From an uncultured bacterium (lineage in GTDB: Bacteria; Desulfobacterota; DSM-4660; Desulfatiglandales; JALVMZ01), in NCBI GenBank assembly GCA_965613025.1, contig CBFDUE010000002.1, positions 13,974 through 77,973 on the forward strand: a DNA stretch of 64,000 nt, in the 5' to 3' direction. How positions within the stretch are numbered: position 1 is the stretch's first letter; the number at the start of each line of letters is the position of its first letter. The notes under the pieces were generated by a model. The model was not told the DNA's origin. It saw only the letters and a list, made by a program, of their open reading frames with translations, and did not search any database. Shown here piece after piece: positions 1-64,000 of the stretch. The position numbers and the translations under genes were made by a program.

Positions 1-1767
1 CTCTTGCCTCTCTTCCTTTGTCTCTGCAAGTATCATCTCTTGAACTATTGGAAGTCTATCTGGCTGATTAAACATTCTTTCAGTCCTGCAAAGCCCTATC
101 CCTTTTGCCCCATATTTCCTCGCCTTTTTGGCTGCCTCTGGGGTATCTGCATTTGCCATAACCTGAAGGGTGCTCATCTCATCAGCCCATTCCAGCAGAA
201 CCAAAAGATCTTCTACAAATTCAGGCTCAACTGTGGGAATCTCATCCAGATACACCTTGCCTGTTGTTCCATCAATTGTGATAATATCTCCTTCTCTCAG
301 CACCACATCTCCCACAACTGCCTCTTTTGCCTGAACATCTACAGAGATAGCCTCACATCCTGATACACAGGGCTTTCCCATACTCCTGGCAACCACTGCA
401 GCATGGGATGTCTTGCCACCACGACTTGTAAGAATCCCCTGAGATGCAAAAAAACCGTGTATATCTTCTGGTTTGGTCTCTTCTCTTAATAGGATTACCT
501 TTTCACCCAGCTTCCCTTTTAATTCTGCTCTATCTGCATCAAAGACGATCTTTCCTGAAGCCGCACCAGGAGAGGCAGGAATCCCCTGTGCCAATGGTTC
601 TTTATCTATCTTGGGATCCAGTCTTGGATGCAGAAGTTGAACTAACATCTCTGGCTTAACTCTAAGCACCGCCTCCTGCTCAGATATAAGCCCCTCATTT
701 ACCATATCAATGGAGCTCTTAATGAATGCATCCGCATTCATCTTGGCATCACGGGTCTGAAGGCAGTAAAGTCTCCCTTTTTCAATTGTAAATTCAAAGT
801 CCTGCACCTCTCTATAGTGCCTTTCCAAGGTATGCCTTAGGTTTTCAAGCTCTCTATAGACCTGGGGCATCTCTTTCCTGAGCTCCTTTATGGGCTTGGG
901 AGTCCTGATTCCTGCAACCACATCCTCACCCTGTGCATTTACCATGTACTCCCCAAACAGACGATTTTCACCTGTTGCAGGGTTTCTGGTAAAGGCAACT
1001 CCTGTGGCACTATCCTCACCCATATTTCCAAATACCATTGTGCAGATATTAACTGCAGTGCCATTGGCCATATCAGGTGTGATATTAAACTCCCTTCTAT
1101 AGTCAACTGCCCTTTTGCCCATCCAGGAATCAAATACTGCTCTTACCGCAATAAATAGCTGCTGATAGGGATCTGAAGGAAATTCCTTACCTGTCTTTTC
1201 TTTTACAAGCTCAAGAAACCTTTTACACAGTTCTTTAAGCGCATCTGAAGAAAGATCAGTATCAAACCTTGCATTGTTCTCTGCCTTGATCTCTTCAAAT
1301 ATGCGATTAAATTCCGCTTCATCCACCCTAAGGCCTATCTCACCAAATAGCTGAATAAATCTTCTATAGGCATCATAGGCAAATCTCTCATTATCTGTTG
1401 CCTTTGCAAGCCCCTTTACAGTGTCTTCATTAAGTCCCAGATTTAATATGGTATCCATCATGCCTGGCATGGATATGGCTGCTCCTGATCTGACAGATAC
1501 AAGCAGGGGATTTTTAGGATCTCCAAATCCCTTCCCTGTCTTTTCTTCAAGCCTCTTCATGGCATCCCTTATCTGGCTTTTTAGCTCCTCTGATATCTCT
1601 TTCTCTTTGCTTTCAAGATATTCAATGCATGCCTCAGTGGTGATGACAAAGCCAGGGGGAACAGGCAGACCGATCTGGGTCATCTCACACAGGTTTGCCC
1701 CCTTTCCACCTAAGAGCTTTTTATTCTTTGAATCCCCCTCTTCAAAAAAATATATGTATCTTTTCAT
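1..1767 (-). CDS. ppdK: Pyruvate, phosphate dikinase, N-terminal 589 codons (3' end lies beyond the window start)
   Basis: Missing from the ORF track because it runs off the edge. The reverse strand from ATG 1767..1765 (SD GGGAGGAAGG upstream) reads MKRYIYFFEEGDSKNKKLLGGKGANLCEMTQIGLPVPPGFVITTEAC. The phosphohistidine motif GGKTSHAAVVARSMGKPCVSG follows later. The frame is open to position 1. Confidence 0.9.
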   Translation of the reverse strand, partial: MKRYIYFFEEGDSKNKKLLGGKGANLCEMTQIGLPVPPGFVITTEACIEYLESKEKEISEELKSQIRDAMKRLEEKTGKGFGDPKNPLLVSVRSGAAISMPGMMDTILNLGLNEDTVKGLAKATDNERFAYDAYRRFIQLFGEIGLRVDEAEFNRIFEEIKAENNARFDTDLSSDALKELCKRFLELVKEKTGKEFPSDPYQQLFIAVRAVFDSWMGKRAVDYRREFNITPDMANGTAVNICTMVFGNMGEDSATGVAFTRNPATGENRLFGEYMVNAQGEDVVAGIRTPKPIKELRKEMPQVYRELENLRHTLERHYREVQDFEFTIEKGRLYCLQTRDAKMNADAFIKSSIDMVNEGLISEQEAVLRVKPEMLVQLLHPRLDPKIDKEPLAQGIPASPGAASGKIVFDADRAELKGKLGEKVILLREETKPEDIHGFFASQGILTSRGGKTSHAAVVARSMGKPCVSGCEAISVDVQAKEAVVGDVVLREGDIITIDGTTGKVYLDEIPTVEPEFVEDLLVLLEWADEMSTLQVMANADTPEAAKKARKYGAKGIGLCRTERMFNQPDRLPIVQEMILAETKEERQE

Positions 1768-1946
1768 CTTCCTTCCTCCCTATCCCTTTTTCTTGTATAT
1801 TCAAAAAGATATGCAAAACCAAACAGGGTGATAAATAAGAAGAAGATCTTTGAAAATGTAGGAGGTGAAAAGAAAAATTTGGCAATTAACAAAGAAACCA
1901 AAAATGCGATTATGAGTCTCAAAAATAGGATCTTAATGGAAGGCAT
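1764..1946 (-). CDS. Small hydrophobic protein (60 aa, about 2 TM), hypothetical
   Basis: The ORF is packed tightly: its start abuts the upstream stop (TAGATG) and its stop overlaps the ppdK start by 4 nt. Composition is hydrophobic. I recognise no homology. Confidence 0.35.
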   Translation of the reverse strand: MPSIKILFLRLIIAFLVSLLIAKFFFSPPTFSKIFFLFITLFGFAYLFEYTRKRDREEGR

Positions 1947-2288
1947 TTAGTCTTTATCCCTTTTCCTTTTAAATGGGATCACCTTTGGGTTCTTATCTAC
2001 GGCCTCTTTCTCTGTTTCACTTTGCTCAGATTGGGCCTGCTCTTTCAGGTATTTTACCTTTTCAAGCCTGACAGGATTACCACCCATTGTAAATTCCACA
2101 CCATTTATGTATTCACGTCTCAATATCCATACTATAGGCTTAGGGGGTATGGTGAGCAATAGCAGGGTGACCTGATACCAGTCCTTTTTTATATCTGGCT
2201 CAATAGATTCAATCCGTGCATATAGAGCAGGCTTATTTTCAAGATAGATTAAGACCAGATCACCTACATCTGTATCTCTGTAATCCAT
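1947..2288 (-). CDS. Hypothetical protein (113 aa from the MDYRD start; the ORF track extends to 2363)
   Basis: The ORF is in the track. The internal ATG at 2288 follows GAGAGGGG and lies 13 nt after the stop of the upstream FmdB gene. The longer form would overlap that gene by 62 nt. No family recognised. Confidence 0.5.
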   Translation of the reverse strand: MDYRDTDVGDLVLIYLENKPALYARIESIEPDIKKDWYQVTLLLLTIPPKPIVWILRREYINGVEFTMGGNPVRLEKVKYLKEQAQSEQSETEKEAVDKNPKVIPFKRKRDKD

Positions 2289-2301
2289 AAGATTACCCCT
2301 C

Positions 2302-2643
2302 TCATTCACTATCTCTGATGACACTACCAGGATCTGTTCTGAGTTTATCCAGCTTTTCTTCAAAGCTGGGTCCTAAGTCCACCCCCATCTTTTGAGCCAT
2401 CTTTTTTGCATGAAGACCTATGTTCCTGGTATCTTTATAAAAAGAGTCATCTTTTGGCTTTGTTGGGTCATATGCCTCAAGCCTATCCTTCTCTGACATA
2501 TGATACACAACTCTGGATATTATCTTCTTTATATCCGATGAACCACACCCCCTGCATCTTATCTCTTTCTCTTCCCCTCGCCTCAATATAAGATACTGAG
2601 AGATAGTCCCACATCTTTTACACTCATACTCATATATAGGCAT
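2302..2643 (-). CDS. FmdB-family zinc-ribbon putative regulatory protein
   Basis: The N-terminus MPIYEYECKRCG...CRGCGS is the hallmark CxxC...CxxC zinc ribbon of the FmdB/TIGR02605 family. Confidence 0.75.
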   Translation of the reverse strand: MPIYEYECKRCGTISQYLILRRGEEKEIRCRGCGSSDIKKIISRVVYHMSEKDRLEAYDPTKPKDDSFYKDTRNIGLHAKKMAQKMGVDLGPSFEEKLDKLRTDPGSVIRDSE

Positions 2644-2717
2644 AATTAATATGCCCCCATCCTATGAAATATCCTAAAGATTAAAATAGATTACCAGATT
2701 AGTAAAGGGAAATTAGA

Positions 2718-5246
2718 TCAGATCTGTATATATTTATAAAGTCTCTTACTGATCTGGGATAATATCTCAGAACGGGTCAATTCCTTTGGAAATAGATTGC
2801 CTTTTCCGGATATGAGATCGTTTAAAGATGATATTGCATTTTGGAAATTGAGATGGCTTAAAGATTCTATGTTACTGATAATATTTAATTTTTGGTATCT
2901 TTTGCCAAGGAAGCTCATATATTTTAAAAGTCCTTTACCTTTTTTAGAGGGCCTTGCCTCCATTGCCCTTGAGGCAATCCAATAGGATTCTAAAAAGCTC
3001 TTAAGTATATTTCCAAACAGAGGGAGCTCTTTAATCCCCTTGAGAGTGGGATAAAATGAGTCATCTTCCAATCTTATATATCCGAGGGTTTCAAAGTATC
3101 TAAGGGTATTCAGGATCTTTGAGTTAATCTCACTTTCTAAAAATGCAAATTCGTTCCTCAAGATCTCTTTTAAAAATTGAAATTCATCAAATAGAAGGGA
3201 TAGATCCCTTTTCCTTTCCTTCCCTTTGAGAATTATAAGGGACAAGAGGCTGGGCTCTAAGAAATAGTGGATAATACAGTTCTTATAATAGTCAAGTTCA
3301 AGCTTTTTATTATCTTCCACATAGAAAAAGGGCTCTTCTTCGTCTATCTCTGGATTTAAGATTTCTACCACTTTTCTATCTGCAAGCATCTTAAGTGTCT
3401 CATCCACTGCATCTTCCATATCATTTAGGCTGTCAGAAAAGGGGGCTTTTATGTGCTGTAAAAATTCATATAGCCTTCTTACACTATCCTTGAGCCATGA
3501 GGCTTGAAAACCGTTTCTATGTGTTGAAAGTATTGCTGTTGAGACTATGGAAATTGGAGTTATTACAGTAACCTGATTAATGGCATTGATTAAGATCAGG
3601 GCAAGATCTCTGGATTCATCCTTTCCATGATCTTCTCTGCCTTCCATATATTCTCTCAAGGATATGGGTCTGTTAAATCTTATATACACCTTCCCATACT
3701 TTCTTTTTAAGATGTTTCTGGCCTTAAAGATCATCCATATATCTTCTCTCTGCTTTTCAGCGCCAGTTATTTCCCTCAATAGCGATCCCTGCTCCACAAT
3801 ACGATCATAGATAATGGAAGCGGGAACAAATATAATATCATTACAACAACCTTCTCTGTATGCCTGAATGAGTATGGAAAGAAAGCCTGTCTTAGGGATA
3901 ACCAGTTTTCCGTTTCTGCTTCTTCCGCCCTCTATAAAGAACTCTATGGGATATCCTTCGCTCAGCAATATCTTTATATATCTGTTAAAGACCTCAGAGT
4001 ATAGCTTTGCACCGGTAAAGGTGCGGCGGATAAAAAATGCCCCAGATTTTCTAAATATGTGCCCAACAGGCCAAAAGGCCAAATTCCTGCCTGCAGCAAT
4101 CCGGGGTGTATGCATATGATTAAGATAGAGCATATGGTTTAATATCAGATAGTCCATATGGCTCTTATGTGATGGGACATACACTAAGGTGCCCTTTCTT
4201 GCCCATTCCCTAAGGGTAGATATCTCATCTAATCTTATATCTATATCATCAAACATCCTCTTCCATAGCCTTTTTAAAAGCAGAGTAAATATCTGGACAT
4301 AGGTGATACTGTAATCTGCCGCAATTTCTTGAAAATATTCCTTTGCCTTTTTTTTGAAATATCTGATCTTTCTTTTATCTCCTTTGCCCATCTTTTCTAT
4401 CTTACTGGTTATTCGAGGGTCAGTGAGGACCATCTCCATGATCTGATCCCTTGATTTCATAATAGGGCCCAGTATTATCCGCTTTTGCCTATCTATCTCC
4501 TCAATTAATCTGTCCCTTAAAGATCGGGCAATTTCCTGAACTGAAGCCATTGAGGAGCATTCCTTTAGATATTCTCTCAGATTAAAGGGTGAGCCAAAAT
4601 CCACAAATACCTGTCTGTGGAATCTGAAAAAAAGAATCATCTTGATAATTGCACCGGGTCTGTCTCTAAGGCCGAAGAAAATCTTTTTTAGTTCGCCCTC
4701 TTCCTTCTCTGGTGCCTGATGATATATGATAAATTGGGGAATAATTATGATGGGATGAGAAATCCGTGATTGGGCCTGAATCAAAAACTGAAGATAATCG
4801 GGTTCCTTTCCCATAAAGTGTCGTCTGAAGATCTTTGGATCTATAAGAAATAGTAGAGAGGGTATCTTGTGTTCAAGGATATAGTTATAGAGGCTTTCCT
4901 CAGATACTCTTTTTTTTCTACTAAATAATCCACTTATACTGTGCCATATATATCTTAAGGCAGGAGCTAAGGGACAGATCCATAGGGGTTTCATACCGAA
5001 TGCATATCTGGGATATGGAAGGCGTTTGCTTCTAAATCCATAGTGAAACAGTAGATAATCAAGGGCACCTCTATATTTAATGGCATATACAATGGTTCCC
5101 TGTCTGTGGAGCTCTCTAAGCCTTTCCTTCCACTTAGGGTCCATATCCATCTTTTTAAACATCTTAAATAGCACATATGTAAGGAAGAGGCCTGGCTTAT
5201 GATCAAATAGATATGGGGATATGGAATCCTTTTTCATATGAGGCAT
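2718..5246 (-). CDS. plsB: Glycerol-3-phosphate acyltransferase
   Basis: 842 aa. It has the acyltransferase HX4D motif VPSHKSHMDYL and the FFIEGGRSRNGK block. Size and layout are typical of PlsB. Confidence 0.85.
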   Translation of the reverse strand: MPHMKKDSISPYLFDHKPGLFLTYVLFKMFKKMDMDPKWKERLRELHRQGTIVYAIKYRGALDYLLFHYGFRSKRLPYPRYAFGMKPLWICPLAPALRYIWHSISGLFSRKKRVSEESLYNYILEHKIPSLLFLIDPKIFRRHFMGKEPDYLQFLIQAQSRISHPIIIIPQFIIYHQAPEKEEGELKKIFFGLRDRPGAIIKMILFFRFHRQVFVDFGSPFNLREYLKECSSMASVQEIARSLRDRLIEEIDRQKRIILGPIMKSRDQIMEMVLTDPRITSKIEKMGKGDKRKIRYFKKKAKEYFQEIAADYSITYVQIFTLLLKRLWKRMFDDIDIRLDEISTLREWARKGTLVYVPSHKSHMDYLILNHMLYLNHMHTPRIAAGRNLAFWPVGHIFRKSGAFFIRRTFTGAKLYSEVFNRYIKILLSEGYPIEFFIEGGRSRNGKLVIPKTGFLSILIQAYREGCCNDIIFVPASIIYDRIVEQGSLLREITGAEKQREDIWMIFKARNILKRKYGKVYIRFNRPISLREYMEGREDHGKDESRDLALILINAINQVTVITPISIVSTAILSTHRNGFQASWLKDSVRRLYEFLQHIKAPFSDSLNDMEDAVDETLKMLADRKVVEILNPEIDEEEPFFYVEDNKKLELDYYKNCIIHYFLEPSLLSLIILKGKERKRDLSLLFDEFQFLKEILRNEFAFLESEINSKILNTLRYFETLGYIRLEDDSFYPTLKGIKELPLFGNILKSFLESYWIASRAMEARPSKKGKGLLKYMSFLGKRYQKLNIISNIESLSHLNFQNAISSLNDLISGKGNLFPKELTRSEILSQISKRLYKYIQI

Positions 5247-5356
5247 AACTAAAGCATATTTTATATAAGATCAATAACAAAAATCAGATTAAGATCCTAT
5301 TGACAAAAGACCATCCATTTATCACAATAACAAAAAAATCTTAAAAGGAGGAGATC

Positions 5357-5857
5357 ATGTTAACTCCTGTGATAATATCAGGGCTTACAATGGATCCTGT
5401 AACCAATAGCCCTGTGGTAATATTAAAGGAGATAAATGGGGACAGAACACTTCCTATCTGGATAGGGGTTCTGGAGGCCACTGCCATTGCAAGTGAGCTC
5501 GAAGGAATTAAGTTTTCAAGACCCATGACCCATGATCTCCTTAAAAACATATTAGGTATGGTAGATATAAAGGTCACCCGCGTAGAGGTATGTGATCTCA
5601 GAGACAATACCTATTATGCCCTGATACATCTTCTGCACAATGGCAAAGAGATAGCCATTGATGCCCGTCCCAGTGATGCCTTGGCACTGTCATTAAGGGT
5701 AAATGCCCCTATATTTGTGGCAGAAGAGGTGATAAGACAATCTGAAAATATAGAGATAGTAACTGAACCCCAGAGCAAGACCAAAAAGGGGAAGAAGAAT
5801 TGGCAAGACATATTGGACGATCTTGAACCCGATGATTTTGGGAAATACAAGATGTAG
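5357..5857 (+). CDS. Bifunctional nuclease (DUF151/BFN) family protein
   Basis: SD AAGGAGGAG precedes the ATG. The pattern PVVILKE...RTLPIWIG..EA.AIA......RPMTHDL and IDARPSDALALSLR is typical of DUF151. Confidence 0.7.
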   Translation: MLTPVIISGLTMDPVTNSPVVILKEINGDRTLPIWIGVLEATAIASELEGIKFSRPMTHDLLKNILGMVDIKVTRVEVCDLRDNTYYALIHLLHNGKEIAIDARPSDALALSLRVNAPIFVAEEVIRQSENIEIVTEPQSKTKKGKKNWQDILDDLEPDDFGKYKM

Positions 5858-5859
5858 AG

Positions 5860-6516
5860 ATGATTGATCTTCACACCCATTCTTTCCTCAGTGATGGTGA
5901 GTTGATCCCTTCAGAGCTTATAAGAAGATATGAGGCCAAAGGCTACAGAGCTGTTGCCATAACTGATCATTGTGATCATTCAAATCTGGAAGAGCTCCTC
6001 TCCAAGCTAATAAGATTAAAGAAAGAGATATCATCCCATTCTTCCATATTGTTTGTACCTGGGATAGAGATAACACATGTGCATCCCAAACTAATTGGGG
6101 ATCTTATAGATAGGGCCAGAAAGATGGGTGCTGAGATTGTGGTGGTGCATGGAGAAAGTATTGTAGAGCCAGTGTTGAAGGGGACAAACAGAGCAGCAAT
6201 TGAAGCTGGTGCAGACATACTTGCACACCCCGGATTGATTGAGATGGAAGATGTGGTGATGGCAAAGGAAAGGGACGTGTTTTTAGAACTTTCTGCAAGA
6301 AAAGGTCATTGCCTTACAAATGGACATGTGGCAAGGCTTGCTATGGAAAAGGGCGCATCTTTACTTCTAAATTCTGATTCTCACTCTCCCTCAGATATAA
6401 TGGATGAAGATCTTGCCAGGTCTATTGTAAAAGGTGCTGGATTGGATAGTAATGGCTTTAGACGATGTATGGAAAATGCCCGCCTTTTGCTAAAGAAAAA
6501 AGGCTATTCCATTTAG
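5860..6516 (+). CDS. PHP-domain metal-dependent phosphoesterase
   Basis: The N-terminal motif IDLHTHSFLSDGEL and later HG/HP/DSH metal-ligand blocks match the PHP family. Confidence 0.75.
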   Translation: MIDLHTHSFLSDGELIPSELIRRYEAKGYRAVAITDHCDHSNLEELLSKLIRLKKEISSHSSILFVPGIEITHVHPKLIGDLIDRARKMGAEIVVVHGESIVEPVLKGTNRAAIEAGADILAHPGLIEMEDVVMAKERDVFLELSARKGHCLTNGHVARLAMEKGASLLLNSDSHSPSDIMDEDLARSIVKGAGLDSNGFRRCMENARLLLKKKGYSI

Positions 6517-6523
6517 TTTAAAG

Positions 6524-8011
6524 ATGAACACTAAGACCCTGTTTAACCTCTTTTCCATATCTGTTGTCCTGTTTTGGTTAATAATGATATCTCTGCTTGT
6601 AATTAATACCCACAAAAGCAATAGAGCCATATATGGAATATCTCCTACAACTGACATAAAGACTCAAGAGAGGAGGGAATGGAAGGAGATATTCTTTAAG
6701 AATAGAAAGGTGGGATATGCACTTACCATCTTAAATCCCATTAAGGATGATGGATATTTCTTTCAGGAAGAGATCTACTTAAGAATGAATATTATGGGAT
6801 ATCTGAATTCCATGAATGTGATAACTCAATGCAAATTAGATCAAAAATTTCAGCTCAGAGAGTTTAACTTCAGGATGAGGTCTGGATTAATGGTTTTTCA
6901 CCTGAAAGGGAGGGTAGTGGCAAAGGAGCTTATTATTGAAAGAGGAGATGGAAAGATCATCCAGAGAATAAGGCTGAAAGAACTGCCCTTAGTAAGTAGT
7001 GCACTTGAATCTTTTTTTATAACTAAGAGGCTTAAGGTTGGGCAGAGTTTTTATATACCCATTTTTGACCCCACCACTTTATCTGTCAGACCTCTGAGGA
7101 TAGAGGTAGCAAAGAGGGAGAAGATCCGCATAAAAAGGCTTACATTTGATTCCTACCTTTTAAGGACTAAGCTTTGGGGAAGAGATTTTAAGGTATGGAT
7201 ATCTGATGATGGAGAGGTCTTAAAAGAGGAAGGCTTCTTGGGACTTACCACTATAAGATCTAATGCAGCTTCGGCACTATCAGGGATTAAAGAATCTTCG
7301 GGACAGGATCTATATGATATAGTGGCAATTAAAGTGGAGCGAAAATTGACAGATATCCCATCATTGAGAACCCTTAAGTTGAGATTAAAGGGGATAGATC
7401 TATCCATCATAGATCCTGATATATGGGATGGAAGGAGACAGAAAAGGATTAAAGATGTTATCGTTATAAGTAAAGAGAGGGTATTGCATAATTTATTCTC
7501 TTATAAGTTGCCTTTTAAAGGAAAGGATATGGAAATCTATCTGAGGGCAGATATAAACATTGAATCTGATAGCCCAGTTATTAAAGAAAAGGCAAAGGAG
7601 ATAATTGGCAGCACAGATAACCCCTTTTGGGCGTGTAAAAAGATTGTAAATTGGGTTTACAAGACATTAGAAAAGCGACCTATGTTTTCCTTTCCAAGTG
7701 CATTGGAGGTATTAAAGGTAAAAGCAGGGGACTGCAATGAGCATGCCGTTTTGACTGCGGCACTTCTAAGGGCAGTTGGTATTCCTGCCAAGGTGGTGAT
7801 CGGCCTGGTATACAATAGAGGATGTTTTTACTATCATGCCTGGAATGAGGCCTATATGGGAGAATGGATCTCATTGGACTCTGTCATGAACCAGATACCT
7901 GCAGATGTAACACACTTAAAGTTAATTGAAGGTGGGCCTGAAAAACAGGCCAAGATCCTCTCATTTATTGGAAAGATAAAGATAGATGTTATGGATTTTA
8001 CTTATGATTGA
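6524..8011 (+). CDS. Membrane-anchored transglutaminase-like protein
   Basis: It has an N-terminal TM helix. The C-terminal transglutaminase core has Cys in GDCNEHAVL, His in YYHAWNE and a following Asp. Confidence 0.75.
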   Translation: MNTKTLFNLFSISVVLFWLIMISLLVINTHKSNRAIYGISPTTDIKTQERREWKEIFFKNRKVGYALTILNPIKDDGYFFQEEIYLRMNIMGYLNSMNVITQCKLDQKFQLREFNFRMRSGLMVFHLKGRVVAKELIIERGDGKIIQRIRLKELPLVSSALESFFITKRLKVGQSFYIPIFDPTTLSVRPLRIEVAKREKIRIKRLTFDSYLLRTKLWGRDFKVWISDDGEVLKEEGFLGLTTIRSNAASALSGIKESSGQDLYDIVAIKVERKLTDIPSLRTLKLRLKGIDLSIIDPDIWDGRRQKRIKDVIVISKERVLHNLFSYKLPFKGKDMEIYLRADINIESDSPVIKEKAKEIIGSTDNPFWACKKIVNWVYKTLEKRPMFSFPSALEVLKVKAGDCNEHAVLTAALLRAVGIPAKVVIGLVYNRGCFYYHAWNEAYMGEWISLDSVMNQIPADVTHLKLIEGGPEKQAKILSFIGKIKIDVMDFTYD

Positions 8012-8738
8012 ACTGGTTAATCTTTCAAAGAGCTATAGGAATATAAAGGCGGTGGATAATATTAATCTAAGGATTGAGAAGGGAACGATCTTTGGGTTCT
8101 TAGGGCCAAATGGTGCTGGAAAGACAACCACTATTAAGATGATGGCAGGAGTTATGAACCCTACAGGTGGAAAGATCATTTTGGATGGAATTGATCTAAT
8201 AAATGACCCTGTTTCAGCCAAGAAAATAGTAGGATATATCCCTGATAGGCCTTTTCTGTATGAGAGACTTACTGGCTGGGAGTTTTTAAAATTAATATCT
8301 GCCCTATATGGTATGAATGGCTCTGCGGAGTTGGATAAGAAGATCTTAAGACTTCTTCATCTATTTGAGATAGCCGAGTGGAAAGACGAACTTATTGAAA
8401 GTTATTCACATGGAATGAAGCAGAGACTGGTTATGTGTTCAGCCCTAATCCATGACCCTAAGATATTGATTGTGGATGAACCCATGGTGGGGCTTGATCC
8501 AAAGGCTATGAGGCTTGTTAAAGAGATCTTTAGAAAAAAGGCACAGGAAGGAATGACCCTATTTATATCCACCCATTCATTAGAAGTAGCACAGGAGTTG
8601 TGTAATGAGGTTGCAATCATTCATAAAGGCAGGATTGTGGCTCAGGGAACCTTAGATGAGTTAAAAAAAGAGGCGCGCTTGGACGGAACCCTTGAAGACA
8701 TATTTTTAAAGATCATAGAAGAGGAAATGAATGATTGA
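8004..8738 (+). CDS. ABC transporter ATP-binding protein
   Basis: Walker A GPNGAGKTT, signature YSHGMKQRL and Walker B ILIVDEP are present. The ATG at 8004 overlaps the upstream stop (ATGATTGA). Confidence 0.9.
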   Translation: MIELVNLSKSYRNIKAVDNINLRIEKGTIFGFLGPNGAGKTTTIKMMAGVMNPTGGKIILDGIDLINDPVSAKKIVGYIPDRPFLYERLTGWEFLKLISALYGMNGSAELDKKILRLLHLFEIAEWKDELIESYSHGMKQRLVMCSALIHDPKILIVDEPMVGLDPKAMRLVKEIFRKKAQEGMTLFISTHSLEVAQELCNEVAIIHKGRIVAQGTLDELKKEARLDGTLEDIFLKIIEEEMND

Positions 8739-10432
8739 TGGAAGATCTGTTAATTCTCATCAGTCCCAGAATCTTAGCCCTTAAAAATAGGGTTAATCGT
8801 ATAGAGAAGAGATCCAAAATTATTTATGCGGTATTGGGAGGAATAATACTTTGGGTGGGGATATCATATGCATGTATAAAAGTGCTTTTTTATTTTAAGT
8901 CAATTGAGGTGATAGGAGATCTTCTAAATTACAGACTGCTTTCCATGATCCTCCTTACCTTTTTTTCCCTCCTTATTATAAGTAACATAATAACCTCACT
9001 TTCTAATCTCTATATATCCAGAGACCTGGAATTACTCCATTCAATGCCAGTTTCTTCAGATAAGATATATGTGGCAAAGGCATTCTATACCCTTCTTGAC
9101 AGCTCCTGGATGATAGCTGTCTTTGGTATCCCTGTGCTTATTGCCTTTGGCTGGGTATATAAGACAGGGGCTCTATATTATTTTCATATGCTCCATTGTA
9201 TATTTGCATTTGTGATTATCTCTGCCAATGTGGGAATAATGGTCACTATGATACTTACAAATCTTTTTCCCGCACAAAGGACAAAAGATATACTCATGTT
9301 ATTGACAGTCATAATGATAGCCTCGCTTTATCTGCTATTTAGACTTCTCAGGCCAGAGAGGCTCGTGGATCCTGACTCCTTTTTTTCCATAATTCATTAT
9401 ATGGGAGCACTTAAAAAGACCGATTCTCCCTATCTTCCCACCTTTTGGATTACCTCTATCTTATGGTCCCTTCTAACAAATGAAAAGGGATCTCCTTTTA
9501 TCTTTAATACACTGATGTTATGGAGCACTGCCTTAGCACTTACTGTGATAAACATATGGCTTTCCAGATGGATCTATTTTAAGGGATATTCAAAGGCCCA
9601 TGAGGCAAAGAGAAGGATTATTACCGGCTCTTTTATAAACAACATCATAAAGAAATTGTTAAGACCTTTTATGTCACAAGATCTCGTTCTAATGATAGAC
9701 AAAGAGATTAGGGCATTTTTTAGAGATAATACCCAATGGTCTCAGCTCTTATTGCTTTTAGCCTTAATTGTAGTCTATCTATATAATTTTAAGGTGCTAC
9801 CTTTAGAGAAGGCATATATACGAATTGATATACTACAGAATGAGATTGCATTTTTGAACTTGGGACTATCTGGTTTTGTTGTATCAGCTATTGCAACGAG
9901 ATTTATTTACCCGTCTATCAGTTCGGAAGGGGAGGCATTTTGGATAATTCGCTCTTCCCCATTTTCTATGCAGAGGTTTATCTGGTGTAAGTATCTATTC
10001 TATCTCCCATTTATGTTAATTTTAGGAGAGATACTAATTATAAGCACAAATATAATTCTAAATGTATCCAAGGCATTAATGTATAGCACTTCAGTAACCC
10101 TTTTTTTTGTTACATTTTCAATAGTAGCAATCGCCTTAAGAATGGGTGCTCAATATCCCAATTTTCGTTATGAAAATATCGCACAGATATCCACTGGTAT
10201 AGGTGGGTTAACCTTTATGATAATAAGTGTGGCTTTTATCATCCTTGTAATGGCAATAGAGACAGGCCCTGTATATATTCTTTTTATGTCTGAATTTAAA
10301 GATATATCCATAAGCATATTAAAATGGATATATATAATCCTTTCATTTTCTTTTGTTCTGTTTTTAACATTTTTTATAACATATAGATCGTTAAAGATAG
10401 CGATTTTAAGGCTTGAAAGATTGGAGACCTAA
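8738..10432 (+). CDS. Polytopic membrane protein, putative ABC-exporter permease partner
   Basis: About 564 aa with many predicted TM helices. It is translationally coupled to the ATPase (TGATG overlap). Confidence 0.6.
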   Translation: MEDLLILISPRILALKNRVNRIEKRSKIIYAVLGGIILWVGISYACIKVLFYFKSIEVIGDLLNYRLLSMILLTFFSLLIISNIITSLSNLYISRDLELLHSMPVSSDKIYVAKAFYTLLDSSWMIAVFGIPVLIAFGWVYKTGALYYFHMLHCIFAFVIISANVGIMVTMILTNLFPAQRTKDILMLLTVIMIASLYLLFRLLRPERLVDPDSFFSIIHYMGALKKTDSPYLPTFWITSILWSLLTNEKGSPFIFNTLMLWSTALALTVINIWLSRWIYFKGYSKAHEAKRRIITGSFINNIIKKLLRPFMSQDLVLMIDKEIRAFFRDNTQWSQLLLLLALIVVYLYNFKVLPLEKAYIRIDILQNEIAFLNLGLSGFVVSAIATRFIYPSISSEGEAFWIIRSSPFSMQRFIWCKYLFYLPFMLILGEILIISTNIILNVSKALMYSTSVTLFFVTFSIVAIALRMGAQYPNFRYENIAQISTGIGGLTFMIISVAFIILVMAIETGPVYILFMSEFKDISISILKWIYIILSFSFVLFLTFFITYRSLKIAILRLERLET

Positions 10433-10436
10433 AATT

Positions 10437-11501
10437 ATGACAGATATTATGTTCGGTCATGAATATATTGGAAACATTCATATACACACAATCAGAAGTG
10501 ATGGGGGGAAAGACATTGAAGAGATTGCAGGCATCGCCCAAGATATGGGGCTTGATTTTATCTGTATAACTGATCATGATTTTACCCAGACTACTCTCCC
10601 CCTAAAAAAAGAGGGATTTTACGGAGATATAGCTGTGCTGATCGGCCTTGAAATAGGTAAGGATGATCATCACTATCTTGCATTTGGTATAAAAGATCTC
10701 ATACGGTATGACAATTTAAGCCCTCAAGAGATTATTGATAAGGTTTATAATCAAGGGGGTTTTGGCTTTTTAGCCCATCCCTTTGAAAAGGGGATGCCAT
10801 TTTTTGAAAGATCAAAGGCATATATATGGAGAGATCTAAGAGTTAAAGGTTTTACAGGAATATGCATCTGGAATTTTATGTCAAGATGGAAAGAGAGAGT
10901 TAAATCGCCCATACACGGAATTGTGATGCTCTGTTTCAAACGTGAACTTTTAAAGGGGCCAAGTAAAAAGACCATGGAGTTTTATGATACATTATGCCTT
11001 AGCAGAAAGGTGGTGGCTATAGGAGGATCGGATGCACACGGAACTATCTTTAAATACGGGCCTTTTTCATTTACCCCCATCTCTTATGAGTTTTTGTTAA
11101 ATTCCATAAATATTCATATATTTTTAAATTCTCCTCTTCCAAGAGAATTTAAAGAGGCTAAGGAGCTGATCTATGACGCCATTAAAAAGGGAAGGCTATT
11201 TATTGCCCACGATGGCCTTAGCCCTTCCAAAAATTTTAGATTTGAATTTGTATCATTAAAGGGATCAGACCTATTTATGGGAGAAGAATCCTCCTTTGAA
11301 GAGGGCCATCTGCTTATCCAACTTCCCAGTGTGGGGCAGATCAGAATTATTAGAAATGGAAGGGTTGTGAGAATAATACATGGTATAGGAGGAATTCATC
11401 GTGTAACTGAAGAAGGGATTTATAGAGTGGAGGTGTATAAACATATCCCCATCTTTGGCTGGAGGCCTTGGATATTTTCAAACCCAATCTATTTAAGATA
11501 A
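10437..11501 (+). CDS. PHP-domain protein (second copy in the cluster)
   Basis: Motifs HIHTIRSDGG, CITDHD and GGSDAHG are present. The ATG at 10437 follows GGAGA and the permease stop. The ORF-track TTG at 10413 would overlap the permease. Confidence 0.7.
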   Translation: MTDIMFGHEYIGNIHIHTIRSDGGKDIEEIAGIAQDMGLDFICITDHDFTQTTLPLKKEGFYGDIAVLIGLEIGKDDHHYLAFGIKDLIRYDNLSPQEIIDKVYNQGGFGFLAHPFEKGMPFFERSKAYIWRDLRVKGFTGICIWNFMSRWKERVKSPIHGIVMLCFKRELLKGPSKKTMEFYDTLCLSRKVVAIGGSDAHGTIFKYGPFSFTPISYEFLLNSINIHIFLNSPLPREFKEAKELIYDAIKKGRLFIAHDGLSPSKNFRFEFVSLKGSDLFMGEESSFEEGHLLIQLPSVGQIRIIRNGRVVRIIHGIGGIHRVTEEGIYRVEVYKHIPIFGWRPWIFSNPIYLR

Positions 11502-11503
11502 TG

Positions 11504-12553
11504 TTAAACTACGACTATCTTTTCTGCCGGTTCTGAAACCACTTCACCTATGATAGTAGCATCCTGTATTCCGTTATTTTTTAGTTCCTGGATCAAAGAA
11601 AGAGAATGTCTTTCTGCAATACATATGAGCAGGCCTCCTGAGGTCTGTGGATCAAATAGAATTGGTTCAATTGATCTATCCACTTTAGATTGAATCTCTA
11701 CCATTGACTGGCGAAATTCGCGATTTCTGTATGTCCCTGCTGGGATAAGCCCCATCTTGGCATATTCAACTGCCTTAGGAATTATGGGCAATTTATCAGA
11801 GTAGATCTTAAACCCCAATTTGGACTCTTCAACCATCTCACACATATGGCCTAAGAGTCCAAATCCAGTGATATCAGTGCAGGCTGTCACCGGAAATCGG
11901 AGCATCACCTCAGAGGCCTTTCTATTAAGAGTGGCCATAAGTTGAGTTACATAATCAATTACGGATTGATCTGCAAGCCCCCCTTTTATAGCAGTGTTAA
12001 TTATTCCAGTTCCAAGAGGCTTTGTAAGGATCAGTTTATCTCCCAGTTTAAATCCATCCTTTCTTATTATACGCTCTGGATGTATAAAGCCAGTTACTGA
12101 TAGGCCATACTTAAGCTCTTTATCTTCCACACTGTGTCCTCCCACAAGTACCACTTCAGCCTCTTTCATCTTCTCAAGTCCCCCCTGTAAAACCTCCCTT
12201 AAAACAGAGATATCCATATCTTCCCTTGGAAATGCAACAAGATTCATGGCGGTCTTGGGGACTCCTCCCATTGCATAGATATCGCTCAAGGCATTGGCAG
12301 CAGCAATCTTTCCAAACCAATATGGATCATCCACAATGGGGGTAAAAAAATCTACGGTCTGGATAATGGCAAGTTCATCATTTATCTTATATACCCCAGC
12401 ATCATCTGCTCGTGCAAGACCCACGATCAGATTGGGGTCAGTAGGAAATTCCATTCCACACAAAGCTCTATCCAGATCCCCTGGAGGCAGTTTTGAAGCT
12501 CAACCTGAGCCTTTAACCGTTTCGGTCAAGCGAAGTCCTTCTTTAACTTTCAT
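11504..12553 (-). CDS. selD: Selenide, water dikinase, selenocysteine-containing (in-frame UGA at 12502..12500)
   Basis: The ORF track begins at 12463, but the frame continues upstream as MKVKEGLRLTETVKGSG-TGA-ASKLPPGDLDRALCGMEF. The UGA sits at the Cys17 position of the E. coli SelD glycine-rich loop (GAGCGCK). The remainder is a typical AIR-synthase-fold SelD. Confidence 0.85.
12461..12500 (-). promoter_or_regulatory. Candidate bacterial SECIS hairpin directly 3' of the selD UGA
   Basis: On the minus strand the outer stem is AGCUU/GAGCU. The inner stem is UCCAG-GGGAU-CUGGA (12485..12471). The structure begins at the UGA. Folded by eye only. Confidence 0.45.
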
Positions 12554-12560
12554 GAACTTC

Positions 12561-13670
12561 TTACTCCTTTTTATTATTTAAAATCTGATTCAGATCATGG
12601 ATAAGTTCTTCAATGTCAATATTATATCTCTTTGAGACATTTTCAAGAGGTTCAAAAAGTGCTTCACAGCATATGCATATACCTAATCTTTTATCATATT
12701 TTTTGAATATCTTCTCTGTCTCTCTGTATCTGGACACCACATCCAGAACGGTCATATCTGGTGTGATAGAGCGACGATCATTATTAATATTATCTGTATT
12801 CATAATACTTCTTTCGGATTCTAATATCTCCTTAAGAGCAATCGGTATATATTGAATAACTTCGGTTATCTTGGTTGCAGGGGTAGGTTTTGAAAGAAAA
12901 CCAGCAAGTCTATTTACTTTTGATGCAATTATTGCTGCATTTAATATCTCATAGCCTGCTGCTAATAGAGCTGATACAATACCTGTCAAGGTATCACCAG
13001 TGCCACCAATGGCCTCTAAGGCCTCTACATAAGGATAATCAATCTCTGCCTTAATTCCTTCCTCATCTGCAATATAGTCCTTTTTACCCTTTACCATAAG
13101 AATGCGTGAGGCATTTTTATGCCTATATGCACGAACTATCAGCTCAGGAACACTATTTTGTTCATGAAGGATAAATCCACGAGTATAGAATGGATGAGGA
13201 GCCTCTTCATCTGCAAGGAAGGCGAGCTCTCCTGCATCAGGTGTAAAAAGATCATAAGAGTTAGCCTGTCCACTCATTTTCGCCCCATACATAAACCCTG
13301 CATCAGCGATTAAAAGGGGTCTATGTCTCATTTCCTCAATGGAAAAGAGCACCTTGTTGTGCCAGTCAACATCTGGTTGAAGATAATGAAAAGTGATGCT
13401 ATTAAATTCTCTGTGTCTTAGATTATTGCTGAGATACTCATAGAGCCTTCTGCTCCCTTCGCCGGTTCCGATATCTCCGACCAAAAACACAGTAGGTCCT
13501 GAAATATCCAAGATTTCACATGCCTTTAAAGCAGCTGCAATGAGAGCAGATGTCCCTCTGCTAACAGGCACCTCCCTTCCTTCTATCAATACCATATTCT
13601 GCTTTAATTTAACCTTCCCTTCTATAAGAGGAAATCCATTATCAGGCACAGTTCCCACTATGGCAAACAT
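12561..13670 (-). CDS. YjeF_C/NnrD-like (ribokinase-fold) protein fused to a C-terminal DUF1858-like redox domain
   Basis: LIADAGFMY...LFTPDAGELAFL...ILMVKGKKDYIA...AIGGTGDTLTGIVSALLAAG parallels the NAD(P)HX dehydratase/carbohydrate kinase motifs. The C-terminal ITPDMTVLDVVSRY...LGICICCEALFEPLENVSKRYNIDIEELIHDLN resembles DUF1858. The family call is made from memory. Confidence 0.5.
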   Translation of the reverse strand: MFAIVGTVPDNGFPLIEGKVKLKQNMVLIEGREVPVSRGTSALIAAALKACEILDISGPTVFLVGDIGTGEGSRRLYEYLSNNLRHREFNSITFHYLQPDVDWHNKVLFSIEEMRHRPLLIADAGFMYGAKMSGQANSYDLFTPDAGELAFLADEEAPHPFYTRGFILHEQNSVPELIVRAYRHKNASRILMVKGKKDYIADEEGIKAEIDYPYVEALEAIGGTGDTLTGIVSALLAAGYEILNAAIIASKVNRLAGFLSKPTPATKITEVIQYIPIALKEILESERSIMNTDNINNDRRSITPDMTVLDVVSRYRETEKIFKKYDKRLGICICCEALFEPLENVSKRYNIDIEELIHDLNQILNNKKE

Positions 13671-14209
13671 CGTCTTTTCATCTCCTCAAAGGCAAGCTGA
13701 AGTGCATAACCGCAGAGGGTGTGTCCGAGTTCCCTTGGCTCTGGCACCTCCTTTATTGATTTTCCAACAAGCCTTTGTGCAAGATAAGGCACATCAGGGC
13801 AGCCTCCCCCTGATATATTAACAATGATAAGTGTATCTTTTTCAACAGTAAGTTTCATATTGGCAGCTCGCACCATCAGGAATTTTCCATAGTCCTTGGC
13901 ATGAAAAAGGTCAACCGGTTTTAGCAATGGGCTATTTTCAGGGACCACATCCATTGGAGTTATTCCTTCTTCTTCAAGAATTCTTAGTATATTTAATTCT
14001 TCAATAAGAGGAAATTCTATCACAAGATCACAACCTGAGCGTATCTCAGGAGGGGGGCCCATCACTCTGACCTTCCATCCTTTTTCTTTAAGAATATTCT
14101 CCGCCCTTATTACCTCACTTGTGTTATGAAATACAAGAATTCCCAAATCTGTCTTTAAAGATGCCTGATCCTTCTTTGTTTTACCTTTAAAAAGCTTTAA
14201 GATAGACAC
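13658..14209 (-). CDS. DUF3343 (putative Se/S carrier-like) domain protein with an extra C-terminal domain
   Basis: The N-terminal half LGILVFHNTSEVIRAENILKEKGWKVRVMGPPPEIRSGCDLVIEF fits the DUF3343 pattern. The C-terminal roughly 100 aa (GGGCP, terminal CLP) is unassigned. Confidence 0.55.
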   Translation of the reverse strand: MSILKLFKGKTKKDQASLKTDLGILVFHNTSEVIRAENILKEKGWKVRVMGPPPEIRSGCDLVIEFPLIEELNILRILEEEGITPMDVVPENSPLLKPVDLFHAKDYGKFLMVRAANMKLTVEKDTLIIVNISGGGCPDVPYLAQRLVGKSIKEVPEPRELGHTLCGYALQLAFEEMKRRCLP

Positions 14210-14215
14210 AAATCT

Positions 14216-14434
14216 TTAATCCTTTTCAATTATTATACGATATCCCTGGGCTTCAGCCTGTATATCTACCACTTTCCAACCCTGACTCTCCGCAGCACGG
14301 CTTACATTTTCCTTAGAGGTATCAGTATCAACCAGTATCTCTATCTGACCACTGTTGAGTTTCTTAATCTCATCCAGTGTCATAAGCACTGGTTGGGGGC
14401 AGCTAAGCCCTCTGGCATCTACCACATTTGCCAT
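14216..14434 (-). CDS. yedF: TusA/SirA-family sulfur/selenium carrier (YedF-like)
   Basis: It carries the CPxP motif DARGLSCPQPV. The ATG at 14434 is preceded by AGGAGGG. The ORF-track start at 14491 would overlap yedE. Confidence 0.8.
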   Translation of the reverse strand: MANVVDARGLSCPQPVLMTLDEIKKLNSGQIEILVDTDTSKENVSRAAESQGWKVVDIQAEAQGYRIIIEKD

Positions 14435-14451
14435 ACTAATTTCCCTCCTTT

Positions 14452-15543
14452 CTAAGCCTTTTTTCTCATTGTTATGCCAATAAATAGACATATCAAAAGG
14501 CCAATTATAACGGCAGCCATTCCATGAGGACCAATCCCCTTAGGTGAGCTTGCAAGCCCAAAATTATGAGAAAATCCGGCCCCCACTATCATACCTATAA
14601 CAAAGATTGCAGCATCTCCATCTCCTTCACCAGAAAGGAAGAGTTGCCTTCCTGGGCATCCTCCTGCCAATGCAAAGGCAAGTCCTGCAAGCGTCATTCC
14701 AGCAAAGTTCCATATGGTCATATTGTGTGCAACAGGCTGTTTTACAAAACCAGGGTGAAATTGCCCTAAGATTAGATTTGTAATAAATGCTACTGTAACA
14801 AAGGCAACCACTCCTGAAAAAAGGTGTGTCTGTCTAAACAGTATCAGATCCCTGAACGCACCCATTGTGCAAAAACGGCTTCTCTGTGCAATAAATCCTA
14901 TTATAAGACCAAAGATTAAAGATACCAATAAAGGTGCATGCATTGCCCCAGGACCTTTTACACTATAAAATAAAATCCCACTCTTTGTTTCACCATCAAC
15001 TGGAGGAAAGATGAAACGAAGAGCGAGAAATCCAAGCATTATTAATGGAAATAGCCATCCTACAGAGGTATATGTAGGTTGAGTGCGTCCCAGATTATAT
15101 CCTGCCTTAAAAAATAGTGTCCCAATCCATATGCCAAAGACAAGTCCTAATAGGCCGAATATGGCATTACCATCACCGCCAGCAAGTCTTAGCAGTGCTC
15201 TCCAGGGGCACCCCAAGAAGACCAGGGCACCGATCATGGCAAAGACCCCAAGGATAAACCTCACTATAGGAGCAGACCCTACTCTTGGTCTAAATTCCTT
15301 AAAGACATATGCTGCAATTAGAGAGCCAAGCACAAATCCGATAATTTCAGGTCTCATATACTGAACAACACCTGCACGATGAAGCCCGATGGCTCCTGCA
15401 ATATCCCTTTCAAAACATGCAACACAGATTCCCATATTTGGAGGATTTCCAAGTTTCTGCAATAGTGGTGCCAGTATCCCAATAATAGCTCCAACCCCAA
15501 TTATTCCCCATTTAGTTGCAAAGATGTTACCTATCCGTTTCAT
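14452..15543 (-). CDS. yedE: YedE/FdhT-family putative selenium/sulfur transporter
   Basis: A polytopic membrane protein with the conserved GICVACFERD Cys motif and its repeat half (RSRFCTMGAFRD). The ATG at 15543 is preceded by GGGAGG. Confidence 0.8.
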   Translation of the reverse strand: MKRIGNIFATKWGIIGVGAIIGILAPLLQKLGNPPNMGICVACFERDIAGAIGLHRAGVVQYMRPEIIGFVLGSLIAAYVFKEFRPRVGSAPIVRFILGVFAMIGALVFLGCPWRALLRLAGGDGNAIFGLLGLVFGIWIGTLFFKAGYNLGRTQPTYTSVGWLFPLIMLGFLALRFIFPPVDGETKSGILFYSVKGPGAMHAPLLVSLIFGLIIGFIAQRSRFCTMGAFRDLILFRQTHLFSGVVAFVTVAFITNLILGQFHPGFVKQPVAHNMTIWNFAGMTLAGLAFALAGGCPGRQLFLSGEGDGDAAIFVIGMIVGAGFSHNFGLASSPKGIGPHGMAAVIIGLLICLFIGITMRKKA

Positions 15544-15613
15544 AAGAACCTCCCAACCCATTAAATATTTAAACTTTATCTGCCAATTGCATAGAGATTA
15601 CAATATCCAGCAT

Positions 15614-15733
15614 GAGACCTTTGCATAACCCCCTTTTACACTGGGGGTTATACCCCCAGATCCCCAAAGATTTACTGAAAATAACCCATAATTACAGCAT
15701 TTTTCTGAGAGCTTTGAAAAATTCAAAGCTCTC
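15614..15733 (+). mobile_element. MITE-like intergenic repeat, copy 1 (orientation A)
   Basis: 120 bp. The left end is GAGACCTTTG and the right end is the hairpin GAGAGCTTTGAA-AAA-TTCAAAGCTCTC. An internal TGGGGGT-TAT-ACCCCCA hairpin is present. It is flanked by direct CAGCAT (15608-15613) and CAGCAT (15734-15739). Confidence 0.8.
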
Positions 15734-15965
15734 CAGCATATTAGTCGTTTCTCCTACCTGCTTTGCTTTTTATCTAAAAGATTAATATGGTTTGAACTTA
15801 TTATCTCTAAAACCGATTTGTCAAATAGGAAATTTCTATAGTTTTTTGGATCTCTATAGGCAATTTCTTTAAAAATGAAGATTAGGGATTTACATGGCTG
15901 GGATCCTATTAATCATTTTTACAAAAATGATCATTTATGGTAATTGCGCCTCCATATCCTTTCTC

Positions 15966-17045
15966 TCATGGCAGTTCGGGAGGGTATTGTTTTATCTTTT
16001 CCGCACCTTTTAAGACGGCAAGCCCGCCGTATGCCAAGGCCTCCAGTTCGTCTTCGCCTGGAAACACCAGAACATTTCCAAGAAAACCCACCCGTTCCTT
16101 GATTTCTTCAACAATGGTCTCAGAGCGTGCAAGATTGCCTGTGAGAACCACTGCATCTATCTTCCCCTTCAATACAGTGGCCATAGAACCTATATCCTTG
16201 CTTACTTGGTAAGCCAAGGCCTGGAGCACCATACGGGCATTTTGCTCCCCCCTTTTGGCCCTTTGTTCCACTTCCACCATATTATGGGTCCCTAAATAAG
16301 AGGATACCCCTCCTTGAGTAAATAGCTTGCTTTGCACTTCCTTATGAGTGAATTGTCCTGAAAAACAGAGTTCCAAAACATCAAGCAGGGGCAGAGAGCC
16401 TGTCCGCTGGGGTGTAAACGGCCCTTCGCTTAGCCCGTGAGATCCATCTATGATTCTACCCTCGCGGTAGGCAACTATGGTGATTCCCCCGCCAAGGTGG
16501 GCTATCACAAAACGGGCCTTCTTATAATCTATATTGAGTCGAATGGCAGCACGTCGTGCAGCAGATTTCTGGTTCAGCACATGAAAGGCGGCCCTTCTTT
16601 CAATCCCCTTTAGTCCCGAAAACCTGGCAATATCATCCATTTCATCCGTGGAAGGGGAATCATAAATAATGGCCTCTGTTTTATGGCGCCGGGCTATTTC
16701 AAGGGCCAGCTCTGGCCCAACATTGGAAGGATGCCAGCCATACTTACAGGATCGGAGATCCTGAACCATAATTTCATTGATCAGGTATGCGCCGCTTTCC
16801 ACAGGCCGGGTCAGAGCACCTCTGCTTACAACAAGGTGCAAGGGGGCCAGTTTCATTTTGTGTTGAGTCAAGACCCCTTCTAAGGTCTTACGATGCAGTT
16901 CCATCCATGCCTCATAGGTATCCATGCCCCGGAGTCTTTCTGGACTATGGTTATGGTCCTCACGAAAGATCTGTTTTTCTCCCTCAAATAGTCCCACCTT
17001 AGTGGAAGTGGAGCCAATATTTATGACAAGAATTCGATTCATCAT
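15966..17045 (-). CDS. buk: Butyrate kinase
   Basis: The N-terminus MMNRILVINIGSTSTKVGLF and overall ASKHA-fold Buk similarity support the call. The start overlaps the upstream stop (ATGA). Confidence 0.85.
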   Translation of the reverse strand: MMNRILVINIGSTSTKVGLFEGEKQIFREDHNHSPERLRGMDTYEAWMELHRKTLEGVLTQHKMKLAPLHLVVSRGALTRPVESGAYLINEIMVQDLRSCKYGWHPSNVGPELALEIARRHKTEAIIYDSPSTDEMDDIARFSGLKGIERRAAFHVLNQKSAARRAAIRLNIDYKKARFVIAHLGGGITIVAYREGRIIDGSHGLSEGPFTPQRTGSLPLLDVLELCFSGQFTHKEVQSKLFTQGGVSSYLGTHNMVEVEQRAKRGEQNARMVLQALAYQVSKDIGSMATVLKGKIDAVVLTGNLARSETIVEEIKERVGFLGNVLVFPGEDELEALAYGGLAVLKGAEKIKQYPPELP

Positions 17046-17923
17046 ATTCTTTTTCCCTGCAAAAGCCCCAATACAATATTATGTAGCCACGATTCTGGGG
17101 AGTCCGCAGGTGAATGTATAATTACAGGTGCCTTTGTTCCTGCCACAACACCTGCCACCTCAAACGGCCCCAGGCATCTCACAAACTGGGTGCTCAAAAG
17201 GGCAGAATCCAGATCAGGAAACAAGTAGATATCCACATCTCCAGGCACCGGGCTTTTAATACCCTTATAATAGGCAGCTTCGGCCGATTCTGCGTTGTCC
17301 ATGGCCAATGGGCCTTCCACAATGACATCGCCCAGTTGGCCCCTCTCTGCCATTTTGGAAAGCGCAGCCGCATCCACAGTAGAGGGAATGGCAGGATTGA
17401 CTATCTCAATAGGGCCAAGGGCAGCCACCTTTGGGTGCTCTATGCCAAGGGTCTCGGCAACACTGGCCGCATTTTGTATGATCCCCGCCTTTTCCTTCAG
17501 GCTGGGTAAGCTATGGATCAGGGTATCAGTGAACAATGTGAGTCGGCCGTCTCTGATAGAACGAAAGACGCTTACATAGCTGATCACCCTGGTTCCATTG
17601 TCTGTGGCAGTAAGATGATCCAGAAATGAGAGTAGATCTCTGTCCAATGTGCCCGTATCCAGAATTGCCTCCACCTTACCGCTTTCCAACAATTCCAAGG
17701 CCACATCTCTTGCCTCTCTTATGCCCGCATTAGGTAAAAGGAGGTCTATCTGGGGGTGCAATCCTACTAAAGGTTGTCCACAGGCAACAGGATCAATCCA
17801 GCCGTGATCACGCGCTATCAGGATTGCCTTAAATGCAGCAGAATCGCCACCTCCTGTTATGGCCACTCTTCTTCTTTTAAAGGATTTTGCAAGCTCAAGA
17901 ATCGTGTTAAGACTTACATCCAT
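17042..17923 (-). CDS. Phosphate acetyl/butyryl-transferase family protein (divergent paralog)
   Basis: 293 aa with PTA_PTB-like similarity, for example PKVAALGPIEIVNP and LAMDNAESAEAA. Confidence 0.6.
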   Translation of the reverse strand: MDVSLNTILELAKSFKRRRVAITGGGDSAAFKAILIARDHGWIDPVACGQPLVGLHPQIDLLLPNAGIREARDVALELLESGKVEAILDTGTLDRDLLSFLDHLTATDNGTRVISYVSVFRSIRDGRLTLFTDTLIHSLPSLKEKAGIIQNAASVAETLGIEHPKVAALGPIEIVNPAIPSTVDAAALSKMAERGQLGDVIVEGPLAMDNAESAEAAYYKGIKSPVPGDVDIYLFPDLDSALLSTQFVRCLGPFEVAGVVAGTKAPVIIHSPADSPESWLHNIVLGLLQGKRI

Positions 17924-17931
17924 ACCTGCTT

Positions 17932-18837
17932 TTACCTCCTACCAGCAGTTGCCAGAACAAGGCCAAGGGCAAGGTTTTTGATGCGCACCTCGTAGCCGTC
18001 CGAACGTGATGGGGTAAGGATAATCATGCCCCCACCAACAGTAACACATTGCCGTATGCCGGCCATAATGTGGTCAATCGTCTTGACCAGAATGTTGCCC
18101 GCATTAATGTGAGGCACGAGAAAGATGTCAGGAAACGTTTCAGGGTTGAGACCGTCACCCTTGGCCAGTTCCAGTAGGTCTGTATAGGGCAGGAACTCAC
18201 ATGGCCCGAATTTACCTGCAGCCGCACCCTGTCTCAGTATGCGTGCTTCTTCCAGGGCTTGGGAAGATTCCTCTCGAAGATGCTTAGCGGCAAGTACCAT
18301 CACACGGGGAGATGCATAGCCCAAGGATCGAAATACCTGTATAGCGTTGGTCAAGATTTTTTCCTTGGAAGTCAGATCAGGCGTAATGTTTAAGCCAGGA
18401 TCTGTAATTGCAAAGATCTTTTTGATAGCAGGGAGGTAATGAAAGCAGATAGCGCATGGGGTCTGTTCAGGGGCCAGGCGTTTCGTAACACGGATCAGAG
18501 AGCGAAAGAGGTAGGCGGTGAGTATGTTTCCTTTTACGGCAAAGCTCACTTCATTATTTACCATCATATCAAGGCATAGATCAGCCGCTTCTTGGGGGTC
18601 AACCCTCTGGATCATCTCCATGTTACTAATGGGTATTCCACTCTGTTGAGCTAAGGAAATGATACGCTCCCTATCACCAACAAGCACCGGAGCAATGAGA
18701 CCCTCTCTCATGCCATCCATCACAGCATGGAGCACATCTGTATTATAAGGAAATAGGATAGCAGCTCTTTTAGCACCGATCTCTTTTGCCCGATTCATAA
18801 TCTCATCAAATGTTCTTATCATCTCCTCTCTCTCCAC
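17932..18837 (-). CDS. ptb: Phosphate butyryltransferase
   Basis: 301 aa with typical Ptb layout: FDEIMNRAKE...AAILFPYN...GLIAPVLVGD...PRVMVLAA...NAGNILVK. Confidence 0.8.
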   Translation of the reverse strand: MEREEMIRTFDEIMNRAKEIGAKRAAILFPYNTDVLHAVMDGMREGLIAPVLVGDRERIISLAQQSGIPISNMEMIQRVDPQEAADLCLDMMVNNEVSFAVKGNILTAYLFRSLIRVTKRLAPEQTPCAICFHYLPAIKKIFAITDPGLNITPDLTSKEKILTNAIQVFRSLGYASPRVMVLAAKHLREESSQALEEARILRQGAAAGKFGPCEFLPYTDLLELAKGDGLNPETFPDIFLVPHINAGNILVKTIDHIMAGIRQCVTVGGGMIILTPSRSDGYEVRIKNLALGLVLATAGRR

Positions 18838-19064
18838 TTTTTTCGCAGATCTCTTCCATATATCTTTTGTATGAGATCCATCTTGTTGCCCATGTCCAGA
18901 ATCTTGCCCACATCCATATGCGAGAAGAGCCAGTTGAGTTTGAGCTCGTAAAACTCCTGATGATGAGATTGTTTGCTGTGTTTCCCCCCTCTGAAAAACC
19001 TCCTGTCACAATAACCAAAATTGCTAAAGATTCAGGCCAGAAAAATCTATGCAATGTATATTCT

Positions 19065-19868
19065 TCATGTTTCATAGCGAGATCCATTGACGTATTTTTG
19101 ATCTTTACCTAAAGCTGCGGATATCTTCATTGCAGTTTCTTTTGCCAAGGCCCCGAAGTGATCTACATCTTCGAGCTCAAAGCTCAACACCGTGGCAGCG
19201 ATGCAAAGGCCTCCCACAAGCGCATTTCTAAAATCATAGATAGGTGCGGCAACCCTTCTGATTCCTTTCCTCAGTTCTTGGTCTTCAAAGGCAAAGCCCC
19301 TTTTCCGAATGGTATGGAGATCCTTTTCTAACTTTCTGAAATCGGTTATGGTGTGTTCTGTGACACGCGGAAGGCCTATTTTGCGAAGGACTTCCTTTCG
19401 CTTGTCCTGATCCATATGGGCCAGATAGATCTTGCCTGCGGCAACGGCATGCAGATAAGGGTATGCGCTGCCCACCCGGGCATACAATCTGACCTCTTCA
19501 GTCCCTTCGACCTGCTCAATCAGCACAAGCTGATCCTGATCTAAGGTGGCAAGTTCAATGTTTTTTCCGACCAGCTCCGCCAGCTCTTCCATAAAGGGGC
19601 GGGCAACAGAGCGGAGATTGATCTTAGTTTGGATACTGTTTCCCAGGTAGAGGAGCCGAATTCCAAGGCGATAGGTGCCCCTTTTCTTGGTTTTTTCCAC
19701 GATGCCTCGATGGCAAAGTGTGTTGAGGATTCGAACCAGGGATTGCCGTGGAATGGAAAGGCGCCTCAGGATATCCGAGAATTGAACTTCCTTTTCCGAG
19801 GCCATCAGCTCGATGACATCAATCGCCCTCTCCACAGCCGGTGATCCCGTTTGTTTTAGAGAATCCAA
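19065..19868 (-). CDS. IclR-family transcriptional regulator
   Basis: It has an N-terminal wHTH (AIDVIELMASE..QFSDILRRLSIPRQSLVRILNTL) and a C-terminal IclR effector domain. Confidence 0.85.
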   Translation of the reverse strand: MDSLKQTGSPAVERAIDVIELMASEKEVQFSDILRRLSIPRQSLVRILNTLCHRGIVEKTKKRGTYRLGIRLLYLGNSIQTKINLRSVARPFMEELAELVGKNIELATLDQDQLVLIEQVEGTEEVRLYARVGSAYPYLHAVAAGKIYLAHMDQDKRKEVLRKIGLPRVTEHTITDFRKLEKDLHTIRKRGFAFEDQELRKGIRRVAAPIYDFRNALVGGLCIAATVLSFELEDVDHFGALAKETAMKISAALGKDQKYVNGSRYET

Positions 19869-20285
19869 TGTTAAGTCCCATATATGATATTTAAAGTTCT
19901 ATATTTGAGATTTAAATCATTGCTGACAAGAAGTCAAGTTATAAAATTCCTCTCATCTATTTCTCCATTACCTCACTGCTGTCACCAACTTTGACTATAC
20001 CGTATGTTGTGGCCTGTTTTTCTTTACACCGGCCAAAACTCTACTTACACTTCCACACAAAAGCGAATTCTCATCGATTTTCTGTAAAATCTTCCCAACA
20101 CATCCCCATCTTCGCTAAAGATCTCAGTTACAAGAGTATGTATCAGTATTCCAAAAACAGTAAGGAATAGAAGTGAGAGGATTGCAGTTGAAAAAAATAA
20201 GTATTTTAAATAGCTTTCTTTTTATCTATCATAGAGATAAAAACCTTTTTAAAAGCATTTCAAGGATAAAGGATGGTGGGATAAG

Positions 20286-21317
20286 ATGGAAGTGTGGGAA
20301 AGGATTCATTCAAGAAGCATCCAAACACCTTCAGAGCTACCAGAGCCCTTGATACCTGATGAAGATATTAAGACAGTAATTGATAAATATCCCATGAAGA
20401 TAAACCCGTATATCTTGTCACTCATTAAAGAGGAAAATGACCCAATTTACAGACAATTCATTCCAAGCCTTAAAGAGATAAATGACCACAAAGGAAAGGA
20501 GGATCCTTTAAAAGAAGAGGAGATGTCTCCTGCTCCCTGTATAATAAAGAGATATCCAGATAGAGTAGTATTTTTGGTATCTTCGCAGTGTGCAAGCTAT
20601 TGCAGATTCTGTAACAGAAAGAGGATGGTAGGAAGATCTAAGATAAGATATAATGATATAATTGATTCCATATCCTATATAAGGTCAGATAGATCCATTA
20701 GGGATGTGTTGCTTTCAGGTGGTGATCCTCTCATCTTACCAGATAGAGATTTATTTAATATATTAACAAGATTAAGGGAAATCCCCCATGTTGAGATAAT
20801 CAGAATCGGAACCCGCATCCCTTGCTCCCTTCCCCAGAGAATCACTCCAGAGCTTGTAAAGATGCTAAAGGGTTTTCACCCACTCTATATAAATATCCAT
20901 TTTAACCATCCATCTGAAATCACTCCCCAATCCTCCAGAGCGTGTAATATGCTTGCTGATGCAGGAATACCCTTAGGGTCTCAGAGCGTCCTTTTAAGGG
21001 GGATAAATGATGATCATCATACTATAAAAAGACTGATGCAGATGCTTTTGAAGATAAGGGTCAGACCCTATTATCTCTTTCAAGCAGACAGAGTAAAAGG
21101 GACATCCCATTTCTGGACTCCCCTGGAAAAGGGAATAGAGATTATTAAATCCCTGATAGGACATACCTCTGGGCTCTGTATCCCCCATTTTGTAGTAGAT
21201 CTTCCAGGAGGTGGAGGAAAGGTTCCGCTTATCCCTCAGTTTTTACTCTCTAAGGACAGAGATGGCCTTGTCTTTAAAAACTATCAAGGAAAGCCATACC
21301 ATTACCCATTTCCATAG
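20286..21317 (+). CDS. KamA-family radical SAM aminomutase (lysine 2,3-aminomutase/EpmB-like)
   Basis: CxxxCxxC cluster motif CASYCRFCNRK, SGGDPL and a 343 aa length. Confidence 0.8.
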   Translation: MEVWERIHSRSIQTPSELPEPLIPDEDIKTVIDKYPMKINPYILSLIKEENDPIYRQFIPSLKEINDHKGKEDPLKEEEMSPAPCIIKRYPDRVVFLVSSQCASYCRFCNRKRMVGRSKIRYNDIIDSISYIRSDRSIRDVLLSGGDPLILPDRDLFNILTRLREIPHVEIIRIGTRIPCSLPQRITPELVKMLKGFHPLYINIHFNHPSEITPQSSRACNMLADAGIPLGSQSVLLRGINDDHHTIKRLMQMLLKIRVRPYYLFQADRVKGTSHFWTPLEKGIEIIKSLIGHTSGLCIPHFVVDLPGGGGKVPLIPQFLLSKDRDGLVFKNYQGKPYHYPFP

Positions 21318-21507
21318 ACCTCTAAGAATTGTCAGCAGATATTTCATTTTGAAATGGTCTTAGAAGCCTAATAAGGTATCAAGAATTTTATTGACATGCT
21401 AAAAAACTCCTATATTGAGCAAAAGATCAGAAGATATCTTTTTAAGATATTTTTCAAAATGAAACCAACTTTATGAGGGGTAGGGAAGCTCTTTTAAGTA
21501 CCAGGTC

Positions 21508-21627
21508 GAGAGCTTTGAATTTTTCAAAGCTCTCATAAAAAGGCTGTAATTATGGGTTATTTTAAGTTAATTTTTGGGGGTCTGGGGGTGTAACCCCCAA
21601 TGTAAAAAGAGGTAATGCAAAGGTCTC
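21508..21627 (-). mobile_element. MITE-like intergenic repeat, copy 2 (orientation B)
   Basis: 120 bp reverse complement of the copy 1/3 consensus. It is flanked by direct CAGGTC (21502-21507) and CAGGTC (21628-21633). Confidence 0.8.
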
Positions 21628-21725
21628 CAGGTCATAGAATATACCTACCTAAATTTTATAAGGAGTTTAGAGTCAATCTCTCTTGAATCTTACTATATCA
21701 AATAATGTTGACCTTTCAAGCCAAA

Positions 21726-21743
21726 AGGGCTAAATTGTTGCAT
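21726..21743 (+). promoter_or_regulatory. Candidate sigma-54 (-24/-12) promoter upstream of the TauE operon
   Basis: The sequence aGGGCTAAATTGTTGCAt has GG (21728-29) and GC (21740-41) at the canonical 12-nt offset, plus a TTGCA -12 box. It lies about 120 nt upstream of the start codon. Confidence 0.4.
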
Positions 21744-21866
21744 TATGAAATAAAAAATCCTTGACTTTTCAATTCATTTCATATATTGTGCATAAAATCA
21801 CGAAAGGATTATTTTTGATGATTTAATTAATTATTTCATATTATAAATAAATTTTGGAGGTAATTG

Positions 21867-22826
21867 ATGGGATTGAGAACAATTCTACTTCTGAGTACAT
21901 TGCTTGTCTTGATGGTCTTCTTTGCAGGAGATATGGGAGTATTGGCAGGTACGGGAGAAGGTGTTGTATCATCTTCATCAAGCTCCCATTCATGGTGGTT
22001 CTGGCCACTTGTGCTATTCATTGTAACCTTTCTTATGGGTATCTTTGCGGTTCTGGGTGGAGTAGGAGGAGGGGTGCTTTTTGTCCCTATTATTAGTGGA
22101 TTTTTCCCTTTTCATCTTGACTTTGTAAGGGGTTGTGGACTGCTTGTTGCCCTGTCAGGAGCGCTTGCAGCAGGTCCTGGTCTACTAAAGGCAAACCTTG
22201 CAAGTCTTAGATTGGCCATACCTGTTGCCCTAATTGCATCCACCTGTGCAATAATAGGTGCCATGATAGGCCTTGCCCTTCCAACCAATATAGTACAGAT
22301 TGCCCTGGGAGCTACCATAATTGGGATATGTATTCTTATGGTATCCACAAAGAAATCTGAATTACCAGAAGTGCCAGTGGCTGACAGGCTCTCAACCGCT
22401 TTGAGGATTTATGGTGTCTATCAGGAAGGGAGCTCCGGAGAGATTATTAACTGGAAGATACATCGCACACCCTTAGGCCTTGCCCTATTTATAATTATTG
22501 GCATTATGGCAGGGATGTTTGGACTTGGAGCCGGTTGGGCAAATGTGCCTGTGTTGAATCTGGTTATGGGAGCTCCTTTAAAGATAAGTGTGGCCACGAG
22601 CAAATTTCTTCTCTCTATTACCGATACCTCTGCAGCGTGGATCTATCTCAATCAGGGCTGTGTCATACCCATGATGGTAGTTCCTTCTCTTGTTGGGATA
22701 ATGCTTGGATCCTTTGTAGGGGTCAAACTACTTGTAATTGCAAAACCTGTTATAGTAAGATGGATAGTGATAGGGATGTTGGCCTTTGCAGGGGTAAAGG
22801 CATTGCTTAAAGGATTTGGAATATAG
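21867..22826 (+). CDS. TauE/SafE (DUF81) family anion exporter/permease
   Basis: A polytopic membrane protein with the GGVGGGVLFVPI motif, repeated later (GLGAGWANVPVL). SD GGAGG precedes ATG 21867. Confidence 0.75.
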   Translation: MGLRTILLLSTLLVLMVFFAGDMGVLAGTGEGVVSSSSSSHSWWFWPLVLFIVTFLMGIFAVLGGVGGGVLFVPIISGFFPFHLDFVRGCGLLVALSGALAAGPGLLKANLASLRLAIPVALIASTCAIIGAMIGLALPTNIVQIALGATIIGICILMVSTKKSELPEVPVADRLSTALRIYGVYQEGSSGEIINWKIHRTPLGLALFIIIGIMAGMFGLGAGWANVPVLNLVMGAPLKISVATSKFLLSITDTSAAWIYLNQGCVIPMMVVPSLVGIMLGSFVGVKLLVIAKPVIVRWIVIGMLAFAGVKALLKGFGI

Positions 22827-22839
22827 GAGGTAAAAAGAG

Positions 22840-23262
22840 ATGGTTGAAAAAAATAAGGATATTAAGGCAGGTCCTGAGCAGATACTATATGCCTCAATAC
22901 TTGAGAAGGGGATGCTTATTGGGCTTTTCATACTCTTTATCACATTTATTATATATGTATTTGGTATTATGAAACCCTATATCCCATTGGATGAGATATC
23001 TAAATTCTGGTCAATGAATGTCCACGACTATCTTGATCATGCAAAGATAAAGGGGGGCTGGAGCTGGCTCCTTATGCTGGGATATGGGGATTTTATTAAT
23101 TTTATAGGGATTGCTATATTAGCAGGTGTTACCATTATATGCTATATTGTTATCATTCCTCTGTTGGCAAGGCAGAAAGATTGGGCCTTTGTTATATTTT
23201 CAGTAATTGAGGTGCTTGTCCTATCCCTTGCAGCAAGTGGGCTGCTCAAAGTGGGGCATTAA
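22840..23262 (+). CDS. DUF1634-like small membrane protein (usual TauE partner)
   Basis: 140 aa with 3-4 TM helices, immediately downstream of the DUF81 gene as in many genomes. Assigned by context and topology. Confidence 0.5.
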   Translation: MVEKNKDIKAGPEQILYASILEKGMLIGLFILFITFIIYVFGIMKPYIPLDEISKFWSMNVHDYLDHAKIKGGWSWLLMLGYGDFINFIGIAILAGVTIICYIVIIPLLARQKDWAFVIFSVIEVLVLSLAASGLLKVGH

Positions 23263-23273
23263 TTTAATAAAAG

Positions 23274-23618
23274 ATGGCAAAGGAGATCTTTAAAGAAAAG
23301 ACCGTTAAAGATGTGATGATACCCATAGAGAATTATGCAATAGTTAGGCCTGATGCAACACTTCAAGAGGCAATAATGGTTCTTAGACAATCATATTTTG
23401 TTGACAGGGTCAGAAAGAATGCCATTGTAAAGGTTGTGGATATAATGCTAAGGGTAAAGGGAAGCATTGATTCAGGTGCAGATCTGCTTGATGCCCTTAA
23501 ATTAATTTTCAAAAATAGAATCACCAAACTGCCTGTCTATGAAAAGGATAGACTTGTAGGTGTTATCCGGGATACAGATATCTTTATAACGGTTTCAGAT
23601 ATCCTGACTCAAGAATAG
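23274..23618 (+). CDS. CBS-domain protein
   Basis: CBS-like blocks VKDVMIPIENYAIVRPDATLQEA and ITKLPVYEKDRLVGVIRDTDI. At 114 aa it is short. Confidence 0.65.
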   Translation: MAKEIFKEKTVKDVMIPIENYAIVRPDATLQEAIMVLRQSYFVDRVRKNAIVKVVDIMLRVKGSIDSGADLLDALKLIFKNRITKLPVYEKDRLVGVIRDTDIFITVSDILTQE

Positions 23619-23632
23619 ACCGTTTAAATATA

Positions 23633-25075
23633 TTGTGGACAATGGTTCTTCAACTTTTTCAGTTAAATATAAGGCAGAAGATTGTATTGGGTATTACCCT
23701 GTTTTTTATCGCAACGGGCATCGGGGGTCTACTATCTTACAGAAATCTAAAGGTGATGGAAAAAAAGGTCAAATTTGTGGAGATGGCAGATGATCTAAAC
23801 AACATTATACTTGAGATAAGAAGGTATGAAAAGAACTTCTTTCTGTATGGCCTCTCCGAGCTGGATGCACTGACCCAGAATAAGATATATATTGACAATG
23901 CCCTTATGATACTTGAAAAGCTTTCTAAAGATTTAAGAGACCTTAAAGGAATACCAAAGGTAAAAGAGCTACAGAAGGAATTGATCTCGTACAGAGAGCT
24001 CGTGATACGTATAATGGAATTTGCAAATACAAAGGAGATAGAAGGAATTGAAAAGATTGCCGTGCCCTTGAGAGATAAAGGGAAGAGGCTTGTTGATCTG
24101 ACTCAAGAGCTTGTTCAATTTGAAAGAAAGAGAATACTCCTTATAATTGAACGACTCTACAGTAATCTCTTCATCACTATGCTGCTTCTGCTTCTTTTTT
24201 TGGGATCTCTTGCCTTTTTTGTTATAAGAAAGATTATACAACCCCTCAGGTTAATAGAAGATACTACCATTCAGATAGCAAAAGGAAATTTTAAGCCTAT
24301 TCCTGTTCCAAAAACCAAGGATGAAACTGAACGGGTAATTCGTGCATTTAATCATATGGTTCAAGAGCTTGAAAGGAGACAAGATCATCTGGTTCAGGCC
24401 AAAAAGCTCTCGTCTCTTGGCACCTTAACCTCTGGTATTGCCCATGAATTGAATAACCCTCTAAATAATATATCCACTTCGTGTCAGATAGTCCTGGAAG
24501 AGCTTGATGAGATGGATAAGGAATTCCTGCGAAACATGCTCCTTAACATGGAAAAGGAGATAGCAAGAGCAAGGGATATAGTTAAGGGATTGCTTGAATT
24601 TTCACGGACAAAGGAGTTTATAATTGCTCCTGCAAATCTAAAGACTCTGGTTATGAATGTATGCAAATTAGTTGAAAGCCAACTTCCAGGAGGTATTGAG
24701 ATCAGGGTGGATATACCTGATGATCTTATTGTCCCTATGGACTCTCAGCGAATGCAACAGGTCTTTCTGAATCTCTTTTTAAATTCCATACAGGCGATTC
24801 CTGAGCCCCCTGGTGAGATAAGGGTAACTGCTCATAAAGACAGTTCTAAGGAGGAGGTCATAATAAAGGTAGAAGATACGGGTATTGGGATGGACAAGGA
24901 GACATTATCCCATATATTTGATCCATTCTTTACCACCAAGGAGGTGGGAGCTGGAACAGGTCTGGGACTTTCCATTGTCCATGGAATAATTGAACAGCAC
25001 AATGGCACCATCTCTGTTGAAAGCAAGAAGAATGAAGGAACAAGATTTACAATAACACTTCCCCTTAGACGATAA
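23633..25075 (+). CDS. Sensor histidine kinase (two TM helices, periplasmic helical sensor, HAMP, HisKA, HATPase)
   Basis: H-box SGIAHELNNPLNNI, G1 box EDTGIGM and G2 box GTGLGLSIV. The start is TTG 23633 or ATG 23642. Confidence 0.9.
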   Translation: MWTMVLQLFQLNIRQKIVLGITLFFIATGIGGLLSYRNLKVMEKKVKFVEMADDLNNIILEIRRYEKNFFLYGLSELDALTQNKIYIDNALMILEKLSKDLRDLKGIPKVKELQKELISYRELVIRIMEFANTKEIEGIEKIAVPLRDKGKRLVDLTQELVQFERKRILLIIERLYSNLFITMLLLLLFLGSLAFFVIRKIIQPLRLIEDTTIQIAKGNFKPIPVPKTKDETERVIRAFNHMVQELERRQDHLVQAKKLSSLGTLTSGIAHELNNPLNNISTSCQIVLEELDEMDKEFLRNMLLNMEKEIARARDIVKGLLEFSRTKEFIIAPANLKTLVMNVCKLVESQLPGGIEIRVDIPDDLIVPMDSQRMQQVFLNLFLNSIQAIPEPPGEIRVTAHKDSSKEEVIIKVEDTGIGMDKETLSHIFDPFFTTKEVGAGTGLGLSIVHGIIEQHNGTISVESKKNEGTRFTITLPLRR

Positions 25076-25098
25076 TTTGATTTAAAGAGGTCCTTTCT

Positions 25099-26457
25099 AT
25101 GGATAGATACAAGATACTGATTATTGACGATGAGCCTATTGCCCTCCAGAATCTGGAATATATTATGAAAAAAGAGGGCTACGAGGTGGTGTGTGTGGAA
25201 AGTGGCCTTAAGGCACTAAAGCTTTTAGAGAAGAATGAGTTTGACCTGATATTGACAGATCTTAAGATGCAACCAATTGATGGACTCCAGGTGCTTGAAA
25301 GGACAAAAGAGCTCTATCCAGATACAGAGGTTATCCTTATTACTGCCTTTGCCACAGTTGATACTGCTGTTGAGGCAATGAAAAAGGGGGCATATCATTA
25401 TATCTCTAAACCATTTAAACTTGATGAGGTTCGTCATACAGTAAGAAAGGCACTGGAGCAGAGAGCGCTAAAGAAGGAGGTATCCGAATTAAGGGAACGG
25501 GTAAAACACCATGAAGGGGTGCCTCTTATTGTTGGGAAAAGTCAGGCGATACAATCTCTTAAAGAGACCATCAGACAGATAGCTCCCACAGACTGCAATG
25601 TACTGATATATGGAGAGACAGGCACAGGTAAAGAGCTTGTTGCAAAGGCAATACATTATCTTAGCCCAAGGGCAGAAAAGCGATTCCTGGCATTTAACTG
25701 TGGTGCATTTACAGAGGAGCTGCTTGCAAATGAACTCTTTGGGCATGAAAAAGAGGCCTTTACAGGTGCAAAGGGGATTAAGAAAGGGCTTCTTGAAAGT
25801 GCTTCAGGAGGAACCGTCTTGCTGGATGAGATAGGAGATATGCCACAGTCAATGCAGGTAAAATTGCTTCGCGTGCTTCAGGAGAAAAAGTTAATCAGAG
25901 TCGGTGGCACCGAAGAGATTCCCATTGATATCAGAGTAATTGCAGCCACAAACAGAGATCTTAAAAAAGAGGTAAAAAGAGGAAGATTTAGAAAAGATCT
26001 GTTTTATAGATTAAATGTAATAACTCTTGAAGTCCCTCCTCTAATTGATCGTAGAGATGATATACCACTACTTGCATACCATTTTTTAAAGATATTCTCC
26101 CATAATCAGGGAAAGTCTATAGATAAGATCTCTGACCAAGTAATGGATATACTTATGTCCTATGAGTTTCCAGGAAATGTAAGAGAGCTTGAAAACATAA
26201 TAGAAAGGGCGGTTACTCTATGTCGGGGAGAGGTAATAGAGACAAGACATCTTCCCCCTGATCTGCAACAGCTTACCTTCAGAGTAAAGAGACCTGTAAG
26301 AAGGGAGCTACCTACCCTTGAAGAACAAGAAAGGGATTATATCCAGTGGGTTCTTCAAAAGACAGGGGGTAATAAGACTAAGGCAGCGGAGATCTTAGGT
26401 ATTGATAGGGTATCTTTATGGAGAAAATTAAAAAAATATCAACTTGAAGAGGGCTAA
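25099..26457 (+). CDS. Sigma-54-dependent response regulator (NtrC family bEBP)
   Basis: REC domain (IDDE...TDLKM), AAA+ Walker A GETGTGKE, ELFGHEKEAFTGA (GAFTGA loop) and a C-terminal Fis-type HTH. Confidence 0.9.
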   Translation: MDRYKILIIDDEPIALQNLEYIMKKEGYEVVCVESGLKALKLLEKNEFDLILTDLKMQPIDGLQVLERTKELYPDTEVILITAFATVDTAVEAMKKGAYHYISKPFKLDEVRHTVRKALEQRALKKEVSELRERVKHHEGVPLIVGKSQAIQSLKETIRQIAPTDCNVLIYGETGTGKELVAKAIHYLSPRAEKRFLAFNCGAFTEELLANELFGHEKEAFTGAKGIKKGLLESASGGTVLLDEIGDMPQSMQVKLLRVLQEKKLIRVGGTEEIPIDIRVIAATNRDLKKEVKRGRFRKDLFYRLNVITLEVPPLIDRRDDIPLLAYHFLKIFSHNQGKSIDKISDQVMDILMSYEFPGNVRELENIIERAVTLCRGEVIETRHLPPDLQQLTFRVKRPVRRELPTLEEQERDYIQWVLQKTGGNKTKAAEILGIDRVSLWRKLKKYQLEEG

Positions 26458-28463
26458 GAACCTTTACCTACTAATACCTTATCTATAACTTCTTCTATCT
26501 CATCAGCAGTTATAATCTCTATTCCTTCAACAATATGGGGTTCAAGATTTTCAATGTCAGGAAGGTTCTGCTTAGGGAAGACCACAGTCTCAATACCCGC
26601 CCTCTGAGCCGCAAGTATCTTCTCCTTGACTGCCGCAACAGGCAAGATTCGTCCGATAAGGCTCAATTCCCCAGTAATTGCCACACCTGTCTTAGCTTCC
26701 CTTTTAGTTAGCAGTGATATTAATGCCATTGCAATGCTAAGCCCTGCAGATGGCCCATCCTTTGGAATGGCACCTGCTGGAATATGGATATGGATATCCA
26801 TGCCTTTATAGAAATCTGGTGAGATACCAAGTGCTTCAGCATGAGACCTAATATAGCTTAAGGCTATCTGAGCAGATTCTTTAATCACATCTCCAAGAGA
26901 TCCTGTAAGTATCAATTGCTGATTCCCTGGCATGATCTCTGATTCCACAAATATTACGTCCCCTCCAGACTCTGTCCATACAAGTCCTACGGTTACCCCA
27001 ATCCTGGCTTTTAAATTTCTAAATCCCTCTTGATACTTTCTTGGACCAAGTAGATTTTCAACCTCAGAGGCATCCACAACCCTAATTGATTGGGACTTTT
27101 CTGATTCAACCCTGATTCGTGCAAGCTTCCTACATATTTTTGAGATCTCTCTTTCAAGATTCCTAACTCCTGCCTCTCTTGTATAATTGCGGATTATCTT
27201 TTTAATGGCCTCATCACTAAAGTCGGGTGGGTCATTACTCAATGCATTAGCTAAAAGTTGCCTTGGGATCAGATGATTTTTTGCAATCTGAATCTTTTCG
27301 GCTTCTGAATAACCTGTAAATTCAATAACCTCCAGCCTGTCTCTCAATGGATCAGGCAGATCATCCACACTATTTCCTGTCACAATAAACATCACAGCCG
27401 ATAGATCAAAGGGTAGATCAAGATAATAGTCTAAAAATGAACTGTTCTGTTCAGGGTCAAGTATCTCAAGCAGGACTGATACAGGATCACCTTTGAAATC
27501 CTGTCCAATCTTGTCTATCTCATCCAGCATAAACAGTGGATTTGCTACACCCAGGCGTTTCAATTCACCTATTATACGGCCTGGCATGGCTCCCACATAG
27601 GTCCTTCGGTGTCCTCTGAGTTCAGCTTCATCCCTCAGACCAGCAAGCGATAGCCGAGTAAATTTTCTGCCAAGCGCTTTTGAAATGGCCTTTCCTACTG
27701 AAGTCTTTCCAGTTCCTGGAGGCCCTGTAAAACAGAGTATCGGGCCAGATAGATTCTTTATAAATCTCTTCTTTTTCTGTACATCCCTTACAAATTCCTT
27801 CAATTCATTTAGGTTTATGGGTTTACAGAGATAATTTATTGCACCTTCCCTCATGGCCTCTATGGCTGAATCAATGGTTGCATATCCTGTAAAGATTATT
27901 GTCTCAATATTGGGAACAATACGCTTTGCCCTTCGCATAAGTTCAATTCCATCCATCACCTTCATCTTGAGATCAGCAAGCATAAGATCAAAGCCGATTC
28001 TGCTCAGTATCTCAATTGCCTCATTTCCACTCTTTGCCACCTCAACCTCATACCCTTCCTTTAAAAGCACATATTTGAGATTTTCTCTTGCCATTTTCTC
28101 ATCATCCACCACCAGAATCCTAAATGCCTGCCTGGCATATAGTGTTCTTACAGCCAGATAGTCCAGTATCCTCTCCTTTACAGAATTAAGCCCAGTGTGG
28201 TATCTATCCAGTATCTCCTTTGCACGATTGATGTCCAGATTATCATCAGTAAAGTTATTCCACGGAAGATTAACAAGGCAGTCAAGATAGGCAAGGGTAA
28301 TTGTATATTCTGGAGTTGAAGGATCTGTTTTTTCAAGCTTTTCAATCTCCTTGTTTGCAATATCCCTTGCATAGTCTGGCAAGTTCCTCTCCTCAACGGA
28401 TCTTCTTATCTCCATTAGATCCATTGATTCAGATGATTCCTCTTTCTCTTTACGAAAAAACAT
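26454..28463 (-). CDS. lon: LonA-type protease lacking the N-terminal LON domain and carrying an inserted receiver (REC) domain
   Basis: The sequence aligns by eye with E. coli Lon from about residue 250. KERILDYLAV is followed by a roughly 125 aa REC domain (VVDDE, LADLKM, IFTGY, LCKP), then GPILCFTGPPGTGKTS. The catalytic PKDGPSAGLS and KEKILAAQRAG are intact. Confidence 0.85.
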   Translation of the reverse strand: MFFRKEKEESSESMDLMEIRRSVEERNLPDYARDIANKEIEKLEKTDPSTPEYTITLAYLDCLVNLPWNNFTDDNLDINRAKEILDRYHTGLNSVKERILDYLAVRTLYARQAFRILVVDDEKMARENLKYVLLKEGYEVEVAKSGNEAIEILSRIGFDLMLADLKMKVMDGIELMRRAKRIVPNIETIIFTGYATIDSAIEAMREGAINYLCKPINLNELKEFVRDVQKKKRFIKNLSGPILCFTGPPGTGKTSVGKAISKALGRKFTRLSLAGLRDEAELRGHRRTYVGAMPGRIIGELKRLGVANPLFMLDEIDKIGQDFKGDPVSVLLEILDPEQNSSFLDYYLDLPFDLSAVMFIVTGNSVDDLPDPLRDRLEVIEFTGYSEAEKIQIAKNHLIPRQLLANALSNDPPDFSDEAIKKIIRNYTREAGVRNLEREISKICRKLARIRVESEKSQSIRVVDASEVENLLGPRKYQEGFRNLKARIGVTVGLVWTESGGDVIFVESEIMPGNQQLILTGSLGDVIKESAQIALSYIRSHAEALGISPDFYKGMDIHIHIPAGAIPKDGPSAGLSIAMALISLLTKREAKTGVAITGELSLIGRILPVAAVKEKILAAQRAGIETVVFPKQNLPDIENLEPHIVEGIEIITADEIEEVIDKVLVGKGS

Positions 28464-28721
28464 TATTTATACCTCAAATCTTTACTCATCATCCTTTATA
28501 TATCTTAGCCATCATAAAGGCAACCATAAATGAGGACATATGTTGCATATTGCAATATCTGATTTATTCCTGCAACAGGCCTATAACTTACTGATATTAT
28601 TAGAATCATATTAAGGAAGATGCCTTTCTGTTTCAAACTGCAATATTTGTGGTTGATTTTTGATATATTCTAATTTTTTAAAATTTTTAATATATTCAGT
28701 ATGTTAATAGCTTTGGAAATT

Positions 28722-28739
28722 TGGGCATATTAGTTGCTT
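28722..28739 (+). promoter_or_regulatory. Candidate sigma-54 (-24/-12) promoter
   Basis: The sequence tGGGCATATTAGTTGCTt has GG (28724-25) and GC (28736-37) at the canonical 12-nt offset. It lies about 30 nt upstream of the ORF at 28768. Confidence 0.5.
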
Positions 28740-28767
28740 ATATAAATTTTAAAAATATTTAGGAGGT

Positions 28768-28953
28768 ATGGGAATCATGGGATGGTTAGAGAGATTTCAA
28801 AGGATCTTTATGGCAGCCTCATTTGCGGAAGCTGGAGAATGGGACACGGCGAGAAAGATGGTAAAGGAAGGTGAGACAAAAAGGCTGAGCAAAAGGGTCA
28901 GTAAAAGGATTGCCCGCAGGGCACGTCCTATGGCTCGTGTTTACAAGGCTTGA
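28768..28953 (+). CDS. Small basic protein with an ERF..FAEAGE module, hypothetical
   Basis: SD AGGAGG is present. The 61 aa ORF shares LERFQRIFMAASFAEAGEWDTARKMVKE with the N-terminus of the next gene. The C-terminus is Arg/Lys-rich. Confidence 0.5.
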   Translation: MGIMGWLERFQRIFMAASFAEAGEWDTARKMVKEGETKRLSKRVSKRIARRARPMARVYKA

Positions 28954-28993
28954 TCAAGACACACAAATCAATCTTTAATTAGGAGGACTGGAA

Positions 28994-29560
28994 ATGCTGA
29001 GCAAGATAAAGAAAAGGTTTGTTAAGAATAGGGACGTGGAATTAGAGAAAAAGAGTACCCTTACCGAACGATTCCACAAGACGATGGAGGCCATCACTTT
29101 TGCTGAGGCCGGGGCCCCGCAGGCAGCTCAACAGATCATTGAGGAGTATGAGGCAGAGCCAAGGAAGGTCTTAGTTGTGGGCAAAGAGGAAATCTTTTCA
29201 AAGCATGTTATGGATTATGCCTTGGGGTTCGCTGAAAGGATGGGCTATGAAATAGTAGCGCTAAATATTCTACCCTTGCCTACGGATTCTCCTAAATTGG
29301 CTCCTTATTACAGCCTTATTAGTGACGATTTTAAAAACAAGTGTGAAGAGAGTGTGTCAAATTTTTATAATGCCTGCAAAGAGAGAGGAATAGGGTTTCA
29401 GCACTTGGTTAAGATTGGAGACCCTGAGCAGTGCATTAAAGAAACTCATAGGGAGATAAAGCGGATAGAGTTTGTCATTTGTGATCCCGATTTGTGCTCC
29501 AGCATGGCTGATGAGGTGGAGGAGGGGATCATTCCGGTGTTTTGCTTGGCTAATGTCTAA
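28994..29560 (+). CDS. Protein with an N-terminal ERF..FAEAG module and a USP-like (universal stress protein fold) C-terminal domain
   Basis: SD AGGAGG is present. The N-terminus reads TERFHKTMEAITFAEAGAPQAAQQIIEE. The C-terminal KVLVVGKEE...VMDYALGFAERMGYEIVALNIL...VICDPD pattern resembles USP. The call is moderate. Confidence 0.55.
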   Translation: MLSKIKKRFVKNRDVELEKKSTLTERFHKTMEAITFAEAGAPQAAQQIIEEYEAEPRKVLVVGKEEIFSKHVMDYALGFAERMGYEIVALNILPLPTDSPKLAPYYSLISDDFKNKCEESVSNFYNACKERGIGFQHLVKIGDPEQCIKETHREIKRIEFVICDPDLCSSMADEVEEGIIPVFCLANV

Positions 29561-29613
29561 GGGAGGGACTATCCGCTTTGCTTATAAGATGACAGAAACG
29601 GAGGGTGGCAAAA

Positions 29614-29700
29614 ATGGATAGACATTTCTTGTTTGGTATCGCATTAATTCTTTGTTGCTTTTTTCTGTGCTTCTTTTTCCGCAAGGAAAATAAAAAATGA
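29614..29700 (+). CDS. Possible 28-aa Cys-rich hydrophobic micropeptide (MDRHFLFGIALILCCFFLCFFFRKENKK)
   Basis: GGAGGG lies 8 nt upstream of the ATG. The ORF has a single TM-like segment. There is no homology evidence and it is below the ORF-track cutoff. Confidence 0.2.
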   Translation: MDRHFLFGIALILCCFFLCFFFRKENKK

Positions 29701-29816
29701 AAAATCTTCTTTGGTGGCCTTAGCGATAAACATCCTTCCGAAGGAGAGCAAAGGCCCATCAGCCCTTTCCTGGCCCCAGAGGAATCACGCCAATTTCCCG
29801 TCTCTTTTAATTGCAA

Positions 29817-31631
29817 TTATTTCACACCATAAAAGAAATATATAATCGTTAGCATTACTACCAGGAAGATGATGGTCATGAAAGCACCGGCCTTGGCGTA
29901 GTCCACGGTGCGATACCCACCCGGGCGCATGATTAAAGCGTTGACCTGATGGGTGGGGAGTACAAATGTGTTGGAGGCGGACAATCCCACAACCAAAGCC
30001 GCCATTCTGGGGTCTCCTCCTGCCATAACTGCCATATTCATACAAAGGGGCACAAGCAAGACAGTGGCTCCCACGTTGGAAATGACGAGGGTAAAAAACG
30101 AAGTCATCACACCAACTATGGCAAGTAAACCAATAGGTGAGACTTGCCCAACAATGTCCAACACCTTCTTTGCGATGAATGCGGCAGTGCCTGTTTGTTC
30201 AAAGGCAATTCCCAGGGGAATCAATCCGCCCAGTAAAAACACAGTCATCCAGTCTACTGAATGGTAGGCCTCGTCAACAGAAAGCACACCGGTGATAATC
30301 ATCCCAAGAGCCCCAGACATGAGAGCAACCGACAGACGGACATCGAAGAAAATTATTTGTGCCAGCGCAACCACGAGCCATATGACAGCCCACTTGGCCT
30401 TTTCAGGCCTCAAAATCTCGCCCTCTAAGGGGGTCGCAAAGGTTAGAATACGGGGCTGGGGTAAATTTTTTATCCTGTGGAATCGATCCCATGGACCCTG
30501 CAGCAGTATCGTATCTCCCATCTTAAGCTTTACATGATTAATCCCCGCATAGTAAATCCTTGAGCCCTTGTTCACAGCCACAGGATTGATTCCAAAGCGC
30601 TCCTGGAATTTTGTCTGTCCCAGGGTCTTACCAATGAGCTCTGAACGAGGAGACACCACTGTTTCCACAAGACCAGCGTTAGTTCGGGCAAACTCATCGG
30701 CAAAAAAATCAAGCCCGGCCTTTAAGGCCCACCCCTTGTCCTGAGCGAGCCTCTGGACCCTTTCGAGCGCCCCCATTATCACGATGTCATCCCCAGGAGA
30801 TATGGTATCAGCCTTGGATGCGGTCAATTTCTTCTTGCCTGTCTTCACGTTTCCTATTGCAACCACCGTCACCAGGTAATCCCTTCTTATATTTAACTCC
30901 TCAAGTGTCTTGGGACCATCGAAATCCTCTGGAATATGGAGCTCATAGGGCTGGTCGAGGGCCTGGTATTCTTGTACCAACATGGCCGTTATACCCTTGT
31001 CTCCCTCTCCTTTGCTGGCAGGAAGCACAAACTTACCGAAAAGGAGAAAATAAAGCACTGCACTGGAAAGCAGACACACACCGATTGGTGTCTGAGTGAA
31101 CAGGCCGAAAGGCTCCAGCTTTTTGCCACCTAAAACCAGGAGGTCATTCAAGAGAATAGTTGGGCTTGCTCCAACGAGGGTCAAGGTTCCACCTATGATG
31201 GCGCAAAACCCCATGGGCATGAGGAGCCGGGAAACCGGGATATCCAGCCGCTTGGCAATACGCTGGGCCGCAGGGAGAAAAAGTGCAGCAGCTCCAATAT
31301 TTTGCATCATTGATGAGATTAAGCCTACTGTCGTAGCAATAAGGGCCATTATCCGCTTCTCACTGTGCCCGCCCAACTTGATTATTGGAGCAGCCACCTT
31401 ATTCATAACACCGGTCTTGTCTAGCCCTGCCCCTATAATTATTACCGCAATGATTGATACAACCGCGTTACTGCTCAGGCCAGAGAAGGCCTGCTGTGGG
31501 GTAACGAGGCCTATCAGCGGCAAAAGCACCATCATAATGATGCCTACCACATCAACCCGCACCCATTCAAAAACGAACAGAACAATGGCAAATGCAAGCA
31601 CAATTAGAGTAAGAATCATATCAGTTGTCAT
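29817..31631 (-). CDS. SLC13/DASS-type permease with two central TrkA_C (RCK_C) domains
   Basis: 604 aa. Two membrane halves flank a soluble insert with a TrkA_C-like pattern (GKTLGQTKFQERFGINPVAV...GDTILLQG). Confidence 0.75.
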   Translation of the reverse strand: MTTDMILTLIVLAFAIVLFVFEWVRVDVVGIIMMVLLPLIGLVTPQQAFSGLSSNAVVSIIAVIIIGAGLDKTGVMNKVAAPIIKLGGHSEKRIMALIATTVGLISSMMQNIGAAALFLPAAQRIAKRLDIPVSRLLMPMGFCAIIGGTLTLVGASPTILLNDLLVLGGKKLEPFGLFTQTPIGVCLLSSAVLYFLLFGKFVLPASKGEGDKGITAMLVQEYQALDQPYELHIPEDFDGPKTLEELNIRRDYLVTVVAIGNVKTGKKKLTASKADTISPGDDIVIMGALERVQRLAQDKGWALKAGLDFFADEFARTNAGLVETVVSPRSELIGKTLGQTKFQERFGINPVAVNKGSRIYYAGINHVKLKMGDTILLQGPWDRFHRIKNLPQPRILTFATPLEGEILRPEKAKWAVIWLVVALAQIIFFDVRLSVALMSGALGMIITGVLSVDEAYHSVDWMTVFLLGGLIPLGIAFEQTGTAAFIAKKVLDIVGQVSPIGLLAIVGVMTSFFTLVISNVGATVLLVPLCMNMAVMAGGDPRMAALVVGLSASNTFVLPTHQVNALIMRPGGYRTVDYAKAGAFMTIIFLVVMLTIIYFFYGVK

Positions 31632-31793
31632 AGCCTATTCCTCCGTCTCAGTAATTTTGAAGCGCATCCGGCTCTGGACTTCGCAGACGGATGCATTTCA
31701 CTCTGAAACAAAGACAAGCTATCCCTACCAGATTGTGAAAAAAATTGCAAGAAAGTAAATAAGGCAACCCACTATTCTGTGGGTGGAAATTGA

Positions 31794-32693
31794 TCATGAA
31801 TAATCTGGTGGATGCACATCACAATGAACCTCCTTTACCCCAGGGATGGAACCCACTATATTAAGAACTTCCTTGAATATATCTTTCATGATCCTTTCCT
31901 TCACCTTCTCTTGAACCTCCAAGCGGCTTGCCCCTGTCTTTCTGATTTTTCCAGCCTCTACCTTAAGTTGAACCACCCCCTTTGAGACGGTAACCTCTGC
32001 CTCGCATAAACCAAATAGGGCAGCCTCCACGTGGGTTCTCAAAGCCAGATCAGCCAAATTCTGTAAAACTTTCTCATCAACCCTGAATTGCTCACTCTCT
32101 GCCGCAGTACATATGAGATCGCAGGCCTCATCTATCCCTAACCGGTCAATGCGAATGATCATGTCATAGAGCATTGGATTGTTGATTTCCCTATTGTAAA
32201 GATACCGCGTCCACAGCACCCTCTGCCTGTCATCTGCTTTTATCCTTTTCAGAGCCTCGTCCTTAGAAATCCCCTCTTGTTGCTGCATAAAAGCTACCCT
32301 GCTTTCTAAATCCGCTATTATCCGTACTTTGAGCACATTGGGAAATTCTGGGATCAAAAGATGTCCGGCATGACCATGGTATACCACATTGTCATTCTTC
32401 ACATGCTCCAGGAGGGCTGCCTTTATGTAAAGTAGATAACGCTCGCGACCATGAGTTATTCTTTCAAGAATGGAGGGAGCGTCATGTATGGACTTGGTGA
32501 GCTTCAACTCTGGCACATCAAAAAATTTAGAGGCCTCTATCAGCACCTCCCTACTAATACACTCATAGCCCAATTTGGCTGCCACCTTTTCAGCAATCTC
32601 TTTGCCGTGACTGAAAGACCCTCTGGAAATGGTTATTATGGCCACTGGGGATCTCCTCCTTTCTGCTCGGTTTAAGGTCTGCCCTTGAAGCAT
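31794..32693 (-). CDS. Cytidylate-kinase-like family protein with a C-terminal BON-like domain
   Basis: The N-terminus ITISRGSFSHGKEIAEKVAAKLGYECISREV is a P-loop-like Cytidylate_kin2 pattern. The C-terminal VTVSKGVVQLKVEAG....IPGVKEVHCDV is BON-like. Confidence 0.55.
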   Translation of the reverse strand: MLQGQTLNRAERRRSPVAIITISRGSFSHGKEIAEKVAAKLGYECISREVLIEASKFFDVPELKLTKSIHDAPSILERITHGRERYLLYIKAALLEHVKNDNVVYHGHAGHLLIPEFPNVLKVRIIADLESRVAFMQQQEGISKDEALKRIKADDRQRVLWTRYLYNREINNPMLYDMIIRIDRLGIDEACDLICTAAESEQFRVDEKVLQNLADLALRTHVEAALFGLCEAEVTVSKGVVQLKVEAGKIRKTGASRLEVQEKVKERIMKDIFKEVLNIVGSIPGVKEVHCDVHPPDYS

Positions 32694-32971
32694 GGATGTT
32701 TTGGTTTATGAGATTTCTTTTCAAAAAGAGACACAGCTTCTGGAAAATAAAATTTAGTTTACCTTATTTAGCTATTGGGATCAATTCCTTTTTTTACGTA
32801 AAAACGGATGAGTCTTAGTGTTCTGTCATTGAAATACCGCCCTTCTTCTAACCTTTGTGGTAGTTGAAAGTACCTCCGAATGTATTATATGCGAAAATTT
32901 CATCTGCCAGAGTAACTTGATTTAAACATTTATCTATAGACCAAAGATAATCTCTTTGGTATGATAATTTT

Positions 32972-33394
32972 ATGAAGGGTCTATTGCTTAGATGGTTTAT
33001 ACTTTCCCTTTCCATATTACTCACATCCTATATATTAGATGGAATAGAGGTTAGTGGCTTCTTTAGCGCCTTCTTTGCAGCGGCCATCTTAGGAGTATTG
33101 AATGCCTTTCTAAGGCCAGTCCTTATAATACTCACTCTGCCTTTAAACATAATAACTTTGGGTCTCTTTACATTTATTATAAATGCCATGCTTCTTAAGA
33201 TGGCATCCAGTGTAATTATGGGTTTTGAGGTTCATGGATTTTGGGCTGCCATATTTGGCTCTCTATTTATAAGCACAATTGGGTGGATACTAAATCTTTT
33301 TATCGGAGCACATGGAAATATTGAATATCTTAAGAAAACGAAGAGAAAAAAGGTAATTGATTTAAAAGAGACAGAGAGAGACTTTTGGGAATAA
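32972..33394 (+). CDS. Phage holin family IV / DUF360 (YvlD-like) membrane protein
   Basis: It has four TM segments. The pattern ILGVLNAFLRPVLIILTLPLNIITLGLFTFIINA is typical of PF04020. Confidence 0.7.
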   Translation: MKGLLLRWFILSLSILLTSYILDGIEVSGFFSAFFAAAILGVLNAFLRPVLIILTLPLNIITLGLFTFIINAMLLKMASSVIMGFEVHGFWAAIFGSLFISTIGWILNLFIGAHGNIEYLKKTKRKKVIDLKETERDFWE

Positions 33395-33396
33395 CC

Positions 33397-34197
33397 TCAG
33401 CTTTTAAATAGCCCTTTTATCTTTTCATGACTTATTCTGAGATAATCCCTGTCCCTGGAAAATACCTCTAAGGTAATTGTTCCTCTGTAGTCTATATCCT
33501 TTAGGGAAGTTATTATTTGCTCTAAGGGCAGATTTCCTGCTCCCAGGGGTAGATGTTCATCTGACTTTCCAAAGTTATCGCTAAGATGCACATGCCTTAT
33601 ATGATCTTTAAATGTCTTTATAAATTCCAGTGTCCTCTTAGAGCCCCTATCCCCAATATGTGCATGGGCAGGATCATAAGTGATTCCAATGGAAGGAAAC
33701 CGATCTAAGAGTTCAAAGAAGTCTTCAATTTCTGTCATAAGTCCAGATCTTTCAAACATATTTTCCACACAGAGTTCAATTCCCAATTCATTTGCCACAT
33801 TGACTACTTCTTCCAAAAATTCCATTGCCATCTCTTTTATCTCTTCTTTTAAAAATGAACCCAGTCCTCTTATGGAAGGGGGATGGATGGTAATCCTTAA
33901 AGGGGATAACAAAGAGGCAACCCTTAAGGATTCCATTATCTCTTTTTGGGATGCGGCCCTGATTGAAGGGGTAAGATCCGCAGGACTTAGAAATGTGGGC
34001 ATATGACACAATACCTTCAGTCCGAATTGAATTGTGGCATCTCTTATCTTATCTATCTTTGTCTCTATCTCTTTGTAATGCGAAAGAGGTGCATCCATAG
34101 TGATCTCAATAAAGTCAAATCCCATCCTGCCAATGGTATGGATCTCATCTAAAAGATCCCTTAAAGGAGAATTCATGGCACCAAAAAGAATATTCAT
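33397..34197 (-). CDS. Sugar phosphate isomerase/epimerase (xylose isomerase-like TIM barrel)
   Basis: 266 aa with the AP_endonuc_2 pattern: FDFIEITMD, CVENMFE, YDPAHAHI, HVHLSDN, TLEVF. Confidence 0.75.
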   Translation of the reverse strand: MNILFGAMNSPLRDLLDEIHTIGRMGFDFIEITMDAPLSHYKEIETKIDKIRDATIQFGLKVLCHMPTFLSPADLTPSIRAASQKEIMESLRVASLLSPLRITIHPPSIRGLGSFLKEEIKEMAMEFLEEVVNVANELGIELCVENMFERSGLMTEIEDFFELLDRFPSIGITYDPAHAHIGDRGSKRTLEFIKTFKDHIRHVHLSDNFGKSDEHLPLGAGNLPLEQIITSLKDIDYRGTITLEVFSRDRDYLRISHEKIKGLFKS

Positions 34198-34212
34198 CTT
34201 TTAAGGAATCTC

Positions 34213-34572
34213 CTATTCTTTTATAAGAGAAAATCTGATTCCATGATCAGTAACCACTATAAATCTATCCTTAATTTTATTTTTATATCTGTTTAATAAC
34301 TCTCTAAGAACCTTTATTTTATTAGGAAATCTTTCATCATCTAATCTTAGAAGGATGATACCCTTATGGGGTCTTCCCTCTCTATATACTTTAGTTCCAA
34401 AGTCTTTATCACTGGTAATTAAAATCCATTCTTCAGTATAGGCCTTTTCTAAAATCTTATCATCGTCCAAACCTCTTTCTTGCTCATAAACAGAAAATAC
34501 TTCATATCCTTCTTCTCTCAACCAGTTAGCTACATTTGGTCCAATACACTCATCAACCATAAATCGCATCAA
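34213..34572 (-). CDS. DUF5615 (PIN-like) putative toxin
   Basis: MRFMVDECIGPNVANWLREEGYEV...ILITSDKDFG matches the DUF5615/Mut7-C-like pattern. It overlaps the upstream DUF433 gene by 4 nt. Confidence 0.7.
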   Translation of the reverse strand: MMRFMVDECIGPNVANWLREEGYEVFSVYEQERGLDDDKILEKAYTEEWILITSDKDFGTKVYREGRPHKGIILLRLDDERFPNKIKVLRELLNRYKNKIKDRFIVVTDHGIRFSLIKE

Positions 34573-34829
34573 ATGGCCTCTTTCTCTAAGGGGAGAAAAT
34601 CAACTTCACTGAGGGAACGACTGGCAAAAAGGAGACAGGCTTTTATATCATCTTCCGTAAGCCCCTTATATTCCTCTAAAATTTCATCTACCTTCACCCC
34701 TTGAGCTAAAATTTTTAAGATATATTCAACTGTAAGTCTTGTGCCTTTAATAATAGGTTTTCCTACCATTATATTAGGATTTATTTCTATTCTTTCCATA
34801 AGATTTTTGTCCATATTTAACTCCTTCAA
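34569..34829 (-). CDS. DUF433 putative antitoxin
   Basis: The pattern IEINPNIMVGKPIIKGTRLTVEYILKILAQG...ILEEYKGLTEDDIKACLLFA matches DUF433. Confidence 0.75.
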   Translation of the reverse strand: MKELNMDKNLMERIEINPNIMVGKPIIKGTRLTVEYILKILAQGVKVDEILEEYKGLTEDDIKACLLFASRSLSEVDFLPLEKEAI

Positions 34830-34848
34830 ACTTCTTTAACTTAAACAT

Positions 34849-36309
34849 CTATTTTATATTCAAAATCTTTTTTACAATCTCTTTGTCGTGTTCATAGTCA
34901 ATAACCCTTTGAAGCATTATCTTCTGAGTCATTACAGGTCCTGCGCCATGCCAGGTGCCCACTCCGTGCATGCCTGCTGTCCAGTGTTGCAAGAGTTTGT
35001 GGACTTTTAGGATATTTTCTGTTGGAACATCAGAACCAAAGCTATAGAATTCTTCCATATAGTCCTTGGTCTCTGGATTTCTTAGGTCCTTAAGAGAGGG
35101 CATAGTTACAATCAGCCCTCCTCCGATATCTCCTGCAAGTGCCATCACCCTCCAGAAAGAATTACATACATTTAGCTTTGATACATTCCCCATAAGCTCA
35201 TCTGGCAGATACACTCCGGAGCCCTTTGGGACTTCAGAACCCTTCTGAGCAGCTGCCATTCCACAGGCCCTGCATGTCTCCCTCAATACCACCATCTCCA
35301 TCAATTCTTCATTTATATGGGTGGCCTTCTCAAGCCCTTTGTATTCCTGTATCAGCTTACATGCCCCTATTATCTGATTCATAAATCCCACCTTACATGT
35401 TCCACCACAGGTCATACGATGGGTTCTGGCAAAACGGGCAACCATCTTACCTGCATACTGATATTCCCCACACATAAAGACCCTTTCCCATGGCACAAAC
35501 ACATTATCAAATACGATCATAGAGGTCTCTCTCTGACCATATATGGGATTTCCAAGCTCACTTAGATCCTCTGCCATATCCCTTTCTGCTGAATATGGGG
35601 AATACTGGCATATATAGGTTATTCCTTCTGTATCAGTGGGGATCGCAAAGGCAATGGAATAGTCTTCCTCTCCTTCATAGTGAGCTGCCTGTGGCAATAC
35701 CACAAGCTCATTGCTTGCATATGCCCCACTTATATTAATCTTTGCCCCCCTTACATATATTCCATTTTTATCCCTATCTACCACCTTAAGGGAGAGATAG
35801 GGATCGGGCCAGTCAAGCACCTTCTGACTTCTCTTACCCCTGGGTTCAGTTAATGCTCCTGCAACAGATAGGTCTTCTCTCTGAACCATCTTGAGATATT
35901 CTAAAAATCTTTCATGATATTCCTTTCCAAGATCTCTTTGCATCTCCCAGGTGGTGCTTGCCAAGGAATGGAATGCGTCATATCCAACACATCTATAGAT
36001 GCAGGTTCCGAGCATCTCAGCAGTAAAGGTGCCTACTTCTGCCTTCTTTATGAGATCTTCCACACTCCCACTTACATGGGTGTAACGATTTACCACATCC
36101 TCAATTAAGGGGGAGTGACATGTCATCAGATCACGATATTCCGGATCAAGTGCCCATGCATACGATGCCTTATTTGCCTCAATCACTGTTCTTGTATTTC
36201 TGTTTTCAAAGATATCATCAACCCTTTTACCATTCATAAAGATATTAAGCTGTTTCCTATCTTTTAAACTCTTTTCAAATTCTTCAGGACTCTTGAGTGC
36301 CATATCCAA
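34849..36309 (-). CDS. abfD: 4-hydroxybutyryl-CoA dehydratase/vinylacetyl-CoA isomerase family (HpaB-fold)
   Basis: 486 aa. Candidate [4Fe-4S] ligands are CIYRC and HRMTCGGTC, as in AbfD. Confidence 0.7.
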   Translation of the reverse strand: MDMALKSPEEFEKSLKDRKQLNIFMNGKRVDDIFENRNTRTVIEANKASYAWALDPEYRDLMTCHSPLIEDVVNRYTHVSGSVEDLIKKAEVGTFTAEMLGTCIYRCVGYDAFHSLASTTWEMQRDLGKEYHERFLEYLKMVQREDLSVAGALTEPRGKRSQKVLDWPDPYLSLKVVDRDKNGIYVRGAKINISGAYASNELVVLPQAAHYEGEEDYSIAFAIPTDTEGITYICQYSPYSAERDMAEDLSELGNPIYGQRETSMIVFDNVFVPWERVFMCGEYQYAGKMVARFARTHRMTCGGTCKVGFMNQIIGACKLIQEYKGLEKATHINEELMEMVVLRETCRACGMAAAQKGSEVPKGSGVYLPDELMGNVSKLNVCNSFWRVMALAGDIGGGLIVTMPSLKDLRNPETKDYMEEFYSFGSDVPTENILKVHKLLQHWTAGMHGVGTWHGAGPVMTQKIMLQRVIDYEHDKEIVKKILNIK

Positions 36310-36390
36310 TACTCCTTAATAAAAGATTTTTGAGATAATATCTGATATATCCATCCTGTTAGCAACAAAATTTTTGAAAGTATAAAGAAT

Positions 36391-36433
36391 AAAAAAAACC
36401 CCCCTCTGAATCCCATTACAGGATTCAGGGAGG
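36391..36433 (-). terminator. Rho-independent terminator after the pilin gene
   Basis: The minus-strand RNA reads CCUCCCUGAAUCC-UGUAAUG-GGAUUCAGAGGGG, an 8 bp perfect inner stem plus 4 further pairs, followed by GGUUUUUUUU. Confidence 0.8.
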
Positions 36434-36455
36434 ATATTAAAAGCCAGATTAATTC

Positions 36456-36821
36456 TTAGGTAGTTGGAAGAGAAACTGTTCCAGATGCTGTTCCATCACT
36501 TACACTTGCAGCAGTGCCAGAAGCTGTAATTGAAACCGGGTCCCCAGCACCATATGAGAGTTTAAAGTCTCCTGCATCGGTTCCAAATTCGCTTGTCTTT
36601 ACATCTGATGCCTTTGGAACCCTTCCATTTTGAAGTATAAATTTGGCCGCCCACTGATTCACCCTTGCCTTACCTTCGGCCACCGCTGCCATTGCTGCCT
36701 GGTTCTTTGCCTCGGTTGTAAGACTCATATATCTTGGAACTGCAACCGCTGCCAGAATACCTAAGATAATTAATACCGCAATAATTTCAATTAATGTAAA
36801 ACCTCCATCTCTAGCTCTCAT
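36456..36821 (-). CDS. Type IV (pseudo)pilin with class III signal peptide
   Basis: The start reads MRARDGG/FTLIEIIAVLIILGILAAVAVPRY. The ATG at 36821 is preceded by GGAGGAAGAG. The ORF-track extension to 36869 is encoded by a 9-bp perfect hairpin (36851-36874) and is probably 5'UTR. The mature protein has no Cys. Confidence 0.85.
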   Translation of the reverse strand: MRARDGGFTLIEIIAVLIILGILAAVAVPRYMSLTTEAKNQAAMAAVAEGKARVNQWAAKFILQNGRVPKASDVKTSEFGTDAGDFKLSYGAGDPVSITASGTAASVSDGTASGTVSLPTT

Positions 36822-36952
36822 CTCTTCCTCCATAGATTTAATTAAATTAAAAGATGTGAAATAAATCACATCTTCTTTATAAAGATTTAGTTTGTTTATT
36901 AAAGAGATATATGTTATTTGTCAAGAGTAATTTATAGAGAAAGGAGAATTAT

Positions 36953-37852
36953 ATGCAGATTGTTCAACTATCTAAGCTTGTGGATATGGACAACCCCTAT
37001 AGAGTAATGGAAGAGGTCAAAACGATTATAAGGGATATATATGGAGATTATGATTTTAATATAATTGATCAGGTATTCAGTGACACTCTGGATCTCTTCA
37101 TGGGTAGATATCCTGGCTATAAGGCATGCAATTGCAGATATCATGATCTTATTCATACCACCGATACTCTTCTTGCAATGGCAAGACTTATCCATGGGGC
37201 AGTGCTAAATGGGATGAAATTCAGCACTAAAGATCTGGATCTTGGCATATCCTCTGCCCTTCTTCATGATACAGGATATATACAAAAGCTTGGTGATGAT
37301 GAAGGAACTGGGGCCAAATATACCCTTGTGCATATTGATAGAAGCATTGAGTTTTCAAAGAGATATCTTCCAAGGCTGGGATTTTCTGAAAGGGATTTCA
37401 GATATGTGGAATCAATACTTAGATGCACGGGATTGAATGTAAGAATAGAGGAGGTAGAGTTCTTCTCAAAAGAGCATGAACTTTTGGGTAAGATGCTTGG
37501 AACCGCTGATCTTATGGGACAGATGGCATCCAGAACCTACTTAGAGAAGCTCCCGTATCTATACAGTGAATTTAAAGAGGGCAAGGTGCCAGGGTATGAA
37601 AGTGAGTTTGATCTGATAAAGAAGACACCCGATTTTTATAGATGGACACTTAAGAGATTTAAAGAGGAATTTGATTCTGTCTATAGATTTATGAAAGATC
37701 ATTTTGAAAAGAGATGGGGCATCAGAGATGATCTATATATGATAACCATTGAAAAAAACATTAATTATTTGGAATATATCATTAAGGAACATCCCAAAGA
37801 TTATAGAAGATATCTTAGAAGAAGATTGGACAGAGTGGTGCTTAAGAGATAA
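36953..37852 (+). CDS. HD-domain phosphohydrolase-like protein
   Basis: RYHDLIHTTDT and ALLHDTGY motifs are present. The ORF is 299 aa. Confidence 0.55.
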   Translation: MQIVQLSKLVDMDNPYRVMEEVKTIIRDIYGDYDFNIIDQVFSDTLDLFMGRYPGYKACNCRYHDLIHTTDTLLAMARLIHGAVLNGMKFSTKDLDLGISSALLHDTGYIQKLGDDEGTGAKYTLVHIDRSIEFSKRYLPRLGFSERDFRYVESILRCTGLNVRIEEVEFFSKEHELLGKMLGTADLMGQMASRTYLEKLPYLYSEFKEGKVPGYESEFDLIKKTPDFYRWTLKRFKEEFDSVYRFMKDHFEKRWGIRDDLYMITIEKNINYLEYIIKEHPKDYRRYLRRRLDRVVLKR

Positions 37853-37854
37853 TC

Positions 37855-37973
37855 GAGAGCTTTACATAACCCTTTTCACACTGGGGGTTACACCCCCAGA
37901 CCCCCAAAAATTAACTTAAAATAAGCCATAATTACAGCTTTTTTCTGAGAGCTTTGAATTTTTCAAAGCTCTC
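37855..37973 (+). mobile_element. MITE-like intergenic repeat, copy 3 (orientation A)
   Basis: 119 bp that fill the whole gap between two convergent stop codons (2 nt spare on each side). AATC abuts both ends. Confidence 0.8.
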
Positions 37974-37975
37974 AA

Positions 37976-39205
37976 TCACATGGGTCTTACCATCTTTGTA
38001 AGATCCCACATGGGAATGAATATGGCCAGTGCAAAAAATCCTATGACCCCTGCCAATCCCACAGTAAGCACAGGCCCTATGGCCTCAGATAGTCTGTTTA
38101 CCTGATATGCCATCTCCTCATCATAATGGGCGGCAATAACCTTTAACATATCATCCAATCTTCCACTCTCTTCTCCTATGGCTATCATATTGATGACCAT
38201 GGGTGTAAAATATCTGGAACTTTTTAGAGGATCTGATATCCCTTGTCCTTCTTGAACCTTAGCCTTTAGTGATATGAATTCCTTTGATATTGCTGAATTT
38301 CCAATAATTCCTGAAAGTATATCAAAACTATCCAGTATTCCGATTCCGCTTGCCTGAAGTATGGCAAATATGCTTGCAAATCTGGACATGGTAGCCTTAA
38401 TAAAGAGTGGACCTAATACGGGAATCCTCAACAGTTGGGTATCTCTAAGGAGTCTTCCCTTTTCTGTCTTAAAGTATGAGAGGGTCAGAAGGATTCCGAC
38501 TATAATCGCTGTCAAGATAGCATACCAGTAATTGGCTAAAAAGTTATAGAGAACCATGCATATCTTTGTAGGAAGTGGAAGTTCAAGGCCCGCCCTTATA
38601 AATATGTTAATAAATTTGGGCACAACAAAGGTAAGTAATATGAAAAATGCTACAGCCAAAAATACCGTTACCATTATTGGATATTGAAGTGCAGAACGTA
38701 TATCAGATCGTATCTTATGTTCATGCTCTATTATGTATATGAGTCTGTCTAAGACATCCACCAGATTTCCACTTGTCTCCCCTGCCTTTATCATCTCACA
38801 ATAAAGCGATGAGAACACCTTAGGATGCCTTTTAAATGCCTCATACAACGATGATCCCTCTTGAAGATCCCTCACTATCTGGCCTGAAACCCTTTTCAAT
38901 AAGGGATTTTCTGCTTGATATTCCATTATCTTAAATGCATTTATTATTGGGATTCCAGAATGGAGCATGGTTCTAAATTGTTTAGTAAATAGGATAAGAT
39001 CTGTATCTTTTATCTTACCAAACCTATAGCTCAGTCCCTTTAATGAAAGAGAGATCCCTTTTGATTCCCCTTCTCCTCTTATTATGCTCGGGATAAGCCC
39101 CTTTTGAACAAGGAGATTTTCAGCCATCTCCTTTGTATCTGCCTCTAAGACACCATTTACAGTATTGCCACTTTCATCTATTGCCTTATATGTAAATCTT
39201 GGCAT
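37976..39205 (-). CDS. Type IV pilus/T2SS platform protein (PilC/MshG-like, T2SSF)
   Basis: 409 aa with two T2SSF repeats and three TM segments. Confidence 0.85.
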   Translation of the reverse strand: MPRFTYKAIDESGNTVNGVLEADTKEMAENLLVQKGLIPSIIRGEGESKGISLSLKGLSYRFGKIKDTDLILFTKQFRTMLHSGIPIINAFKIMEYQAENPLLKRVSGQIVRDLQEGSSLYEAFKRHPKVFSSLYCEMIKAGETSGNLVDVLDRLIYIIEHEHKIRSDIRSALQYPIMVTVFLAVAFFILLTFVVPKFINIFIRAGLELPLPTKICMVLYNFLANYWYAILTAIIVGILLTLSYFKTEKGRLLRDTQLLRIPVLGPLFIKATMSRFASIFAILQASGIGILDSFDILSGIIGNSAISKEFISLKAKVQEGQGISDPLKSSRYFTPMVINMIAIGEESGRLDDMLKVIAAHYDEEMAYQVNRLSEAIGPVLTVGLAGVIGFFALAIFIPMWDLTKMVRPM

Positions 39206-39216
39206 ATCTTAAGGCC

Positions 39217-40926
39217 TCATACCATAACAGCAGATGCTGCCTCTTCAAATGTGGTAATGCCTTTTAGAACCTTAGATAGGGCATCTTCCTTTAAGGTCCT
39301 TAATTTCCCTGCGTCCACTGCCACACGGGTGATTTCCTGTGAAGATCTTCTCTCAAGTATCATCTGCTGAATCATCTCATCGTTGACTAATACCTCAAAT
39401 ATGCCAGTTCTTCCCCTATATCCTGTGTTCATACACTGGGGGCAGCCCTTTCCCCTTTTAAATTCCATACCAACATAATCAGGGATACCCCAATTCTTTA
39501 AGACCTGTTCAGAAGGGATATAGGTTTCAATGCAGTTGGGGCATATCTTTCTTACCAATCTCTGTGCAAAAGATACAAGTAAGACTGATGAGACCAAAAA
39601 GGGTTCAATTTCCATATTAATTAATCTGGTAATTGCTCCTGCTGCATCATTTGTGTGCATGGTGCTCAGCACCCTGTGCCCTGTAAGGGCTGCCTGAACA
39701 GCAATGGATGCAGTTTCAGCATCCCTTATCTCTCCTACCATTATAACATCGGGATCCTGTCTTAAAATGGATCTAAGGGCACTTGCAAATGTCATCCCTG
39801 CCTTTCTGTTAAGCTGCACCTGCTTTATCTTATCTATACGATATTCCACAGGATCTTCCACAGTGATAATATTTATATCCGGACTATTGAGATTCTGTAA
39901 TATGGCATACAGAGAGGTGCTCTTACCTGAGCCTGTGGGTCCTGTGCTGAGTATCATACCATAGGGTTTTTTAATTGCATCTTTTAATTTCTTTTGATCT
40001 TCCTCACTCATACCCAGCTCTTCCAGACTGTAAATGCCGCTACTCATATCCAGAAGTCTCAATACAAGATGTTCCCCGTAGATCGTGGGGATTGTGGATG
40101 CCCTTACATTTATCTCCTTTCCATCCATTCTGACTGTAAATCTTCCATCCTGAGGAACCCTTGTATTAGCGATATCCATCTGGGCAAGTATCTTTATCCT
40201 TGAAATAAGGGGTAAGAGCATTGCCTTAGGTGGTGCAGGCATATCATGCAGCTTTCCGTCTATCCTGAATCTTACCTGGACATAGTTCTTTTCAGGCCCT
40301 ATATGTACATCACTTGCCCCCTCTCTTATTGCCTGTGATATTATGGAATTTACAAGCCTAACCACAGGGGGGTCCTTTGCCAGATCATGTAAGGATGTTA
40401 CCTCTAAGTCCCTTATATCCTCCTTCTCTGTCTCTTCTTCTGCCCCTCTGTATTGTAGATCTTCCATTCCACCAATAACGCTCATAAGCCCTGTGGTAAG
40501 GCCATAGATAGCTGTCATTATCTGGGTTAGCTCTCTCTGAGAGCATATAACGGGTTCCACCTCCAGATTGGTATGGGTTTCAATGGTATCTAAGGCCTCA
40601 ATATCCATGGGATCAACAGTTGCCACTTTTAAGAGAAATCCCTTTTTCTTGATGGGTGCCACATTATATTTCTGAGCTATTGAGTAAGGGAGGATATTTG
40701 CAAGGCTATTGTCAACTGGATATTTTGAGGGATCATATTTTTCAATCTTAAGCTGTCTGCTTAACATATCAATAATCTGTGACTCCCGCACCACTCCCTT
40801 CTGGATAAGATATTCACCCAGCTTGAGGCCAGCTCTTTTATGTTCTACCAAAGCCTCTTTTAATTGGTCTTCGGTAATAAGACCTTCCTCTATAAGCATC
40901 TCACCAAGTCGCTTTTTCCTCTTCAA
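39217..40926 (-). CDS. Type IV pilus assembly ATPase with N-terminal MshEN domain (MshE/PilB-like)
   Basis: Walker A GPTGSGKST and the tetracysteine CPNC...CPQC are present. The N-terminus RLGEMLIEEGLITEDQLKEAL and KLGEYLIQKGVVRESQIIDML are tandem MshEN c-di-GMP motifs. Confidence 0.85.
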   Translation of the reverse strand: MKRKKRLGEMLIEEGLITEDQLKEALVEHKRAGLKLGEYLIQKGVVRESQIIDMLSRQLKIEKYDPSKYPVDNSLANILPYSIAQKYNVAPIKKKGFLLKVATVDPMDIEALDTIETHTNLEVEPVICSQRELTQIMTAIYGLTTGLMSVIGGMEDLQYRGAEEETEKEDIRDLEVTSLHDLAKDPPVVRLVNSIISQAIREGASDVHIGPEKNYVQVRFRIDGKLHDMPAPPKAMLLPLISRIKILAQMDIANTRVPQDGRFTVRMDGKEINVRASTIPTIYGEHLVLRLLDMSSGIYSLEELGMSEEDQKKLKDAIKKPYGMILSTGPTGSGKSTSLYAILQNLNSPDINIITVEDPVEYRIDKIKQVQLNRKAGMTFASALRSILRQDPDVIMVGEIRDAETASIAVQAALTGHRVLSTMHTNDAAGAITRLINMEIEPFLVSSVLLVSFAQRLVRKICPNCIETYIPSEQVLKNWGIPDYVGMEFKRGKGCPQCMNTGYRGRTGIFEVLVNDEMIQQMILERRSSQEITRVAVDAGKLRTLKEDALSKVLKGITTFEEAASAVMV

Positions 40927-40939
40927 GACCGGGATCCTT

Positions 40940-41896
40940 TCAATCTGTAATATCTCTTAATGATATTAACATATTATCAAAGGATCTTAAAGGGGAAAGG
41001 GATGCATATAATCTGATACAGAAGAAAAAGAGTGCAAGGGCCAATACTATGATTGCTAAGCGGTATATAAGCCTCTTCTTAGGATTCTTATCTATGCAGG
41101 CACTTACAAGTGATCTTCTTACATATCTCTTATCTTTTATAATAAGTGTTAGCATTATCCTATGGCATAGATTAATTACCTTTCTGGGATATCCCTTTGT
41201 AAAACGGTATATTCTTAAAAGGGCTGGAAGAGAAAAGGGAATAGGATCTCTGCCATCCAAAGAGCAACGTCTAAGCCTAAATCTTATCATAGATTTCATA
41301 TCTGAAAAATTCATGGGATTCAGCCTTGCCTGATAGTTTATCCTGTCTTTAAGGTAGGGATATCTCTGCAATATATCATCAAATTCCTGCTGGGCAAATA
41401 TGATTATCTGAAGGAGCTTATTTTCATTGGTTTCATAATTTAAAAGCTCCCTCAATATTTCAAAGCCAAAAGAGGGAAGATTTTGCGCTTCATCAATTAT
41501 AAGAACCACGGTTTTCCCCTTTTCCACTGCGGTATCAAACAGATAATTTTTGATCTTTTCCTTTATCTCCCATTCTCCATCTCCCTCCTCTGTCTTTATC
41601 CCTAAGGCAATGGCTATCAGTTTTAAAAATTCCAATGGCATCTTTGCTCTGGGGTCTAAGATAAGATGGAGATCCATATCGGGGTCCTTTTCTAATCTAA
41701 AGATCAGTTGCCTGGACAGGGTGCTTTTCCCTGTCCCTACTTCTCCTGTTACCACATTTAACCCTCTTTTAAGGCGTATAGATATTTCAAGCATCTGTAG
41801 GATTGATATGTGCTGCTTGGACGGATAGAACATATTAGGATCAGGGCTATTGGAAAAAGGCTCTTTTTGCAATCCTAAGATCTTGTAATAGTCCAC
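40940..41896 (-). CDS. ExeA/MshM-like AAA+ ATPase
   Basis: Walker A GEVGTGKST and Walker B VLIIDEAQ are present, with a C-terminal TM helix. Confidence 0.75.
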   Translation of the reverse strand: MDYYKILGLQKEPFSNSPDPNMFYPSKQHISILQMLEISIRLKRGLNVVTGEVGTGKSTLSRQLIFRLEKDPDMDLHLILDPRAKMPLEFLKLIAIALGIKTEEGDGEWEIKEKIKNYLFDTAVEKGKTVVLIIDEAQNLPSFGFEILRELLNYETNENKLLQIIIFAQQEFDDILQRYPYLKDRINYQARLNPMNFSDMKSMIRFRLRRCSLDGRDPIPFSLPALLRIYRFTKGYPRKVINLCHRIMLTLIIKDKRYVRRSLVSACIDKNPKKRLIYRLAIIVLALALFFFCIRLYASLSPLRSFDNMLISLRDITD

Positions 41897-41899
41897 TTT

Positions 41900-43423
41900 T
41901 TACCTCTCAATGATATGAGGGGTTATAAATATTAGTATATCTTCCATGGTCTTACTTTTCCCAATGGATTTAAATATGGAACCTAAAAGTGGCAGATCCT
42001 TTAGCCCTGGAATCCCACTTTCGCTATGGGTTCTTGTCTCCTTTGACAGCCCACCTATTACAGCGGTCTGCCCATCTTTAAGTATTATATTGGTCTCTGC
42101 CTTCTTAGTAATTATGGTTGGATTATTATTTACTGGATTAGAAAAGTCTAATTCATCTTTATAGGTTACTATCTTTAATTTGATATATTCCTTATCAATC
42201 ACATGGGGAGTAACTTCCAATTTTAAAACGGCCTTTTTCCATTCTATCTCTATGTTTCCCTCCGCACTCACTGTCTGGAAAGGGACCTCAGCCCCGCTTT
42301 CAATTAGTGCTGTATGATTGTCTAAGGTAGTTATGGATGGGCTTGAAAGTATATTCAATTTCCCCTCTCGCTGTAATGCCTGAAGCTGAAAATTCAGTAT
42401 ATATCTTCCCAGTTTTTGGGAGAGATAACCTATGGTAAACCAGCTTTCAGAAGGATTGGATATATCCTTAGATATTGGGAAATTAGCGGTAATTCCCGTT
42501 GTGGGGTCAAGTGCCTCTCCCAGAGGTCTATCTGATATGTTTCCTGTGCTTGCACCTGGTGTTATCCAATAGTTTATATCTTCACCCACATTATGATACA
42601 GCCCACCCCATTGGACTCCAAGCTCCTTAGCGGTTTCTCTATTTGCTTCCACAATATTTGCTTCAATAAGTATCTGAGGGGTGGGTTTATCCAACTTTTT
42701 TATCATGGGAATAACCTTTTCCATATCCGCTCTTATAGCCTCAATAACAAGGGAGTTGGTATATTCGTCATATATAATAGAACCTCTGGGTTTACCCTGT
42801 TTATCCTTGGTTAAGAGATTAGTAAGATTATCTTTTAGCTTTTTGGGGTCTGCAAATTTTACAGGAACTATCTCTGTAATAAGAGGGCCTGTCCGCTCTT
42901 CAATTAACATTTGCTCTCTCTTCTTTGTATCTATCTGTCGGATCTTGAGGTCATGTTCCATCTCTTCTAATGTCATAACCCTGATGATGTTTCCAACCCA
43001 GGAATATTTTAGGCCCAATGTCTTTAAGACAGCATTAAATGCCTGATCCCAGGGCGTGTTATCTATATTTATTGTAAGCTTCCCTTTAACCTTATCACTA
43101 ATTAAGACATTTATATTAGCTGCCCTTGCAAGGGAGCGAATAATTATGGGCGCATCAACCTGGTAGAATTTAAGGGTAATAGGATGGGTGGGCAGGATAT
43201 GCCTTTCCTCTCTTTTTCCCTCATCTACCCCCTTTTTAAGATATACTCCCTCTTCCTTTTTAGCCTTTTTAATGGGCCCTTTCGCATCTTTCTTTTGCTC
43301 TTTCTTTAACATATCACTTAGGCGATGTATGTCTATCTTCTGGTCTTTAAGGTTTTGATTGGTGCAATAAGGTAATATGATTATTAAAAATATTATAAAT
43401 TGAATAGATAAGAGCCTTTTCAT
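41900..43423 (-). CDS. Secretin (PilQ/MshL-like)
   Basis: It has a signal peptide, and the secretin C-domain ends IPGLKDLPLLGSIFKS....ILIFITPHII. Confidence 0.85.
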   Translation of the reverse strand: MKRLLSIQFIIFLIIILPYCTNQNLKDQKIDIHRLSDMLKKEQKKDAKGPIKKAKKEEGVYLKKGVDEGKREERHILPTHPITLKFYQVDAPIIIRSLARAANINVLISDKVKGKLTINIDNTPWDQAFNAVLKTLGLKYSWVGNIIRVMTLEEMEHDLKIRQIDTKKREQMLIEERTGPLITEIVPVKFADPKKLKDNLTNLLTKDKQGKPRGSIIYDEYTNSLVIEAIRADMEKVIPMIKKLDKPTPQILIEANIVEANRETAKELGVQWGGLYHNVGEDINYWITPGASTGNISDRPLGEALDPTTGITANFPISKDISNPSESWFTIGYLSQKLGRYILNFQLQALQREGKLNILSSPSITTLDNHTALIESGAEVPFQTVSAEGNIEIEWKKAVLKLEVTPHVIDKEYIKLKIVTYKDELDFSNPVNNNPTIITKKAETNIILKDGQTAVIGGLSKETRTHSESGIPGLKDLPLLGSIFKSIGKSKTMEDILIFITPHIIER

Positions 43424-44007
43424 TTTAAATTTATCCTTTTTAAGATCTCTTTATCTAAATCTATCTCTTCAATCTCAATATCTTTTTTACTTGGTTTAGA
43501 TAACTTAGCTCCCTCTTTAACATAAGAGGACTGTTCCTTATAGGGAAATTCAAAGGTCTTCTGAGTGATGATATTTTGAATAATTACCTTATTGGGATCT
43601 ATGGATTTAACAACATATTCCTGCATATCTTTTAGCCTCTCTCCTTCTTTATAATCTAAGCCATCTATTATAGCTATCTTTTCTCCGTTATACTCTAAGA
43701 AACCAAAATAGTGCAGTTTAATAACCTCTTGTATCTTTCCCTCTTCTCTTTTCTTTTCCACTTTGACTTTTGGCATCTCAAACGGGTCCTTAGGAAAGGC
43801 AAGTCTTGAGACTTCAATGATATATATCTCTCTATCTCTAATCTTCTTCTTTTCAATCCCTTCTTTGATACCTGAGATAAGTGACTTTATATCATTGCCT
43901 TTCTGGGGCATAGATAATTTCTGTTTTGTACCAAAAAAAAGGCTATATATACCATATACTATGAATCCCAAGGCCACTGCTATTATTATCTTTTCCCTCT
44001 TAGACAT
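43420..44007 (-). CDS. PilP/MshK-like pilus assembly protein (hypothetical)
   Basis: N-terminal TM helix and a C-terminal beta-rich region (KIAIIDGLDYKEGERL..YVVKSIDPNKVII). Assigned by position between the PilO-like gene and the secretin. Confidence 0.45.
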   Translation of the reverse strand: MSKREKIIIAVALGFIVYGIYSLFFGTKQKLSMPQKGNDIKSLISGIKEGIEKKKIRDREIYIIEVSRLAFPKDPFEMPKVKVEKKREEGKIQEVIKLHYFGFLEYNGEKIAIIDGLDYKEGERLKDMQEYVVKSIDPNKVIIQNIITQKTFEFPYKEQSSYVKEGAKLSKPSKKDIEIEEIDLDKEILKRINLK

Positions 44008-44012
44008 ATAAG

Positions 44013-44534
44013 CTATCTCTTATTCTTAAATGCTATCTCCATTACCAGATTAAACTGAGTTATACTATCTTTCTTTCGTATCTCAAATGAAGAGATCCTC
44101 TCTATAAAAGGATAGAATGATATGGAATGGAGGAATCTGCCAAAGTCAGGGAATCTGCCAGCAAGTAATACCTTTAAGTTTATCTTTTCAACCCCTTTTT
44201 CTCTTTTAATCTGAGGAATAAATGAGAGGATCTTTAAATTTGATCCTTTTGCCATCTCCCTTAGATGCGATTTTAAATCAGAGGGGGTATCTACTCCTCT
44301 ATCCTCTATAGAGACAATAGACTGAAAGGGTTTGTATCTGGAAAATTCTTTTTGAAATTCATTATATAGAGGAATAATAGTCTTTTTTTCTTCTATTTTT
44401 CTCTCTATCTTTTCTATCTCTTTTTCAATATGATTCAAGGAGCTCCTCAGGGGGTAGAATCCCACTGCTAAAAACATTGCTATACCGAAAACACATACCA
44501 GAAGGTAATTGATGCTCTCTTTCGGAATATGCAT
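44013..44534 (-). CDS. PilO/MshJ-like pilus assembly protein
   Basis: N-terminal TM helix, a coiled coil and a ferredoxin-like C-terminus, plus operon position. Confidence 0.5.
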   Translation of the reverse strand: MHIPKESINYLLVCVFGIAMFLAVGFYPLRSSLNHIEKEIEKIERKIEEKKTIIPLYNEFQKEFSRYKPFQSIVSIEDRGVDTPSDLKSHLREMAKGSNLKILSFIPQIKREKGVEKINLKVLLAGRFPDFGRFLHSISFYPFIERISSFEIRKKDSITQFNLVMEIAFKNKR

Positions 44535-44537
44535 ACC

Positions 44538-46379
44538 TTATCCTCTAAGGGTCAGGATAAAATAGAGACACCTTCCATAATATGGATCATCCTTCCATTC
44601 CTTTCTATCAAGTCTTATATCACTTAATATGGGAGAGGTTTCAAGATCCATGATATATTGTCCAATTTTGGATTCTGCATCTTCTTCTGAACCAATTGAT
44701 AAGGCTTCAAGCTCTATATCAAATCTACCCTCTCTAAGCATTTCAGCCCTTATAGCTAAGAGCTTTATATGAGATGAGGTAATTCTTGATATTTCATAAA
44801 GAATCGCATTGGGGAGCAATCGCTTTGATGCAGACAGGATTCTATCTTTTATCTTTAATACCTTTACCCCTTGGACCAGGAGGCTATTTTTATTGATATG
44901 GAGCCCATACTGATTGAGTTCTGCCTTTAGATCTTTTAGTCTTTCCTGTCTTCGCTTTTCCACTGATAGCTCATATCTATAGAGACCAAACAGGAAAATC
45001 ATTATTAAGATAAATACAGCAAATATTATTCTGTTTATCTTACGAATATGTTGGTCTTTTTCCTTTTCTCTAAAGGTATAAAGCAGATTTGGGGTATAAC
45101 GATTATGTGAGATAGAAGTTCCAAGACATATGCTCATGGCCTGTCTTTCATCCAATGAATCCGATACTATAACATCTCCTATATGGGGATTAGAGGGATT
45201 GAGAGGATCCATTACCTTACATTCAATGCCCAGCTGATCGCTTATGTATTCTATAAAAGGAGGATACTCACAGAGCCTCCAGCTTAAAAATATGAGGCCG
45301 GCTCTTGGGATTCCAAAGGTAAGGGCACAGTGATCAATGGTTCTTTCTGTCTGACGAATAATCCTCTCTAAGCTTTCAATAGAGATATCAAAGATCTCAT
45401 CTTCAGAATATCCTCTCTGTAGAGCAATTTCTTTATATCTTGGATCTATCAAAGAAAACAGTATCTTTTTTGCCTCATCCATTTCCATATTATCATCTTG
45501 CAAAGATCCCAGGTCCAATATCTCTATATCTTCATCCTCTTCAGATTCAGCACTTTGAATAGGCTTTGCCTTTTCTTTATAGCTTTCAGCTATTGATTCA
45601 ATAATACTGTTGGTGGCTGTCTTAAAACCCCGTGTAAATACTAACTTTCCATCTTTAAATACGTCTATCCTGGAATGATCATTTCCCACATACAGGTATG
45701 CTATGGTTTCATGTTCAATCTCTAACCATCTACTTAAAAACAGATTTTGAATGGCAAATGGAGAAAGGGTAATTCCGTTAAGATGAAGACCTATCCTTTC
45801 AAAAAAGGCTTTTAGATTCTCCACATTATCACGTCTTACCGAATATACCACTGCTCCTATCTTTTCAACTCCTTTATCCATTACTGGACCATGCACAAAA
45901 AAATCGACTATCACCTCCTTCTCATCAAAATTTAACTCCTTCTTTGAAACGAAATACAATGTCTTATTTATTTGAGCTTCGGGAAGCTTTGGTATCCTAA
46001 CATAACGAATCTCCACATCTTCATATGATACAATGGTCCAGATATTGTCCCTTTTCCTGACCCCAAAGTCCTTCAATATCTCTCTTAAAAACTCAATAAA
46101 CAGAGGCTCCTTTCCAATAATATCTTCTGGGATATTATAAGTCCTTAATTTCTTTAATATCAGACCTTTTCCATCTATTCCTTCACAACGGATGATATTT
46201 ACCGAATTTCGCCCGATATCCACACCCACATTTCCCATTCTCTTGGAAGAAAAAAATTCAAACCTCTTTTCCTTATACTTCTTCCTTTCACTTAGGGGGA
46301 TAGCTTCACCTTTATCCCTCAGGATATTCAGCAGTCTTTCAGTGGATGATATATCTTCTGGCAATCTCTTTGACCTCAA
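44538..46379 (-). CDS. PilM-PilN fusion-type (MshI-like) pilus assembly protein
   Basis: Actin-like ATPase N-region (GVDIGRNSVNIIR), a mid TM helix (IIFAVFILIMIFLFGLY) and a PilN-like tail. The start is uncertain: TTG 46379 has no SD. Confidence 0.65.
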   Translation of the reverse strand: MRSKRLPEDISSTERLLNILRDKGEAIPLSERKKYKEKRFEFFSSKRMGNVGVDIGRNSVNIIRCEGIDGKGLILKKLRTYNIPEDIIGKEPLFIEFLREILKDFGVRKRDNIWTIVSYEDVEIRYVRIPKLPEAQINKTLYFVSKKELNFDEKEVIVDFFVHGPVMDKGVEKIGAVVYSVRRDNVENLKAFFERIGLHLNGITLSPFAIQNLFLSRWLEIEHETIAYLYVGNDHSRIDVFKDGKLVFTRGFKTATNSIIESIAESYKEKAKPIQSAESEEDEDIEILDLGSLQDDNMEMDEAKKILFSLIDPRYKEIALQRGYSEDEIFDISIESLERIIRQTERTIDHCALTFGIPRAGLIFLSWRLCEYPPFIEYISDQLGIECKVMDPLNPSNPHIGDVIVSDSLDERQAMSICLGTSISHNRYTPNLLYTFREKEKDQHIRKINRIIFAVFILIMIFLFGLYRYELSVEKRRQERLKDLKAELNQYGLHINKNSLLVQGVKVLKIKDRILSASKRLLPNAILYEISRITSSHIKLLAIRAEMLREGRFDIELEALSIGSEEDAESKIGQYIMDLETSPILSDIRLDRKEWKDDPYYGRCLYFILTLRG

Positions 46380-46531
46380 AATTGTTTAATTATATATTAT
46401 TTATTTCCAATTATATGTCAATTTAAAATTAATAATTTTAAATAGTTATTATCTTATATTAAATTATATTAAAAATATCCTCGCATTTACTATTTGACTG
46501 ATGTATGAATTTTAATATAAAACACTAAATC

Positions 46532-47251
46532 ATGCAAAATGTGTTAATAAGGATTCAAAATGTAGTAAAGGATTTTAAAGGTGTTAGGGCCTTAAGTGGG
46601 GTATCCTTTGATGTGCCTCCCACAGCAATCTATGGTCTTATTGGGCCAAATGGTGCAGGAAAGACCACACTTATAAATGTTATAAATGGAGTATATGGAG
46701 CAGATGAAGGTGATATCTACTTTAAAGGCAGGAATATTATTAATCTAAGGAGCTATGAGATTGCACAGATGGGGATATCCCGCACATTTCAGATAGCAAG
46801 AGTATTTAAGAGAATGACCGTCATGGAAAATATGCTTTCCCCATATGTGGTGATAAAGAAAGATAGATCCCATATCCTGGACAGGGCAAATGAGCTTTTG
46901 GAGTTTGTAGGGCTTTGGGATAAGAGGGATCAATATGCCATAGAGCTTTCAGGTGGACAGCAAAAACTCCTTGAATTTGCTCGGGCTCTTATGCCAGATC
47001 CTGAACTATTATTAATGGATGAACCCTTTGCAGGGATACATCCTGAGTTAAGAAGGAAGCTAATGGATCTTATAAGAAGGCTAAATGTTGAATACAAAAA
47101 GACATTTTTAATTGTAAGTCATGATATGAGATCCATCTCTGAGCTATGCCAGCATGTGGTTGTGCTCAATTTTGGCACAAAACTCGCTGAAGGTAATACT
47201 CAAGAGATATTGAAGGACGAAAAGGTAATAGAGGCATACTTAGGAGAATAA
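46532..47251 (+). CDS. livG: Branched-chain amino acid ABC transporter ATPase
   Basis: Walker A GPNGAGKTT, signature LSGGQQKLLE and a C-terminal EAYLG. Confidence 0.85.
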   Translation: MQNVLIRIQNVVKDFKGVRALSGVSFDVPPTAIYGLIGPNGAGKTTLINVINGVYGADEGDIYFKGRNIINLRSYEIAQMGISRTFQIARVFKRMTVMENMLSPYVVIKKDRSHILDRANELLEFVGLWDKRDQYAIELSGGQQKLLEFARALMPDPELLLMDEPFAGIHPELRRKLMDLIRRLNVEYKKTFLIVSHDMRSISELCQHVVVLNFGTKLAEGNTQEILKDEKVIEAYLGE

Positions 47252-47252
47252 G

Positions 47253-47963
47253 ATGGCACTTAAGATGGAAGAAATCTCTGTGGGATATTATGAGGATATA
47301 ATTGTCCTGAGTGATTTTACTATGTATGCAAAGGGAGGTGAGATAACAACCATTATAGGACCAAATGGAGCAGGGAAATCCACTGTATTGAAGACTATTT
47401 ATGGTTTTCTCCGACCCAATAAAGGAAGGGTCCTATTAAATAATAGGGATATTACCACTATTCCCCCCTATAAGATGCCTCAAGAGGGGGTTGCCTTTAT
47501 TATGCAAGAAAGGGGAATATTCCCAGAGATGAGCGTTGAAGAGAACCTGCAACTGGGCTGTTGGCTATTTAAGGGTGATAGAGAAAAAGTAATGCTGGCA
47601 ATTGATAATGTCTATAATAGATATCCCATATTGAAGGATAGGAAAGAGGTATATGCAGGAAATCTGAGCGGGGGTGAGCAGAGGATACTTGAGCTTGGAA
47701 AGGCACTCCTTATTAATCCTTCTGTTATGCTACTGGATGAGCCAACCGCAGGCCTTGCCCCAATTGCTGCAAATCTCATATTTGATGAAATATCAAGACT
47801 TAAAGAAGAGAAAAAGACCATATTAATGGTTGAGCAAAATGTAAAAAAGGCGATGAATATTACTGATTATGTATATGTGGTTGAGCTTGGAAGAGTAAAT
47901 TTCCATGCAGAGAGGGAACAGATTGATCTACACAAGGCCATTACCCCGTGGGTTAATTGGTAG
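47253..47963 (+). CDS. livF: Branched-chain amino acid ABC transporter ATPase
   Basis: Walker A GPNGAGKST, signature LSGGEQRILE and Walker B MLLDEP. Confidence 0.85.
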   Translation: MALKMEEISVGYYEDIIVLSDFTMYAKGGEITTIIGPNGAGKSTVLKTIYGFLRPNKGRVLLNNRDITTIPPYKMPQEGVAFIMQERGIFPEMSVEENLQLGCWLFKGDREKVMLAIDNVYNRYPILKDRKEVYAGNLSGGEQRILELGKALLINPSVMLLDEPTAGLAPIAANLIFDEISRLKEEKKTILMVEQNVKKAMNITDYVYVVELGRVNFHAEREQIDLHKAITPWVNW

Positions 47964-47969
47964 ATCCTC

Positions 47970-48914
47970 CTATTTGATCTTTCCTCTCAAAGATGAAATC
48001 TTTTCATCAAGTAGGCCAAAGATCCCTCTTGGCATAAAGAGGACCAACATGCATATAACTATACCAAGCATTATAAGATGGGAAAATGGCCACTTAGACC
48101 AGATAAAATCCGATAACATAAATAATATGGTAGAGCCCGCAACAGGCCCAAGCAGAGTCCCTATACCACCAAGCATTGTCATTGCAATTACTTCCACATT
48201 GGTCTCTATAAAAAAGGCCGCCTCTGGATATATATACCCTATGAATTGAAGGTCAATTGCTCCAGCGATTCCCATAAGAAATGTGCTTATTACAAATGCA
48301 CGGATCTTATACTTGGGCGCATCTATTCCTATGGCCATTGCACCATCTTCATCCTCTCTTATGGCCTTAAGGGTTATACCAAATGGGGAGTTGATAAGAT
48401 AGAGGATAAATAGGAAAGAGAGGGATGTAACCAAGAGCATAAGATAATAGGCCATATCTGGATTCCTCAGAGCAGGAAGGGGAATACCAAAGGTGCCTCC
48501 ACTGAACTCCTCTGGTATATTAAATACTATCACCTTTAAGGCCTCATTAAGAGCTAAGGTGGCAATTGCAAAATATGCCCCTCTCAATTTAAATAGGACT
48601 TTTCCCAAAAGATATCCTGCAATTGCTCCTCCCACACCACCAAATAGGATACAGAGATAGGGATAAGAGCTCAGATGTGCCTTTGAAAACAGAAGTGCTG
48701 TGGTGTATCCACCTATTCCATAAAATGCCACATGACCAAAACTGATATATCCCACATACCCGGCAATAAGATTAAAGCTGATACAGAGACATATGTATTT
48801 AATCATCAAAAAGAAATATGTAGTGGTCTTAAGCCCGCTCTTAGGTGCTAAGGCAAATAGTATCACAAAAAATATCCATCCCAATATCCAGAATCTTTTA
48901 TTCTTCAATCCCAT
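47970..48914 (-). CDS. livM: Branched-chain amino acid ABC permease
   Basis: BPD_transp_2-type polytopic membrane protein, adjacent to livH. Confidence 0.8.
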   Translation of the reverse strand: MGLKNKRFWILGWIFFVILFALAPKSGLKTTTYFFLMIKYICLCISFNLIAGYVGYISFGHVAFYGIGGYTTALLFSKAHLSSYPYLCILFGGVGGAIAGYLLGKVLFKLRGAYFAIATLALNEALKVIVFNIPEEFSGGTFGIPLPALRNPDMAYYLMLLVTSLSFLFILYLINSPFGITLKAIREDEDGAMAIGIDAPKYKIRAFVISTFLMGIAGAIDLQFIGYIYPEAAFFIETNVEVIAMTMLGGIGTLLGPVAGSTILFMLSDFIWSKWPFSHLIMLGIVICMLVLFMPRGIFGLLDEKISSLRGKIK

Positions 48915-49796
48915 CTATTTAAGAGTCCCCAATATTCCGCTTGGCCTAAGTATCAGGATAAGAATGAGTGTTATAAATGCTACAGCTGGAGATAGGGCAT
49001 AGGTGGCAAACAGGGTCGTATAGCTTTCCGCAAGGCCTAAGAGCAGCCCACCTATAAATGCCCCTACTGGGTTTCCAAGACCTCCTAACACCACCACTGT
49101 AAAGCATTTAAGGAGATAATTCACCCCCATAATGGGAGTTATTGGATAGGTAAGAGATATAACCACTCCAGCTAAAAATGCATAGACCAGTCCGATGCTA
49201 AATGCCCATTGAAATATCTTTACAGGATTAATCCCATTCAGCATCACATATTCCCTTCTCTGGGTCACTGCCCTGATTGCCTTTCCAAGATAGGTCTTCT
49301 TTAGAAGGAAATAGAGAATAAGTCCCAGGATAAGGGCAGAAAGAAAGGCTATAAACCGGGCAGATGGTATAACCATCCCCATGAGGTTTATGGTAGGCAT
49401 TAGTGTGGGAACTCCCCTGAGGTCACTTCCCCAGATGTTCAGGGCAGAACCATAAATTATGATGGATATTCCAAAAGTGAATAGAAGCGTCATCATCTCT
49501 GTCTCAAGTTCATTGGTGGATGCCTCAATAATTCGGTTAATTAGATACTTATAAATTACCACTCCTGATAGGATTCCAATAGGTATTGCAAAGACAATGG
49601 AAAGCAAGGGATTTATTTTAAAAAAATAATACATACCATATCCCATATATGCACCCAACATAATAAAGGTGCCATGTGCCAGATTTACCACTTTCATAAC
49701 CCCCCATATAAGGCTCAATCCCAGGGCAGCTAATCCATAGATTCCGCCTATCATAAATCCATTAATTGTAGTCTGTAAAAATACACCTGCTGTCAT
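48915..49796 (-). CDS. livH: Branched-chain amino acid ABC permease
   Basis: BPD_transp_2-type permease. The N-terminus FLQTTINGFMIGGIYGLAALGLSLIWGVMKVVNLAHG is typical of LivH. Confidence 0.85.
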   Translation of the reverse strand: MTAGVFLQTTINGFMIGGIYGLAALGLSLIWGVMKVVNLAHGTFIMLGAYMGYGMYYFFKINPLLSIVFAIPIGILSGVVIYKYLINRIIEASTNELETEMMTLLFTFGISIIIYGSALNIWGSDLRGVPTLMPTINLMGMVIPSARFIAFLSALILGLILYFLLKKTYLGKAIRAVTQRREYVMLNGINPVKIFQWAFSIGLVYAFLAGVVISLTYPITPIMGVNYLLKCFTVVVLGGLGNPVGAFIGGLLLGLAESYTTLFATYALSPAVAFITLILILILRPSGILGTLK

Positions 49797-49862
49797 AATC
49801 TTAAACTTCTTAGGAAGGCCCCCATAAACGTTGGGGGCCTTCTTGCCCTCTTTAATATCCCT

Positions 49863-51101
49863 TTATTTAGGCCTTGGATATACAATCTCTGCCACAGCAA
49901 GCTCTGGTGGGCCAATTACAACCTTCTTGCCATTCTGCCACTGGGCCGTTACCATCCCATGTCCTATCTGAATCCCGCTTTTGGGATCTATCTTGGATCT
50001 TCCATAAAATGTCATTATATCCATCTTATTGAGAGCGGCCCTTACTTTATCCGTGCTGAGCGTTCCTGCATTTTCAATTCCCCACTGTAACACAAGCCCT
50101 GCAGCGAATGCCTGTGCACCCCTAAAATCGGTGCTTTTTCCCCATCTCTTTTTATACCATTCATTAAACTGTCTACCCGTTACCTTAGGTCCATACCAGT
50201 TATTAAACTTATTTGGATCTGGTGCATCAATAGGTTCCCATTGAGATGTTGCAATTGTATATGCAGCACCCTTAGGGCCAACCGCACTCCACCATTCCAC
50301 TGTTGAAGGGGCAGAACCCAATGCAAAGAATTTTGTATAGACATTTAACTCTGCTGCCTGCCTTGCAAGAAGGGCTCCATCTTTAAAATGGGAACAGGCA
50401 AGTATTGCATCAGGAGAGAGATTCTTCACCTTACTTAAAAGGGGTGAAAGATCAATGGGAGGAGTGGGATAGACCTCATCAAATACGATCTTAAATCCCA
50501 ACTGCTTGGCCCATCTCTTGATGCCTTTCCTGATAGATAGATTAAACGGATTGTCTTCAGTGATTACAGCAATAGTCTTAATAGGAGGATTGAGTCGGGC
50601 CATAAGCTCCATGGTGCTCTTATAGTAATAGGAAGAGGGTGTAAGAACTCCTATCACATATCTGTATCCCTGTGCCCATATCTTATCAGAGGCGCCACTA
50701 TGAGAGAACATCAACTTTCCATATCTTTCAGTAATTGCGGCAGATGCCAGTGTCAGAGAGCTTCCATATGGACCAAACAGAAAATCCACCTTATCTTCAT
50801 TTATGAGCTTCTCTGTTAGCTTTATAGTGGTGTCCTTGTCACTCTTTGTATCATACCATACCACCTCCACTGGTAGCTTTTTACCCATATCCTTTACATA
50901 GATTCCACCCTGTTTATTAACCCACTCTGCCCAAAGTCTTGCTCCCTGAAGATTCCTCTGTCCAAGCACATCATACTTGCCGGTTAAGGAGATGGGAATT
51001 CCAACCTTGATACTATCTTTAGCATATGAAGGGGTTAAGATTAGAAAAAAGACAAATAAAATTGCCACACCTATCTTTACCATACTAAAAAATCTTCCCA
51101 T
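49863..51101 (-). CDS. Leu/Ile/Val-type periplasmic substrate-binding protein
   Basis: Peripla_BP_6-like. The ATG at 51101 is preceded by AAGGAGGGAG and gives a signal peptide MGRFFSMVKIGVAILFVFFLILTPSYA. The ORF-track start at 51173 is less likely. Confidence 0.8.
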   Translation of the reverse strand: MGRFFSMVKIGVAILFVFFLILTPSYAKDSIKVGIPISLTGKYDVLGQRNLQGARLWAEWVNKQGGIYVKDMGKKLPVEVVWYDTKSDKDTTIKLTEKLINEDKVDFLFGPYGSSLTLASAAITERYGKLMFSHSGASDKIWAQGYRYVIGVLTPSSYYYKSTMELMARLNPPIKTIAVITEDNPFNLSIRKGIKRWAKQLGFKIVFDEVYPTPPIDLSPLLSKVKNLSPDAILACSHFKDGALLARQAAELNVYTKFFALGSAPSTVEWWSAVGPKGAAYTIATSQWEPIDAPDPNKFNNWYGPKVTGRQFNEWYKKRWGKSTDFRGAQAFAAGLVLQWGIENAGTLSTDKVRAALNKMDIMTFYGRSKIDPKSGIQIGHGMVTAQWQNGKKVVIGPPELAVAEIVYPRPK

Positions 51102-51235
51102 ACACACTCCCTCCTTTATTGGGGTTAATAAAGACCTATAAACTACTCCATTGGGGTGCCCATTAATTGACACCCCATACCATCCTAAAACAGAAGATTT
51201 TTACCCCCTAAAGGGAGTATTTACTAAGTAAATTC

Positions 51236-52144
51236 TTATGCAATACCCAGTCTATATTTAAGGGAGTTGAGGGTATTCTTCATGAGCATAGTAATTGTCA
51301 TTGGGCCTACACCACCTGGAACAGGTGTGATCCAGCCGGCGATTTCCTTTGCGGCATCAAAATCCACATCACCTTTAAGAATAGGGATCTTTTTGCCGGT
51401 CTTTTCACTTATCTTTTCACCCACTCTGTTTACTCCTACGTCAATGACGCATGCACCTGGCTTTATCCACTCAGGCTTTACAAGCCCTGGCACCCCTGCT
51501 GCCACTATCAATATATCTGCTCTCTTGCAATGGCCTGCAAGATCCTTTGTTCTGGTATGAACCACTGTGACAGTTGCATTTGCATTGGCACCCTTTTGCA
51601 TCATCATTATGGCGATGGGCTTGCCCACAATATTGGATCTACCCACTACAACCACTTCCGCACCCTCAGTGGGGACACCAGAGCGGACAATCAGCTCCTG
51701 AATTCCAGCAGGTGTGCATGGTGGGAATTTTACCTCACCTCCGCCAATTACCAGTCTTCCCACATTTACAGGATGAAATCCATCCACATCTTTATCAGGA
51801 TCAATGGCATTTATGACCTTCTTTTCATCAATATGCTTGGGAAGGGGTAACTGAACCAGTATGCCATGAATGGTATCATCCTTGTTATACCTTTCAACCA
51901 TAGCCAAGAGGTCAGATTCGGATACATCCTCTGGAAGGTTTTCCTGCACCTCCTTAAATCCCAAGCTCTTAGCTGTCCTTATCTTTGCTGTCACGTAAGA
52001 GACAGAAGCAGGATTTTCACCTACCAATATTGTAACAAGACCTGGAACCACTCCATGTCTTTCTTTTATATCATCCACCTCTTTCTTTATCTCAGCAAGT
52101 ATCTGATCCCTTATCTCTGTTCCCTTTATTATTTTTGCTGCCAT
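51236..52144 (-). CDS. folD: Bifunctional methylene-THF dehydrogenase/methenyl-THF cyclohydrolase
   Basis: Typical FolD sequence: IIKGTEI...PGLVTILVGENPASVSYV...GILVQLPLP...VVVGRSNIVGKP. Confidence 0.9.
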   Translation of the reverse strand: MAAKIIKGTEIRDQILAEIKKEVDDIKERHGVVPGLVTILVGENPASVSYVTAKIRTAKSLGFKEVQENLPEDVSESDLLAMVERYNKDDTIHGILVQLPLPKHIDEKKVINAIDPDKDVDGFHPVNVGRLVIGGGEVKFPPCTPAGIQELIVRSGVPTEGAEVVVVGRSNIVGKPIAIMMMQKGANANATVTVVHTRTKDLAGHCKRADILIVAAGVPGLVKPEWIKPGACVIDVGVNRVGEKISEKTGKKIPILKGDVDFDAAKEIAGWITPVPGGVGPMTITMLMKNTLNSLKYRLGIA

Positions 52145-52320
52145 AGCTAAGATCTCCTTTCTAAAATATTTTTTGAAAGCTCCTTATCATAATGAAACCA
52201 TATTTTCAAGCCCGAAAAGATAAATTATCCCCTTGACATACCCTTCATTTATTATTAGAGATACTAAGCTCCTTGCTCCAGAGATTGGGGCCAAAAAGAA
52301 GTCCAAAAGGAGAAGAGATT

Positions 52321-52659
52321 ATGAGATTCTATGAGACTCTTTACCTATTGAGACCTGATCTCAGTGAAGATCAATATCAGGAACTCTTAAAAAAATACAA
52401 TGATAGGATTACATCCTTAGATGGCATTGTAATCCATGTGGATGAATGGGGGAAAAAGAATCTGGCATATCCCATAAGAAAATTTGAAGAAGGATACTAT
52501 ATAATTGTAAAATACTGCGGAAGGCCGGGGATTGTTCAGGATCTGGAAAAGGAATTTAAATTGGATGAAAATATCTTAAGATACCTGACAGTAAAGCTCT
52601 CTGACAAGGCCGATCCGGAAGAGTTAAAAAAGAGATTTTCAGAAGACAGTTCAGCATAG
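52321..52659 (+). CDS. rpsF: 30S ribosomal protein S6
   Basis: MRFYETLYLLRPDLSEDQ is preceded by AAAGGAGAAG. The ORF-track start at 52273 is an upstream extension. Confidence 0.9.
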   Translation: MRFYETLYLLRPDLSEDQYQELLKKYNDRITSLDGIVIHVDEWGKKNLAYPIRKFEEGYYIIVKYCGRPGIVQDLEKEFKLDENILRYLTVKLSDKADPEELKKRFSEDSSA

Positions 52660-52671
52660 GAGGTATTTTAT

Positions 52672-52920
52672 ATGGTAACGAACCAGAAATTTAGATTTCC
52701 ATTTCATAGAAAGAAGTATTGCAAATTTTGCGCCGATAAGAATCTAAAGATCGATTATAAAAATTATGAGATTCTCTATGATTTTATAACAGAGAGAGGA
52801 AAGATCATTCCAAGTAGAATCTCTGGAACCTGTGCTAAACATCAGAGGATGCTTGCCCTTGCCATTAAGAGGGCAAGGATTGCTGCTCTTCTTCCATTTA
52901 CAACAGCTACATTAAAGTAG
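52672..52920 (+). CDS. rpsR: 30S ribosomal protein S18
   Basis: [10 protein letters not shown]...IDYKN...[30 protein letters not shown]. Confidence 0.9.
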
Positions 52921-52959
52921 GTGGGCCTTGTATAGGTCAAGGATTTCTGATATAGATAA

Positions 52960-53112
52960 GAGAGCTTTGAATTTTTCAAAGCTCTCATAAAAAAGCCGTA
53001 ATTATGGGATATTTTAAGTTAATTTTTGGGGGTCTGGTCTCCGACCCAGAGGGTCATCCGACCAGGAGGGGGGTGTAACCCCCAGTGTAAAAAGGTGTTA
53101 TGCAAAGCTCTC
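52960..53112 (-). mobile_element. MITE-like intergenic repeat, copy 4 (orientation B) with a nested 33-bp insertion
   Basis: 153 bp, flanked by direct AGATAA (52954-52959) and AGATAA (53113-53118). An extra segment (about 53035-53067) is absent from copies 1-3. Confidence 0.8.
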
Positions 53113-53144
53113 AGATAAATAATAAATAGGGGAGAGAGGTATCA

Positions 53145-53588
53145 ATGAAGATAATTCTTGTAAAAGATATGGATGATCTTGGAATTGAAGGTGATATGGT
53201 TGAAGTTTCAGATGGATATGCCAGAAATTATCTGATTCCAAAGGGTTTTGCCCTTCCTGCAACAGCTCAAAATATAAAGATGATGGAGATGAAAAAGAGA
53301 AAGATTGAGACAAATAAGATCAAAAAGAAGGAAGAGGCGCTTAAGTTGAAGGAACTCATTGAAAAGGTCACTCTTACCATAAGACAAAGGGCAGGGGAGG
53401 GTGAAAAACTCTATGGATCTGTTACATCAATGAATATATCAAAGGCCCTTGAAGCAGAGGGGATTAAGATAGATAAGAAAAAGATTGTGCTTCAACAGCC
53501 CATAAAGCAGCTTGGAAGCTATGATGTGCCTATAAGACTCCATCCAGAGGTCCAGGCAATGATCAAGATAGATGTAATTCCCGAATAG
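53145..53588 (+). CDS. rplI: 50S ribosomal protein L9
   Basis: MKIILVKDMDDLGIEGDMVEVSDGYARNYLIPKGFA. Confidence 0.9.
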   Translation: MKIILVKDMDDLGIEGDMVEVSDGYARNYLIPKGFALPATAQNIKMMEMKKRKIETNKIKKKEEALKLKELIEKVTLTIRQRAGEGEKLYGSVTSMNISKALEAEGIKIDKKKIVLQQPIKQLGSYDVPIRLHPEVQAMIKIDVIPE

Positions 53589-53602
53589 ATAGATCGGATT
53601 TT

Positions 53603-54964
53603 ATGCCAAAGGCAAAGGTAAAGGATATATCAGAGCAATTAAAGATACCACCACACAATATTGAGGCAGAGCAGGCAATCCTTGCTGGGATATTAATAAA
53701 TAATGAGGCCATAAACCATGTAATAGATCTTCTATCTCCAGAGGATTTCTATAGGGACTCTCATAAATATATATATGAGACCATGCTGGAACTTTTCCAC
53801 TCTGATGACTCCATTGATCTGATCACCTTGAGTCAATTGCTGGATAGCAAAAAGCTGTTGGATAAGGTAGGCGGTAAGGAGTATCTCATATCCCTTGCAG
53901 AGGCGGTATCCACCTCCGCAGGTATGTTACACTATGCAAGGATTGTGAAGGATCTTTCCATAAGAAGAAAGTTGATAAACCAGTGTTCCATTATATCAGA
54001 TTCCTGCTTTCATGGCCTACATGAGACTGAAGAGCTCTTGGATATGGCAGAGCAGGGTATATTTGATATAGCAGAAGAAAAGATAAGAGATGATTTTTCC
54101 TCCATGGAAGATGTGATAAACAGAAGTTTTAAAAAGCTTGAAAGTGTGGCAGAACACGACGGATTTATAACAGGTATCCCAACAGGCTTTGTAGACTTTA
54201 ATAGATACACTGCCGGGCTTCAGCCAGGAGAGCTTATTATAATAGCTGGAAGACCGGGGATGGGAAAGACCGCCCTTGCAATAAATATTGGCTATCATGC
54301 AGCGGATAAGACAAGGCGGGGGGTTGCCATTTTTTCCCTTGAGATGTCCAAGATACAGCTTGGTATGAGACTGCTGGGAATGTGTGCAGGCATTAATGGG
54401 TCCAAATTAAGGACAGGCTATCTGAGCCATAGCGATTGGGAAAGGCTCACCGAGGCAGCAGACCATCTATCTGAGCTTCCCATATTCATTGATGACTCAT
54501 CTGCACTGAGTGTACTGGAGATCAAGGCCAAGTGCAGAAGACTTAAAAGGAAAAGTGATCTTGCTCTTATCATAGTTGACTATCTTCAATTGATCCAAGG
54601 AAGAAAGAGTGCAGAGTCCCGTCAGATTGAGATATCTGAGATATCCAGAGGACTAAAGGCCCTTGCTAAGGATATGGATGTTCCTGTAATTGCAGTATCT
54701 CAGCTAAACAGAAGGGTAGAGGAGAGAGGGAACAAGAGGCCCATGCTTTCAGACCTAAGAGAGAGTGGTGCCATTGAACAGGATGCAGATATAATTATGT
54801 TTATCTATAGGGATGAGGTGTATAATCCCAATACCGATCAAAAAAATATTGCAGAGATCACTATTGCAAAGCATAGAAATGGAGATACCGGAAAGTTCAA
54901 TCTCATATATGAAAAGGAATTTACACGTTTCAGAGATTACTCCCTCCACGATGAATTACAATAG
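53603..54964 (+). CDS. dnaB: Replicative DNA helicase
   Basis: PPHNIEAEQAILAGIL and Walker A GRPGMGKTA. 453 aa with no intein. Confidence 0.9.
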   Translation: MPKAKVKDISEQLKIPPHNIEAEQAILAGILINNEAINHVIDLLSPEDFYRDSHKYIYETMLELFHSDDSIDLITLSQLLDSKKLLDKVGGKEYLISLAEAVSTSAGMLHYARIVKDLSIRRKLINQCSIISDSCFHGLHETEELLDMAEQGIFDIAEEKIRDDFSSMEDVINRSFKKLESVAEHDGFITGIPTGFVDFNRYTAGLQPGELIIIAGRPGMGKTALAINIGYHAADKTRRGVAIFSLEMSKIQLGMRLLGMCAGINGSKLRTGYLSHSDWERLTEAADHLSELPIFIDDSSALSVLEIKAKCRRLKRKSDLALIIVDYLQLIQGRKSAESRQIEISEISRGLKALAKDMDVPVIAVSQLNRRVEERGNKRPMLSDLRESGAIEQDADIIMFIYRDEVYNPNTDQKNIAEITIAKHRNGDTGKFNLIYEKEFTRFRDYSLHDELQ

Positions 54965-55087
54965 AGGAGGTATGGTATAGATAGACTCTTTGGTAAGACA
55001 TGTGGCCTTAGGGCAAGGCAAATCAAAGAGCTTAAAAAGATCTATAGAAAGAGGATACCTCCAACAGAGATTATAACAAGGGAACTC

Positions 55088-56683
55088 TTGCGGACTATAT
55101 CCAGAATATCAAGGGAGATAAAGAGACAGATAGGTCTTCTCATTTCCAGAAAAGGCGATATAACCCATATAATTGTGGGCGATCATCAGAGGATCCTTAT
55201 TCCCGAACTTGGAAGAATTAGAGGTGGCACCCAGAGACTCAGGGGATTGAGATGTGTGCATACCCACCTCCGATATGAGCCCCTCTCCCAGGAGGATGTA
55301 ACCGATATGATTCTCCTGGGCTTAGATATGATGGTGGTTGCTCAGGTAAATGAGGACGGGATACCAGGGAAGATTTCTTATTCTCATATATTGCCCTTAG
55401 CAGAAAAGGGGAGGGGATATGATATAGTGGATCTTCCAGATATCGGGCAACTGAATCTGGATTTCCAGTCATTTATAGCTAACTTAGAGGATGAGATAAA
55501 TAGGAGAAACCCGGTTATTCCACTCAGATCTAAAGAAAAGGCCCTGCTTGTTGGGATAAGTACCAATTCATCCAAGATGGTTGAAGAGTCCTTAGAGGAG
55601 CTTAAAGAGCTTGCTATCTCTAATGATATTCATGTGGTAGGCACAATGATCCAGAGGGTCAGACAGATCAATCCCCGATTCTTCATAGGTAAGGGGAAAT
55701 TGAGCGAGCTGGTGTTGAGATGTCTTCAGGAAGGTGCCGATCTGATCATATTTGATAGGGAATTAAATCCAAGTCAGCTGAGAAACTTAACCGATGCCAC
55801 AGATCTTAAAATTACAGATAGAACAAAGATCATACTGGATATCTTTGCCAAGAGGGCAGTAAGCAGAGAAGGAAAGATTCAGGTTGAACTTGCACAGCTA
55901 AAATATCTGCTTCCCCGACTCACCCATCGCTGGGCAGAGCTTTCTAGGATATCAGGGGGGATAGGTGCAAGGGGGCCTGGAGAGAAAAAGCTTGAGGTGT
56001 ATCGCAGATCCATACATGAAAGGATTACAAGGTTAAAGAGGGAACTAAAAGAGATCAGAAGACAGCGTGGAGAGCGAAGAAGGCTCAGAAAGAAAAGAGA
56101 TCTACCGGTTATATCCATTGTAGGTTATACAAATGCAGGTAAATCCACACTGCTTAATTCATTAACAAAGAGTCATGTAAAGGTTGAAGATAAGCTGTTT
56201 GCCACCTTGGATCCAACAAGCAAGAGGTTAAGATTCCCTAAGGAGAGGGAGGCTATAATTACAGATACAGTGGGATTTATAAGGAATCTTCCTGAAGACC
56301 TCTTAGAGGCATTTAGTGCCACCTTGGAGGAGCTCAAGGAGGCAGCCCTTCTATTACATGTATTGGATGCCAGTAGTCCATATCTGGATATACACAAAGA
56401 GGCGGTGGAAAAGATACTTCAAAGACTCGGGCTTCATACTATCCCCAGGATATTGGTGCTCAATAAATGGGATCTTTTAGATCAGTCAGATAAAGAAAAG
56501 ATTCTACTTAACTTTGACGGAATACCCATCGCTGCCATTAATCCATCCACTCTGATTCCGCTAATATCTGAGATGGAAAGACTTCTATATGGAAAAGCTC
56601 TTCCAGCTTCGGGATCTATAAATTCTGCCTCCCCTTTCAATAAGCAGACAGTGGTATCTTCTAAGACTATTTATAAAATGTAG
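55088..56683 (+). CDS. hflX: GTPase HflX (long form); the true start is probably upstream, see findings
   Basis: HflX N-domain ([28 protein letters not shown]) and G1 motif [10 protein letters not shown]. The frame is open back to 54965. Confidence 0.85.
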
Positions 56684-57616
56684 TCCCCTATCTGGCCCCA
56701 TAACAAAGACTCCTGTAGAGAGTGCATCTGCCTCCATCACCGTGGGTGCAATCACCGATACACTGGAAAGTCTCAGAGGAGAGAGTCCTGTTTTAGGATC
56801 AACTATGTGATGAAAGAGTCTTTCTTTATCAAAATATACCTCATAATTTCCAGATGTGGCAATTGCCCCTTCACTTAGTTTAATCACATCAGGCCATTTA
56901 GAGTCCTTTTGGGGATCTTGAACAGCTATCTTCCAGGCCTCCCTTTTATAATTTTTCCCTGTTGCCCTTATATCTCCACCGGCATTTATAAGAAAATTTT
57001 TAACTCCTTCCCTTTTTAAGACATCAGATGCTCTGTCTACGATATATCCCTTAGCAATACCATCTAAGGTAATCCCCATACCTTCCTTTTTGAATCTGAT
57101 CTCTCCAGCTCCTATCTCTATATTTCTATACCCTACCTTATCTAATGCCCTTTTGAGAATGGTATCAGGGATATCTAAGTCCTCCCCTTTTATATATCTT
57201 TCCTTAAAGAGATCCACCACAGGTTTTACTGTTATATCAAATGCCCCTTTTGTAAGCCTGCTAAAATATATGGACTCCCTTATGGTGTCAAGTAACTCTG
57301 GGCAACAGCCCTTAATCTTACCCTCCCTATTTAATTGAAAGACCTCAGTGCCACTTTCAAATCTGCTAAGTATCCTACATAGCCTATCTATGGTGTCAAA
57401 GGCCCTTCCTATTGCCTCATCTGCCCTATCTTTTGAAGGATCTATTACAATAATATTTACAAAGGTTCCCATCTTGATCTTCATACGGGATACCTTATAT
57501 AGGGAACGATCAAATCTTACTGCCTCTGAAATCGAAGGGAAAAACGCGCTTGTCCATATGCCCAGCCCCAATATCCCTGAAATCCTTAAAAATTCTCTTC
57601 TTCCCATATCCTTCAT
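56585..57616 (-). CDS. apbE: FAD:protein FMN transferase
   Basis: Tat-like signal [15 protein letters not shown] and the ApbE family pattern (MGTFVNI..., GIAKGY.VD). Confidence 0.85.
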
Positions 57617-57637
57617 GTCATTCCTCCTGAAAATCTC

Positions 57638-58498
57638 CTAAGCTACCTCTTTTAATATACCATCTTTAATATCCTTTTTAAAAGGACGAAATATCTTTCT
57701 GGGACACTTCTTTACACAGATCTCCTCACAACTCTCCCCATATTGTATGCATTTTTCATGGTCTATCTTGACCAATCCATCCTCAATGCTGACTGCCTTT
57801 GCAGGACATACCTTTACACACATCCTGCATGTTATACATCCAACCTCACAAACACCTCTGACCTTTTTCCCTGGATCCTTGGTGCTACATGGAACCCAGA
57901 CCCTTGCCTTAAGAGGAATAAGCTCAATTATCCCCTTAGGACATGTCCTTACACATGCTCCACACCCAACACACTTATGAGGATCTATAACAGGGAATCC
58001 ATCAATTATCTCAATTGCATCAAAGTGACATGCCTCTTTACATTCTCCCATTCCAATGCATGCATAGGCACATGCAAAAGGACCTCCTAAGGCTAACTTT
58101 GCGCCACTACAAGATCCATAGCCTATATATTCATATCTCTGCCTCACCTTTCCCTCTATCCTGGAGCATCTCACTGCTGCAATCATATTCTCCATCTTCT
58201 CTATCTTCTTTCCTGTTATCTCCGCAACCAGCTCTGCCACCTCTTCTTTCCCAGGAAAGCATAGATTTGGGGGAACATTTGGATCATTTACCACTGCCTC
58301 TGCATATGCCTCACACCCTGCATAACCGCATCCACCACAATTAGCACCTGCCAATACCTCTAATACCTCTTCTACCTTTGGATTGGTCTCCACTGCAAAT
58401 TTATGGGCTGCAAGGGCAAGTCCGATTCCAAAAAAAAGCCCTATGGAACCCAATACCGCCAGTCCACCTAAGGCCAATTTTATCAAGATGGGATCCAT
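57638..58498 (-). CDS. rnfB: Rnf complex subunit B
   Basis: N-terminal TM helix, the CGGCGYAGC cluster and several CxxCxxCxxxCP ferredoxin motifs. Confidence 0.9.
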   Translation of the reverse strand: MDPILIKLALGGLAVLGSIGLFFGIGLALAAHKFAVETNPKVEEVLEVLAGANCGGCGYAGCEAYAEAVVNDPNVPPNLCFPGKEEVAELVAEITGKKIEKMENMIAAVRCSRIEGKVRQRYEYIGYGSCSGAKLALGGPFACAYACIGMGECKEACHFDAIEIIDGFPVIDPHKCVGCGACVRTCPKGIIELIPLKARVWVPCSTKDPGKKVRGVCEVGCITCRMCVKVCPAKAVSIEDGLVKIDHEKCIQYGESCEEICVKKCPRKIFRPFKKDIKDGILKEVA

Positions 58499-58513
58499 CC
58501 TCTCTTTCCCCCT

Positions 58514-59458
58514 TTAAAATAGACTCATACCACTAAATCCCATAAATGCAAGTGCAAATAGACCTGCTACCACAAACGCTATGGGAAGTCCTCTGTAGGT
58601 TGGAGGCACATTTGCAAGCTCAAGTCTCTCCCTGACCGATGACATAAGAAACAGGGCAATCAGAAAGCCAAGCCCTGCACCCAATGACAGCATAAAGCTC
58701 TCAATAGCATTATATTCATTATCTGCAAGGATCAAAGGAACTGCCAATATGATACAATTTGCTATTACAAGCACAAGATACACACCAAATGCCTTAAAAA
58801 GAGCCGGATTGATCTTTCTCAATATGGTATCCACTGCCTGAACAGACAGAGAGACCAATCCAATAAAGACTATTATCTGTAAGAACCTTAGATTAAAGGG
58901 CTTGAGTATAAACTGATACATAAACCATGACATCATTGATGCAAAGACAATCACAATGGTAAATGTGATTCCCATTCCTATTGCAGTGCTCTTTCTGCGA
59001 GATGTTCCAAAAAATACGCAAAGTCCTAAGTATTTTGTAAATACAAAGTTCTGAATCAGCATGGCAGCAATAAGTATGTTAAATACAATTCCAAAATATA
59101 GCTTTTTAACTGATACAATGGCAGTCCCTAAGTCTCTTCCATCTGATACGATATTCTTCAAGGTAAGGATATGTTCCTGATTCCTATTTAACTCATCATA
59201 TGTCTGAATCATAAGGATTAACCTGTCTTCCGAAAGCTCCACATCTTTAATAGGAATCAGGATGTCAGGATCTGGCTTTTCATAGAGTTCAAAGTTACCC
59301 TTATCCTTTGCCCATTTAATATCTACAGGGCCTGCAAAATAGACCTCTATTGCATTTTCCCCCTTAAAGGCCACCTTTTTAATAAATGGGTGCTCTTTCT
59401 TACACCCCCCTATTGAAATCAATACTAAAAGCAGAATTAAAAATAGCCTCTCTTTCAT
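58514..59458 (-). CDS. rnfA: Rnf complex subunit A with an N-terminal lipoprotein-type periplasmic extension of about 120 aa
   Basis: The C-terminal roughly 190 aa are RnfA (IQNFVFTKYLGLCVFFGTSRRKSTAIGMG). The N-terminus has the signal plus lipobox LISIGGC and a beta-rich domain. There is no in-frame ATG/GTG/TTG at the junction. Confidence 0.85.
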   Translation of the reverse strand: MKERLFLILLLVLISIGGCKKEHPFIKKVAFKGENAIEVYFAGPVDIKWAKDKGNFELYEKPDPDILIPIKDVELSEDRLILMIQTYDELNRNQEHILTLKNIVSDGRDLGTAIVSVKKLYFGIVFNILIAAMLIQNFVFTKYLGLCVFFGTSRRKSTAIGMGITFTIVIVFASMMSWFMYQFILKPFNLRFLQIIVFIGLVSLSVQAVDTILRKINPALFKAFGVYLVLVIANCIILAVPLILADNEYNAIESFMLSLGAGLGFLIALFLMSSVRERLELANVPPTYRGLPIAFVVAGLFALAFMGFSGMSLF

Positions 59459-60084
59459 CTCCGCTCCCTTCTTCTCTTATATACGATCTCCACATAGTTA
59501 AAGAGTGCCATCATAATTCCTACACAGAAAAATCCCGCAGCAGGCAGAACAAAAAACAGCAGTGGCCTAAAACCCAGGATATCATGTCCAAATAGCTTTC
59601 CCATGCCTAAGAGCTCTCTTACAAATCCTAAGGACATCATACCAAACATAAACCCCAGTCCCATACCCAGACCATCCCAAAAAGAGGGGACAAGATCATT
59701 TTTACATGCAAACATCTCCAGACGCATGGTGATAATTGCAAAGGCAACGATCAGTTTTACAAATATGCCCATCTCCTTATATGCCGCAGGCACATATGCC
59801 GCAAGCACCATATCTATTACAGTTACCCATGTGGCAATGGTCAAAGTATAGGTGGGAATCCTTATCCTTGGATGTATATAGTCTTTGATAAGTGATATAG
59901 TGCAACTGGAAAATACCTGAACAAAAAGCACAGCAATACCTAAGAGAAATCCATTCATCAAAGTGGTGCTTATCCCTACAGCAGGACACATGGAAAGGGC
60001 GAGCCTGAATATGGGATTTTCATTAAATATTCCATTTAAGAAAAGCTCCTTATTACTCTTTCTCCTCCTTGGCAACTCTCTCAC
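59455..60084 (-). CDS. rnfE: Rnf complex subunit E
   Basis: NENPIFRLALSMCPAVGIST is typical of RnfE. Confidence 0.9.
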   Translation of the reverse strand: MRELPRRRKSNKELFLNGIFNENPIFRLALSMCPAVGISTTLMNGFLLGIAVLFVQVFSSCTISLIKDYIHPRIRIPTYTLTIATWVTVIDMVLAAYVPAAYKEMGIFVKLIVAFAIITMRLEMFACKNDLVPSFWDGLGMGLGFMFGMMSLGFVRELLGMGKLFGHDILGFRPLLFFVLPAAGFFCVGIMMALFNYVEIVYKRRRERR

Positions 60085-60098
60085 TCCTCTATCTTGGT

Positions 60099-61013
60099 CT
60101 ATGAAAAAGGAACTTCTATCTCTTGTTGCTCTATTATTCTATCTAACATTCCCATACGATATACAAAATTCTTTACCATCTTTTTAACGCCATTGGTAAC
60201 GGATCTGCTGGAGATTGTAGCCCCTGTTATAGCATATATATCGTCATCTCTGTATTTTTCCCTGATCTTCTGAATCTGATCCTGTGGAATCCCCTTTGCA
60301 AGCCTTTTCATCTCTAAATATAGCTTATAGTCTTCAGGAAGGGGCTTTTTTATTACCTTTAATGTCTTAATCCTTTCAAGGCTCTTATCCCTGAATTGAT
60401 TTTTAAAATAGTCCTGTTCAATCTCACCTCCAAGCCCCGGGTCCTCTTCATGTTCCATAATCTCAAGGCCCAAGATGGTAAATTTGGGATCCAATGCAAG
60501 CATTACCTTTATAAAGGTCTTAAATCCAGGAAAGCGTCCGGGTAATAGATATGCAACCCTCTTTCCACCCTGCTCTGCAATTATAAACATATCTGCATAA
60601 TTAAATCCGCTATAATCCTTTAAGGCAGAGTTCAATACCTTCTTCCTGTTTCCCATCTCAAATGCCTCTTCTTGCCCGATATCCAACCTGACACTATCTA
60701 TGTATCTTCCTTTGAGGTCCATAATGATCATCTGATGGAAAGATCCCTCTTTACCCTCCTTTGGCACCATATATCCCATATATCTTTTTCTGTCTTTGAA
60801 GATGATATACCTATAAATAGTGTAAAGTTTTAGATCCTCAGGAGGTGGATTCTCTTTTCCATATCCCAAAAGACCCAACATGGTCTCCTCAAATTCCATA
60901 TGCTCATTATGTTTTCTTGCCTTATCAGTTAAGACAAACACCCCACCCATTACAAATGCAGCTAACAGGCAGGATATGGTAAGCCTAAAGGTAATCTTTA
61001 ATATCTCGTTCAT
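60099..61013 (-). CDS. rnfG: Rnf complex subunit G (long form, 304 aa)
   Basis: N-terminal TM helix and a C-terminal FMN-binding domain with the flavinylation motif AITGATISS. Confidence 0.85.
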   Translation of the reverse strand: MNEILKITFRLTISCLLAAFVMGGVFVLTDKARKHNEHMEFEETMLGLLGYGKENPPPEDLKLYTIYRYIIFKDRKRYMGYMVPKEGKEGSFHQMIIMDLKGRYIDSVRLDIGQEEAFEMGNRKKVLNSALKDYSGFNYADMFIIAEQGGKRVAYLLPGRFPGFKTFIKVMLALDPKFTILGLEIMEHEEDPGLGGEIEQDYFKNQFRDKSLERIKTLKVIKKPLPEDYKLYLEMKRLAKGIPQDQIQKIREKYRDDDIYAITGATISSRSVTNGVKKMVKNFVYRMGMLDRIIEQQEIEVPFS

Positions 61014-61023
61014 CTCCTAATTC

Positions 61024-62067
61024 CTACCCACTCTTTAATGCCTCCTTTGGAGGCGCAAACCTCTCTGGTCTAATCAGTTCATCTAAGACTGGAGCCAGAG
61101 GATTCATAAGTAGTATGGCGTAACACACACCCTCTGGATATCCGCCCTTAAGACGTATAAGCACAGTAAGTGCTCCACAGCCAATTCCAAATATCAGTTT
61201 TCCCTTTGGAAGGCTGGGAGAGGTAACATAGTCAGTTGCCATGAAAAATGCACCAAGCATCACACCTCCTGAAAGCACCGCCAGAAGTGGATCTCCGCTG
61301 AAATAGCCTTCACCTCCAAATACCCAGGTTAGCACAGCTATGGTGCCTATCATACTGACCGGTATATGCCAGGTGATATATCTTTTATATATAAGATACA
61401 ATCCTCCCAAGAGAAGCAGAAATGCAGAGGTCTCTCCGATACACCCAGGTCTAAATCCTATGAAGAAGTCCCTGTATATAGTTGAAAGATTCCCAAATTT
61501 TTCTATAACTGCAGCTATTCCATAATGTTTAAGGATATATAGGGGGGTAGCGGTGCTTACCGCATCCACACCGCTTCCCATATAGGTAAAGATATCCAGC
61601 CTTCTAAGTGGAGGAAGCCATGCAGAGGTCATTGCCACAGGAAATGTGGCAAGTAAAAATGCCCTTCCAATGAGGGCAGGATTAAAGATATTAAATCCTA
61701 ATCCTCCCATAAGCTGTTTTGCCACATATATGGCAACCATACCACCCAAGATGGGAATCCAATATGGCACCCCGGGTGGTATTACATAAGCGAGTAACAT
61801 TCCAGTAATTACAGCACTTCCATCCCTAATCGTTATGGGCCTATGAAGCAACTTTTGTGATATGGCCTCTGTGGCAACACAGCTACCCACACTTATTAGG
61901 GTTATAATCAGTGTTTGAAATCCAAATACAAAGATGGAAAGCAAAAGCGGTGGGACAAGGCATGCAACCACCGTCCACATAATCCTTTCAACAGACTCTC
62001 CGCTCTTTATATGGGGAGATACCGATACCTTCCAAAAAAAGCCCTTTTCTCTGTTTTCATTTTCCAT
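61024..62067 (-). CDS. rnfD: Rnf complex subunit D
   Basis: NQR2/RnfD polytopic protein with the motif DAVSTATPL. Confidence 0.9.
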   Translation of the reverse strand: MENENREKGFFWKVSVSPHIKSGESVERIMWTVVACLVPPLLLSIFVFGFQTLIITLISVGSCVATEAISQKLLHRPITIRDGSAVITGMLLAYVIPPGVPYWIPILGGMVAIYVAKQLMGGLGFNIFNPALIGRAFLLATFPVAMTSAWLPPLRRLDIFTYMGSGVDAVSTATPLYILKHYGIAAVIEKFGNLSTIYRDFFIGFRPGCIGETSAFLLLLGGLYLIYKRYITWHIPVSMIGTIAVLTWVFGGEGYFSGDPLLAVLSGGVMLGAFFMATDYVTSPSLPKGKLIFGIGCGALTVLIRLKGGYPEGVCYAILLMNPLAPVLDELIRPERFAPPKEALKSG

Positions 62068-62088
62068 ATCTTATTACCCTATGATAGC

Positions 62089-63411
62089 TCACCTCTTTAT
62101 CTTTGCCTTTGCAAGTCTGATAAATTGAACTAAAGGCCTCTTTGCAGGGCATACATATGCGCAACAGCCACATTCAAAACATTCAAATACCCCAAACTGA
62201 GCTGTCTCCTCCGCCTTTCCTGCCTCCACATATATCCCTATCTCATTGGGTGAAAGGCCCATGGGACAGGCCTCTAAGCACCAGCCACATCTAATACAGT
62301 TCCCATAGGGCCGAGTATCTATCTCATCTTCTGTTAAGAATAGCACACCTGACGTGGTCTTGGTTATAGGAATATCCAGATCGCTGATTGCAAATCCCAT
62401 CATAGGCCCACCAAACACCACCTTGGAGCATTCCTCTTTTAGCCCCCCTAAGTAAGAGACGATATCCTTAAGTCTGGTTCCAATCCTGACCTTCAGATTT
62501 GCAACCCTATTTATTCCTCTTCCTGAAACCGTGAGAATCTTTTCATATAGAGGCTTTTTAAACACCACAGCATCGTAAATTGCCTTTGTGGTTCCCACAT
62601 TCTGAACCACAACGCCCACATCAAAGGGAAGCCCAAATCCAGGGACCTTTCTTCCGGTAATACTCTGAATTAACTGCTTTTCAGAACCCTGTGGATATTT
62701 TACCTTCAAGGCCTTAACCTCTATATGAAATCCATTTTCCCTATCTCCTTCTATGACACTTTTAAGGGTTTCAATTGCATCCATCTTGTTGGCTTCAACC
62801 CCTATATAACATCTATCAATCCCTAAGATCTTAAGGATAATCTTTGCCCCTTCAATTACCTCATGGGCATATTCAAGCATGATCCTGTGGTCTGTGGTGA
62901 GATACGGTTCACACTCTGCCCCATTCAGGATCAGTGTATCCACTCTTGCCTCTGGCGGGGGTGATAACTTTACATGGGTGGGAAAACCAGCTCCACCAAG
63001 ACCCACAATACCAGCGGCCTTTACCCTTTCAAGCAGTTCTTCCTTAGATAGCTCCCTCCATTCCTCTTTGTCATATTTAGCGGGTTCGGCTTCACTATCT
63101 CTTCTTATGGTGATTGAGGGTGTTACAACAGATACAGGATTTGTAGAAACCCCTATATCCACTACCTTTCCACCGATACTTGCATGAATTGTCGCCCCTA
63201 AGCCCCCCTTTACTTCACCAATAAGATCTCCCTCCTTAACCTCTGCCTTTTTCTTTACAATTGCACTTGCAGGAGCTCCGAAATGCTGTTGGAGTAATAT
63301 ATCCACCTCCTCAGACAGAGGCATCTCCTCTATGGGTAGAGACTCTGTCAGCTCTTTATTTTCTGGAGGGTGAATTCCGCCTTTTGGAAATGTAAAAAGT
63401 CCTTCATTCAT
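62089..63411 (-). CDS. rnfC: Rnf complex subunit C
   Basis: GLGGAGFPTHVKL plus two ferredoxin motifs, CIRCGWCLEACP and CFECGCCAYVCP. The start is taken at MNEGLFTFPKGGIHPP (63411). The ORF-track extension to 63486 is AT-rich and low-complexity. Confidence 0.9.
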   Translation of the reverse strand: MNEGLFTFPKGGIHPPENKELTESLPIEEMPLSEEVDILLQQHFGAPASAIVKKKAEVKEGDLIGEVKGGLGATIHASIGGKVVDIGVSTNPVSVVTPSITIRRDSEAEPAKYDKEEWRELSKEELLERVKAAGIVGLGGAGFPTHVKLSPPPEARVDTLILNGAECEPYLTTDHRIMLEYAHEVIEGAKIILKILGIDRCYIGVEANKMDAIETLKSVIEGDRENGFHIEVKALKVKYPQGSEKQLIQSITGRKVPGFGLPFDVGVVVQNVGTTKAIYDAVVFKKPLYEKILTVSGRGINRVANLKVRIGTRLKDIVSYLGGLKEECSKVVFGGPMMGFAISDLDIPITKTTSGVLFLTEDEIDTRPYGNCIRCGWCLEACPMGLSPNEIGIYVEAGKAEETAQFGVFECFECGCCAYVCPAKRPLVQFIRLAKAKIKR

Positions 63412-63561
63412 GCTAAAATAGTAAAAAGAATTATTTATAAAAAGTTTGAAGTTTTGGTATGTAAAAAGTTTATTATTCCATGTCAAGTAATTTTTTTAAA
63501 ATCAGTTGTCATTTTTATTCATTTATAGTATCTAAAACTAAAATAATAAGGAGGATGAGTC

Positions 63562-64000
63562 ATGTCTAAGATGCTTTGGAGACCATCGGAAGAGAGGATA
63601 AAGAGTTCCAATATGTATAGATTTATGCAGTATGTAAATGAAAGATATAATAAAGACTTTAAGGACTACAATTCCCTATATGAATGGTCAGTGGAAAATA
63701 TACCTCAATTTTGGGAAGCGGTCTGGGATTTTGTTGGAATTGTCTCCTCTTCTCCATATAAAGAGGTAGTGGATGATCCAAGTAAGATGCCAGGGGCAAA
63801 ATGGTTTATCGGGGCAAAGCTAAATTTTGCTGAAAACCTTTTAAGATATAGGGATGATCAGATAGCCCTCATATTTAAAGGTGAAGGTCTCCCATCTAAG
63901 AAGATGACATATAGAGAGTTATATCAGGAGGTGGCAAGGCTTTCAAAATCTTTGAAAGATCTGGGTGTAAAGCCTGGCGATAGGGTTGTGGGCTTTATGC
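63562..64000 (+). CDS. Acetoacetyl-CoA synthetase (acetoacetate-CoA ligase), 5' part
   Basis: SD AAGGAGG is present. MSKMLWRPSEERIKSSNMYRFMQYVN...YEWSVENIPQFWEAVWDF is the characteristic AACS N-terminus. The ORF runs off the window end. Confidence 0.85.
   Translation, partial: MSKMLWRPSEERIKSSNMYRFMQYVNERYNKDFKDYNSLYEWSVENIPQFWEAVWDFVGIVSSSPYKEVVDDPSKMPGAKWFIGAKLNFAENLLRYRDDQIALIFKGEGLPSKKMTYRELYQEVARLSKSLKDLGVKPGDRVVGFM

Follow-up and report, generated by a model that had tools for sequence, protein, structure and literature searches.

Gene organization of the locus

The stretch of DNA analysed here (the window, 64,000 nucleotides from a member of the Desulfobacterota) contains five minus-strand genes at positions 11504-15543, in the order yedE, a 72-aa tusA-like gene, a 183-aa DUF3343+DUF8182 gene, a 369-aa kinase-like/DUF1858 gene and selD. 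The spacings, read directly from the sequence, are exactly 17, 6, -13 and 7 nt, and all of the open reading frames are present as described in a sequence-only reading of the region. The same five genes occur in two independent assemblies (L003 and L004), and this recurrence, together with a four-gene core shared by all 80 related species genomes surveyed, argues against a chance juxtaposition. Predicted internal terminators within the operon were not above chance. Judged from this layout, the five genes are predicted to form one operon.

The gene yedE (14452..15543, minus strand, ATG at 15543) encodes a 363-aa membrane protein that Pfam Sulf_transp matches over two stretches. It scores 487.8 bits against the TIGR04112 seleno_YedE model (cut-off 200) but merely 53.9 bits against the thiosulfate transporter model TsuA (cut-off 400), and we regard it as a putative selenium transporter. 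In M. maripaludis, loss of yedE had no clear phenotypic effect (PMC11097638).

The second gene (14216..14434, minus strand) encodes a 72-aa TusA-family carrier (PF01206, 74.7 bits) with the CPxP-type motif GLSCPQP. The earlier designation as a TusA/YedF carrier is correct as to the TusA family and the CPxP motif; YedF in the strict TIGR03527 sense was rejected, given that the score of 54.6 bits is below the cut-off of 110 and the match is confined to the N-terminal third of the model (profile positions 1-66 of 194). Strictly, the label 'yedF' is wrong, since all that the window retains of the true long YedF is a relic. This relic (15569..15792, minus strand) derives from the 3' end of a TIGR03527-type yedF of the long form; it lies upstream of yedE and was located by tblastn, in which three collinear pieces match YedF residues 167-196, and by nhmmer, in which the yedE leader matches intact yedF genes of other loci at their 3' ends; the intact 199-200-aa YedF proteins found elsewhere score 215-218 bits with TIGR03527. 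A MITE-like insertion of 120 nt (15614..15733, minus strand) splits the relic within the yedE leader. Its terminal inverted repeats are GAGAGCTTTG and CAAAGGTCTC, and ATGCTG is duplicated (6 bp). The near-identical contigs L003 and L004 lack the insertion, and further copies are located in the window at 21508, 37947 and 52960.

The third gene (13658..14209, minus strand, GTG start) encodes a two-domain cysteine protein of 183 aa, with an N-terminal DUF3343 domain (Se_S_carrier, PF11823, 88.6 bits). Its extra C-terminal domain, previously described as unassigned, is real and is now named in Pfam as DUF8182 (PF26554), an assignment taken from precomputed matches to the identical protein in L003/L004; NCBIfam holds no model for the protein. 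Four cysteines are invariant among 28 homologues, namely C60, C137 (GGGCPD), C166 (GHTLCGY) and C181, and the first three are also retained in the fusion proteins described below. The AF2 model (pLDDT 82.5) yielded weak ACT/PII-like matches as its sole fold matches.

The kinase-like/DUF1858 gene (12561-13670, minus strand, 369 aa) overlaps with its start the stop of the DUF3343/DUF8182 gene by 13 nt. Residues 1-290 (12801..13670, minus strand) constitute a YjeF_C-like ribokinase-fold domain (Carb_kinase, PF01256, 46.8 bits, cut-off 27), and residues 291-369 (12561..12800, minus strand) a linker and a DUF1858 domain with a CICC motif (CxCC, CxxC type). Taken alone, the latter domain scores 33.7 bits with PF08984 (cut-off 32.2), while its score of 33.5 bits against TIGR03980, the 'hybrid cluster protein-associated redox disulfide domain', is below the cut-off of 44.95. 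DUF1858 is a separate 80-aa ORF in a 95%-identical relative (L005), and it is fused to the kinase-like gene or located no more than 200 nt downstream of it in 26 of 73 loci; being found in just about one third of loci, it is non-essential to the core.

The last gene, selD (11504..12553, minus strand), encodes a selenophosphate synthetase of 349 aa (TIGR00476, 385.9 bits) with selenocysteine at codon 18. The in-frame TGA at 12500-12502 gives the readthrough GSG-U-ASK, and the in-frame TGA is shared by all 29 of the related selD genes whose N-terminus is resolved. A candidate SECIS apical hairpin, UCCAG-GGGAU-CUGGA (12471..12485, minus strand), begins 15 nt downstream of the UGA; it is seen in a predicted fold whose z-score is not significant, and in a set of 23 homologues paired cells make up 87% but show almost no covariation, in a stretch that also encodes the conserved PPGDL. 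Pfam and TIGRFAM HMM searches bore out the initial identification of the YedE-type, DUF3343, YjeF_C-like plus DUF1858 and Sec-containing SelD proteins.

The kinase-like family

The AF2 model of the kinase-like protein (pLDDT 88.4) has its best Foldseek matches among NnrD/YjeF_C proteins (TM0922, YxkO), HMP/pyridoxal kinases and ThiM, at 12-16% identity. Its GGTGD, KGxxD, DAG and TPDxGE motifs are invariant and align to those of YjeF_C and ThiM. Invariant positions in the family are H95, Y96, D123-A124-G125, P144-D145, K194-G195, D198, E219, GGTGD222-226 and R254, and the catalytic set (GGTGD Asp, KGxxD and DxxE) stays unchanged even in members at 33% identity. No conserved cysteine appears in the kinase-like domain in the family alignment, and its N-terminal substrate half could be aligned to no characterised enzyme.

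With the ADP/ATP-dependent NAD(P)HX dehydratase NnrD/YjeF_C (PDB 3rph, 1kyh, 2ax3), the protein has in common the ribokinase-like fold and the motifs GGxGDxLTG, TP(H/D)xGE, DA(D/G) and LKG. An ordinary NnrD lying in the operon by happenstance would agree with the Carb_kinase match above the Pfam threshold and with homologues annotated in some sources as ADP-dependent NAD(P)H-hydrate dehydratase. The TIGR00196 score of 41.9 bits, however, falls short of the 129.85 cut-off; the family is compact, with just 505 clusters at 50% identity detectable (E<=1e-3), so that the search does not extend into the large NnrD family and the kinase-like family is separate from mainstream NnrD. The genomic context is also completely different and fixed, in that the protein is always found inside a yedE module and sometimes fused to Se_S_carrier, and a YjeF_N fusion was never seen among the proteins examined. 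We consider this explanation very improbable: the protein keeps the GGTGD nucleotide/catalytic motif, yet by these scores it is not an NnrD equivalog. A literature search found no publication tying the kinase-like family to selenium.

A regulatory role, in which the kinase-like protein is non-catalytic on selenium and acts as a subunit for nucleotide sensing or gating, governing selenium release from the carrier or coupling uptake to energy status, would fit the tight pairing and fusion with the carrier equally well, and also the lack of a conserved cysteine in the kinase domain. The full catalytic set, invariant to 33% identity, exceeds the needs of nucleotide binding alone; we regard such a role as quite unlikely and infer that the protein is catalytically active.

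Conservation, gene fusions and association with selenium genes

Relatives of the kinase-like protein are present in at least 590 species genomes; the survey took in the closest 80 of these and seven contexts around distant or fused members of the family. In support of the earlier reading of the 369-aa and 183-aa proteins as parts of one selenium pipeline, their orthologues cluster with yedE/tusA in every locus with enough flank. In the closest 80 genomes the DUF3343/DUF8182 gene runs up to or into the start of the kinase gene wherever the upstream sequence suffices. Of 66 loci, 64 have yedE and 63 have tusA directly upstream of this pair, selD sitting in between in the two yedE exceptions. Family members at merely 35-38% identity retain the quartet, with the gene order shuffled or yedE split, and their YedE proteins are also of the TIGR04112 type (343-482 bits). 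Hence yedE, tusA, the DUF3343/DUF8182 gene and the kinase-like gene are a conserved four-gene core. Furthermore, Se_S_carrier and Carb_kinase are joined in a single chain in five representatives of 50%-identity clusters; one of these (P0245), placed after yedE-tusA, is recorded as Se_S_carrier+DUF8182+Carb_kinase, and the other four retain the DUF8182 motifs GGGCPD and LC(S/G)(Y/F) in their sequence.

As to selenium genes, selD is located within 10 kb of the module in 30 of the 80 loci and is not within +/-10 kb in the other 50, some of which are incomplete. Genuine YedF (TIGR03527, 215-218 bits) is encoded at 11/80 loci, in many cases with the kinase gene on one side and selD on the other, and selB and a LysR regulator adjoin the module at one locus (L002). 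At two others (L093 and L094), a DsrE-family gene follows the module.

Given that the quartet often has no adjacent selD, the carrier/kinase pair could instead make or recycle a low-molecular-weight selenium compound or cofactor, or serve a non-SelD selenium trait, for example through phosphorylation of a hydroxylated small molecule that would afterwards serve as a selenium carrier. The characterised ribokinase-superfamily relatives (NnrD, ThiM, ThiD, PdxK) all act on small molecules, and selenium small-molecule pathways exist, such as that of selenoneine (bioRxiv 2022.04.13.486033). We nevertheless find this rather unlikely: no recurrent biosynthetic partner genes occur in the module neighbourhoods, and the repeated fusion or translational coupling of the kinase domain to a cysteine carrier points to a protein-bound substrate.

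Comparison with known selenium and sulfur systems

Among the closest known systems are the YedE/YedF/DUF3343/SelD selenium-utilisation clusters that Lin et al. (2015; PMC5322559) predicted from comparative genomics, and the link between these families and SelD given in the earlier reading agrees with that work. A TIGR04112-type YedE, a TusA-fold partner, a nearby selD and a DUF3343 domain with a conserved cysteine are common to those clusters and the window, and the LysR, selB, HGD-D-like and activase genes of their STRING table recur near the module in relatives. Lin et al. described DUF3343 as a small protein of 80-100 aa and named no kinase, whereas DUF3343 in the window is fused to DUF8182 and invariably paired with the YjeF_C-like enzyme, with or without DUF1858, and the true long YedF is reduced to a relic. 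The same authors found no selenium-specific subfamily of DUF3343.

The main competing explanation is that sulfur rather than selenium is trafficked, with thiosulfate, polysulfide or zero-valent sulfur entering through the YeeE/YedE channel and a persulfide being relayed through TusA and DUF3343. Sulfur-handling homologues (YeeE/YeeD, TusA, DsrE) exist for all of the module protein families. The YeeE/YeeD (TsuA/TsuB) thiosulfate uptake system (PMC11073785) relies, as here, on a Sulf_transp membrane channel and a small TusA-like protein that joins it on the cytoplasmic side and bears a reactive cysteine. Similarly, the YTD cluster, comprising yedE-tusA-dsrE, conserved hypothetical proteins and a type II DsrEFH complex (PMC8780430, PMC13490349), begins with a yedE-tusA pair followed by dedicated carrier proteins, and its hosts, sulfur-disproportionating and sulfate-reducing Desulfobacterota, coincide in phylum with the bacteria studied here. 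The presence of DUF3343 in organisms without SelD (PMC5322559), the DsrE-family gene behind the module at two loci and the 50 of 80 loci with no adjacent selD are in line with sulfur as well. Against it, the module YedEs score 343-488 bits with the selenium-linked TIGR04112 and 24-54 bits with TsuA models (cut-offs 400-645), the YedE of the window itself being far under the latter and far over the seleno_YedE cut-off; selD, long YedF (TIGR03527), selB and LysR genes recur in or beside the module. The YeeE/YeeD system is without DUF3343/DUF8182, kinase-like and SelD components, and the DsrE-family sulfurtransferases downstream in YTD clusters, DsrEFH included, are replaced by the DUF3343-DUF8182 protein and the ribokinase-fold enzyme with their selD/yedF link. 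We judge sulfur trafficking to be unlikely.

Proposed mechanism

We assign a rough probability of 0.55 to the reading that the region is an operon for a conserved selenium acquisition and delivery module. We infer that the cargo is selenium, and likewise the order of hand-over and the chemistry of the kinase-like enzyme; the original picture of an uptake, carrier, activation and selenophosphate pipeline is plausible though unproven. According to this scheme, YedE, a member of the TIGR04112 subfamily, would carry a selenium species across the membrane, and the 72-aa TusA-type protein would accept the selenium on its CPxP cysteine at the cytoplasmic face by analogy with YeeE/YeeD, which provides the mechanistic template for these first two steps. 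The selenium may then pass to the cysteines of the DUF3343-DUF8182 protein, the presumed obligate partner of the YjeF_C-like enzyme and probably in a physical complex with it.

The kinase-like enzyme could spend ATP or ADP on the carrier-bound selenium species. The chemistry we prefer mirrors that of NnrD, a precedent for hydroxyl removal driven by ATP, in which a hydroxyl is phosphorylated and the phosphate then eliminated. If the Se-OH of thiol-bound selenite were phosphorylated, its hydroxide would become a good leaving group, after which further thiol substitution and reduction could run at trace selenium concentrations. This phosphorylate-and-eliminate chemistry on selenium is speculation, owing to the lack of a conserved cysteine and the unalignable substrate half of the kinase-like domain. 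The CxCC motif of DUF1858 may supply or recycle redox-active thiols, and the reduced protein-bound selenium would finally be passed to the Sec-containing N-terminal loop of SelD and converted to selenophosphate. The association of the carrier and kinase-like genes with a putative selenium transporter, seen in all of the related genomes examined, points to an undescribed ATP-dependent step in the acquisition of selenium by anaerobic bacteria.

Organization of the operon

Five ORFs, with boundaries taken from the sequence itself, lie head-to-tail on the minus strand of the window: yedE (14452-15543; 363 aa, ATG at 15543), a TusA-type gene (14216-14434; 72 aa), a gene for a DUF3343-DUF8182 protein, here called the carrier (13658-14209; 183 aa, GTG start), a gene for a kinase-like protein with a DUF1858 domain (12561-13670; 369 aa) and selD (11504-12553; 349 aa). 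The sequence-only reading had proposed a five-gene minus-strand operon, and ORF calls, sequence reading and profile searches bear this out, the claimed spacings of 17, 6, -13 and 7 nt being exact. No internal terminators were predicted above chance within the operon, and scans for promoters and terminators likewise gave no signal above chance. Directly upstream on the same strand (15966-18837), a gene for butyrate kinase (399.9 bits against TIGR02707) is found together with two tandem phosphate butyryltransferase-like paralogues, both under the equivalog cut-offs, in a region with a higher G+C content (0.46-0.49) than the selenium operon (about 0.40).

Pfam and NCBIfam profile searches of the five proteins supported every family identity. 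The YedE of the window scores 487.8 bits against the seleno_YedE model TIGR04112 (equivalog cut-off 200) and only 29-54 bits against the TsuA thiosulfate transporter models (cut-offs 400-645), and its gene shares the operon with selD and a tusA-like partner, the second mark of a seleno_YedE. The 72-aa protein belongs to the TusA family (PF01206, 74.7 bits, cut-off 28.6) and carries the CPxP cysteine in the motif GLSCPQP. In the carrier, the Se_S_carrier (DUF3343) domain was recognized by PF11823 (88.6 bits, cut-off 25). Its C-terminal part is indeed a distinct domain, but it can no longer be called unassigned: Pfam now lists it as PF26554 (DUF8182), and a precomputed match is recorded for the identical protein of L003 and L004, two independent assemblies with the same five genes. 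The kinase-like protein matches PF01256 (46.8 bits, cut-off 27), and its C-terminal domain reaches 33.7 bits against PF08984 (DUF1858, cut-off 32.2) when searched alone and 29.2 bits in the whole-protein context. SelD (TIGR00476, 385.9 bits, cut-off 125) has an in-frame TGA at codon 18 (12500-12502), in agreement with the claim of a Sec-containing enzyme.

Conservation of the four-gene module

A scan for the kinase-like domain across one genome per GTDB species detected relatives in at least 590 species. The best 80 of these loci, mostly from metagenome-assembled genomes of Desulfobacterota and Nitrospirota (Thermodesulfovibrionales), were taken with their flanks, and tblastn together with clustering of ORFs served to annotate them. 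Among 90%-identity clusters, the kinase-like protein has more than 4,500 homologues, and among 1.84 billion 50%-identity representatives only 505 matches at E<=1e-3, which indicates a compact family separate from NnrD/YjeF_C, itself a very large one. The carrier has about 4,000 homologues, and both PF11823 and PF26554 are present on all 120 of those listed.

In every locus with enough upstream sequence, the stop codon of the carrier gene lies at, or a few nucleotides within, the start of the kinase-like gene. The two genes also keep the rest of the quartet well beyond this genome, with yedE directly upstream in 64 of the 66 loci having at least 2 kb of upstream sequence and tusA in 63 of them; the two yedE exceptions (L040 and L065) have selD placed between yedE-tusA and the carrier gene. 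Distant members with 35-38% identity retain the same quartet with variations: the gene order is standard in L091, tusA and yedE are swapped in L093, where a DsrE-family gene follows downstream, yedE is split in L095, and a YedE-type gene lies downstream of the kinase-like gene in L088 and L089. Their YedE proteins also belong to TIGR04112 (343-482 bits).

The Se_S_carrier and the kinase-like domain are moreover fused, through a long low-complexity linker, in five 50%-identity cluster representatives (P0245, P0246, P0247, P0249 and P0265). All three domains (PF11823, PF26554 and PF01256) are recorded for P0245, whose gene comes right after yedE-tusA (locus L086), and the other four retain both conserved cysteine motifs of DUF8182 in their sequences. 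Taken together, adjacency, stop/start overlap and repeated fusion are strong evidence for joint action of the carrier and the kinase-like protein, which most probably form a complex, and the same features indicate that both belong to the YedE/TusA system in function.

In the tusA-yedE-carrier-kinase variant, the kinase-like gene is followed by genes for a DsrE/TusD-like protein of 118 aa (L093, 7491-7847; L094, 2244-2600) and a 152-aa protein without family match. The former weakly resembles the C-terminal domain of YedF and may be a stand-alone substitute for the DsrE-like domain of that protein.

The kinase-like protein as a predicted enzyme

The AlphaFold model of the 369-aa protein (pLDDT 88.4) has a ribokinase-like fold, whose nearest solved structures according to Foldseek are NnrD/YjeF_C proteins (TM0922, YxkO and EF1790), hydroxymethylpyrimidine (HMP)/pyridoxal kinases and ThiM, at 12-16% identity. 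In a sequence search of the PDB, the C-terminal nucleotide-binding half alone aligned (ThiM 3dzv, E 7.6e-7; Nnr 2ax3, E 2.3e-5), while the putative substrate-binding N-terminal half gave no alignment to solved NnrD chains, and a permissive Pfam scan of that half returned no match. The 24 members compared, down to 33% identity, share invariant H95, Y96, D123-A124-G125, P144-D145, K194-G195, D198, E219, GGTGD222-226 and R254, with E148 nearly so. Four of the invariant motifs match DA(D/G), TP(H/D)xGE, LKG and GGxGDxLTG of YjeF_C, and GGTGD222-226, which would supply the anion hole and the catalytic aspartate, aligns with GGSGD of TM0922. No cysteine is conserved in the kinase domain among these members. 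Based on the predicted fold and the invariant motifs shared with YjeF_C, the protein looks like an active nucleotide-dependent enzyme; that it serves instead as a non-catalytic, nucleotide-gated subunit we regard as improbable.

Such similarity to YjeF_C could also be expected of a stray housekeeping NnrD. This explanation is effectively excluded by the score of 41.9 bits against the equivalog model TIGR00196 (yjeF_cterm; curated cut-off 129.85), by the fixed genomic context and by the fusions with Se_S_carrier. In NCBIfam as a whole, the kinase-like protein had sub-threshold matches only.

In the DUF1858 domain, a CxCC motif (CxxC type) is conserved, and the domain resembles TIGR03980, the "hybrid-cluster-protein-associated redox disulfide domain", with a score under the cut-off of that model. 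It is fused to the kinase-like domain, or encoded no more than 200 nt downstream of it, in 26 of 73 loci. The window and more than 30 further clusters at 90% identity have the fused form. The relative L005 (95% identity) encodes the kinase-like domain (293 aa) and DUF1858 (80 aa) in two separate ORFs that overlap (4516-5626), which reflects either a recent fusion/fission event or a frameshift in that assembly.

Cysteines of the carrier

The 183-aa carrier was modeled (pLDDT 82.5) as two small alpha/beta domains. Four cysteines, C60 (GCD, in DUF3343), C137 (GGGCPD), C166 (GHTLCGY) and C181, are invariant in 28 stand-alone homologues, and the first three are retained in the fusion proteins too. 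A fold search with the model gave weak ACT/PII-like matches only (TM about 0.28), which leaves DUF8182 without an informative structural neighbour. The PDB sequence search found no solved relative of the carrier, NCBIfam held no model for it, a permissive Pfam scan of the DUF8182 region with a model set lacking PF26554 returned no match, and a literature search on DUF8182 found nothing.

Loss of yedF and a recent insertion

YedF as defined by TIGR03527 is a protein of about 194 aa that combines a TusA domain with a DsrE-like domain. The 72-aa protein of the window had been labelled YedF, which holds as far as the TusA family and the CPxP motif are concerned but not in the TIGR03527 sense, as it scores 54.6 bits (cut-off 110) and covers profile positions 1-66 of 194. 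A genuine long YedF (199-200 aa; 215-218 bits against TIGR03527) is encoded in 11 of the 80 loci, often between the kinase-like gene and selD, and in L021 and L055 an intact yedF lies directly upstream of yedE. At the corresponding place in the window, a relic of the 3' end of the long form remains on the minus strand (15569-15792; about 33 degraded codons), its C-terminus reading ...QVGETTNMLD|IVISMQLADKV*. Given that the gene is degraded here and intact in relatives, the lineage of the window has lost YedF and kept the rest of the module.

The relic is split by a 120-nt MITE-like element (15614-15733, minus strand) within the yedE leader; its terminal inverted repeats are GAGAGCTTTG and CAAAGGTCTC, and ATGCTG (6 bp) is duplicated at the target site. 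Further copies are located on the plus strand at about 21508-21625 and at 52960-53080, and a partial copy at 37947-37973. The near-identical metagenome contigs L003 and L004 lack the element, which therefore inserted recently. We also considered, and rejected, the idea that the yedE leader contains a conserved RNA or riboswitch: the part of the 420-nt leader that weakly matched other loci corresponds to the 3' ends of intact yedF genes, the suspected RNA thus being the degraded yedF end together with the MITE, and a permissive Rfam scan of the leader gave one weak sub-threshold match only.

Links to selenium

Translation of selD through the codon-18 TGA reads ...VKGSG-U-ASKLPPGDL..., which places the TGA at the position of the catalytic Cys/Sec in the N-terminal glycine-rich loop. 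An in-frame TGA occupies the same codon in all 29 related selD genes with a resolved N-terminus, and these organisms therefore decode selenocysteine. A candidate SECIS hairpin downstream of the UGA (12471-12485) is conserved, with 87% of cells paired, in a stretch that is also coding-constrained; pair counting on this hairpin found covariation neither above shuffles nor beyond coding constraint, and RNAalifold predicted no consensus SECIS. Rfam at gathering thresholds gave no match over the whole window, in which no tRNA-Sec (ARAGORN), selA or selB was found, and tblastn searches of the window for selB, LysR, HGD-D and activase genes were negative.

Among the relatives, selD is found within 10 kb of the module in 30 of 80 loci, and it immediately follows the module on the same strand in 16 of the 58 loci with enough sequence. 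The module of L002 has selB and a gene for a LysR regulator at its flanks. Genes for HGD-D-like (double-cubane) proteins, BcrAD/BadFG-type activases and LysR regulators occur near it in 8, 6 and 7 of the 80 loci, respectively (L002, 11800-13435, and clusters c14 and c19 across L006-L085). Lin et al. (2015; PMC5322559) have all three among their STRING associations, and the recurring HGD-D-like neighbours agree with the observation by Haft that double-cubane proteins follow SelD in their occurrence.

The main alternative is that the module traffics sulfur, in the manner of the thiosulfate uptake system YeeE/YeeD (TsuA/TsuB) or of the YTD clusters (yedE-tusA-dsrEFH) of sulfur-disproportionating Desulfobacterota, which occur in the same phyla. 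Against this stand the TIGR04112 scores of the YedE proteins, which are an order of magnitude better with the selenium-linked model than with the thiosulfate transporter models, and the recurrence of selD, yedF and selB as neighbours; we consider sulfur trafficking unlikely. That the module handles a small-molecule selenium carrier, or serves some other selenium trait, seems to us rather unlikely.

A proposed selenium delivery route

We favour a module for selenium acquisition and delivery in which the middle pair would carry out a nucleotide-dependent step on carrier-bound selenium, and assign this reading a probability of roughly 0.55. The mechanism set out below is a hypothesis; the data themselves show that the two proteins are partners, that the catalytic motifs are intact and which cysteines are present. 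By homology to the YeeE thiosulfate channel, YedE would import a selenium species, which the TusA-type protein, by analogy with YeeD (PMC11073785), may take onto its CPxP cysteine. Selenium would then pass to the three or four cysteines of the DUF3343-DUF8182 carrier, where the attached ribokinase-fold enzyme would use ATP/ADP on the carrier-bound species, and the product would be delivered to the Sec loop of SelD. The thiols of DUF1858 could feed or reset the redox chemistry.

NnrD removes a hydroxyl via phosphorylation, followed by phosphate elimination. The chemistry that we favour would parallel this reaction: in an ATP-driven, phosphorylate-and-eliminate "dehydration", the Se-OH of thiol-bound selenite would be phosphorylated, which may permit efficient thiol substitution and reduction at trace selenium. 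The other candidate is a direct phosphoryl transfer to a carrier-bound perselenide. The specific proposal, that the YjeF_C-like enzyme and the carrier catalyze a hitherto unrecognized reaction of selenium assimilation that depends on a nucleotide and precedes SelD, is put forward only tentatively.

Implications

The association of YedE, YedF, DUF3343 and SelD was published in 2015 (PMC5322559) and is already encoded in Pfam and NCBIfam names. An experimental study of 2024 stated that no selenium-specific transporter was known in any organism, that YedEF was still hypothetical and that no organism had a proven case of selenium transport by YedE (PMC11097638). Neither the fixed quartet of yedE, tusA, the DUF3343-DUF8182 carrier and the YjeF_C-like enzyme nor the carrier-kinase fusions were found in the searchable literature or in NCBIfam, and the searchable literature yielded no proposal of a ribokinase-fold enzyme in selenium handling or of a kinase tied to YedE. 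The operon type is thus already known; the novelty lies in the context now given to two additional conserved components.

A long-standing question is how cells acquire selenium specifically when it is present only in traces, and how it safely reaches selenophosphate synthetase. Here, a loose comparative-genomics link between YedE, YedF and DUF3343 becomes a four-gene unit that is sharply delimited and conserved across many genomes. It comprises an enzyme whose nucleotide-dependent catalytic site is predicted to be intact, along with an obligate partner that has several cysteines; this suggests that energy-dependent chemistry, beyond a passive thiol relay, precedes SelD. The unit also offers a compact experimental system in which the selenium question becomes directly testable. 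DUF8182 and DUF1858, both domains of unknown function, gain a functional context, and routine annotations of the kinase-like family as "sugar kinase" or "NAD(P)H-hydrate dehydratase" are corrected. The linkage of yedE and selD will not surprise a specialist, but an obligate nucleotide-dependent enzyme in selenium delivery would be new, and the quartet, if the proposed reading is true, would be the first defined, dedicated route from the cell exterior to SelD.

Follow-up and report, generated by a model that had tools for sequence, protein, structure and literature searches.

Within the window, a 64 kb stretch of DNA from an uncultured bacterium, four copies of one short repeat lie at 15614-15733 (+), 21508-21627 (-), 37855-37973 (+) and 52960-53112 (-), on the coordinates and strands given by the first-pass annotation and, as it had claimed, all four between genes. 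Copy 1 (type A, 120 bp) is bordered by sulphur-transport-like and acetate-kinase-like genes, both on the minus strand, and copy 2 (type A, 120 bp) by radical-SAM aminomutase-like and TauE-like genes, both on the plus strand, each copy running antiparallel to its neighbours. Copy 3 (type A, 119 bp) sits at the precise junction where the stop codons of two convergent genes abut (TAA 37850-52; TCA 37976-78), and copy 4 (type A+, 153 bp) occupies the S18/L9 spacer within the rpsF-rpsR-rplI operon, antiparallel to the operon. The flanking duplications are also those first read, a perfect 6 bp at copy 1 (CAGCAT, 15608-15613 and 15734-15739), copy 2 (CAGGTC in the + strand reading, 21502-21507 and 21628-21633) and copy 4 (AGATAA, 52954-52959 and 53113-53118), with only the 4 bp AATC at copy 3 (37851-37854 and 37974-37977).

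The right end of every copy is a 27-bp palindrome with a 12-bp stem and a 3-nt loop (15707-15733, 21508-21534, 37947-37973 and 52960-52986). Its sequence, GAGAGCTTTGAA(AAA/TTT)TTCAAAGCTCTC, is a perfect palindrome in each copy, with no match expected from shuffled sequence, and the loop is flipped in copy 3, reading TTT instead of AAA. The left end is GAGAGCTTTG in copies 3 and 4; copies 1 and 2 have GAGACCTTTG there, which carries a single mismatch. Because the left end and the palindromic right end both carry the motif, GAGAGCTTTG occurs three times per element, once at the left and twice at the right as an inverted pair; the terminal inverted repeats GAGAGCTTTG/CAAAGCTCTC extend over 10 bp when perfect, or over 12 bp if a single mismatch is allowed, and the element ends read GAGAG/CTCTC. 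Type A copies also contain an internal G5/C5 hairpin, CTGGGGGTTAYACCCCCAG (15641-15659, + strand), while copy 4 is 33 bp longer owing to two tandem 16-17-nt units of consensus CCTCYGGGTCGGAKGAC (about 53038-53068, - strand). The predicted fold is local only, comprising one terminal and one internal hairpin with z-scores of -4.8 to -7.6. Inverted-repeat ends, a perfect 12-bp terminal hairpin and an internal hairpin had all been described beforehand, and the folding proposed as a check agrees with that description.

Element family

Exact terminal hairpins number at least 84 copies at 71 loci in two related Desulfobacteraceae MAGs, compared with the four copies per 64 kb seen in the window, and further copies were seen in metagenome contigs. 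The lineage carrying the element is of uncultured sulfate-reducing Desulfobacteraceae, one MAG coming from Guaymas Basin hydrothermal sediment. Many MAG contigs terminate in the element, a high-copy repeat that breaks MAG assemblies, and knowing it aids both assembly and binning.

In a set of 58 complete elements, the leftmost 30 bp or so, GAGAGCTTTGCATAACCCCTTTTTACACTG, are conserved at 95-100% in most positions and at 81-83% in two, and at the right end conservation covers some 42 bp, made up of TTACAGCTTTTTTCT and then the palindrome GAGAGCTTTGAA-AAA-TTCAAAGCTCTC. The variable core between these ends is without coding capacity; overlapping ORFs are short (up to 79 aa) and spurious-looking, and the annotated flanking genes end outside the elements. 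Two unrelated cores are found within the conserved ends, one in 35 elements (type A-like) and the other in 20 (type B-like), and the 16-17-nt minisatellite unit, present in 0-4 copies across the family, is confined to subfamily A+. Judged by sequence, the family is modular, with fixed ends and interchangeable cores. The original description of an element of about 120 bp fits the type A copies, but family wide these are one subfamily among forms of 99-224 bp and bare 27-bp hairpins.

Target sites and insertion polymorphism

Perfect flanking duplications of at least 4 bp bracket 40 of the 58 complete elements; 17 of these duplications are 6 bp long, 11 are 5 bp and five are 4 bp, and the longer ones number three at 8 bp, two at 7 bp and one each at 9 and 10 bp. 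Chance matching is about 1.8%, a rate taken from the first 47 elements only, by pairing left and right flanks of different elements. The remaining 18 show no clear duplication, some having near-matches or one-base offsets. The first-pass annotation had called the duplications 6 bp long and had set a genome-wide lack of them against mobility; they are present genome-wide, and 6 bp is indeed the commonest length, but the length is not fixed. The duplications differ between copies, with no tetra- or pentanucleotide common to the targets. A YA step occupies the left boundary at 22 of 40 sites (15.6% background, p = 1e-8) and TR the right boundary at 20 of 40 (14.5% background, p = 1e-7), while the AT content of the duplications is 78%, compared with 60% overall. 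The target signature is an AT-rich palindrome, Y^A...T^R, with symmetry extending at least four bases to each side. When the empty sites were reconstructed, the insertion point was spanned by no ORF of at least 120 aa in 51 of 58.

A search for naturally empty sites, also suggested by the annotation, revealed two insertion polymorphisms. The window itself contains an empty site, TCTG (46357-46360), whose orthologue in a 97%-identical MAG is filled by a 152-bp copy (L054:5703-5854) flanked by TCAG/TCAG. In four related assemblies (L078, L079, L081 and L082) the rpsR-rplI spacer lacks copy 4, and copy 3, which is also present in three other assemblies, is found on the same ENA contig from which copy 4 is missing. 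Such presence/absence variation contradicts an occurrence at orthologous positions only, which, with covarying stems across distant taxa, had been raised as the mark of a structured RNA. The insertions are recent, and polymorphisms between 97%-identical strains provide ready strain markers.

Bare terminal hairpins

About 15 bare hairpins have element sequence on neither side. Perfect duplications of 4-6 bp flank six of these 15, with several more near-matches, compared with 40 of 58 full elements. The simplest account would be that they are products of deletion between two direct copies of GAGAGCTTTG. Alternatively, the 27-bp palindrome could itself be the primary mobile unit, two 12-bp inverted ends around a 3-nt loop, with the longer forms being composites that arose after an extra left end was recruited, either pair of ends then being usable. 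This would suit the duplicated bare hairpins, the inverted loop of 11 of the 58 complete elements, as if the 27-bp unit turned over alone, and the three bare hairpins between co-directional genes (a small number), whose loop orientation is opposite to that predicted by simple in-situ deletion. Deletion between 10-bp direct repeats would, however, yield an identical product with the duplication kept, duplications are rarer at bare hairpins than at full elements, and a paired-end complex could hardly assemble on duplex DNA from transposon ends 3 bp apart. An inverted loop, moreover, is expected from the intrastrand template switching that inverts palindrome loops in quasipalindrome mutagenesis. 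We consider it unlikely that the palindrome is the primary unit.

Orientation relative to transcription

Between co-directional ORFs, 30 of 32 elements run antiparallel to transcription (94%, 15:1, p = 2.5e-7). In the window, element orientation flips with gene direction within 6 kb, and therefore tracks transcription and not replication. The antiparallel bias persists where the closest start codon is hundreds of bp away, and a hairpin masking the ribosome-binding site is therefore insufficient as its cause. A terminator-like hairpin with a T-run after it would form at only 20 of 58 sites. In the sense of the mRNA, the favoured orientation places the hairpin before AGAAAAAAG, an A-run. Without the hairpin, the element + strand is rich in C (2133 C vs 1278 G), and host sense strands are rich in G (13232 G vs 9687 C).

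Selection after insertion is probably the cause of this bias. A different explanation is that polarity is set at insertion, by machinery that takes its cue on transcription direction from RNA polymerase, R-loops or nascent RNA. The antiparallel excess holds whatever the distance to neighbouring genes, and no single feature common to both subfamilies fully accounts for a harmful sense orientation, both of which would be in keeping with polar insertion. Against this, the palindromic target speaks for strand transfer by a complex that is symmetric and has no orientation, regions between divergent genes are unbiased (6 vs 3), and the favoured orientation agrees with the G-over-C loading of host sense strands, as selection predicts. 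Polar insertion is accordingly difficult to credit, and we continue to favour selection. The near-absolute antiparallel orientation in operons, including the essential rpsF-rpsR-rplI, then amounts to a natural experiment on which strand a purine-loaded transcriptome tolerates.

Mobilisation

The repeats are shorter than about 500 bp and non-coding, with inverted ends, differing duplications, dispersed copies and insertion polymorphism, as is characteristic of MITEs. Because copy number, duplications and empty sites all favour transposition, we conclude with considerable confidence that they form a mobile MITE family, previously undescribed. The first-pass annotation had likewise preferred transposition to a conserved regulatory RNA and had recognised no described REP or MITE family; neither Rfam, even at E-values up to 1, nor the literature offered a match. 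Its observation that the window contains no transposase was borne out by 50 window ORFs, none matching a transposase family in Pfam. The search it suggested for a full-length IS with these termini, or a transposase, found none, whether in the window, across 433 kb of loci from the MAGs, on four metagenome contigs or among IMG/VR sequences and plasmids (PLSDB), and the catalytic class of the mobilising enzyme is for this reason a guess. A DDE-type transposase acting in trans seems the better guess, held somewhat less firmly than selection as the source of the bias, although DDE transposases do not usually leave duplications spread over 4-10 bp in a single family. The features of the missing enzyme are constrained by the variable duplication at YA steps.

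In the mechanism we envisage, a transposase acting in trans, probably of the DDE type, would bind the terminal motif, cut the two target strands at flexible pyrimidine-A steps with a stagger of 4-10 bp, usually 5-6 bp, and join the element to the cut ends, and gap repair would leave flanking duplications of variable length. Since the target signature is symmetric, insertion would be expected to be unoriented. Selection would subsequently remove those copies that contribute their C-rich strand, which ends 3' in the hairpin, to host mRNA, and the outcome could be the 94% antiparallel orientation among copies between co-directional genes.

A transposase of an undescribed kind, cutting at YA steps with a free 4-10 bp stagger, inserting with fixed polarity relative to local transcription (the 15:1 ratio being mechanistic and not selective) and accepting the 27-bp palindrome alone as sufficient substrate, is more doubtful still than polar insertion as such. 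We find it highly improbable that these are REP/REPIN-like or IS200/IS605-type elements that a Y1 (HUH) transposase such as RAYT moves in single-stranded form, with the bias reflecting strand-specific insertion. The prominent terminal hairpin, the high copy number and the strong strand bias, a hallmark of single-strand transposition, would fit such movement, as would the failure to find a DDE transposase in the sequences searched. Y1 transposition, however, leaves no target-site duplications, and is refuted by those observed here together with their empty sites; the targets are also diverse, without a common tetra- or pentanucleotide, their signature is symmetric, and orientation follows local genes, ignoring the replication strand. 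The RAYT-mobilised REP/REPIN class was rejected on its duplications and on the GAGAG/CTCTC ends, which have no GTAG or CGTC tag, and an IS200/IS605-derived PATE on the hairpin being at one end only and the targets diverse and duplicated.

Least probable of all is a non-mobile structured RNA, terminator or regulatory motif at fixed positions, which would accommodate the stable predicted hairpins, the strict orientation relative to transcription, the many copies lying in operons no more than 30 bp from a gene end and the T-rich tract after the hairpin at 20 of 58 sites, but not the presence/absence polymorphism with duplications, the lack of any Rfam match, the unrelated, interchangeable cores of the subfamilies or the A-run after the hairpin in the favoured orientation, on account of which the element is not an intrinsic terminator.

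Comparison with known systems

A mobile MITE family of this kind does not overturn current ideas on MITEs, and several of its features have counterparts elsewhere. As summarised in PMC10969869, Chunjie, a MITE from Geobacter uraniireducens, has dozens of copies of 178-235 bp with conserved inverted ends and direct repeats. The present family resembles that summary in its related bacterial group, its size variants, its operon and intergenic copies and its many partial copies, a likeness of description. It differs in its asymmetric three-motif ends with a perfect terminal palindrome, its duplications of 4-10 bp and its antiparallel orientation.

BrickBuilt, a MITE of Porphyromonas gingivalis, contains an internal minisatellite whose 23-nt unit makes up most of the element (PMC4596501). 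Both families are strictly intergenic and carry a variable-copy minisatellite between small inverted ends, but the unit here is shorter and limited to one subfamily, and the ends are unrelated.

REP and REPIN elements with RAYT are not flanked by target-site duplications and bear a conserved tetranucleotide, GTAG or CGTC (PMC3116915, PMC3733652). Bare hairpins recall REPs, which are short, very abundant extragenic palindromes; the duplications here, in contrast, are real and the tag is absent. The small dispersed repeats (SDR) of Nostoc punctiforme, reportedly described by Elhai et al. in 2008, are said to be palindromic units of 21-27 nt, apparently mobile and nested in larger repeats. They resemble the bare hairpins by description, but those hairpins match a larger MITE's end exactly and are explicable by direct-repeat deletion.

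ERIC/IRU elements of Enterobacteriaceae and Yersinia, palindromic and about 127 bp long, are co-transcribed in operons with orientation-dependent effects on mRNA, as related in PMC2229807 and PMC3049150, citing De Gregorio et al. 2005. ERIC is one long imperfect palindrome, whereas the present element folds locally, with a far stronger orientation skew and variable duplications; the orientation-dependent effect described for ERIC is nevertheless the best precedent for selection on orientation of the kind proposed here.

Element anatomy and genomic setting

Read on the respective strands, the window holds one element of ~120 bp at 15614-15733 (+), 21508-21627 (-), 37855-37973 (+) and 52960-53112 (-) (copies 1-4), in agreement with the coordinates and strands of the first-pass annotation, and a repeat finder recovers this four-copy family independently. 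The termini are GAGAGCTTTG on the left and CAAAGCTCTC on the right; copies 3 and 4 show this left end, whereas copies 1 and 2 have GAGACCTTTG. The right end of each copy is a 27 bp palindrome (GAGAGCTTTGAA-NNN-TTCAAAGCTCTC), perfect in every case as annotated; a palindrome search allowing 3 mismatches returned exactly these 4 window sites, compared to 0 expected in shuffles. Each element has two direct copies of GAGAGCTTTG, one at its left end and one forming the inner arm of the palindrome. Copy 4 is longer by 33 bp, and the hairpin loop of copy 3 is inverted to TTT. The folding check suggested earlier predicts both the terminal 12-bp stem and a G5/C5 stem in the single strand (z-scores -4.8 to -7.6). 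The flanking duplications are likewise as first described: CAGCAT at copy 1, CAGGTC at copy 2 and AGATAA at copy 4 (both on the + strand), and only AATC at copy 3.

The surrounding DNA is ordinary chromosome, encoding type IV pilus/type II secretion genes, an Rnf complex, Lon, DnaB, ABC transporters and ribosomal proteins, with no tRNAs in the window; none of 50 scanned ORFs matches a Pfam transposase, consistent with the annotated lack of one in the window. A DUF433/PIN-like (DUF5615) pair at 34213-34572 and the adjacent small ORF, unrelated to the element, looks like a toxin-antitoxin module. Copy 1 is flanked by two minus-strand genes, for which exact-protein look-ups returned no record, and copy 2 by two plus-strand genes. 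Copy 3 (37850-37978 with the flanking stop codons) lies exactly between the stop codons of convergent Npun_R2479-like and T2SS-F-like genes: once the element and a single AATC are taken out, the site reads ...GATAATCACATGG..., with TAA directly against TCA (TGA in the opposite strand) and a spacer of 0 bp, and the 4-bp AATC duplication leaves both stop codons intact. Copy 4 is inside the rpsF-rpsR-rplI operon, 39 bp past the S18 stop codon and 32 bp ahead of the L9 start codon. In the favoured orientation, the mRNA of an element's left end contains AAAAAGGGGUUAUGCAAAGCUCUC, in which an AUG comes after a Shine-Dalgarno-like run; in copy 4 (53097-53145) it opens a 9-codon mini-ORF stopping at the rplI Shine-Dalgarno, which may be coincidence. 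Just past the window's right end, a single JGI contig carries two further copies (L088:3036-3062 and 4798-4824), one between divergent genes and the other between convergent genes.

Family size and modular structure

A hairpin-pattern scan of a species-representative genome collection retrieved at least 71 loci; among the matches listed, 70 are from the MAG 'uncultured Desulfobacteraceae bacterium binchicken_co6_314' and one is from Desulfobacteraceae bacterium 4484_190.2, many of them at contig ends. Window and loci together contain at least 84 exact hairpins, and the copy-number check proposed in the first-pass annotation therefore places the family far beyond four. A hairpin with a left end no more than 400 nt away was counted as a complete element; 47 were identified at first and later 58 among the matches listed, the latter spanning 99-224 bp. 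These are modular, a variable core separating a conserved left end of ~30 bp (GAGAGCTTTGCATAACCCCTTTTTACACTG) from a conserved right end of ~42 bp (TTACAGCTTTTTTCT plus the palindrome). Type A denotes the kind seen in the window, and type A+ adds 1-4 tandem 16-17-nt units (CCTCYGGGTCGGAKGAC), two in window copy 4. This unit, placed between the G5/C5 hairpin and AGACCCCC with a copy number of 0-4 across the family (e.g. window 53038-53068 and retrieved loci L030:3168-3335, L013:697-866 and L061:309-494), is a minisatellite within a MITE. In type B the core centres on a long GC-rich palindrome, TGTCATTGCGAGCGAAGCGAAGCAATC ... GATTGCTTCGCAATGACA (e.g. L066:4878-5041), which may be a separate small repeat nested into the MITE. 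When checked as independent elements, the internal modules occurred almost only inside MITEs in the retrieved loci; the one exception is a type B core palindrome standing outside any MITE at L040:423-520.

Approximately 15 hairpins among the matches listed stand alone with no element sequence beside them, of which 6 have perfect 4-6 bp duplications and several more have near-matches. The 27-mer could be independently mobile; our default explanation, however, is deletion between the direct GAGAGCTTTG repeats, which would yield exactly the bare hairpin with the original duplication kept. One bare hairpin (L013:145-172, same as L067:160-187) directly adjoins a different palindrome, CCACTTCGTAAGTGG / CCACTTACGAAGT, a hint that small palindromic repeats cluster. 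Of the 58 complete elements, 40 have an AAA loop and 11 a TTT loop, about a fifth being inverted (window example 37947-37973). From established knowledge of palindromes, these flips likely arise by intrastrand template switching; the flipped loop of copy 3 is common to three other assemblies, and the flip is therefore old at that site.

Transposition and target choice

Perfect direct repeats of at least 4 bp abut both ends in 40 of the 58 complete elements, while pairing left and right flanks of different elements (first 47) gives a chance rate of ~1.8%. Duplications of 6 bp (17) and 5 bp (11) predominate, followed by 4 bp (5), 8 bp (3), 7 bp (2), 9 bp (1) and 10 bp (1); several of the first 47 elements without a perfect duplication show near-matches or one-base offsets. 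The 6-bp length originally proposed thus holds at three window copies but not as a fixed value, the family ranging from 4 to 10 bp. With duplications this frequent, and no pattern of fixed orthologous positions with covarying stems among the loci, the original claim of transposition stands.

Empty sites, also sought at the suggestion of the first-pass annotation, were found for two insertions. MAG contig CAYTXJ010000010 (L054) is 97.3% identical to window 40653-46361 and then carries a 152-bp element bracketed by TCAG/TCAG, where the window is uninterrupted (TCTTCTGGCAAT) and has TCTG only once. The two form a precise empty/filled pair, proof that duplications of 4 bp can occur. For copy 4, exact-protein look-ups with S18 gave six contigs: one (JGI 3300028891) has the copy, four (ENA ERZ27227314 k141_41382; JGI 3300014914, 3300014913 and 3300014886) have an rpsR-rplI spacer of ~61-63 bp without the element, and the sixth stops too soon past rpsR for a call. 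This pair is less exact, as a 4-nt GATA indel separates the empty spacers from the site reconstructed for the window; the extra GATA is on the window-lineage side (window 52940-52960 versus L078:2770-2790), so the empty site matches the reconstructed target only imperfectly. JGI 3300014886 and the same ENA contig that is without copy 4 both contain copy 3, flipped loop included, so copy 3 is older and copy 4 a later gain in the window's lineage.

Alignment of the 40 duplicated sites on their boundaries shows a pyrimidine before the duplication (35/40), A as first (25/40) and T as last (26/40) duplicated base, and a purine after it (32/40). YA spans the left boundary at 22/40 sites (15.6% background, p = 1e-8) and TR the right boundary at 20/40 (14.5% background, p = 1e-7), with weaker, mirror-imaged A/T preferences further out; the duplications are 78% AT compared to 60% overall. 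The boundary counts and mirrored preferences give a palindromic target, Y^A(N2-8)T^R, in which one YA step is used on both target strands with flexible spacing. Such a signature would be left by a symmetric strand-transfer complex working at bendable pyrimidine-purine steps. The enzyme is more likely than not a DDE transposase. Because of this target, stop codons and tiny AT-rich operon spacers are often hit, and many elements lie within ~15 bp of an ORF end.

Searches for a parent IS

The full-length IS envisaged in the first-pass annotation did not emerge: no autonomous IS with these ends was found in the window, 433 kb of MAG loci, metagenome contigs, IMG/VR (0 matches) or PLSDB (chance matches only, E = 0.3). 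Orphan left ends in the loci, considered as partner ends, proved to be either contig-end truncations or, in L067, a chance match within a HIT-family gene. Within the 433 kb, inverted 10-mer pairs spaced 600-3500 bp and bracketed by a duplication yielded a single weak match, attributable to chance, and all-against-all megablast gave no long repeats. A metagenome scan with a left-end pattern skipping both known cores returned only four further MITE variants on four contigs, with no autonomous IS. Beyond the window's right end no transposase is present on one extending contig, and a look-up for contigs past the left end gave no record. Rfam yielded no match at gathering thresholds or at E-values up to 1, full-text literature searches with the terminal strings found unrelated primers only, and a literature search for MITEs in sulfate reducers found nothing. 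To our knowledge, no family in the ISfinder table pairs GAG... ends with a 4-10 bp duplication, which we take as a lead only.

Orientation relative to transcription

Orientation was taken as left end towards hairpin, with flanking ORFs of at least 120 aa called on reconstructed empty sites. Among the 32 elements with co-directional ORFs on both sides, 30 run antiparallel to those ORFs (binomial p = 2.5e-7). The bias is present in both subfamilies and at all distances from adjacent genes; between divergent genes there is none (6 versus 3). As the target signature is symmetric, the bias probably reflects selection after insertion, although the selected property is uncertain. Outside the hairpin the element + strand is C-rich (C 2133, G 1278), whereas host sense strands favour G over C, both within genes (G 13232, C 9687) and in co-directional spacers (G 528, C 335; CCCC 5 versus GGGG 17); a sense copy would therefore add an unusual C-rich, G-poor tract to the mRNA. 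Such a tract would resemble a Rho-loading site and an anti-Shine-Dalgarno sequence, and a sense copy would also set a stable hairpin beside the downstream gene. Coding strands across the window (1-64000) are strongly purine-loaded (A 17473 versus T 15657), with the sign of GC skew following gene direction; thermophile-like genomes typically show strong purine loading.

A hairpin that masks the ribosome-binding site is rejected as sole cause of the bias, which persists >200 bp away. Termination in the sense orientation was also considered: a terminator-like hairpin followed by a T-run would arise at only 20/58 sites. An outward promoter does not explain the bias either: the promoter scan accepts no site on either strand, and in the best candidate found by hand (TTCAAA-N16-TGTAAT) the -10 hexamer is missing its conserved A at position 2. 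A replication-strand bias is dismissed: within 6 kb of the window (copies 1 and 2), the orientation reverses together with that of the genes, so the bias tracks transcription.

Relationship to known systems

By every testable feature this is a MITE family: its copies are small, numerous and non-coding, with inverted ends and flanking duplications, and empty sites exist. The one feature missing from the sequences searched is a parent IS. Derivation from REP/REPIN or IS200/IS605 is rejected, since the family makes duplications at diverse targets. Specialists may note the variable-length duplication at YA steps, the asymmetric three-motif end structure with its bare-hairpin derivatives, and the 15:1 antiparallel orientation. 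In the end this is a well-behaved MITE, like Chunjie of Geobacter in its size variation and operon insertions (PMC10969869) and like BrickBuilt of Porphyromonas (PMC4596501) in carrying a minisatellite. In its orientation-dependent relation to mRNA it is like ERIC, which in Yersinia is documented as a co-transcribed MITE with orientation-dependent effects on mRNA (PMC2229807, PMC3049150).

Follow-up and report, generated by a model that had tools for sequence, protein, structure and literature searches.

A LonA-type protease with an inserted receiver domain beside a two-component gene pair in an uncultured Desulfobacterota bacterium: a Lon response regulator of the DVU3303 type

Introduction

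Regulation of AAA+ proteases is usually exerted in trans, through adaptors such as RssB and CpdR, through anti-adaptors, or through modification of the substrate. A gene in the genome of an uncultured bacterium of the Desulfatiglandales (GenBank assembly GCA_965613025.1, contig CBFDUE010000002.1, positions 13,974 to 77,973; this whole stretch of 64,000 nt is referred to as the window) appears to have a two-component receiver fused straight into the protease. This locus raises the question of whether such a fusion is real and, if so, how the receiver could be supplied with a phosphoryl group and what it could do to the protease.

Domain architecture of Lon-RR

The Lon-RR gene occupies 26454..28463 on the minus strand, exactly where a preliminary description of the sequence had placed it, and encodes 669 aa comprising a 3-helix bundle, a receiver (REC) domain, an AAA+ module, Lon_lid, and Lon_C, as assigned from the open reading frame, Pfam, NCBIfam, and the LonA fold. 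The reading frame is uninterrupted and already the longest possible at the locus, which rules out an in-frame upstream N-domain. All motifs quoted in that description were found in the protein: EIEKLEK, PEYTITLAYLDCLVNLPW, KERILDYLAV, VVDDE, LADLKM, IFTGY, LCKP, GPILCFTGPPGTGKT, PKDGPSAGLS, and KEKIL. Its reading of them as a LonA core with a REC domain before the AAA+ module and with intact catalytic residues was borne out by Pfam, NCBIfam, and structure alignments.

Pfam assigns Response_reg (PF00072) to residues 116-225 (E=5e-26; 91.5 bits against a gathering score of 30.2), covering positions 1-110 of the 111 in the profile, followed by AAA at 243-383, Lon_lid at 406-458, and Lon_C at 463-665. 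It gives no match to LON_substr_bdg (PF02190), which agrees with the proposed lack of the LON N-domain, and the long coiled-coil helix is likewise absent, the alignment to full-length Lon starting at about residue 250. The start at about 250 of E. coli Lon that had been read by eye holds broadly, although the match to canonical Lon begins nearer 240-250 than exactly 250. Pfam matches to Sigma54_activat (PF00158) with its GAFTGA motif and to a DNA-binding domain are also absent from Lon-RR. The TIGR00763 'lon' model scores 708.9 bits (cut-off 608.05) in two separate stretches, and against the E. coli-type model NF008053 the score of 569.5 falls short of the cut-off of 891.

The alignment to solved structures, to whose Lon cores Lon-RR is 53-55% identical, also falls into two parts. 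Residues 9-102 and 101-533 of B. subtilis Lon align with residues 15-108 and 233-667 of Lon-RR, and the matching stretches in Thermus Lon are 250-344 and 353-775. It could be deduced from this two-part match that residues 109-232 are a clean insertion, with nothing deleted. Outside the REC domain, the protein has the LonA fold by structure comparison (TM-scores up to about 0.8 against known Lon). Collectively, it is confirmed at the sequence level that Lon-RR is a LonA-type protease without an N-terminal globular domain or a long helix but with the 3-helix bundle retained.

The bundle kept from the LonA AAA+ module (aa 15-111; 28131..28421, minus strand) is supported by the B. subtilis and Thermus Lon alignments, by the published layout of canonical LonA (PMC8519571), and by the helices that the AF2 model of the monomer places at 14-25, 30-44, 51-64, 78-88, and 93-111. 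The REC insert, linkers included (aa 109-232, 124 aa; 27768..28139, minus strand), is predicted by AF2 as a canonical (beta-alpha)5 fold, from b1-a1 through b5-a5, with pLDDT of about 85-94; together with the Pfam profile, this establishes the insert as a REC fold. Helix 93-111 enters REC beta1, and a 21-residue alpha5 (218-238) enters AAA+ beta1. Asp164, the predicted phospho-acceptor within LADLKM, is encoded at 27972..27974 (minus strand). The AAA+ module and lid follow (aa 233-460; 27084..27767, minus strand), with Walker A K253, Walker B D314/E315, sensor-1 N364, Arg finger R376, and sensor-2 R434, and then the Lon_C (S16) protease domain (aa 463-665; 26469..27077, minus strand; PF05362, E=1.4e-76) with the Ser572-Lys615 dyad.

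Conservation of the fusion among homologues

The same architecture, at about 670 aa, was found in more than 130 homologues from many assemblies and isolate genomes, the isolates including Desulfobacca acetoxidans, Desulfacinum infernum, and Thermodesulforhabdus norvegica, and in 120 of the 120 best matches of two independent searches. The family is widespread among sulfate reducers and syntrophs of the Desulfobacterota. The REC residues D121, D164, T192, and K214 are kept in 134/134 homologues, and D120 in 133 of them; the Walker A/B, sensor-1, Arg finger, and sensor-2 residues, S572, and K615 are likewise invariant (134/134). A degenerate pseudo-receiver is ruled out by the invariance of the phospho-acceptor residues. 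Some long proteins with high scores in a search of 50%-representative sequences were considered as further REC-Lon variants; Pfam shows them to be tandem-AAA+ Lon proteins without a REC domain.

These comparative data also bear on the suspicion that a response-regulator gene was joined to a truncated lon by an assembly or frameshift artefact. Nothing was found in favor of such an origin; the D. vulgaris gene was once annotated 'ATP-dependent protease La, truncation'. Against it stand the single uninterrupted reading frame in this stretch, the equal architecture and length in more than 130 independent sequences, isolates included, with a REC region free of gaps, and the residue-exact insertion point relative to solved Lon structures. 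An artefact is thus ruled out by the comparative data, and we regard its probability as negligible.

Membership in the DVU3303 family

The preliminary description knew of no characterized REC-inserted Lon. The novelty implied there was overstated, since DVU3303 of D. vulgaris was noticed and named 'lon-protease RR' in 2011 by Rajeev (PMC3333781); keyword searches of the literature found no biochemical study of REC-Lon proteins. The 2011 study proposed that DVU3303-3305 form a three-component system whose protease requires phosphorylation (PMC3333781). In 2023, pairwise cofitness above 0.9 was reported among the protease, kinase, and sigma54 regulator genes (PMC10102598, Trotter), which indicates that the three genes act together and is not proof that phosphorylation activates the protease. 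The DVU3303-type Lon-RR affects D. vulgaris fitness under chlorate stress.

The features of this family, namely the architecture, the linkage to a histidine kinase (HK) and a sigma54-dependent response regulator (sigma54-RR), a divergent Usp-type operon, and GTTGC-N5-GCAAC sites, are all found here. We can conclude that Lon-RR is a member of the already noticed, biochemically uncharacterized DVU3303-type 'Lon response regulator' family, its probable orthology to DVU3303 resting on two proxies, the Desulfovibrio locus L013 with the DVU3303-05 gene order and named Nitratidesulfovibrio proteins.

The neighboring histidine kinase and sigma54 regulator

A membrane sensor HK with HAMP, HisKA, and HATPase_c domains (23633..25075, plus strand; Pfam), the presumed phosphodonor, precedes a sigma54-RR with REC, Sigma54_activat, and HTH_8 domains (25099..26457, plus strand; Pfam; AtoC/ZraR/NtrC-like by NCBIfam), whose PF00158 match has E=1e-69. 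The ends of the sigma54-RR and Lon-RR genes lie at 26457 and 26454, respectively, in accordance with the earlier reading that Lon-RR converges on an HK/NtrC-type pair and overlaps it by 4 nt. Being convergent with Lon-RR here, the HK/RR pair is not co-operonic with it. Among 13 related loci, the HK adjoins the sigma54-RR in 10, and a Usp-like homologue lies divergently upstream of Lon-RR in 11.

The closest receiver found for the Lon-RR REC is that of its neighbor sigma54-RR (45% identity, 114-119 bits), the best REC in the PDB scoring 77.6 bits, and NCBIfam likewise places it nearest to NtrC-family receivers. Helix alpha1 of the REC domain sets kinase specificity, and in this helix the two receiver lineages are 57-61% identical, compared to 46% over the rest of the domain. 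In a co-evolution test between the two receivers, the same-genome excess was marginal (p about 0.04) and is taken as weak support for the mechanism proposed below. The conserved synteny, the closeness of the neighboring REC, and the D. vulgaris cofitness point to the HK as the probable phosphodonor. The proposal that the adjacent HK/NtrC-type pair could be the source of the phosphoryl group for the Lon-RR REC is therefore supported indirectly.

A single kinase adjoining two paralogous receivers also recalls the sink receivers known in branched two-component pathways, and the receiver might act mainly as a phosphate sink or competitor which tunes the phosphorylation of the sigma54 regulator, with protease activity incidental to signaling. 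We consider this very unlikely, because loss of a sink would be expected to give a phenotype opposite to that of the kinase and regulator mutants, yet the cofitness is positive, above 0.9 (PMC10102598). Moreover, the invariance of the ATPase and protease catalytic residues in 134/134 homologues is hard to square with irrelevant proteolysis.

The divergent operon and its regulator sites

The divergent operon begins with a small ORF of 61 aa (28768..28953, plus strand), which has an AGGAGG ribosome-binding site and the motif 'AFAEAGEW'; the motif is found again in the divergent operons of loci L005, L006, and L012. The next gene (28994..29560, plus strand) encodes a Usp-like protein of 188 aa whose N-terminus carries the motif of the small ORF and whose Pfam Usp match is weak (E=2e-3, under the gathering score). 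NCBIfam gives no family for either protein. The D. vulgaris counterparts DVU3298-3302 include UspA proteins (PMC3333781).

In the intergenic region, the palindromic site GTTGCATATTGCAAT (28542..28556, no strand assigned), which precedes the start codon of Lon-RR by 79 nt, is a predicted sigma54-RR binding site with one mismatch to GTTGC-N5-GCAAC. This pattern has three matches within the window, compared to 0.6 expected, and is enriched about 130-fold upstream of Lon-RR genes. A second, weaker predicted site (28630..28644, no strand assigned), read from the sequence as ATTGCAGTTTGAAAC on the minus strand, lies 88 bp from the first, and a spacing of 87-88 bp recurs at loci L001, L003, L004, and L006. 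The paired sites match the EMSA-validated D. vulgaris DVU3305 site, GTTGCGATATGCAAC. In addition, a sigma54-like -24/-12 element, GGGCATATTAGTTGCT (28723..28738, plus strand), weak on its own, is found 30 nt upstream of the small ORF with two mismatches to TGGCAC-N5-TTGCW; it agrees with D. vulgaris, which has a sigma54 promoter at the divergent operon only. Neither inspection by eye nor a pattern search revealed a sigma54 promoter for Lon-RR, also in agreement with the D. vulgaris annotation. Scans for sigma70 promoters and terminators gave matches no more numerous than in shuffled sequence, and Rfam and tRNA scans gave none across the window.

A kinase-activated operon beside a protease gene would fit a program of 'synthesise and stop degrading', in which phosphorylation inhibits the protease: the unphosphorylated receiver would allow activity, and a kinase signal would stop proteolysis and so stabilize a target whose synthesis the sigma54 regulator increases at the same time. 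Among REC-AAA+ proteins, NtrC1 and DctD are known examples of negative control by the receiver. We nevertheless find this quite unlikely, since losses of the protease, kinase, and sigma54 regulator in D. vulgaris give one fitness pattern with cofitness above 0.9 (PMC10102598). The simple expectation from such like patterns is that the kinase activates both outputs, which would not be decisive if the kinase were mainly a phosphatase under the tested conditions.

Proposed mechanism

Our preferred explanation, to which we assign as a whole a probability of about 0.55, is a branched two-component system with Lon-RR as its second output and with the protease switched on by REC phosphorylation. The adjacent membrane HK would phosphorylate two paralogous receivers, those of the sigma54 activator and of the protease; the activator would bind the paired GTTGC-N5-GCAAC sites and turn on the small-ORF/Usp-like operon, and phosphorylation of Asp164 would turn the protease on. 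The long REC alpha5 running into the first AAA+ strand could couple the receiver to the motor. Receiver-receiver contacts at the substrate-entry face might govern whether the ring assembles or the ATPase becomes competent, in the manner of NtrC-type REC-AAA+ activators, and so assume the assembly role of the lost N-terminal crown. Counting against this explanation are the convergent rather than co-operonic arrangement with the HK/RR pair, the failure to find a sigma54 promoter for Lon-RR, and the marginal co-evolution signal. In addition, canonical Lon needs a triangle of long helices to degrade substrate repeatedly (PMC8519571), and a Lon that lacks this triangle might be a weak or highly specialized protease. 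We infer from the sequence that the protease may be phospho-gated, and infer likewise its probable phosphodonor, direction of regulation, assembly mechanism, and substrates.

The same geometry admits a different role, in which the ring is constitutively assembled and active and the phosphorylated receiver docks or selects substrates as a built-in adaptor, a cis version of RssB and CpdR. The substrate-binding N-domain is gone and the REC domain sits at the substrate-entry side of the AAA+ module; its NCBIfam similarity to the CpdR and RssB receivers reaches E values of 1e-15 to 1e-20, and the conserved 'AFAEAGE' peptide motif in the neighboring proteins marks possible clients. Conversely, the receiver is closest to those of the NtrC family, which regulate AAA+ assembly, and in the AF2 model helices connect it rigidly at both ends with no flexible tether. 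This role seems unlikely; it is compatible with the protease switch, and the two may both hold.

In a further elaboration of the switch, which we offer tentatively and likewise think improbable, a six-receiver ring replaces the LonA N-terminal crown, and the kinase directly controls how the hexamer assembles and how substrates are gated. Adjacent genes would encode the dedicated substrates, either the small protein with the 'AFAEAGE' motif and the Usp-like protein or else a protein that inhibits the sigma54 regulator. A single kinase would thereby run a coupled make-and-destroy circuit, with sigma54-dependent transcription as one arm and Lon-RR proteolysis as the other.

If phospho-gating is true, Lon-RR would be a natural switchable Lon and the most direct link known between a histidine kinase and protein degradation. 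The topology of the insertion can now be stated precisely: the N-domain has gone, the 3-helix bundle remains, and REC alpha5 runs on into the AAA+ module. This topology, the invariance of Asp164, and the conservation of the regulator sites provide concrete constructs and mutants for the biochemistry of a family first noticed in 2011.

Comparison with known systems

Lon-RR shares with canonical LonA (E. coli, B. subtilis, Meiothermus, and Thermus Lon; human LONP1) the 3-helix bundle, AAA+ module, lid, S16 domain, and catalytic residues, at about 50% identity over the core and with the fold similarity and TIGR00763 score given above. Canonical LonA has in addition the globular substrate-binding domain and the long helix, which builds a 'tensegrity triangle' and Tyr gate (PMC8519571). 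Lon-RR lacks both and carries a 124-aa REC domain that separates the 3-helix bundle from the AAA+ alpha/beta subdomain, an insert with no counterpart in the solved Lon structures compared.

In NtrC/NtrC1/DctD-type proteins, phosphorylation governs AAA+ ring assembly. These sigma54 enhancer-binding proteins resemble Lon-RR in having an NtrC-family receiver directly N-terminal to the AAA+ module, joined by a helical alpha5 linker, and differ in that the Lon-RR module belongs to the Lon (HCLR) clade and its output is proteolysis rather than transcription. The ClpXP adaptors RssB and CpdR have recognizably similar receivers whose Asp phosphorylation governs an AAA+ protease, but they act in trans as separate proteins, whereas the receiver of Lon-RR is covalently inside the Lon polypeptide. 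Phosphorylation is also reported to control Lon activity in the Xanthomonas Ser/Thr switch (PMC5784255), there as a post-translational modification of a canonical Lon rather than through a dedicated HK-fed receiver domain.

The system most like the present one is the 'lon-protease response regulator' DVU3303 of D. vulgaris Hildenborough (Nitratidesulfovibrio) (Rajeev 2011, PMC3333781; Kazakov 2015, PMC4641369; Trotter 2023, PMC10102598). Proteins of this type from Desulfovibrio/Nitratidesulfovibrio, linked to relatives of Lon-RR by reciprocal searches, show 49-51% full-length identity, and those of the Desulfovibrio branch are longer (731-768 aa). The order in D. vulgaris and at L013 is Lon-RR, HK, and sigma54-RR on one strand, whereas the HK/RR pair is convergent with Lon-RR here and at most Desulfobacterota loci. 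The two systems have the same partners, namely the HK, the sigma54-RR, and the divergent Usp-containing operon, and share the palindromic regulator site and a sigma54-type promoter confined to the divergent operon.

Domain Organization and Point of Insertion

The open reading frame at positions 26454-28463 (minus strand) encodes a Lon protease of 669 amino acids with a receiver (REC) insert, hereafter Lon-RR; it is the longest frame possible there, since frames were listed from the earliest start codon following a stop. Pfam assigns residues 116-225, which follow an N-terminal helical segment, to a complete receiver domain (PF00072, E = 5e-26, covering positions 1-110 of the 111-position profile). 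AAA at 243-383, Lon_lid at 406-458, and Lon_C at 463-665 come next, and the LON substrate-binding N-domain gives no match. The NCBI equivalog for endopeptidase La (TIGR00763) scores 708.9 bits (cut-off 608), its match being split in two by the insert, and the next-best NCBI family models for residues 112-233 are NtrC-, AtoC-, and ZraR-type receivers. Alignment to solved structures pairs residues 15-108 with 9-102 of B. subtilis Lon and 233-667 with 101-533, and the two pieces align to 250-344 and 353-775 of full-length Thermus Lon. It could be deduced from these alignments that residues 109-232 form a clean 124-residue insertion at a single point, with zero deletion. Both the missing N-domain (no Pfam match; Thermus alignment beginning at 250) and the complete REC domain before the AAA+ module (PF00072 match and structure alignments) agree with the preliminary description, which was made from the sequence by eye and all of whose features were recovered.

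Full-length LonA comprises a globular N-domain, a long helix, a three-helix bundle, an AAA+ domain, and a protease; the long helix builds the "tensegrity triangle" and a Tyr gate, and the three-helix bundle is part of the AAA+ module (Li et al. 2021, PMC8519571). Lon-RR begins immediately past the position of the long helix and retains the three-helix bundle, and its receiver is located between this bundle and the AAA+ α/β subdomain.

An AlphaFold2 model built from 61 family members (mean pLDDT 79, pTM 0.69) gives the receiver a textbook (β-α)5 fold at pLDDT about 85-94, with strands at residues 115-119, 139-143, 160-164, 187-192, and 210-213. Three-residue gaps separate helix 93-111 from receiver β1 and the long receiver α5 (218-238) from the first AAA+ strand (242-246). 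A Foldseek search with the model returned LonA structures only, at target-normalised TM-scores up to about 0.8, and the receiver insert is absent from every one of them. The possibility, raised earlier, that the insert lacks a REC fold is contradicted by the PF00072 profile together with this model.

Family and Conservation

The best 120 database matches are proteins of about 670 amino acids with 59-98% identity, all combining PF00072 with Lon domains, which argues against an assembly or frameshift artefact joining two genes. The best matches of a search from a Desulfovibrio-type member likewise all combine these domains. Named sources include Desulfacinum infernum, Thermodesulforhabdus norvegica, Desulfobacca acetoxidans, Desulfovibrio aminophilus, and Nitratidesulfovibrio species, and members also occur in many Syntrophobacterales, Desulfobaccales, and Desulfobulbales MAGs; one record is titled [quoted passage not shown]. 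Clustering at 50% collapses the family into one full-length representative and one fragment, indicating a single tight clade. The other top scorers in a search of the 50% representatives were rejected as receiver-Lons, being tandem-AAA+ Lons without a receiver. Database proteins P0121, P0123-P0128, and P0130, which scored above most relatives in that search, are receiver-less Lons of 889-1379 amino acids in which two or three Lon-type AAA+/lid modules in tandem precede a single Lon_C.

In the 134-member family alignment, 133-134 sequences keep each of the receiver residues D120, D121, D164, T192, and K214, the Walker A Lys, Walker B Asp-Glu, sensor-1 Asn, Arg finger, and sensor-2 Arg, and the Ser572-Lys615 dyad; the Walker, sensor, and dyad residues had already been read as intact. 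Judged from these sequences, the fusion is not an artefact and is under selection. By sequence, fold, and catalytic residues, we can conclude that Lon-RR is a bona fide receiver-containing protein.

Neighboring Kinase and σ54 Regulator

A two-component pair converges on Lon-RR, consisting of a membrane histidine kinase (HK; 23633-25075, plus strand; Pfam HAMP, HisKA, and HATPase_c) and a σ54-dependent response regulator (σ54-RR; 25099-26457, plus strand; REC, Sigma54_activat, and HTH_8). The σ54-RR gene ends at 26457 and the Lon-RR gene at 26454, a 4-nt convergent overlap that the preliminary description had placed correctly. The stop codons themselves overlap at 26454-26457 (GCTAAG), leaving no space for terminators, so that transcription of each gene should continue antisense into the other; this spacing is not conserved among relatives (L004, 17 nt; L001, about 1 kb). 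Among 13 informative related loci from reference genomes, the pair adjoins Lon-RR in 10, eight of which show the same convergence; in the Desulfovibrio locus L013, all three genes lie on one strand in the order Lon-RR, HK, σ54-RR.

The receivers of σ54-RR and Lon-RR, the only two within the 64-kb window, share 45% identity and 77% similarity without gaps (114-119 bits), closer than the best PDB receiver (77.6 bits). Across 12 genomes, each receiver lineage is about 58% conserved and identity between lineages is about 47%, a pattern indicative of an old duplication. Helix α1 is the main determinant of kinase specificity in receivers, and between the lineages it shows 57-61% identity versus 46% elsewhere in the domain. 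In addition, the two receivers of one genome resemble each other marginally more than receivers paired across genomes do (p about 0.04). These likenesses are suggestive, but not decisive, of one kinase shared by both receivers. Directly upstream of HK on the same strand (21864-23618) are TauE/SafE sulfite-exporter-family, DUF1634-like, and CBS-domain genes, which may be co-transcribed with HK and may hint at the sensed signal.

Divergent Operon and Regulatory Sites

Divergent from Lon-RR on the plus strand are a 61-residue ORF with a strong ribosome-binding site (28768-28953) and a gene for a Usp-like protein of 188 amino acids with a weak Usp-family match (28994-29560); a Usp-like gene is divergent upstream of Lon-RR in 11 of the 13 related loci. 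An "AFAEAGEW"-type helix motif occurs both in the 61-residue ORF and, N-terminally, in the Usp-like protein. It recurs in other genomes in the products of genes located divergently upstream of Lon-RR, as in L005 (5263-5574), L006 (2007-2360 and 4772-5392), and L012 (4860-5366), with the variant ALALAEAGE in L013. A single match was found in 689 kb of control loci. Lon-RR could have the motif proteins as its partners or its substrates. Just past the Usp-like gene, on the minus strand, lie genes for a CitMHS/DASS-type anion transporter with two TrkA-C domains (29817-31631) and a cytidylate-kinase-like protein (31794-32693), the latter also a neighbor of Lon-RR in L002, L003, and L004.

In D. vulgaris, the Lon response regulator DVU3303, the kinase DVU3304, and the σ54 regulator DVU3305 form a three-component system, in which DVU3305 controls both the operon it belongs to and a divergent one, DVU3302-3298, encoding membrane, hypothetical, and UspA proteins; upstream of DVU3303, EMSA validated a DVU3305 site with the core GTTGCGATATGCAAC (Rajeev et al., PMC3333781). 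A predicted site of this type, GTTGCATATTGCAAT, lies at 28542-28556, 79 nt upstream of the Lon-RR start codon, and a second, weaker one at 28630-28644, exactly 88 bp away. With at most one mismatch, the motif has three matches in the 64 kb, compared to 0.6 expected by chance. It occurs 18 times in 7.8 kb just upstream of related Lon-RR genes (2.3 per kb), mostly in pairs 53 or 87-88 bp apart, compared to 0.017 per kb in 66 ordinary Lon loci.

A σ54-like -24/-12 element, GGGCATATTAGTTGCT, is located at 28723-28738, 30 nt upstream of the 61-residue ORF, and a search of the window found no such promoter for the Lon-RR gene itself. This mirrors D. vulgaris, where DVU3303-3305 is marked without a σ54 promoter and DVU3302-3298 has one (Kazakov et al. 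2015, PMC4641369). Elsewhere, a perfect σ54 consensus, TGGCACCACTATTGCA (15458-15473, minus strand), near the 5′ end of the ORF at 14452-15561 (minus strand), and a one-mismatch copy 145 nt away (15313-15328, minus strand) suggest that this ORF may be another σ54-dependent gene.

Proposed Mechanism

The data best support a branched two-component pathway in which a single kinase feeds two paralogous receivers, and within which we infer the phosphodonor, sign of regulation, assembly mechanism, and substrates of Lon-RR. Phosphotransfer to σ54-RR would drive σ54-dependent transcription of the divergent stress operon, and transfer to Lon-RR would control a dedicated AAA+ protease. The N-terminal crown of canonical Lon supports assembly and substrate entry. 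Three features suggest that the receiver controls ring assembly or ATPase competence: its NtrC type, the continuous α5 joining it to AAA+, and its placement at the crown position. Six receivers would then stand in for the lost crown, a proposed likeness to REC-AAA+ enhancer-binding proteins, whose receivers control an AAA+ ring.

The pairwise cofitness of the three D. vulgaris genes exceeds 0.9, and in chlorate each of them is detrimental, which was taken as confirming their joint function (Trotter et al. 2023, PMC10102598). These matching mutant phenotypes favor activation of the protease by phosphorylation over its inhibition, and speak against a receiver acting purely as a phosphate sink. 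The phosphorylated receiver may instead be a built-in adaptor recruiting substrates, which is compatible with the same data as the branched pathway.

Relation to Known Systems

Architecture, synteny, and regulatory sites place the window protein in the DVU3303-type family. Both this family and the idea of its phospho-activation have been in the literature since 2011 (PMC3333781), with genetic support since 2023 (PMC10102598), and the protein is therefore not a new kind; the observation and architectural reading of the preliminary description stand, but its implied novelty is overstated. Our literature search found no earlier account of how exactly the receiver is inserted, of the family-wide conservation of phospho-acceptor and catalytic residues, of the paired arrangement of sites across Desulfobacterota, or of the recurring "AFAEAGE" motif in neighboring proteins, although papers beyond it are possible. 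Lon-RR offers a clean, testable case of a predicted kinase-wired protease. Compared to canonical LonA, it probably works in the manner of a Lon and scores above the TIGR00763 cut-off, but lacks the N-domain; compared to D. vulgaris, where the putative anion transporter DVU3299 is targeted by the DVU3303-3305 system, it likewise has an anion transporter gene nearby.
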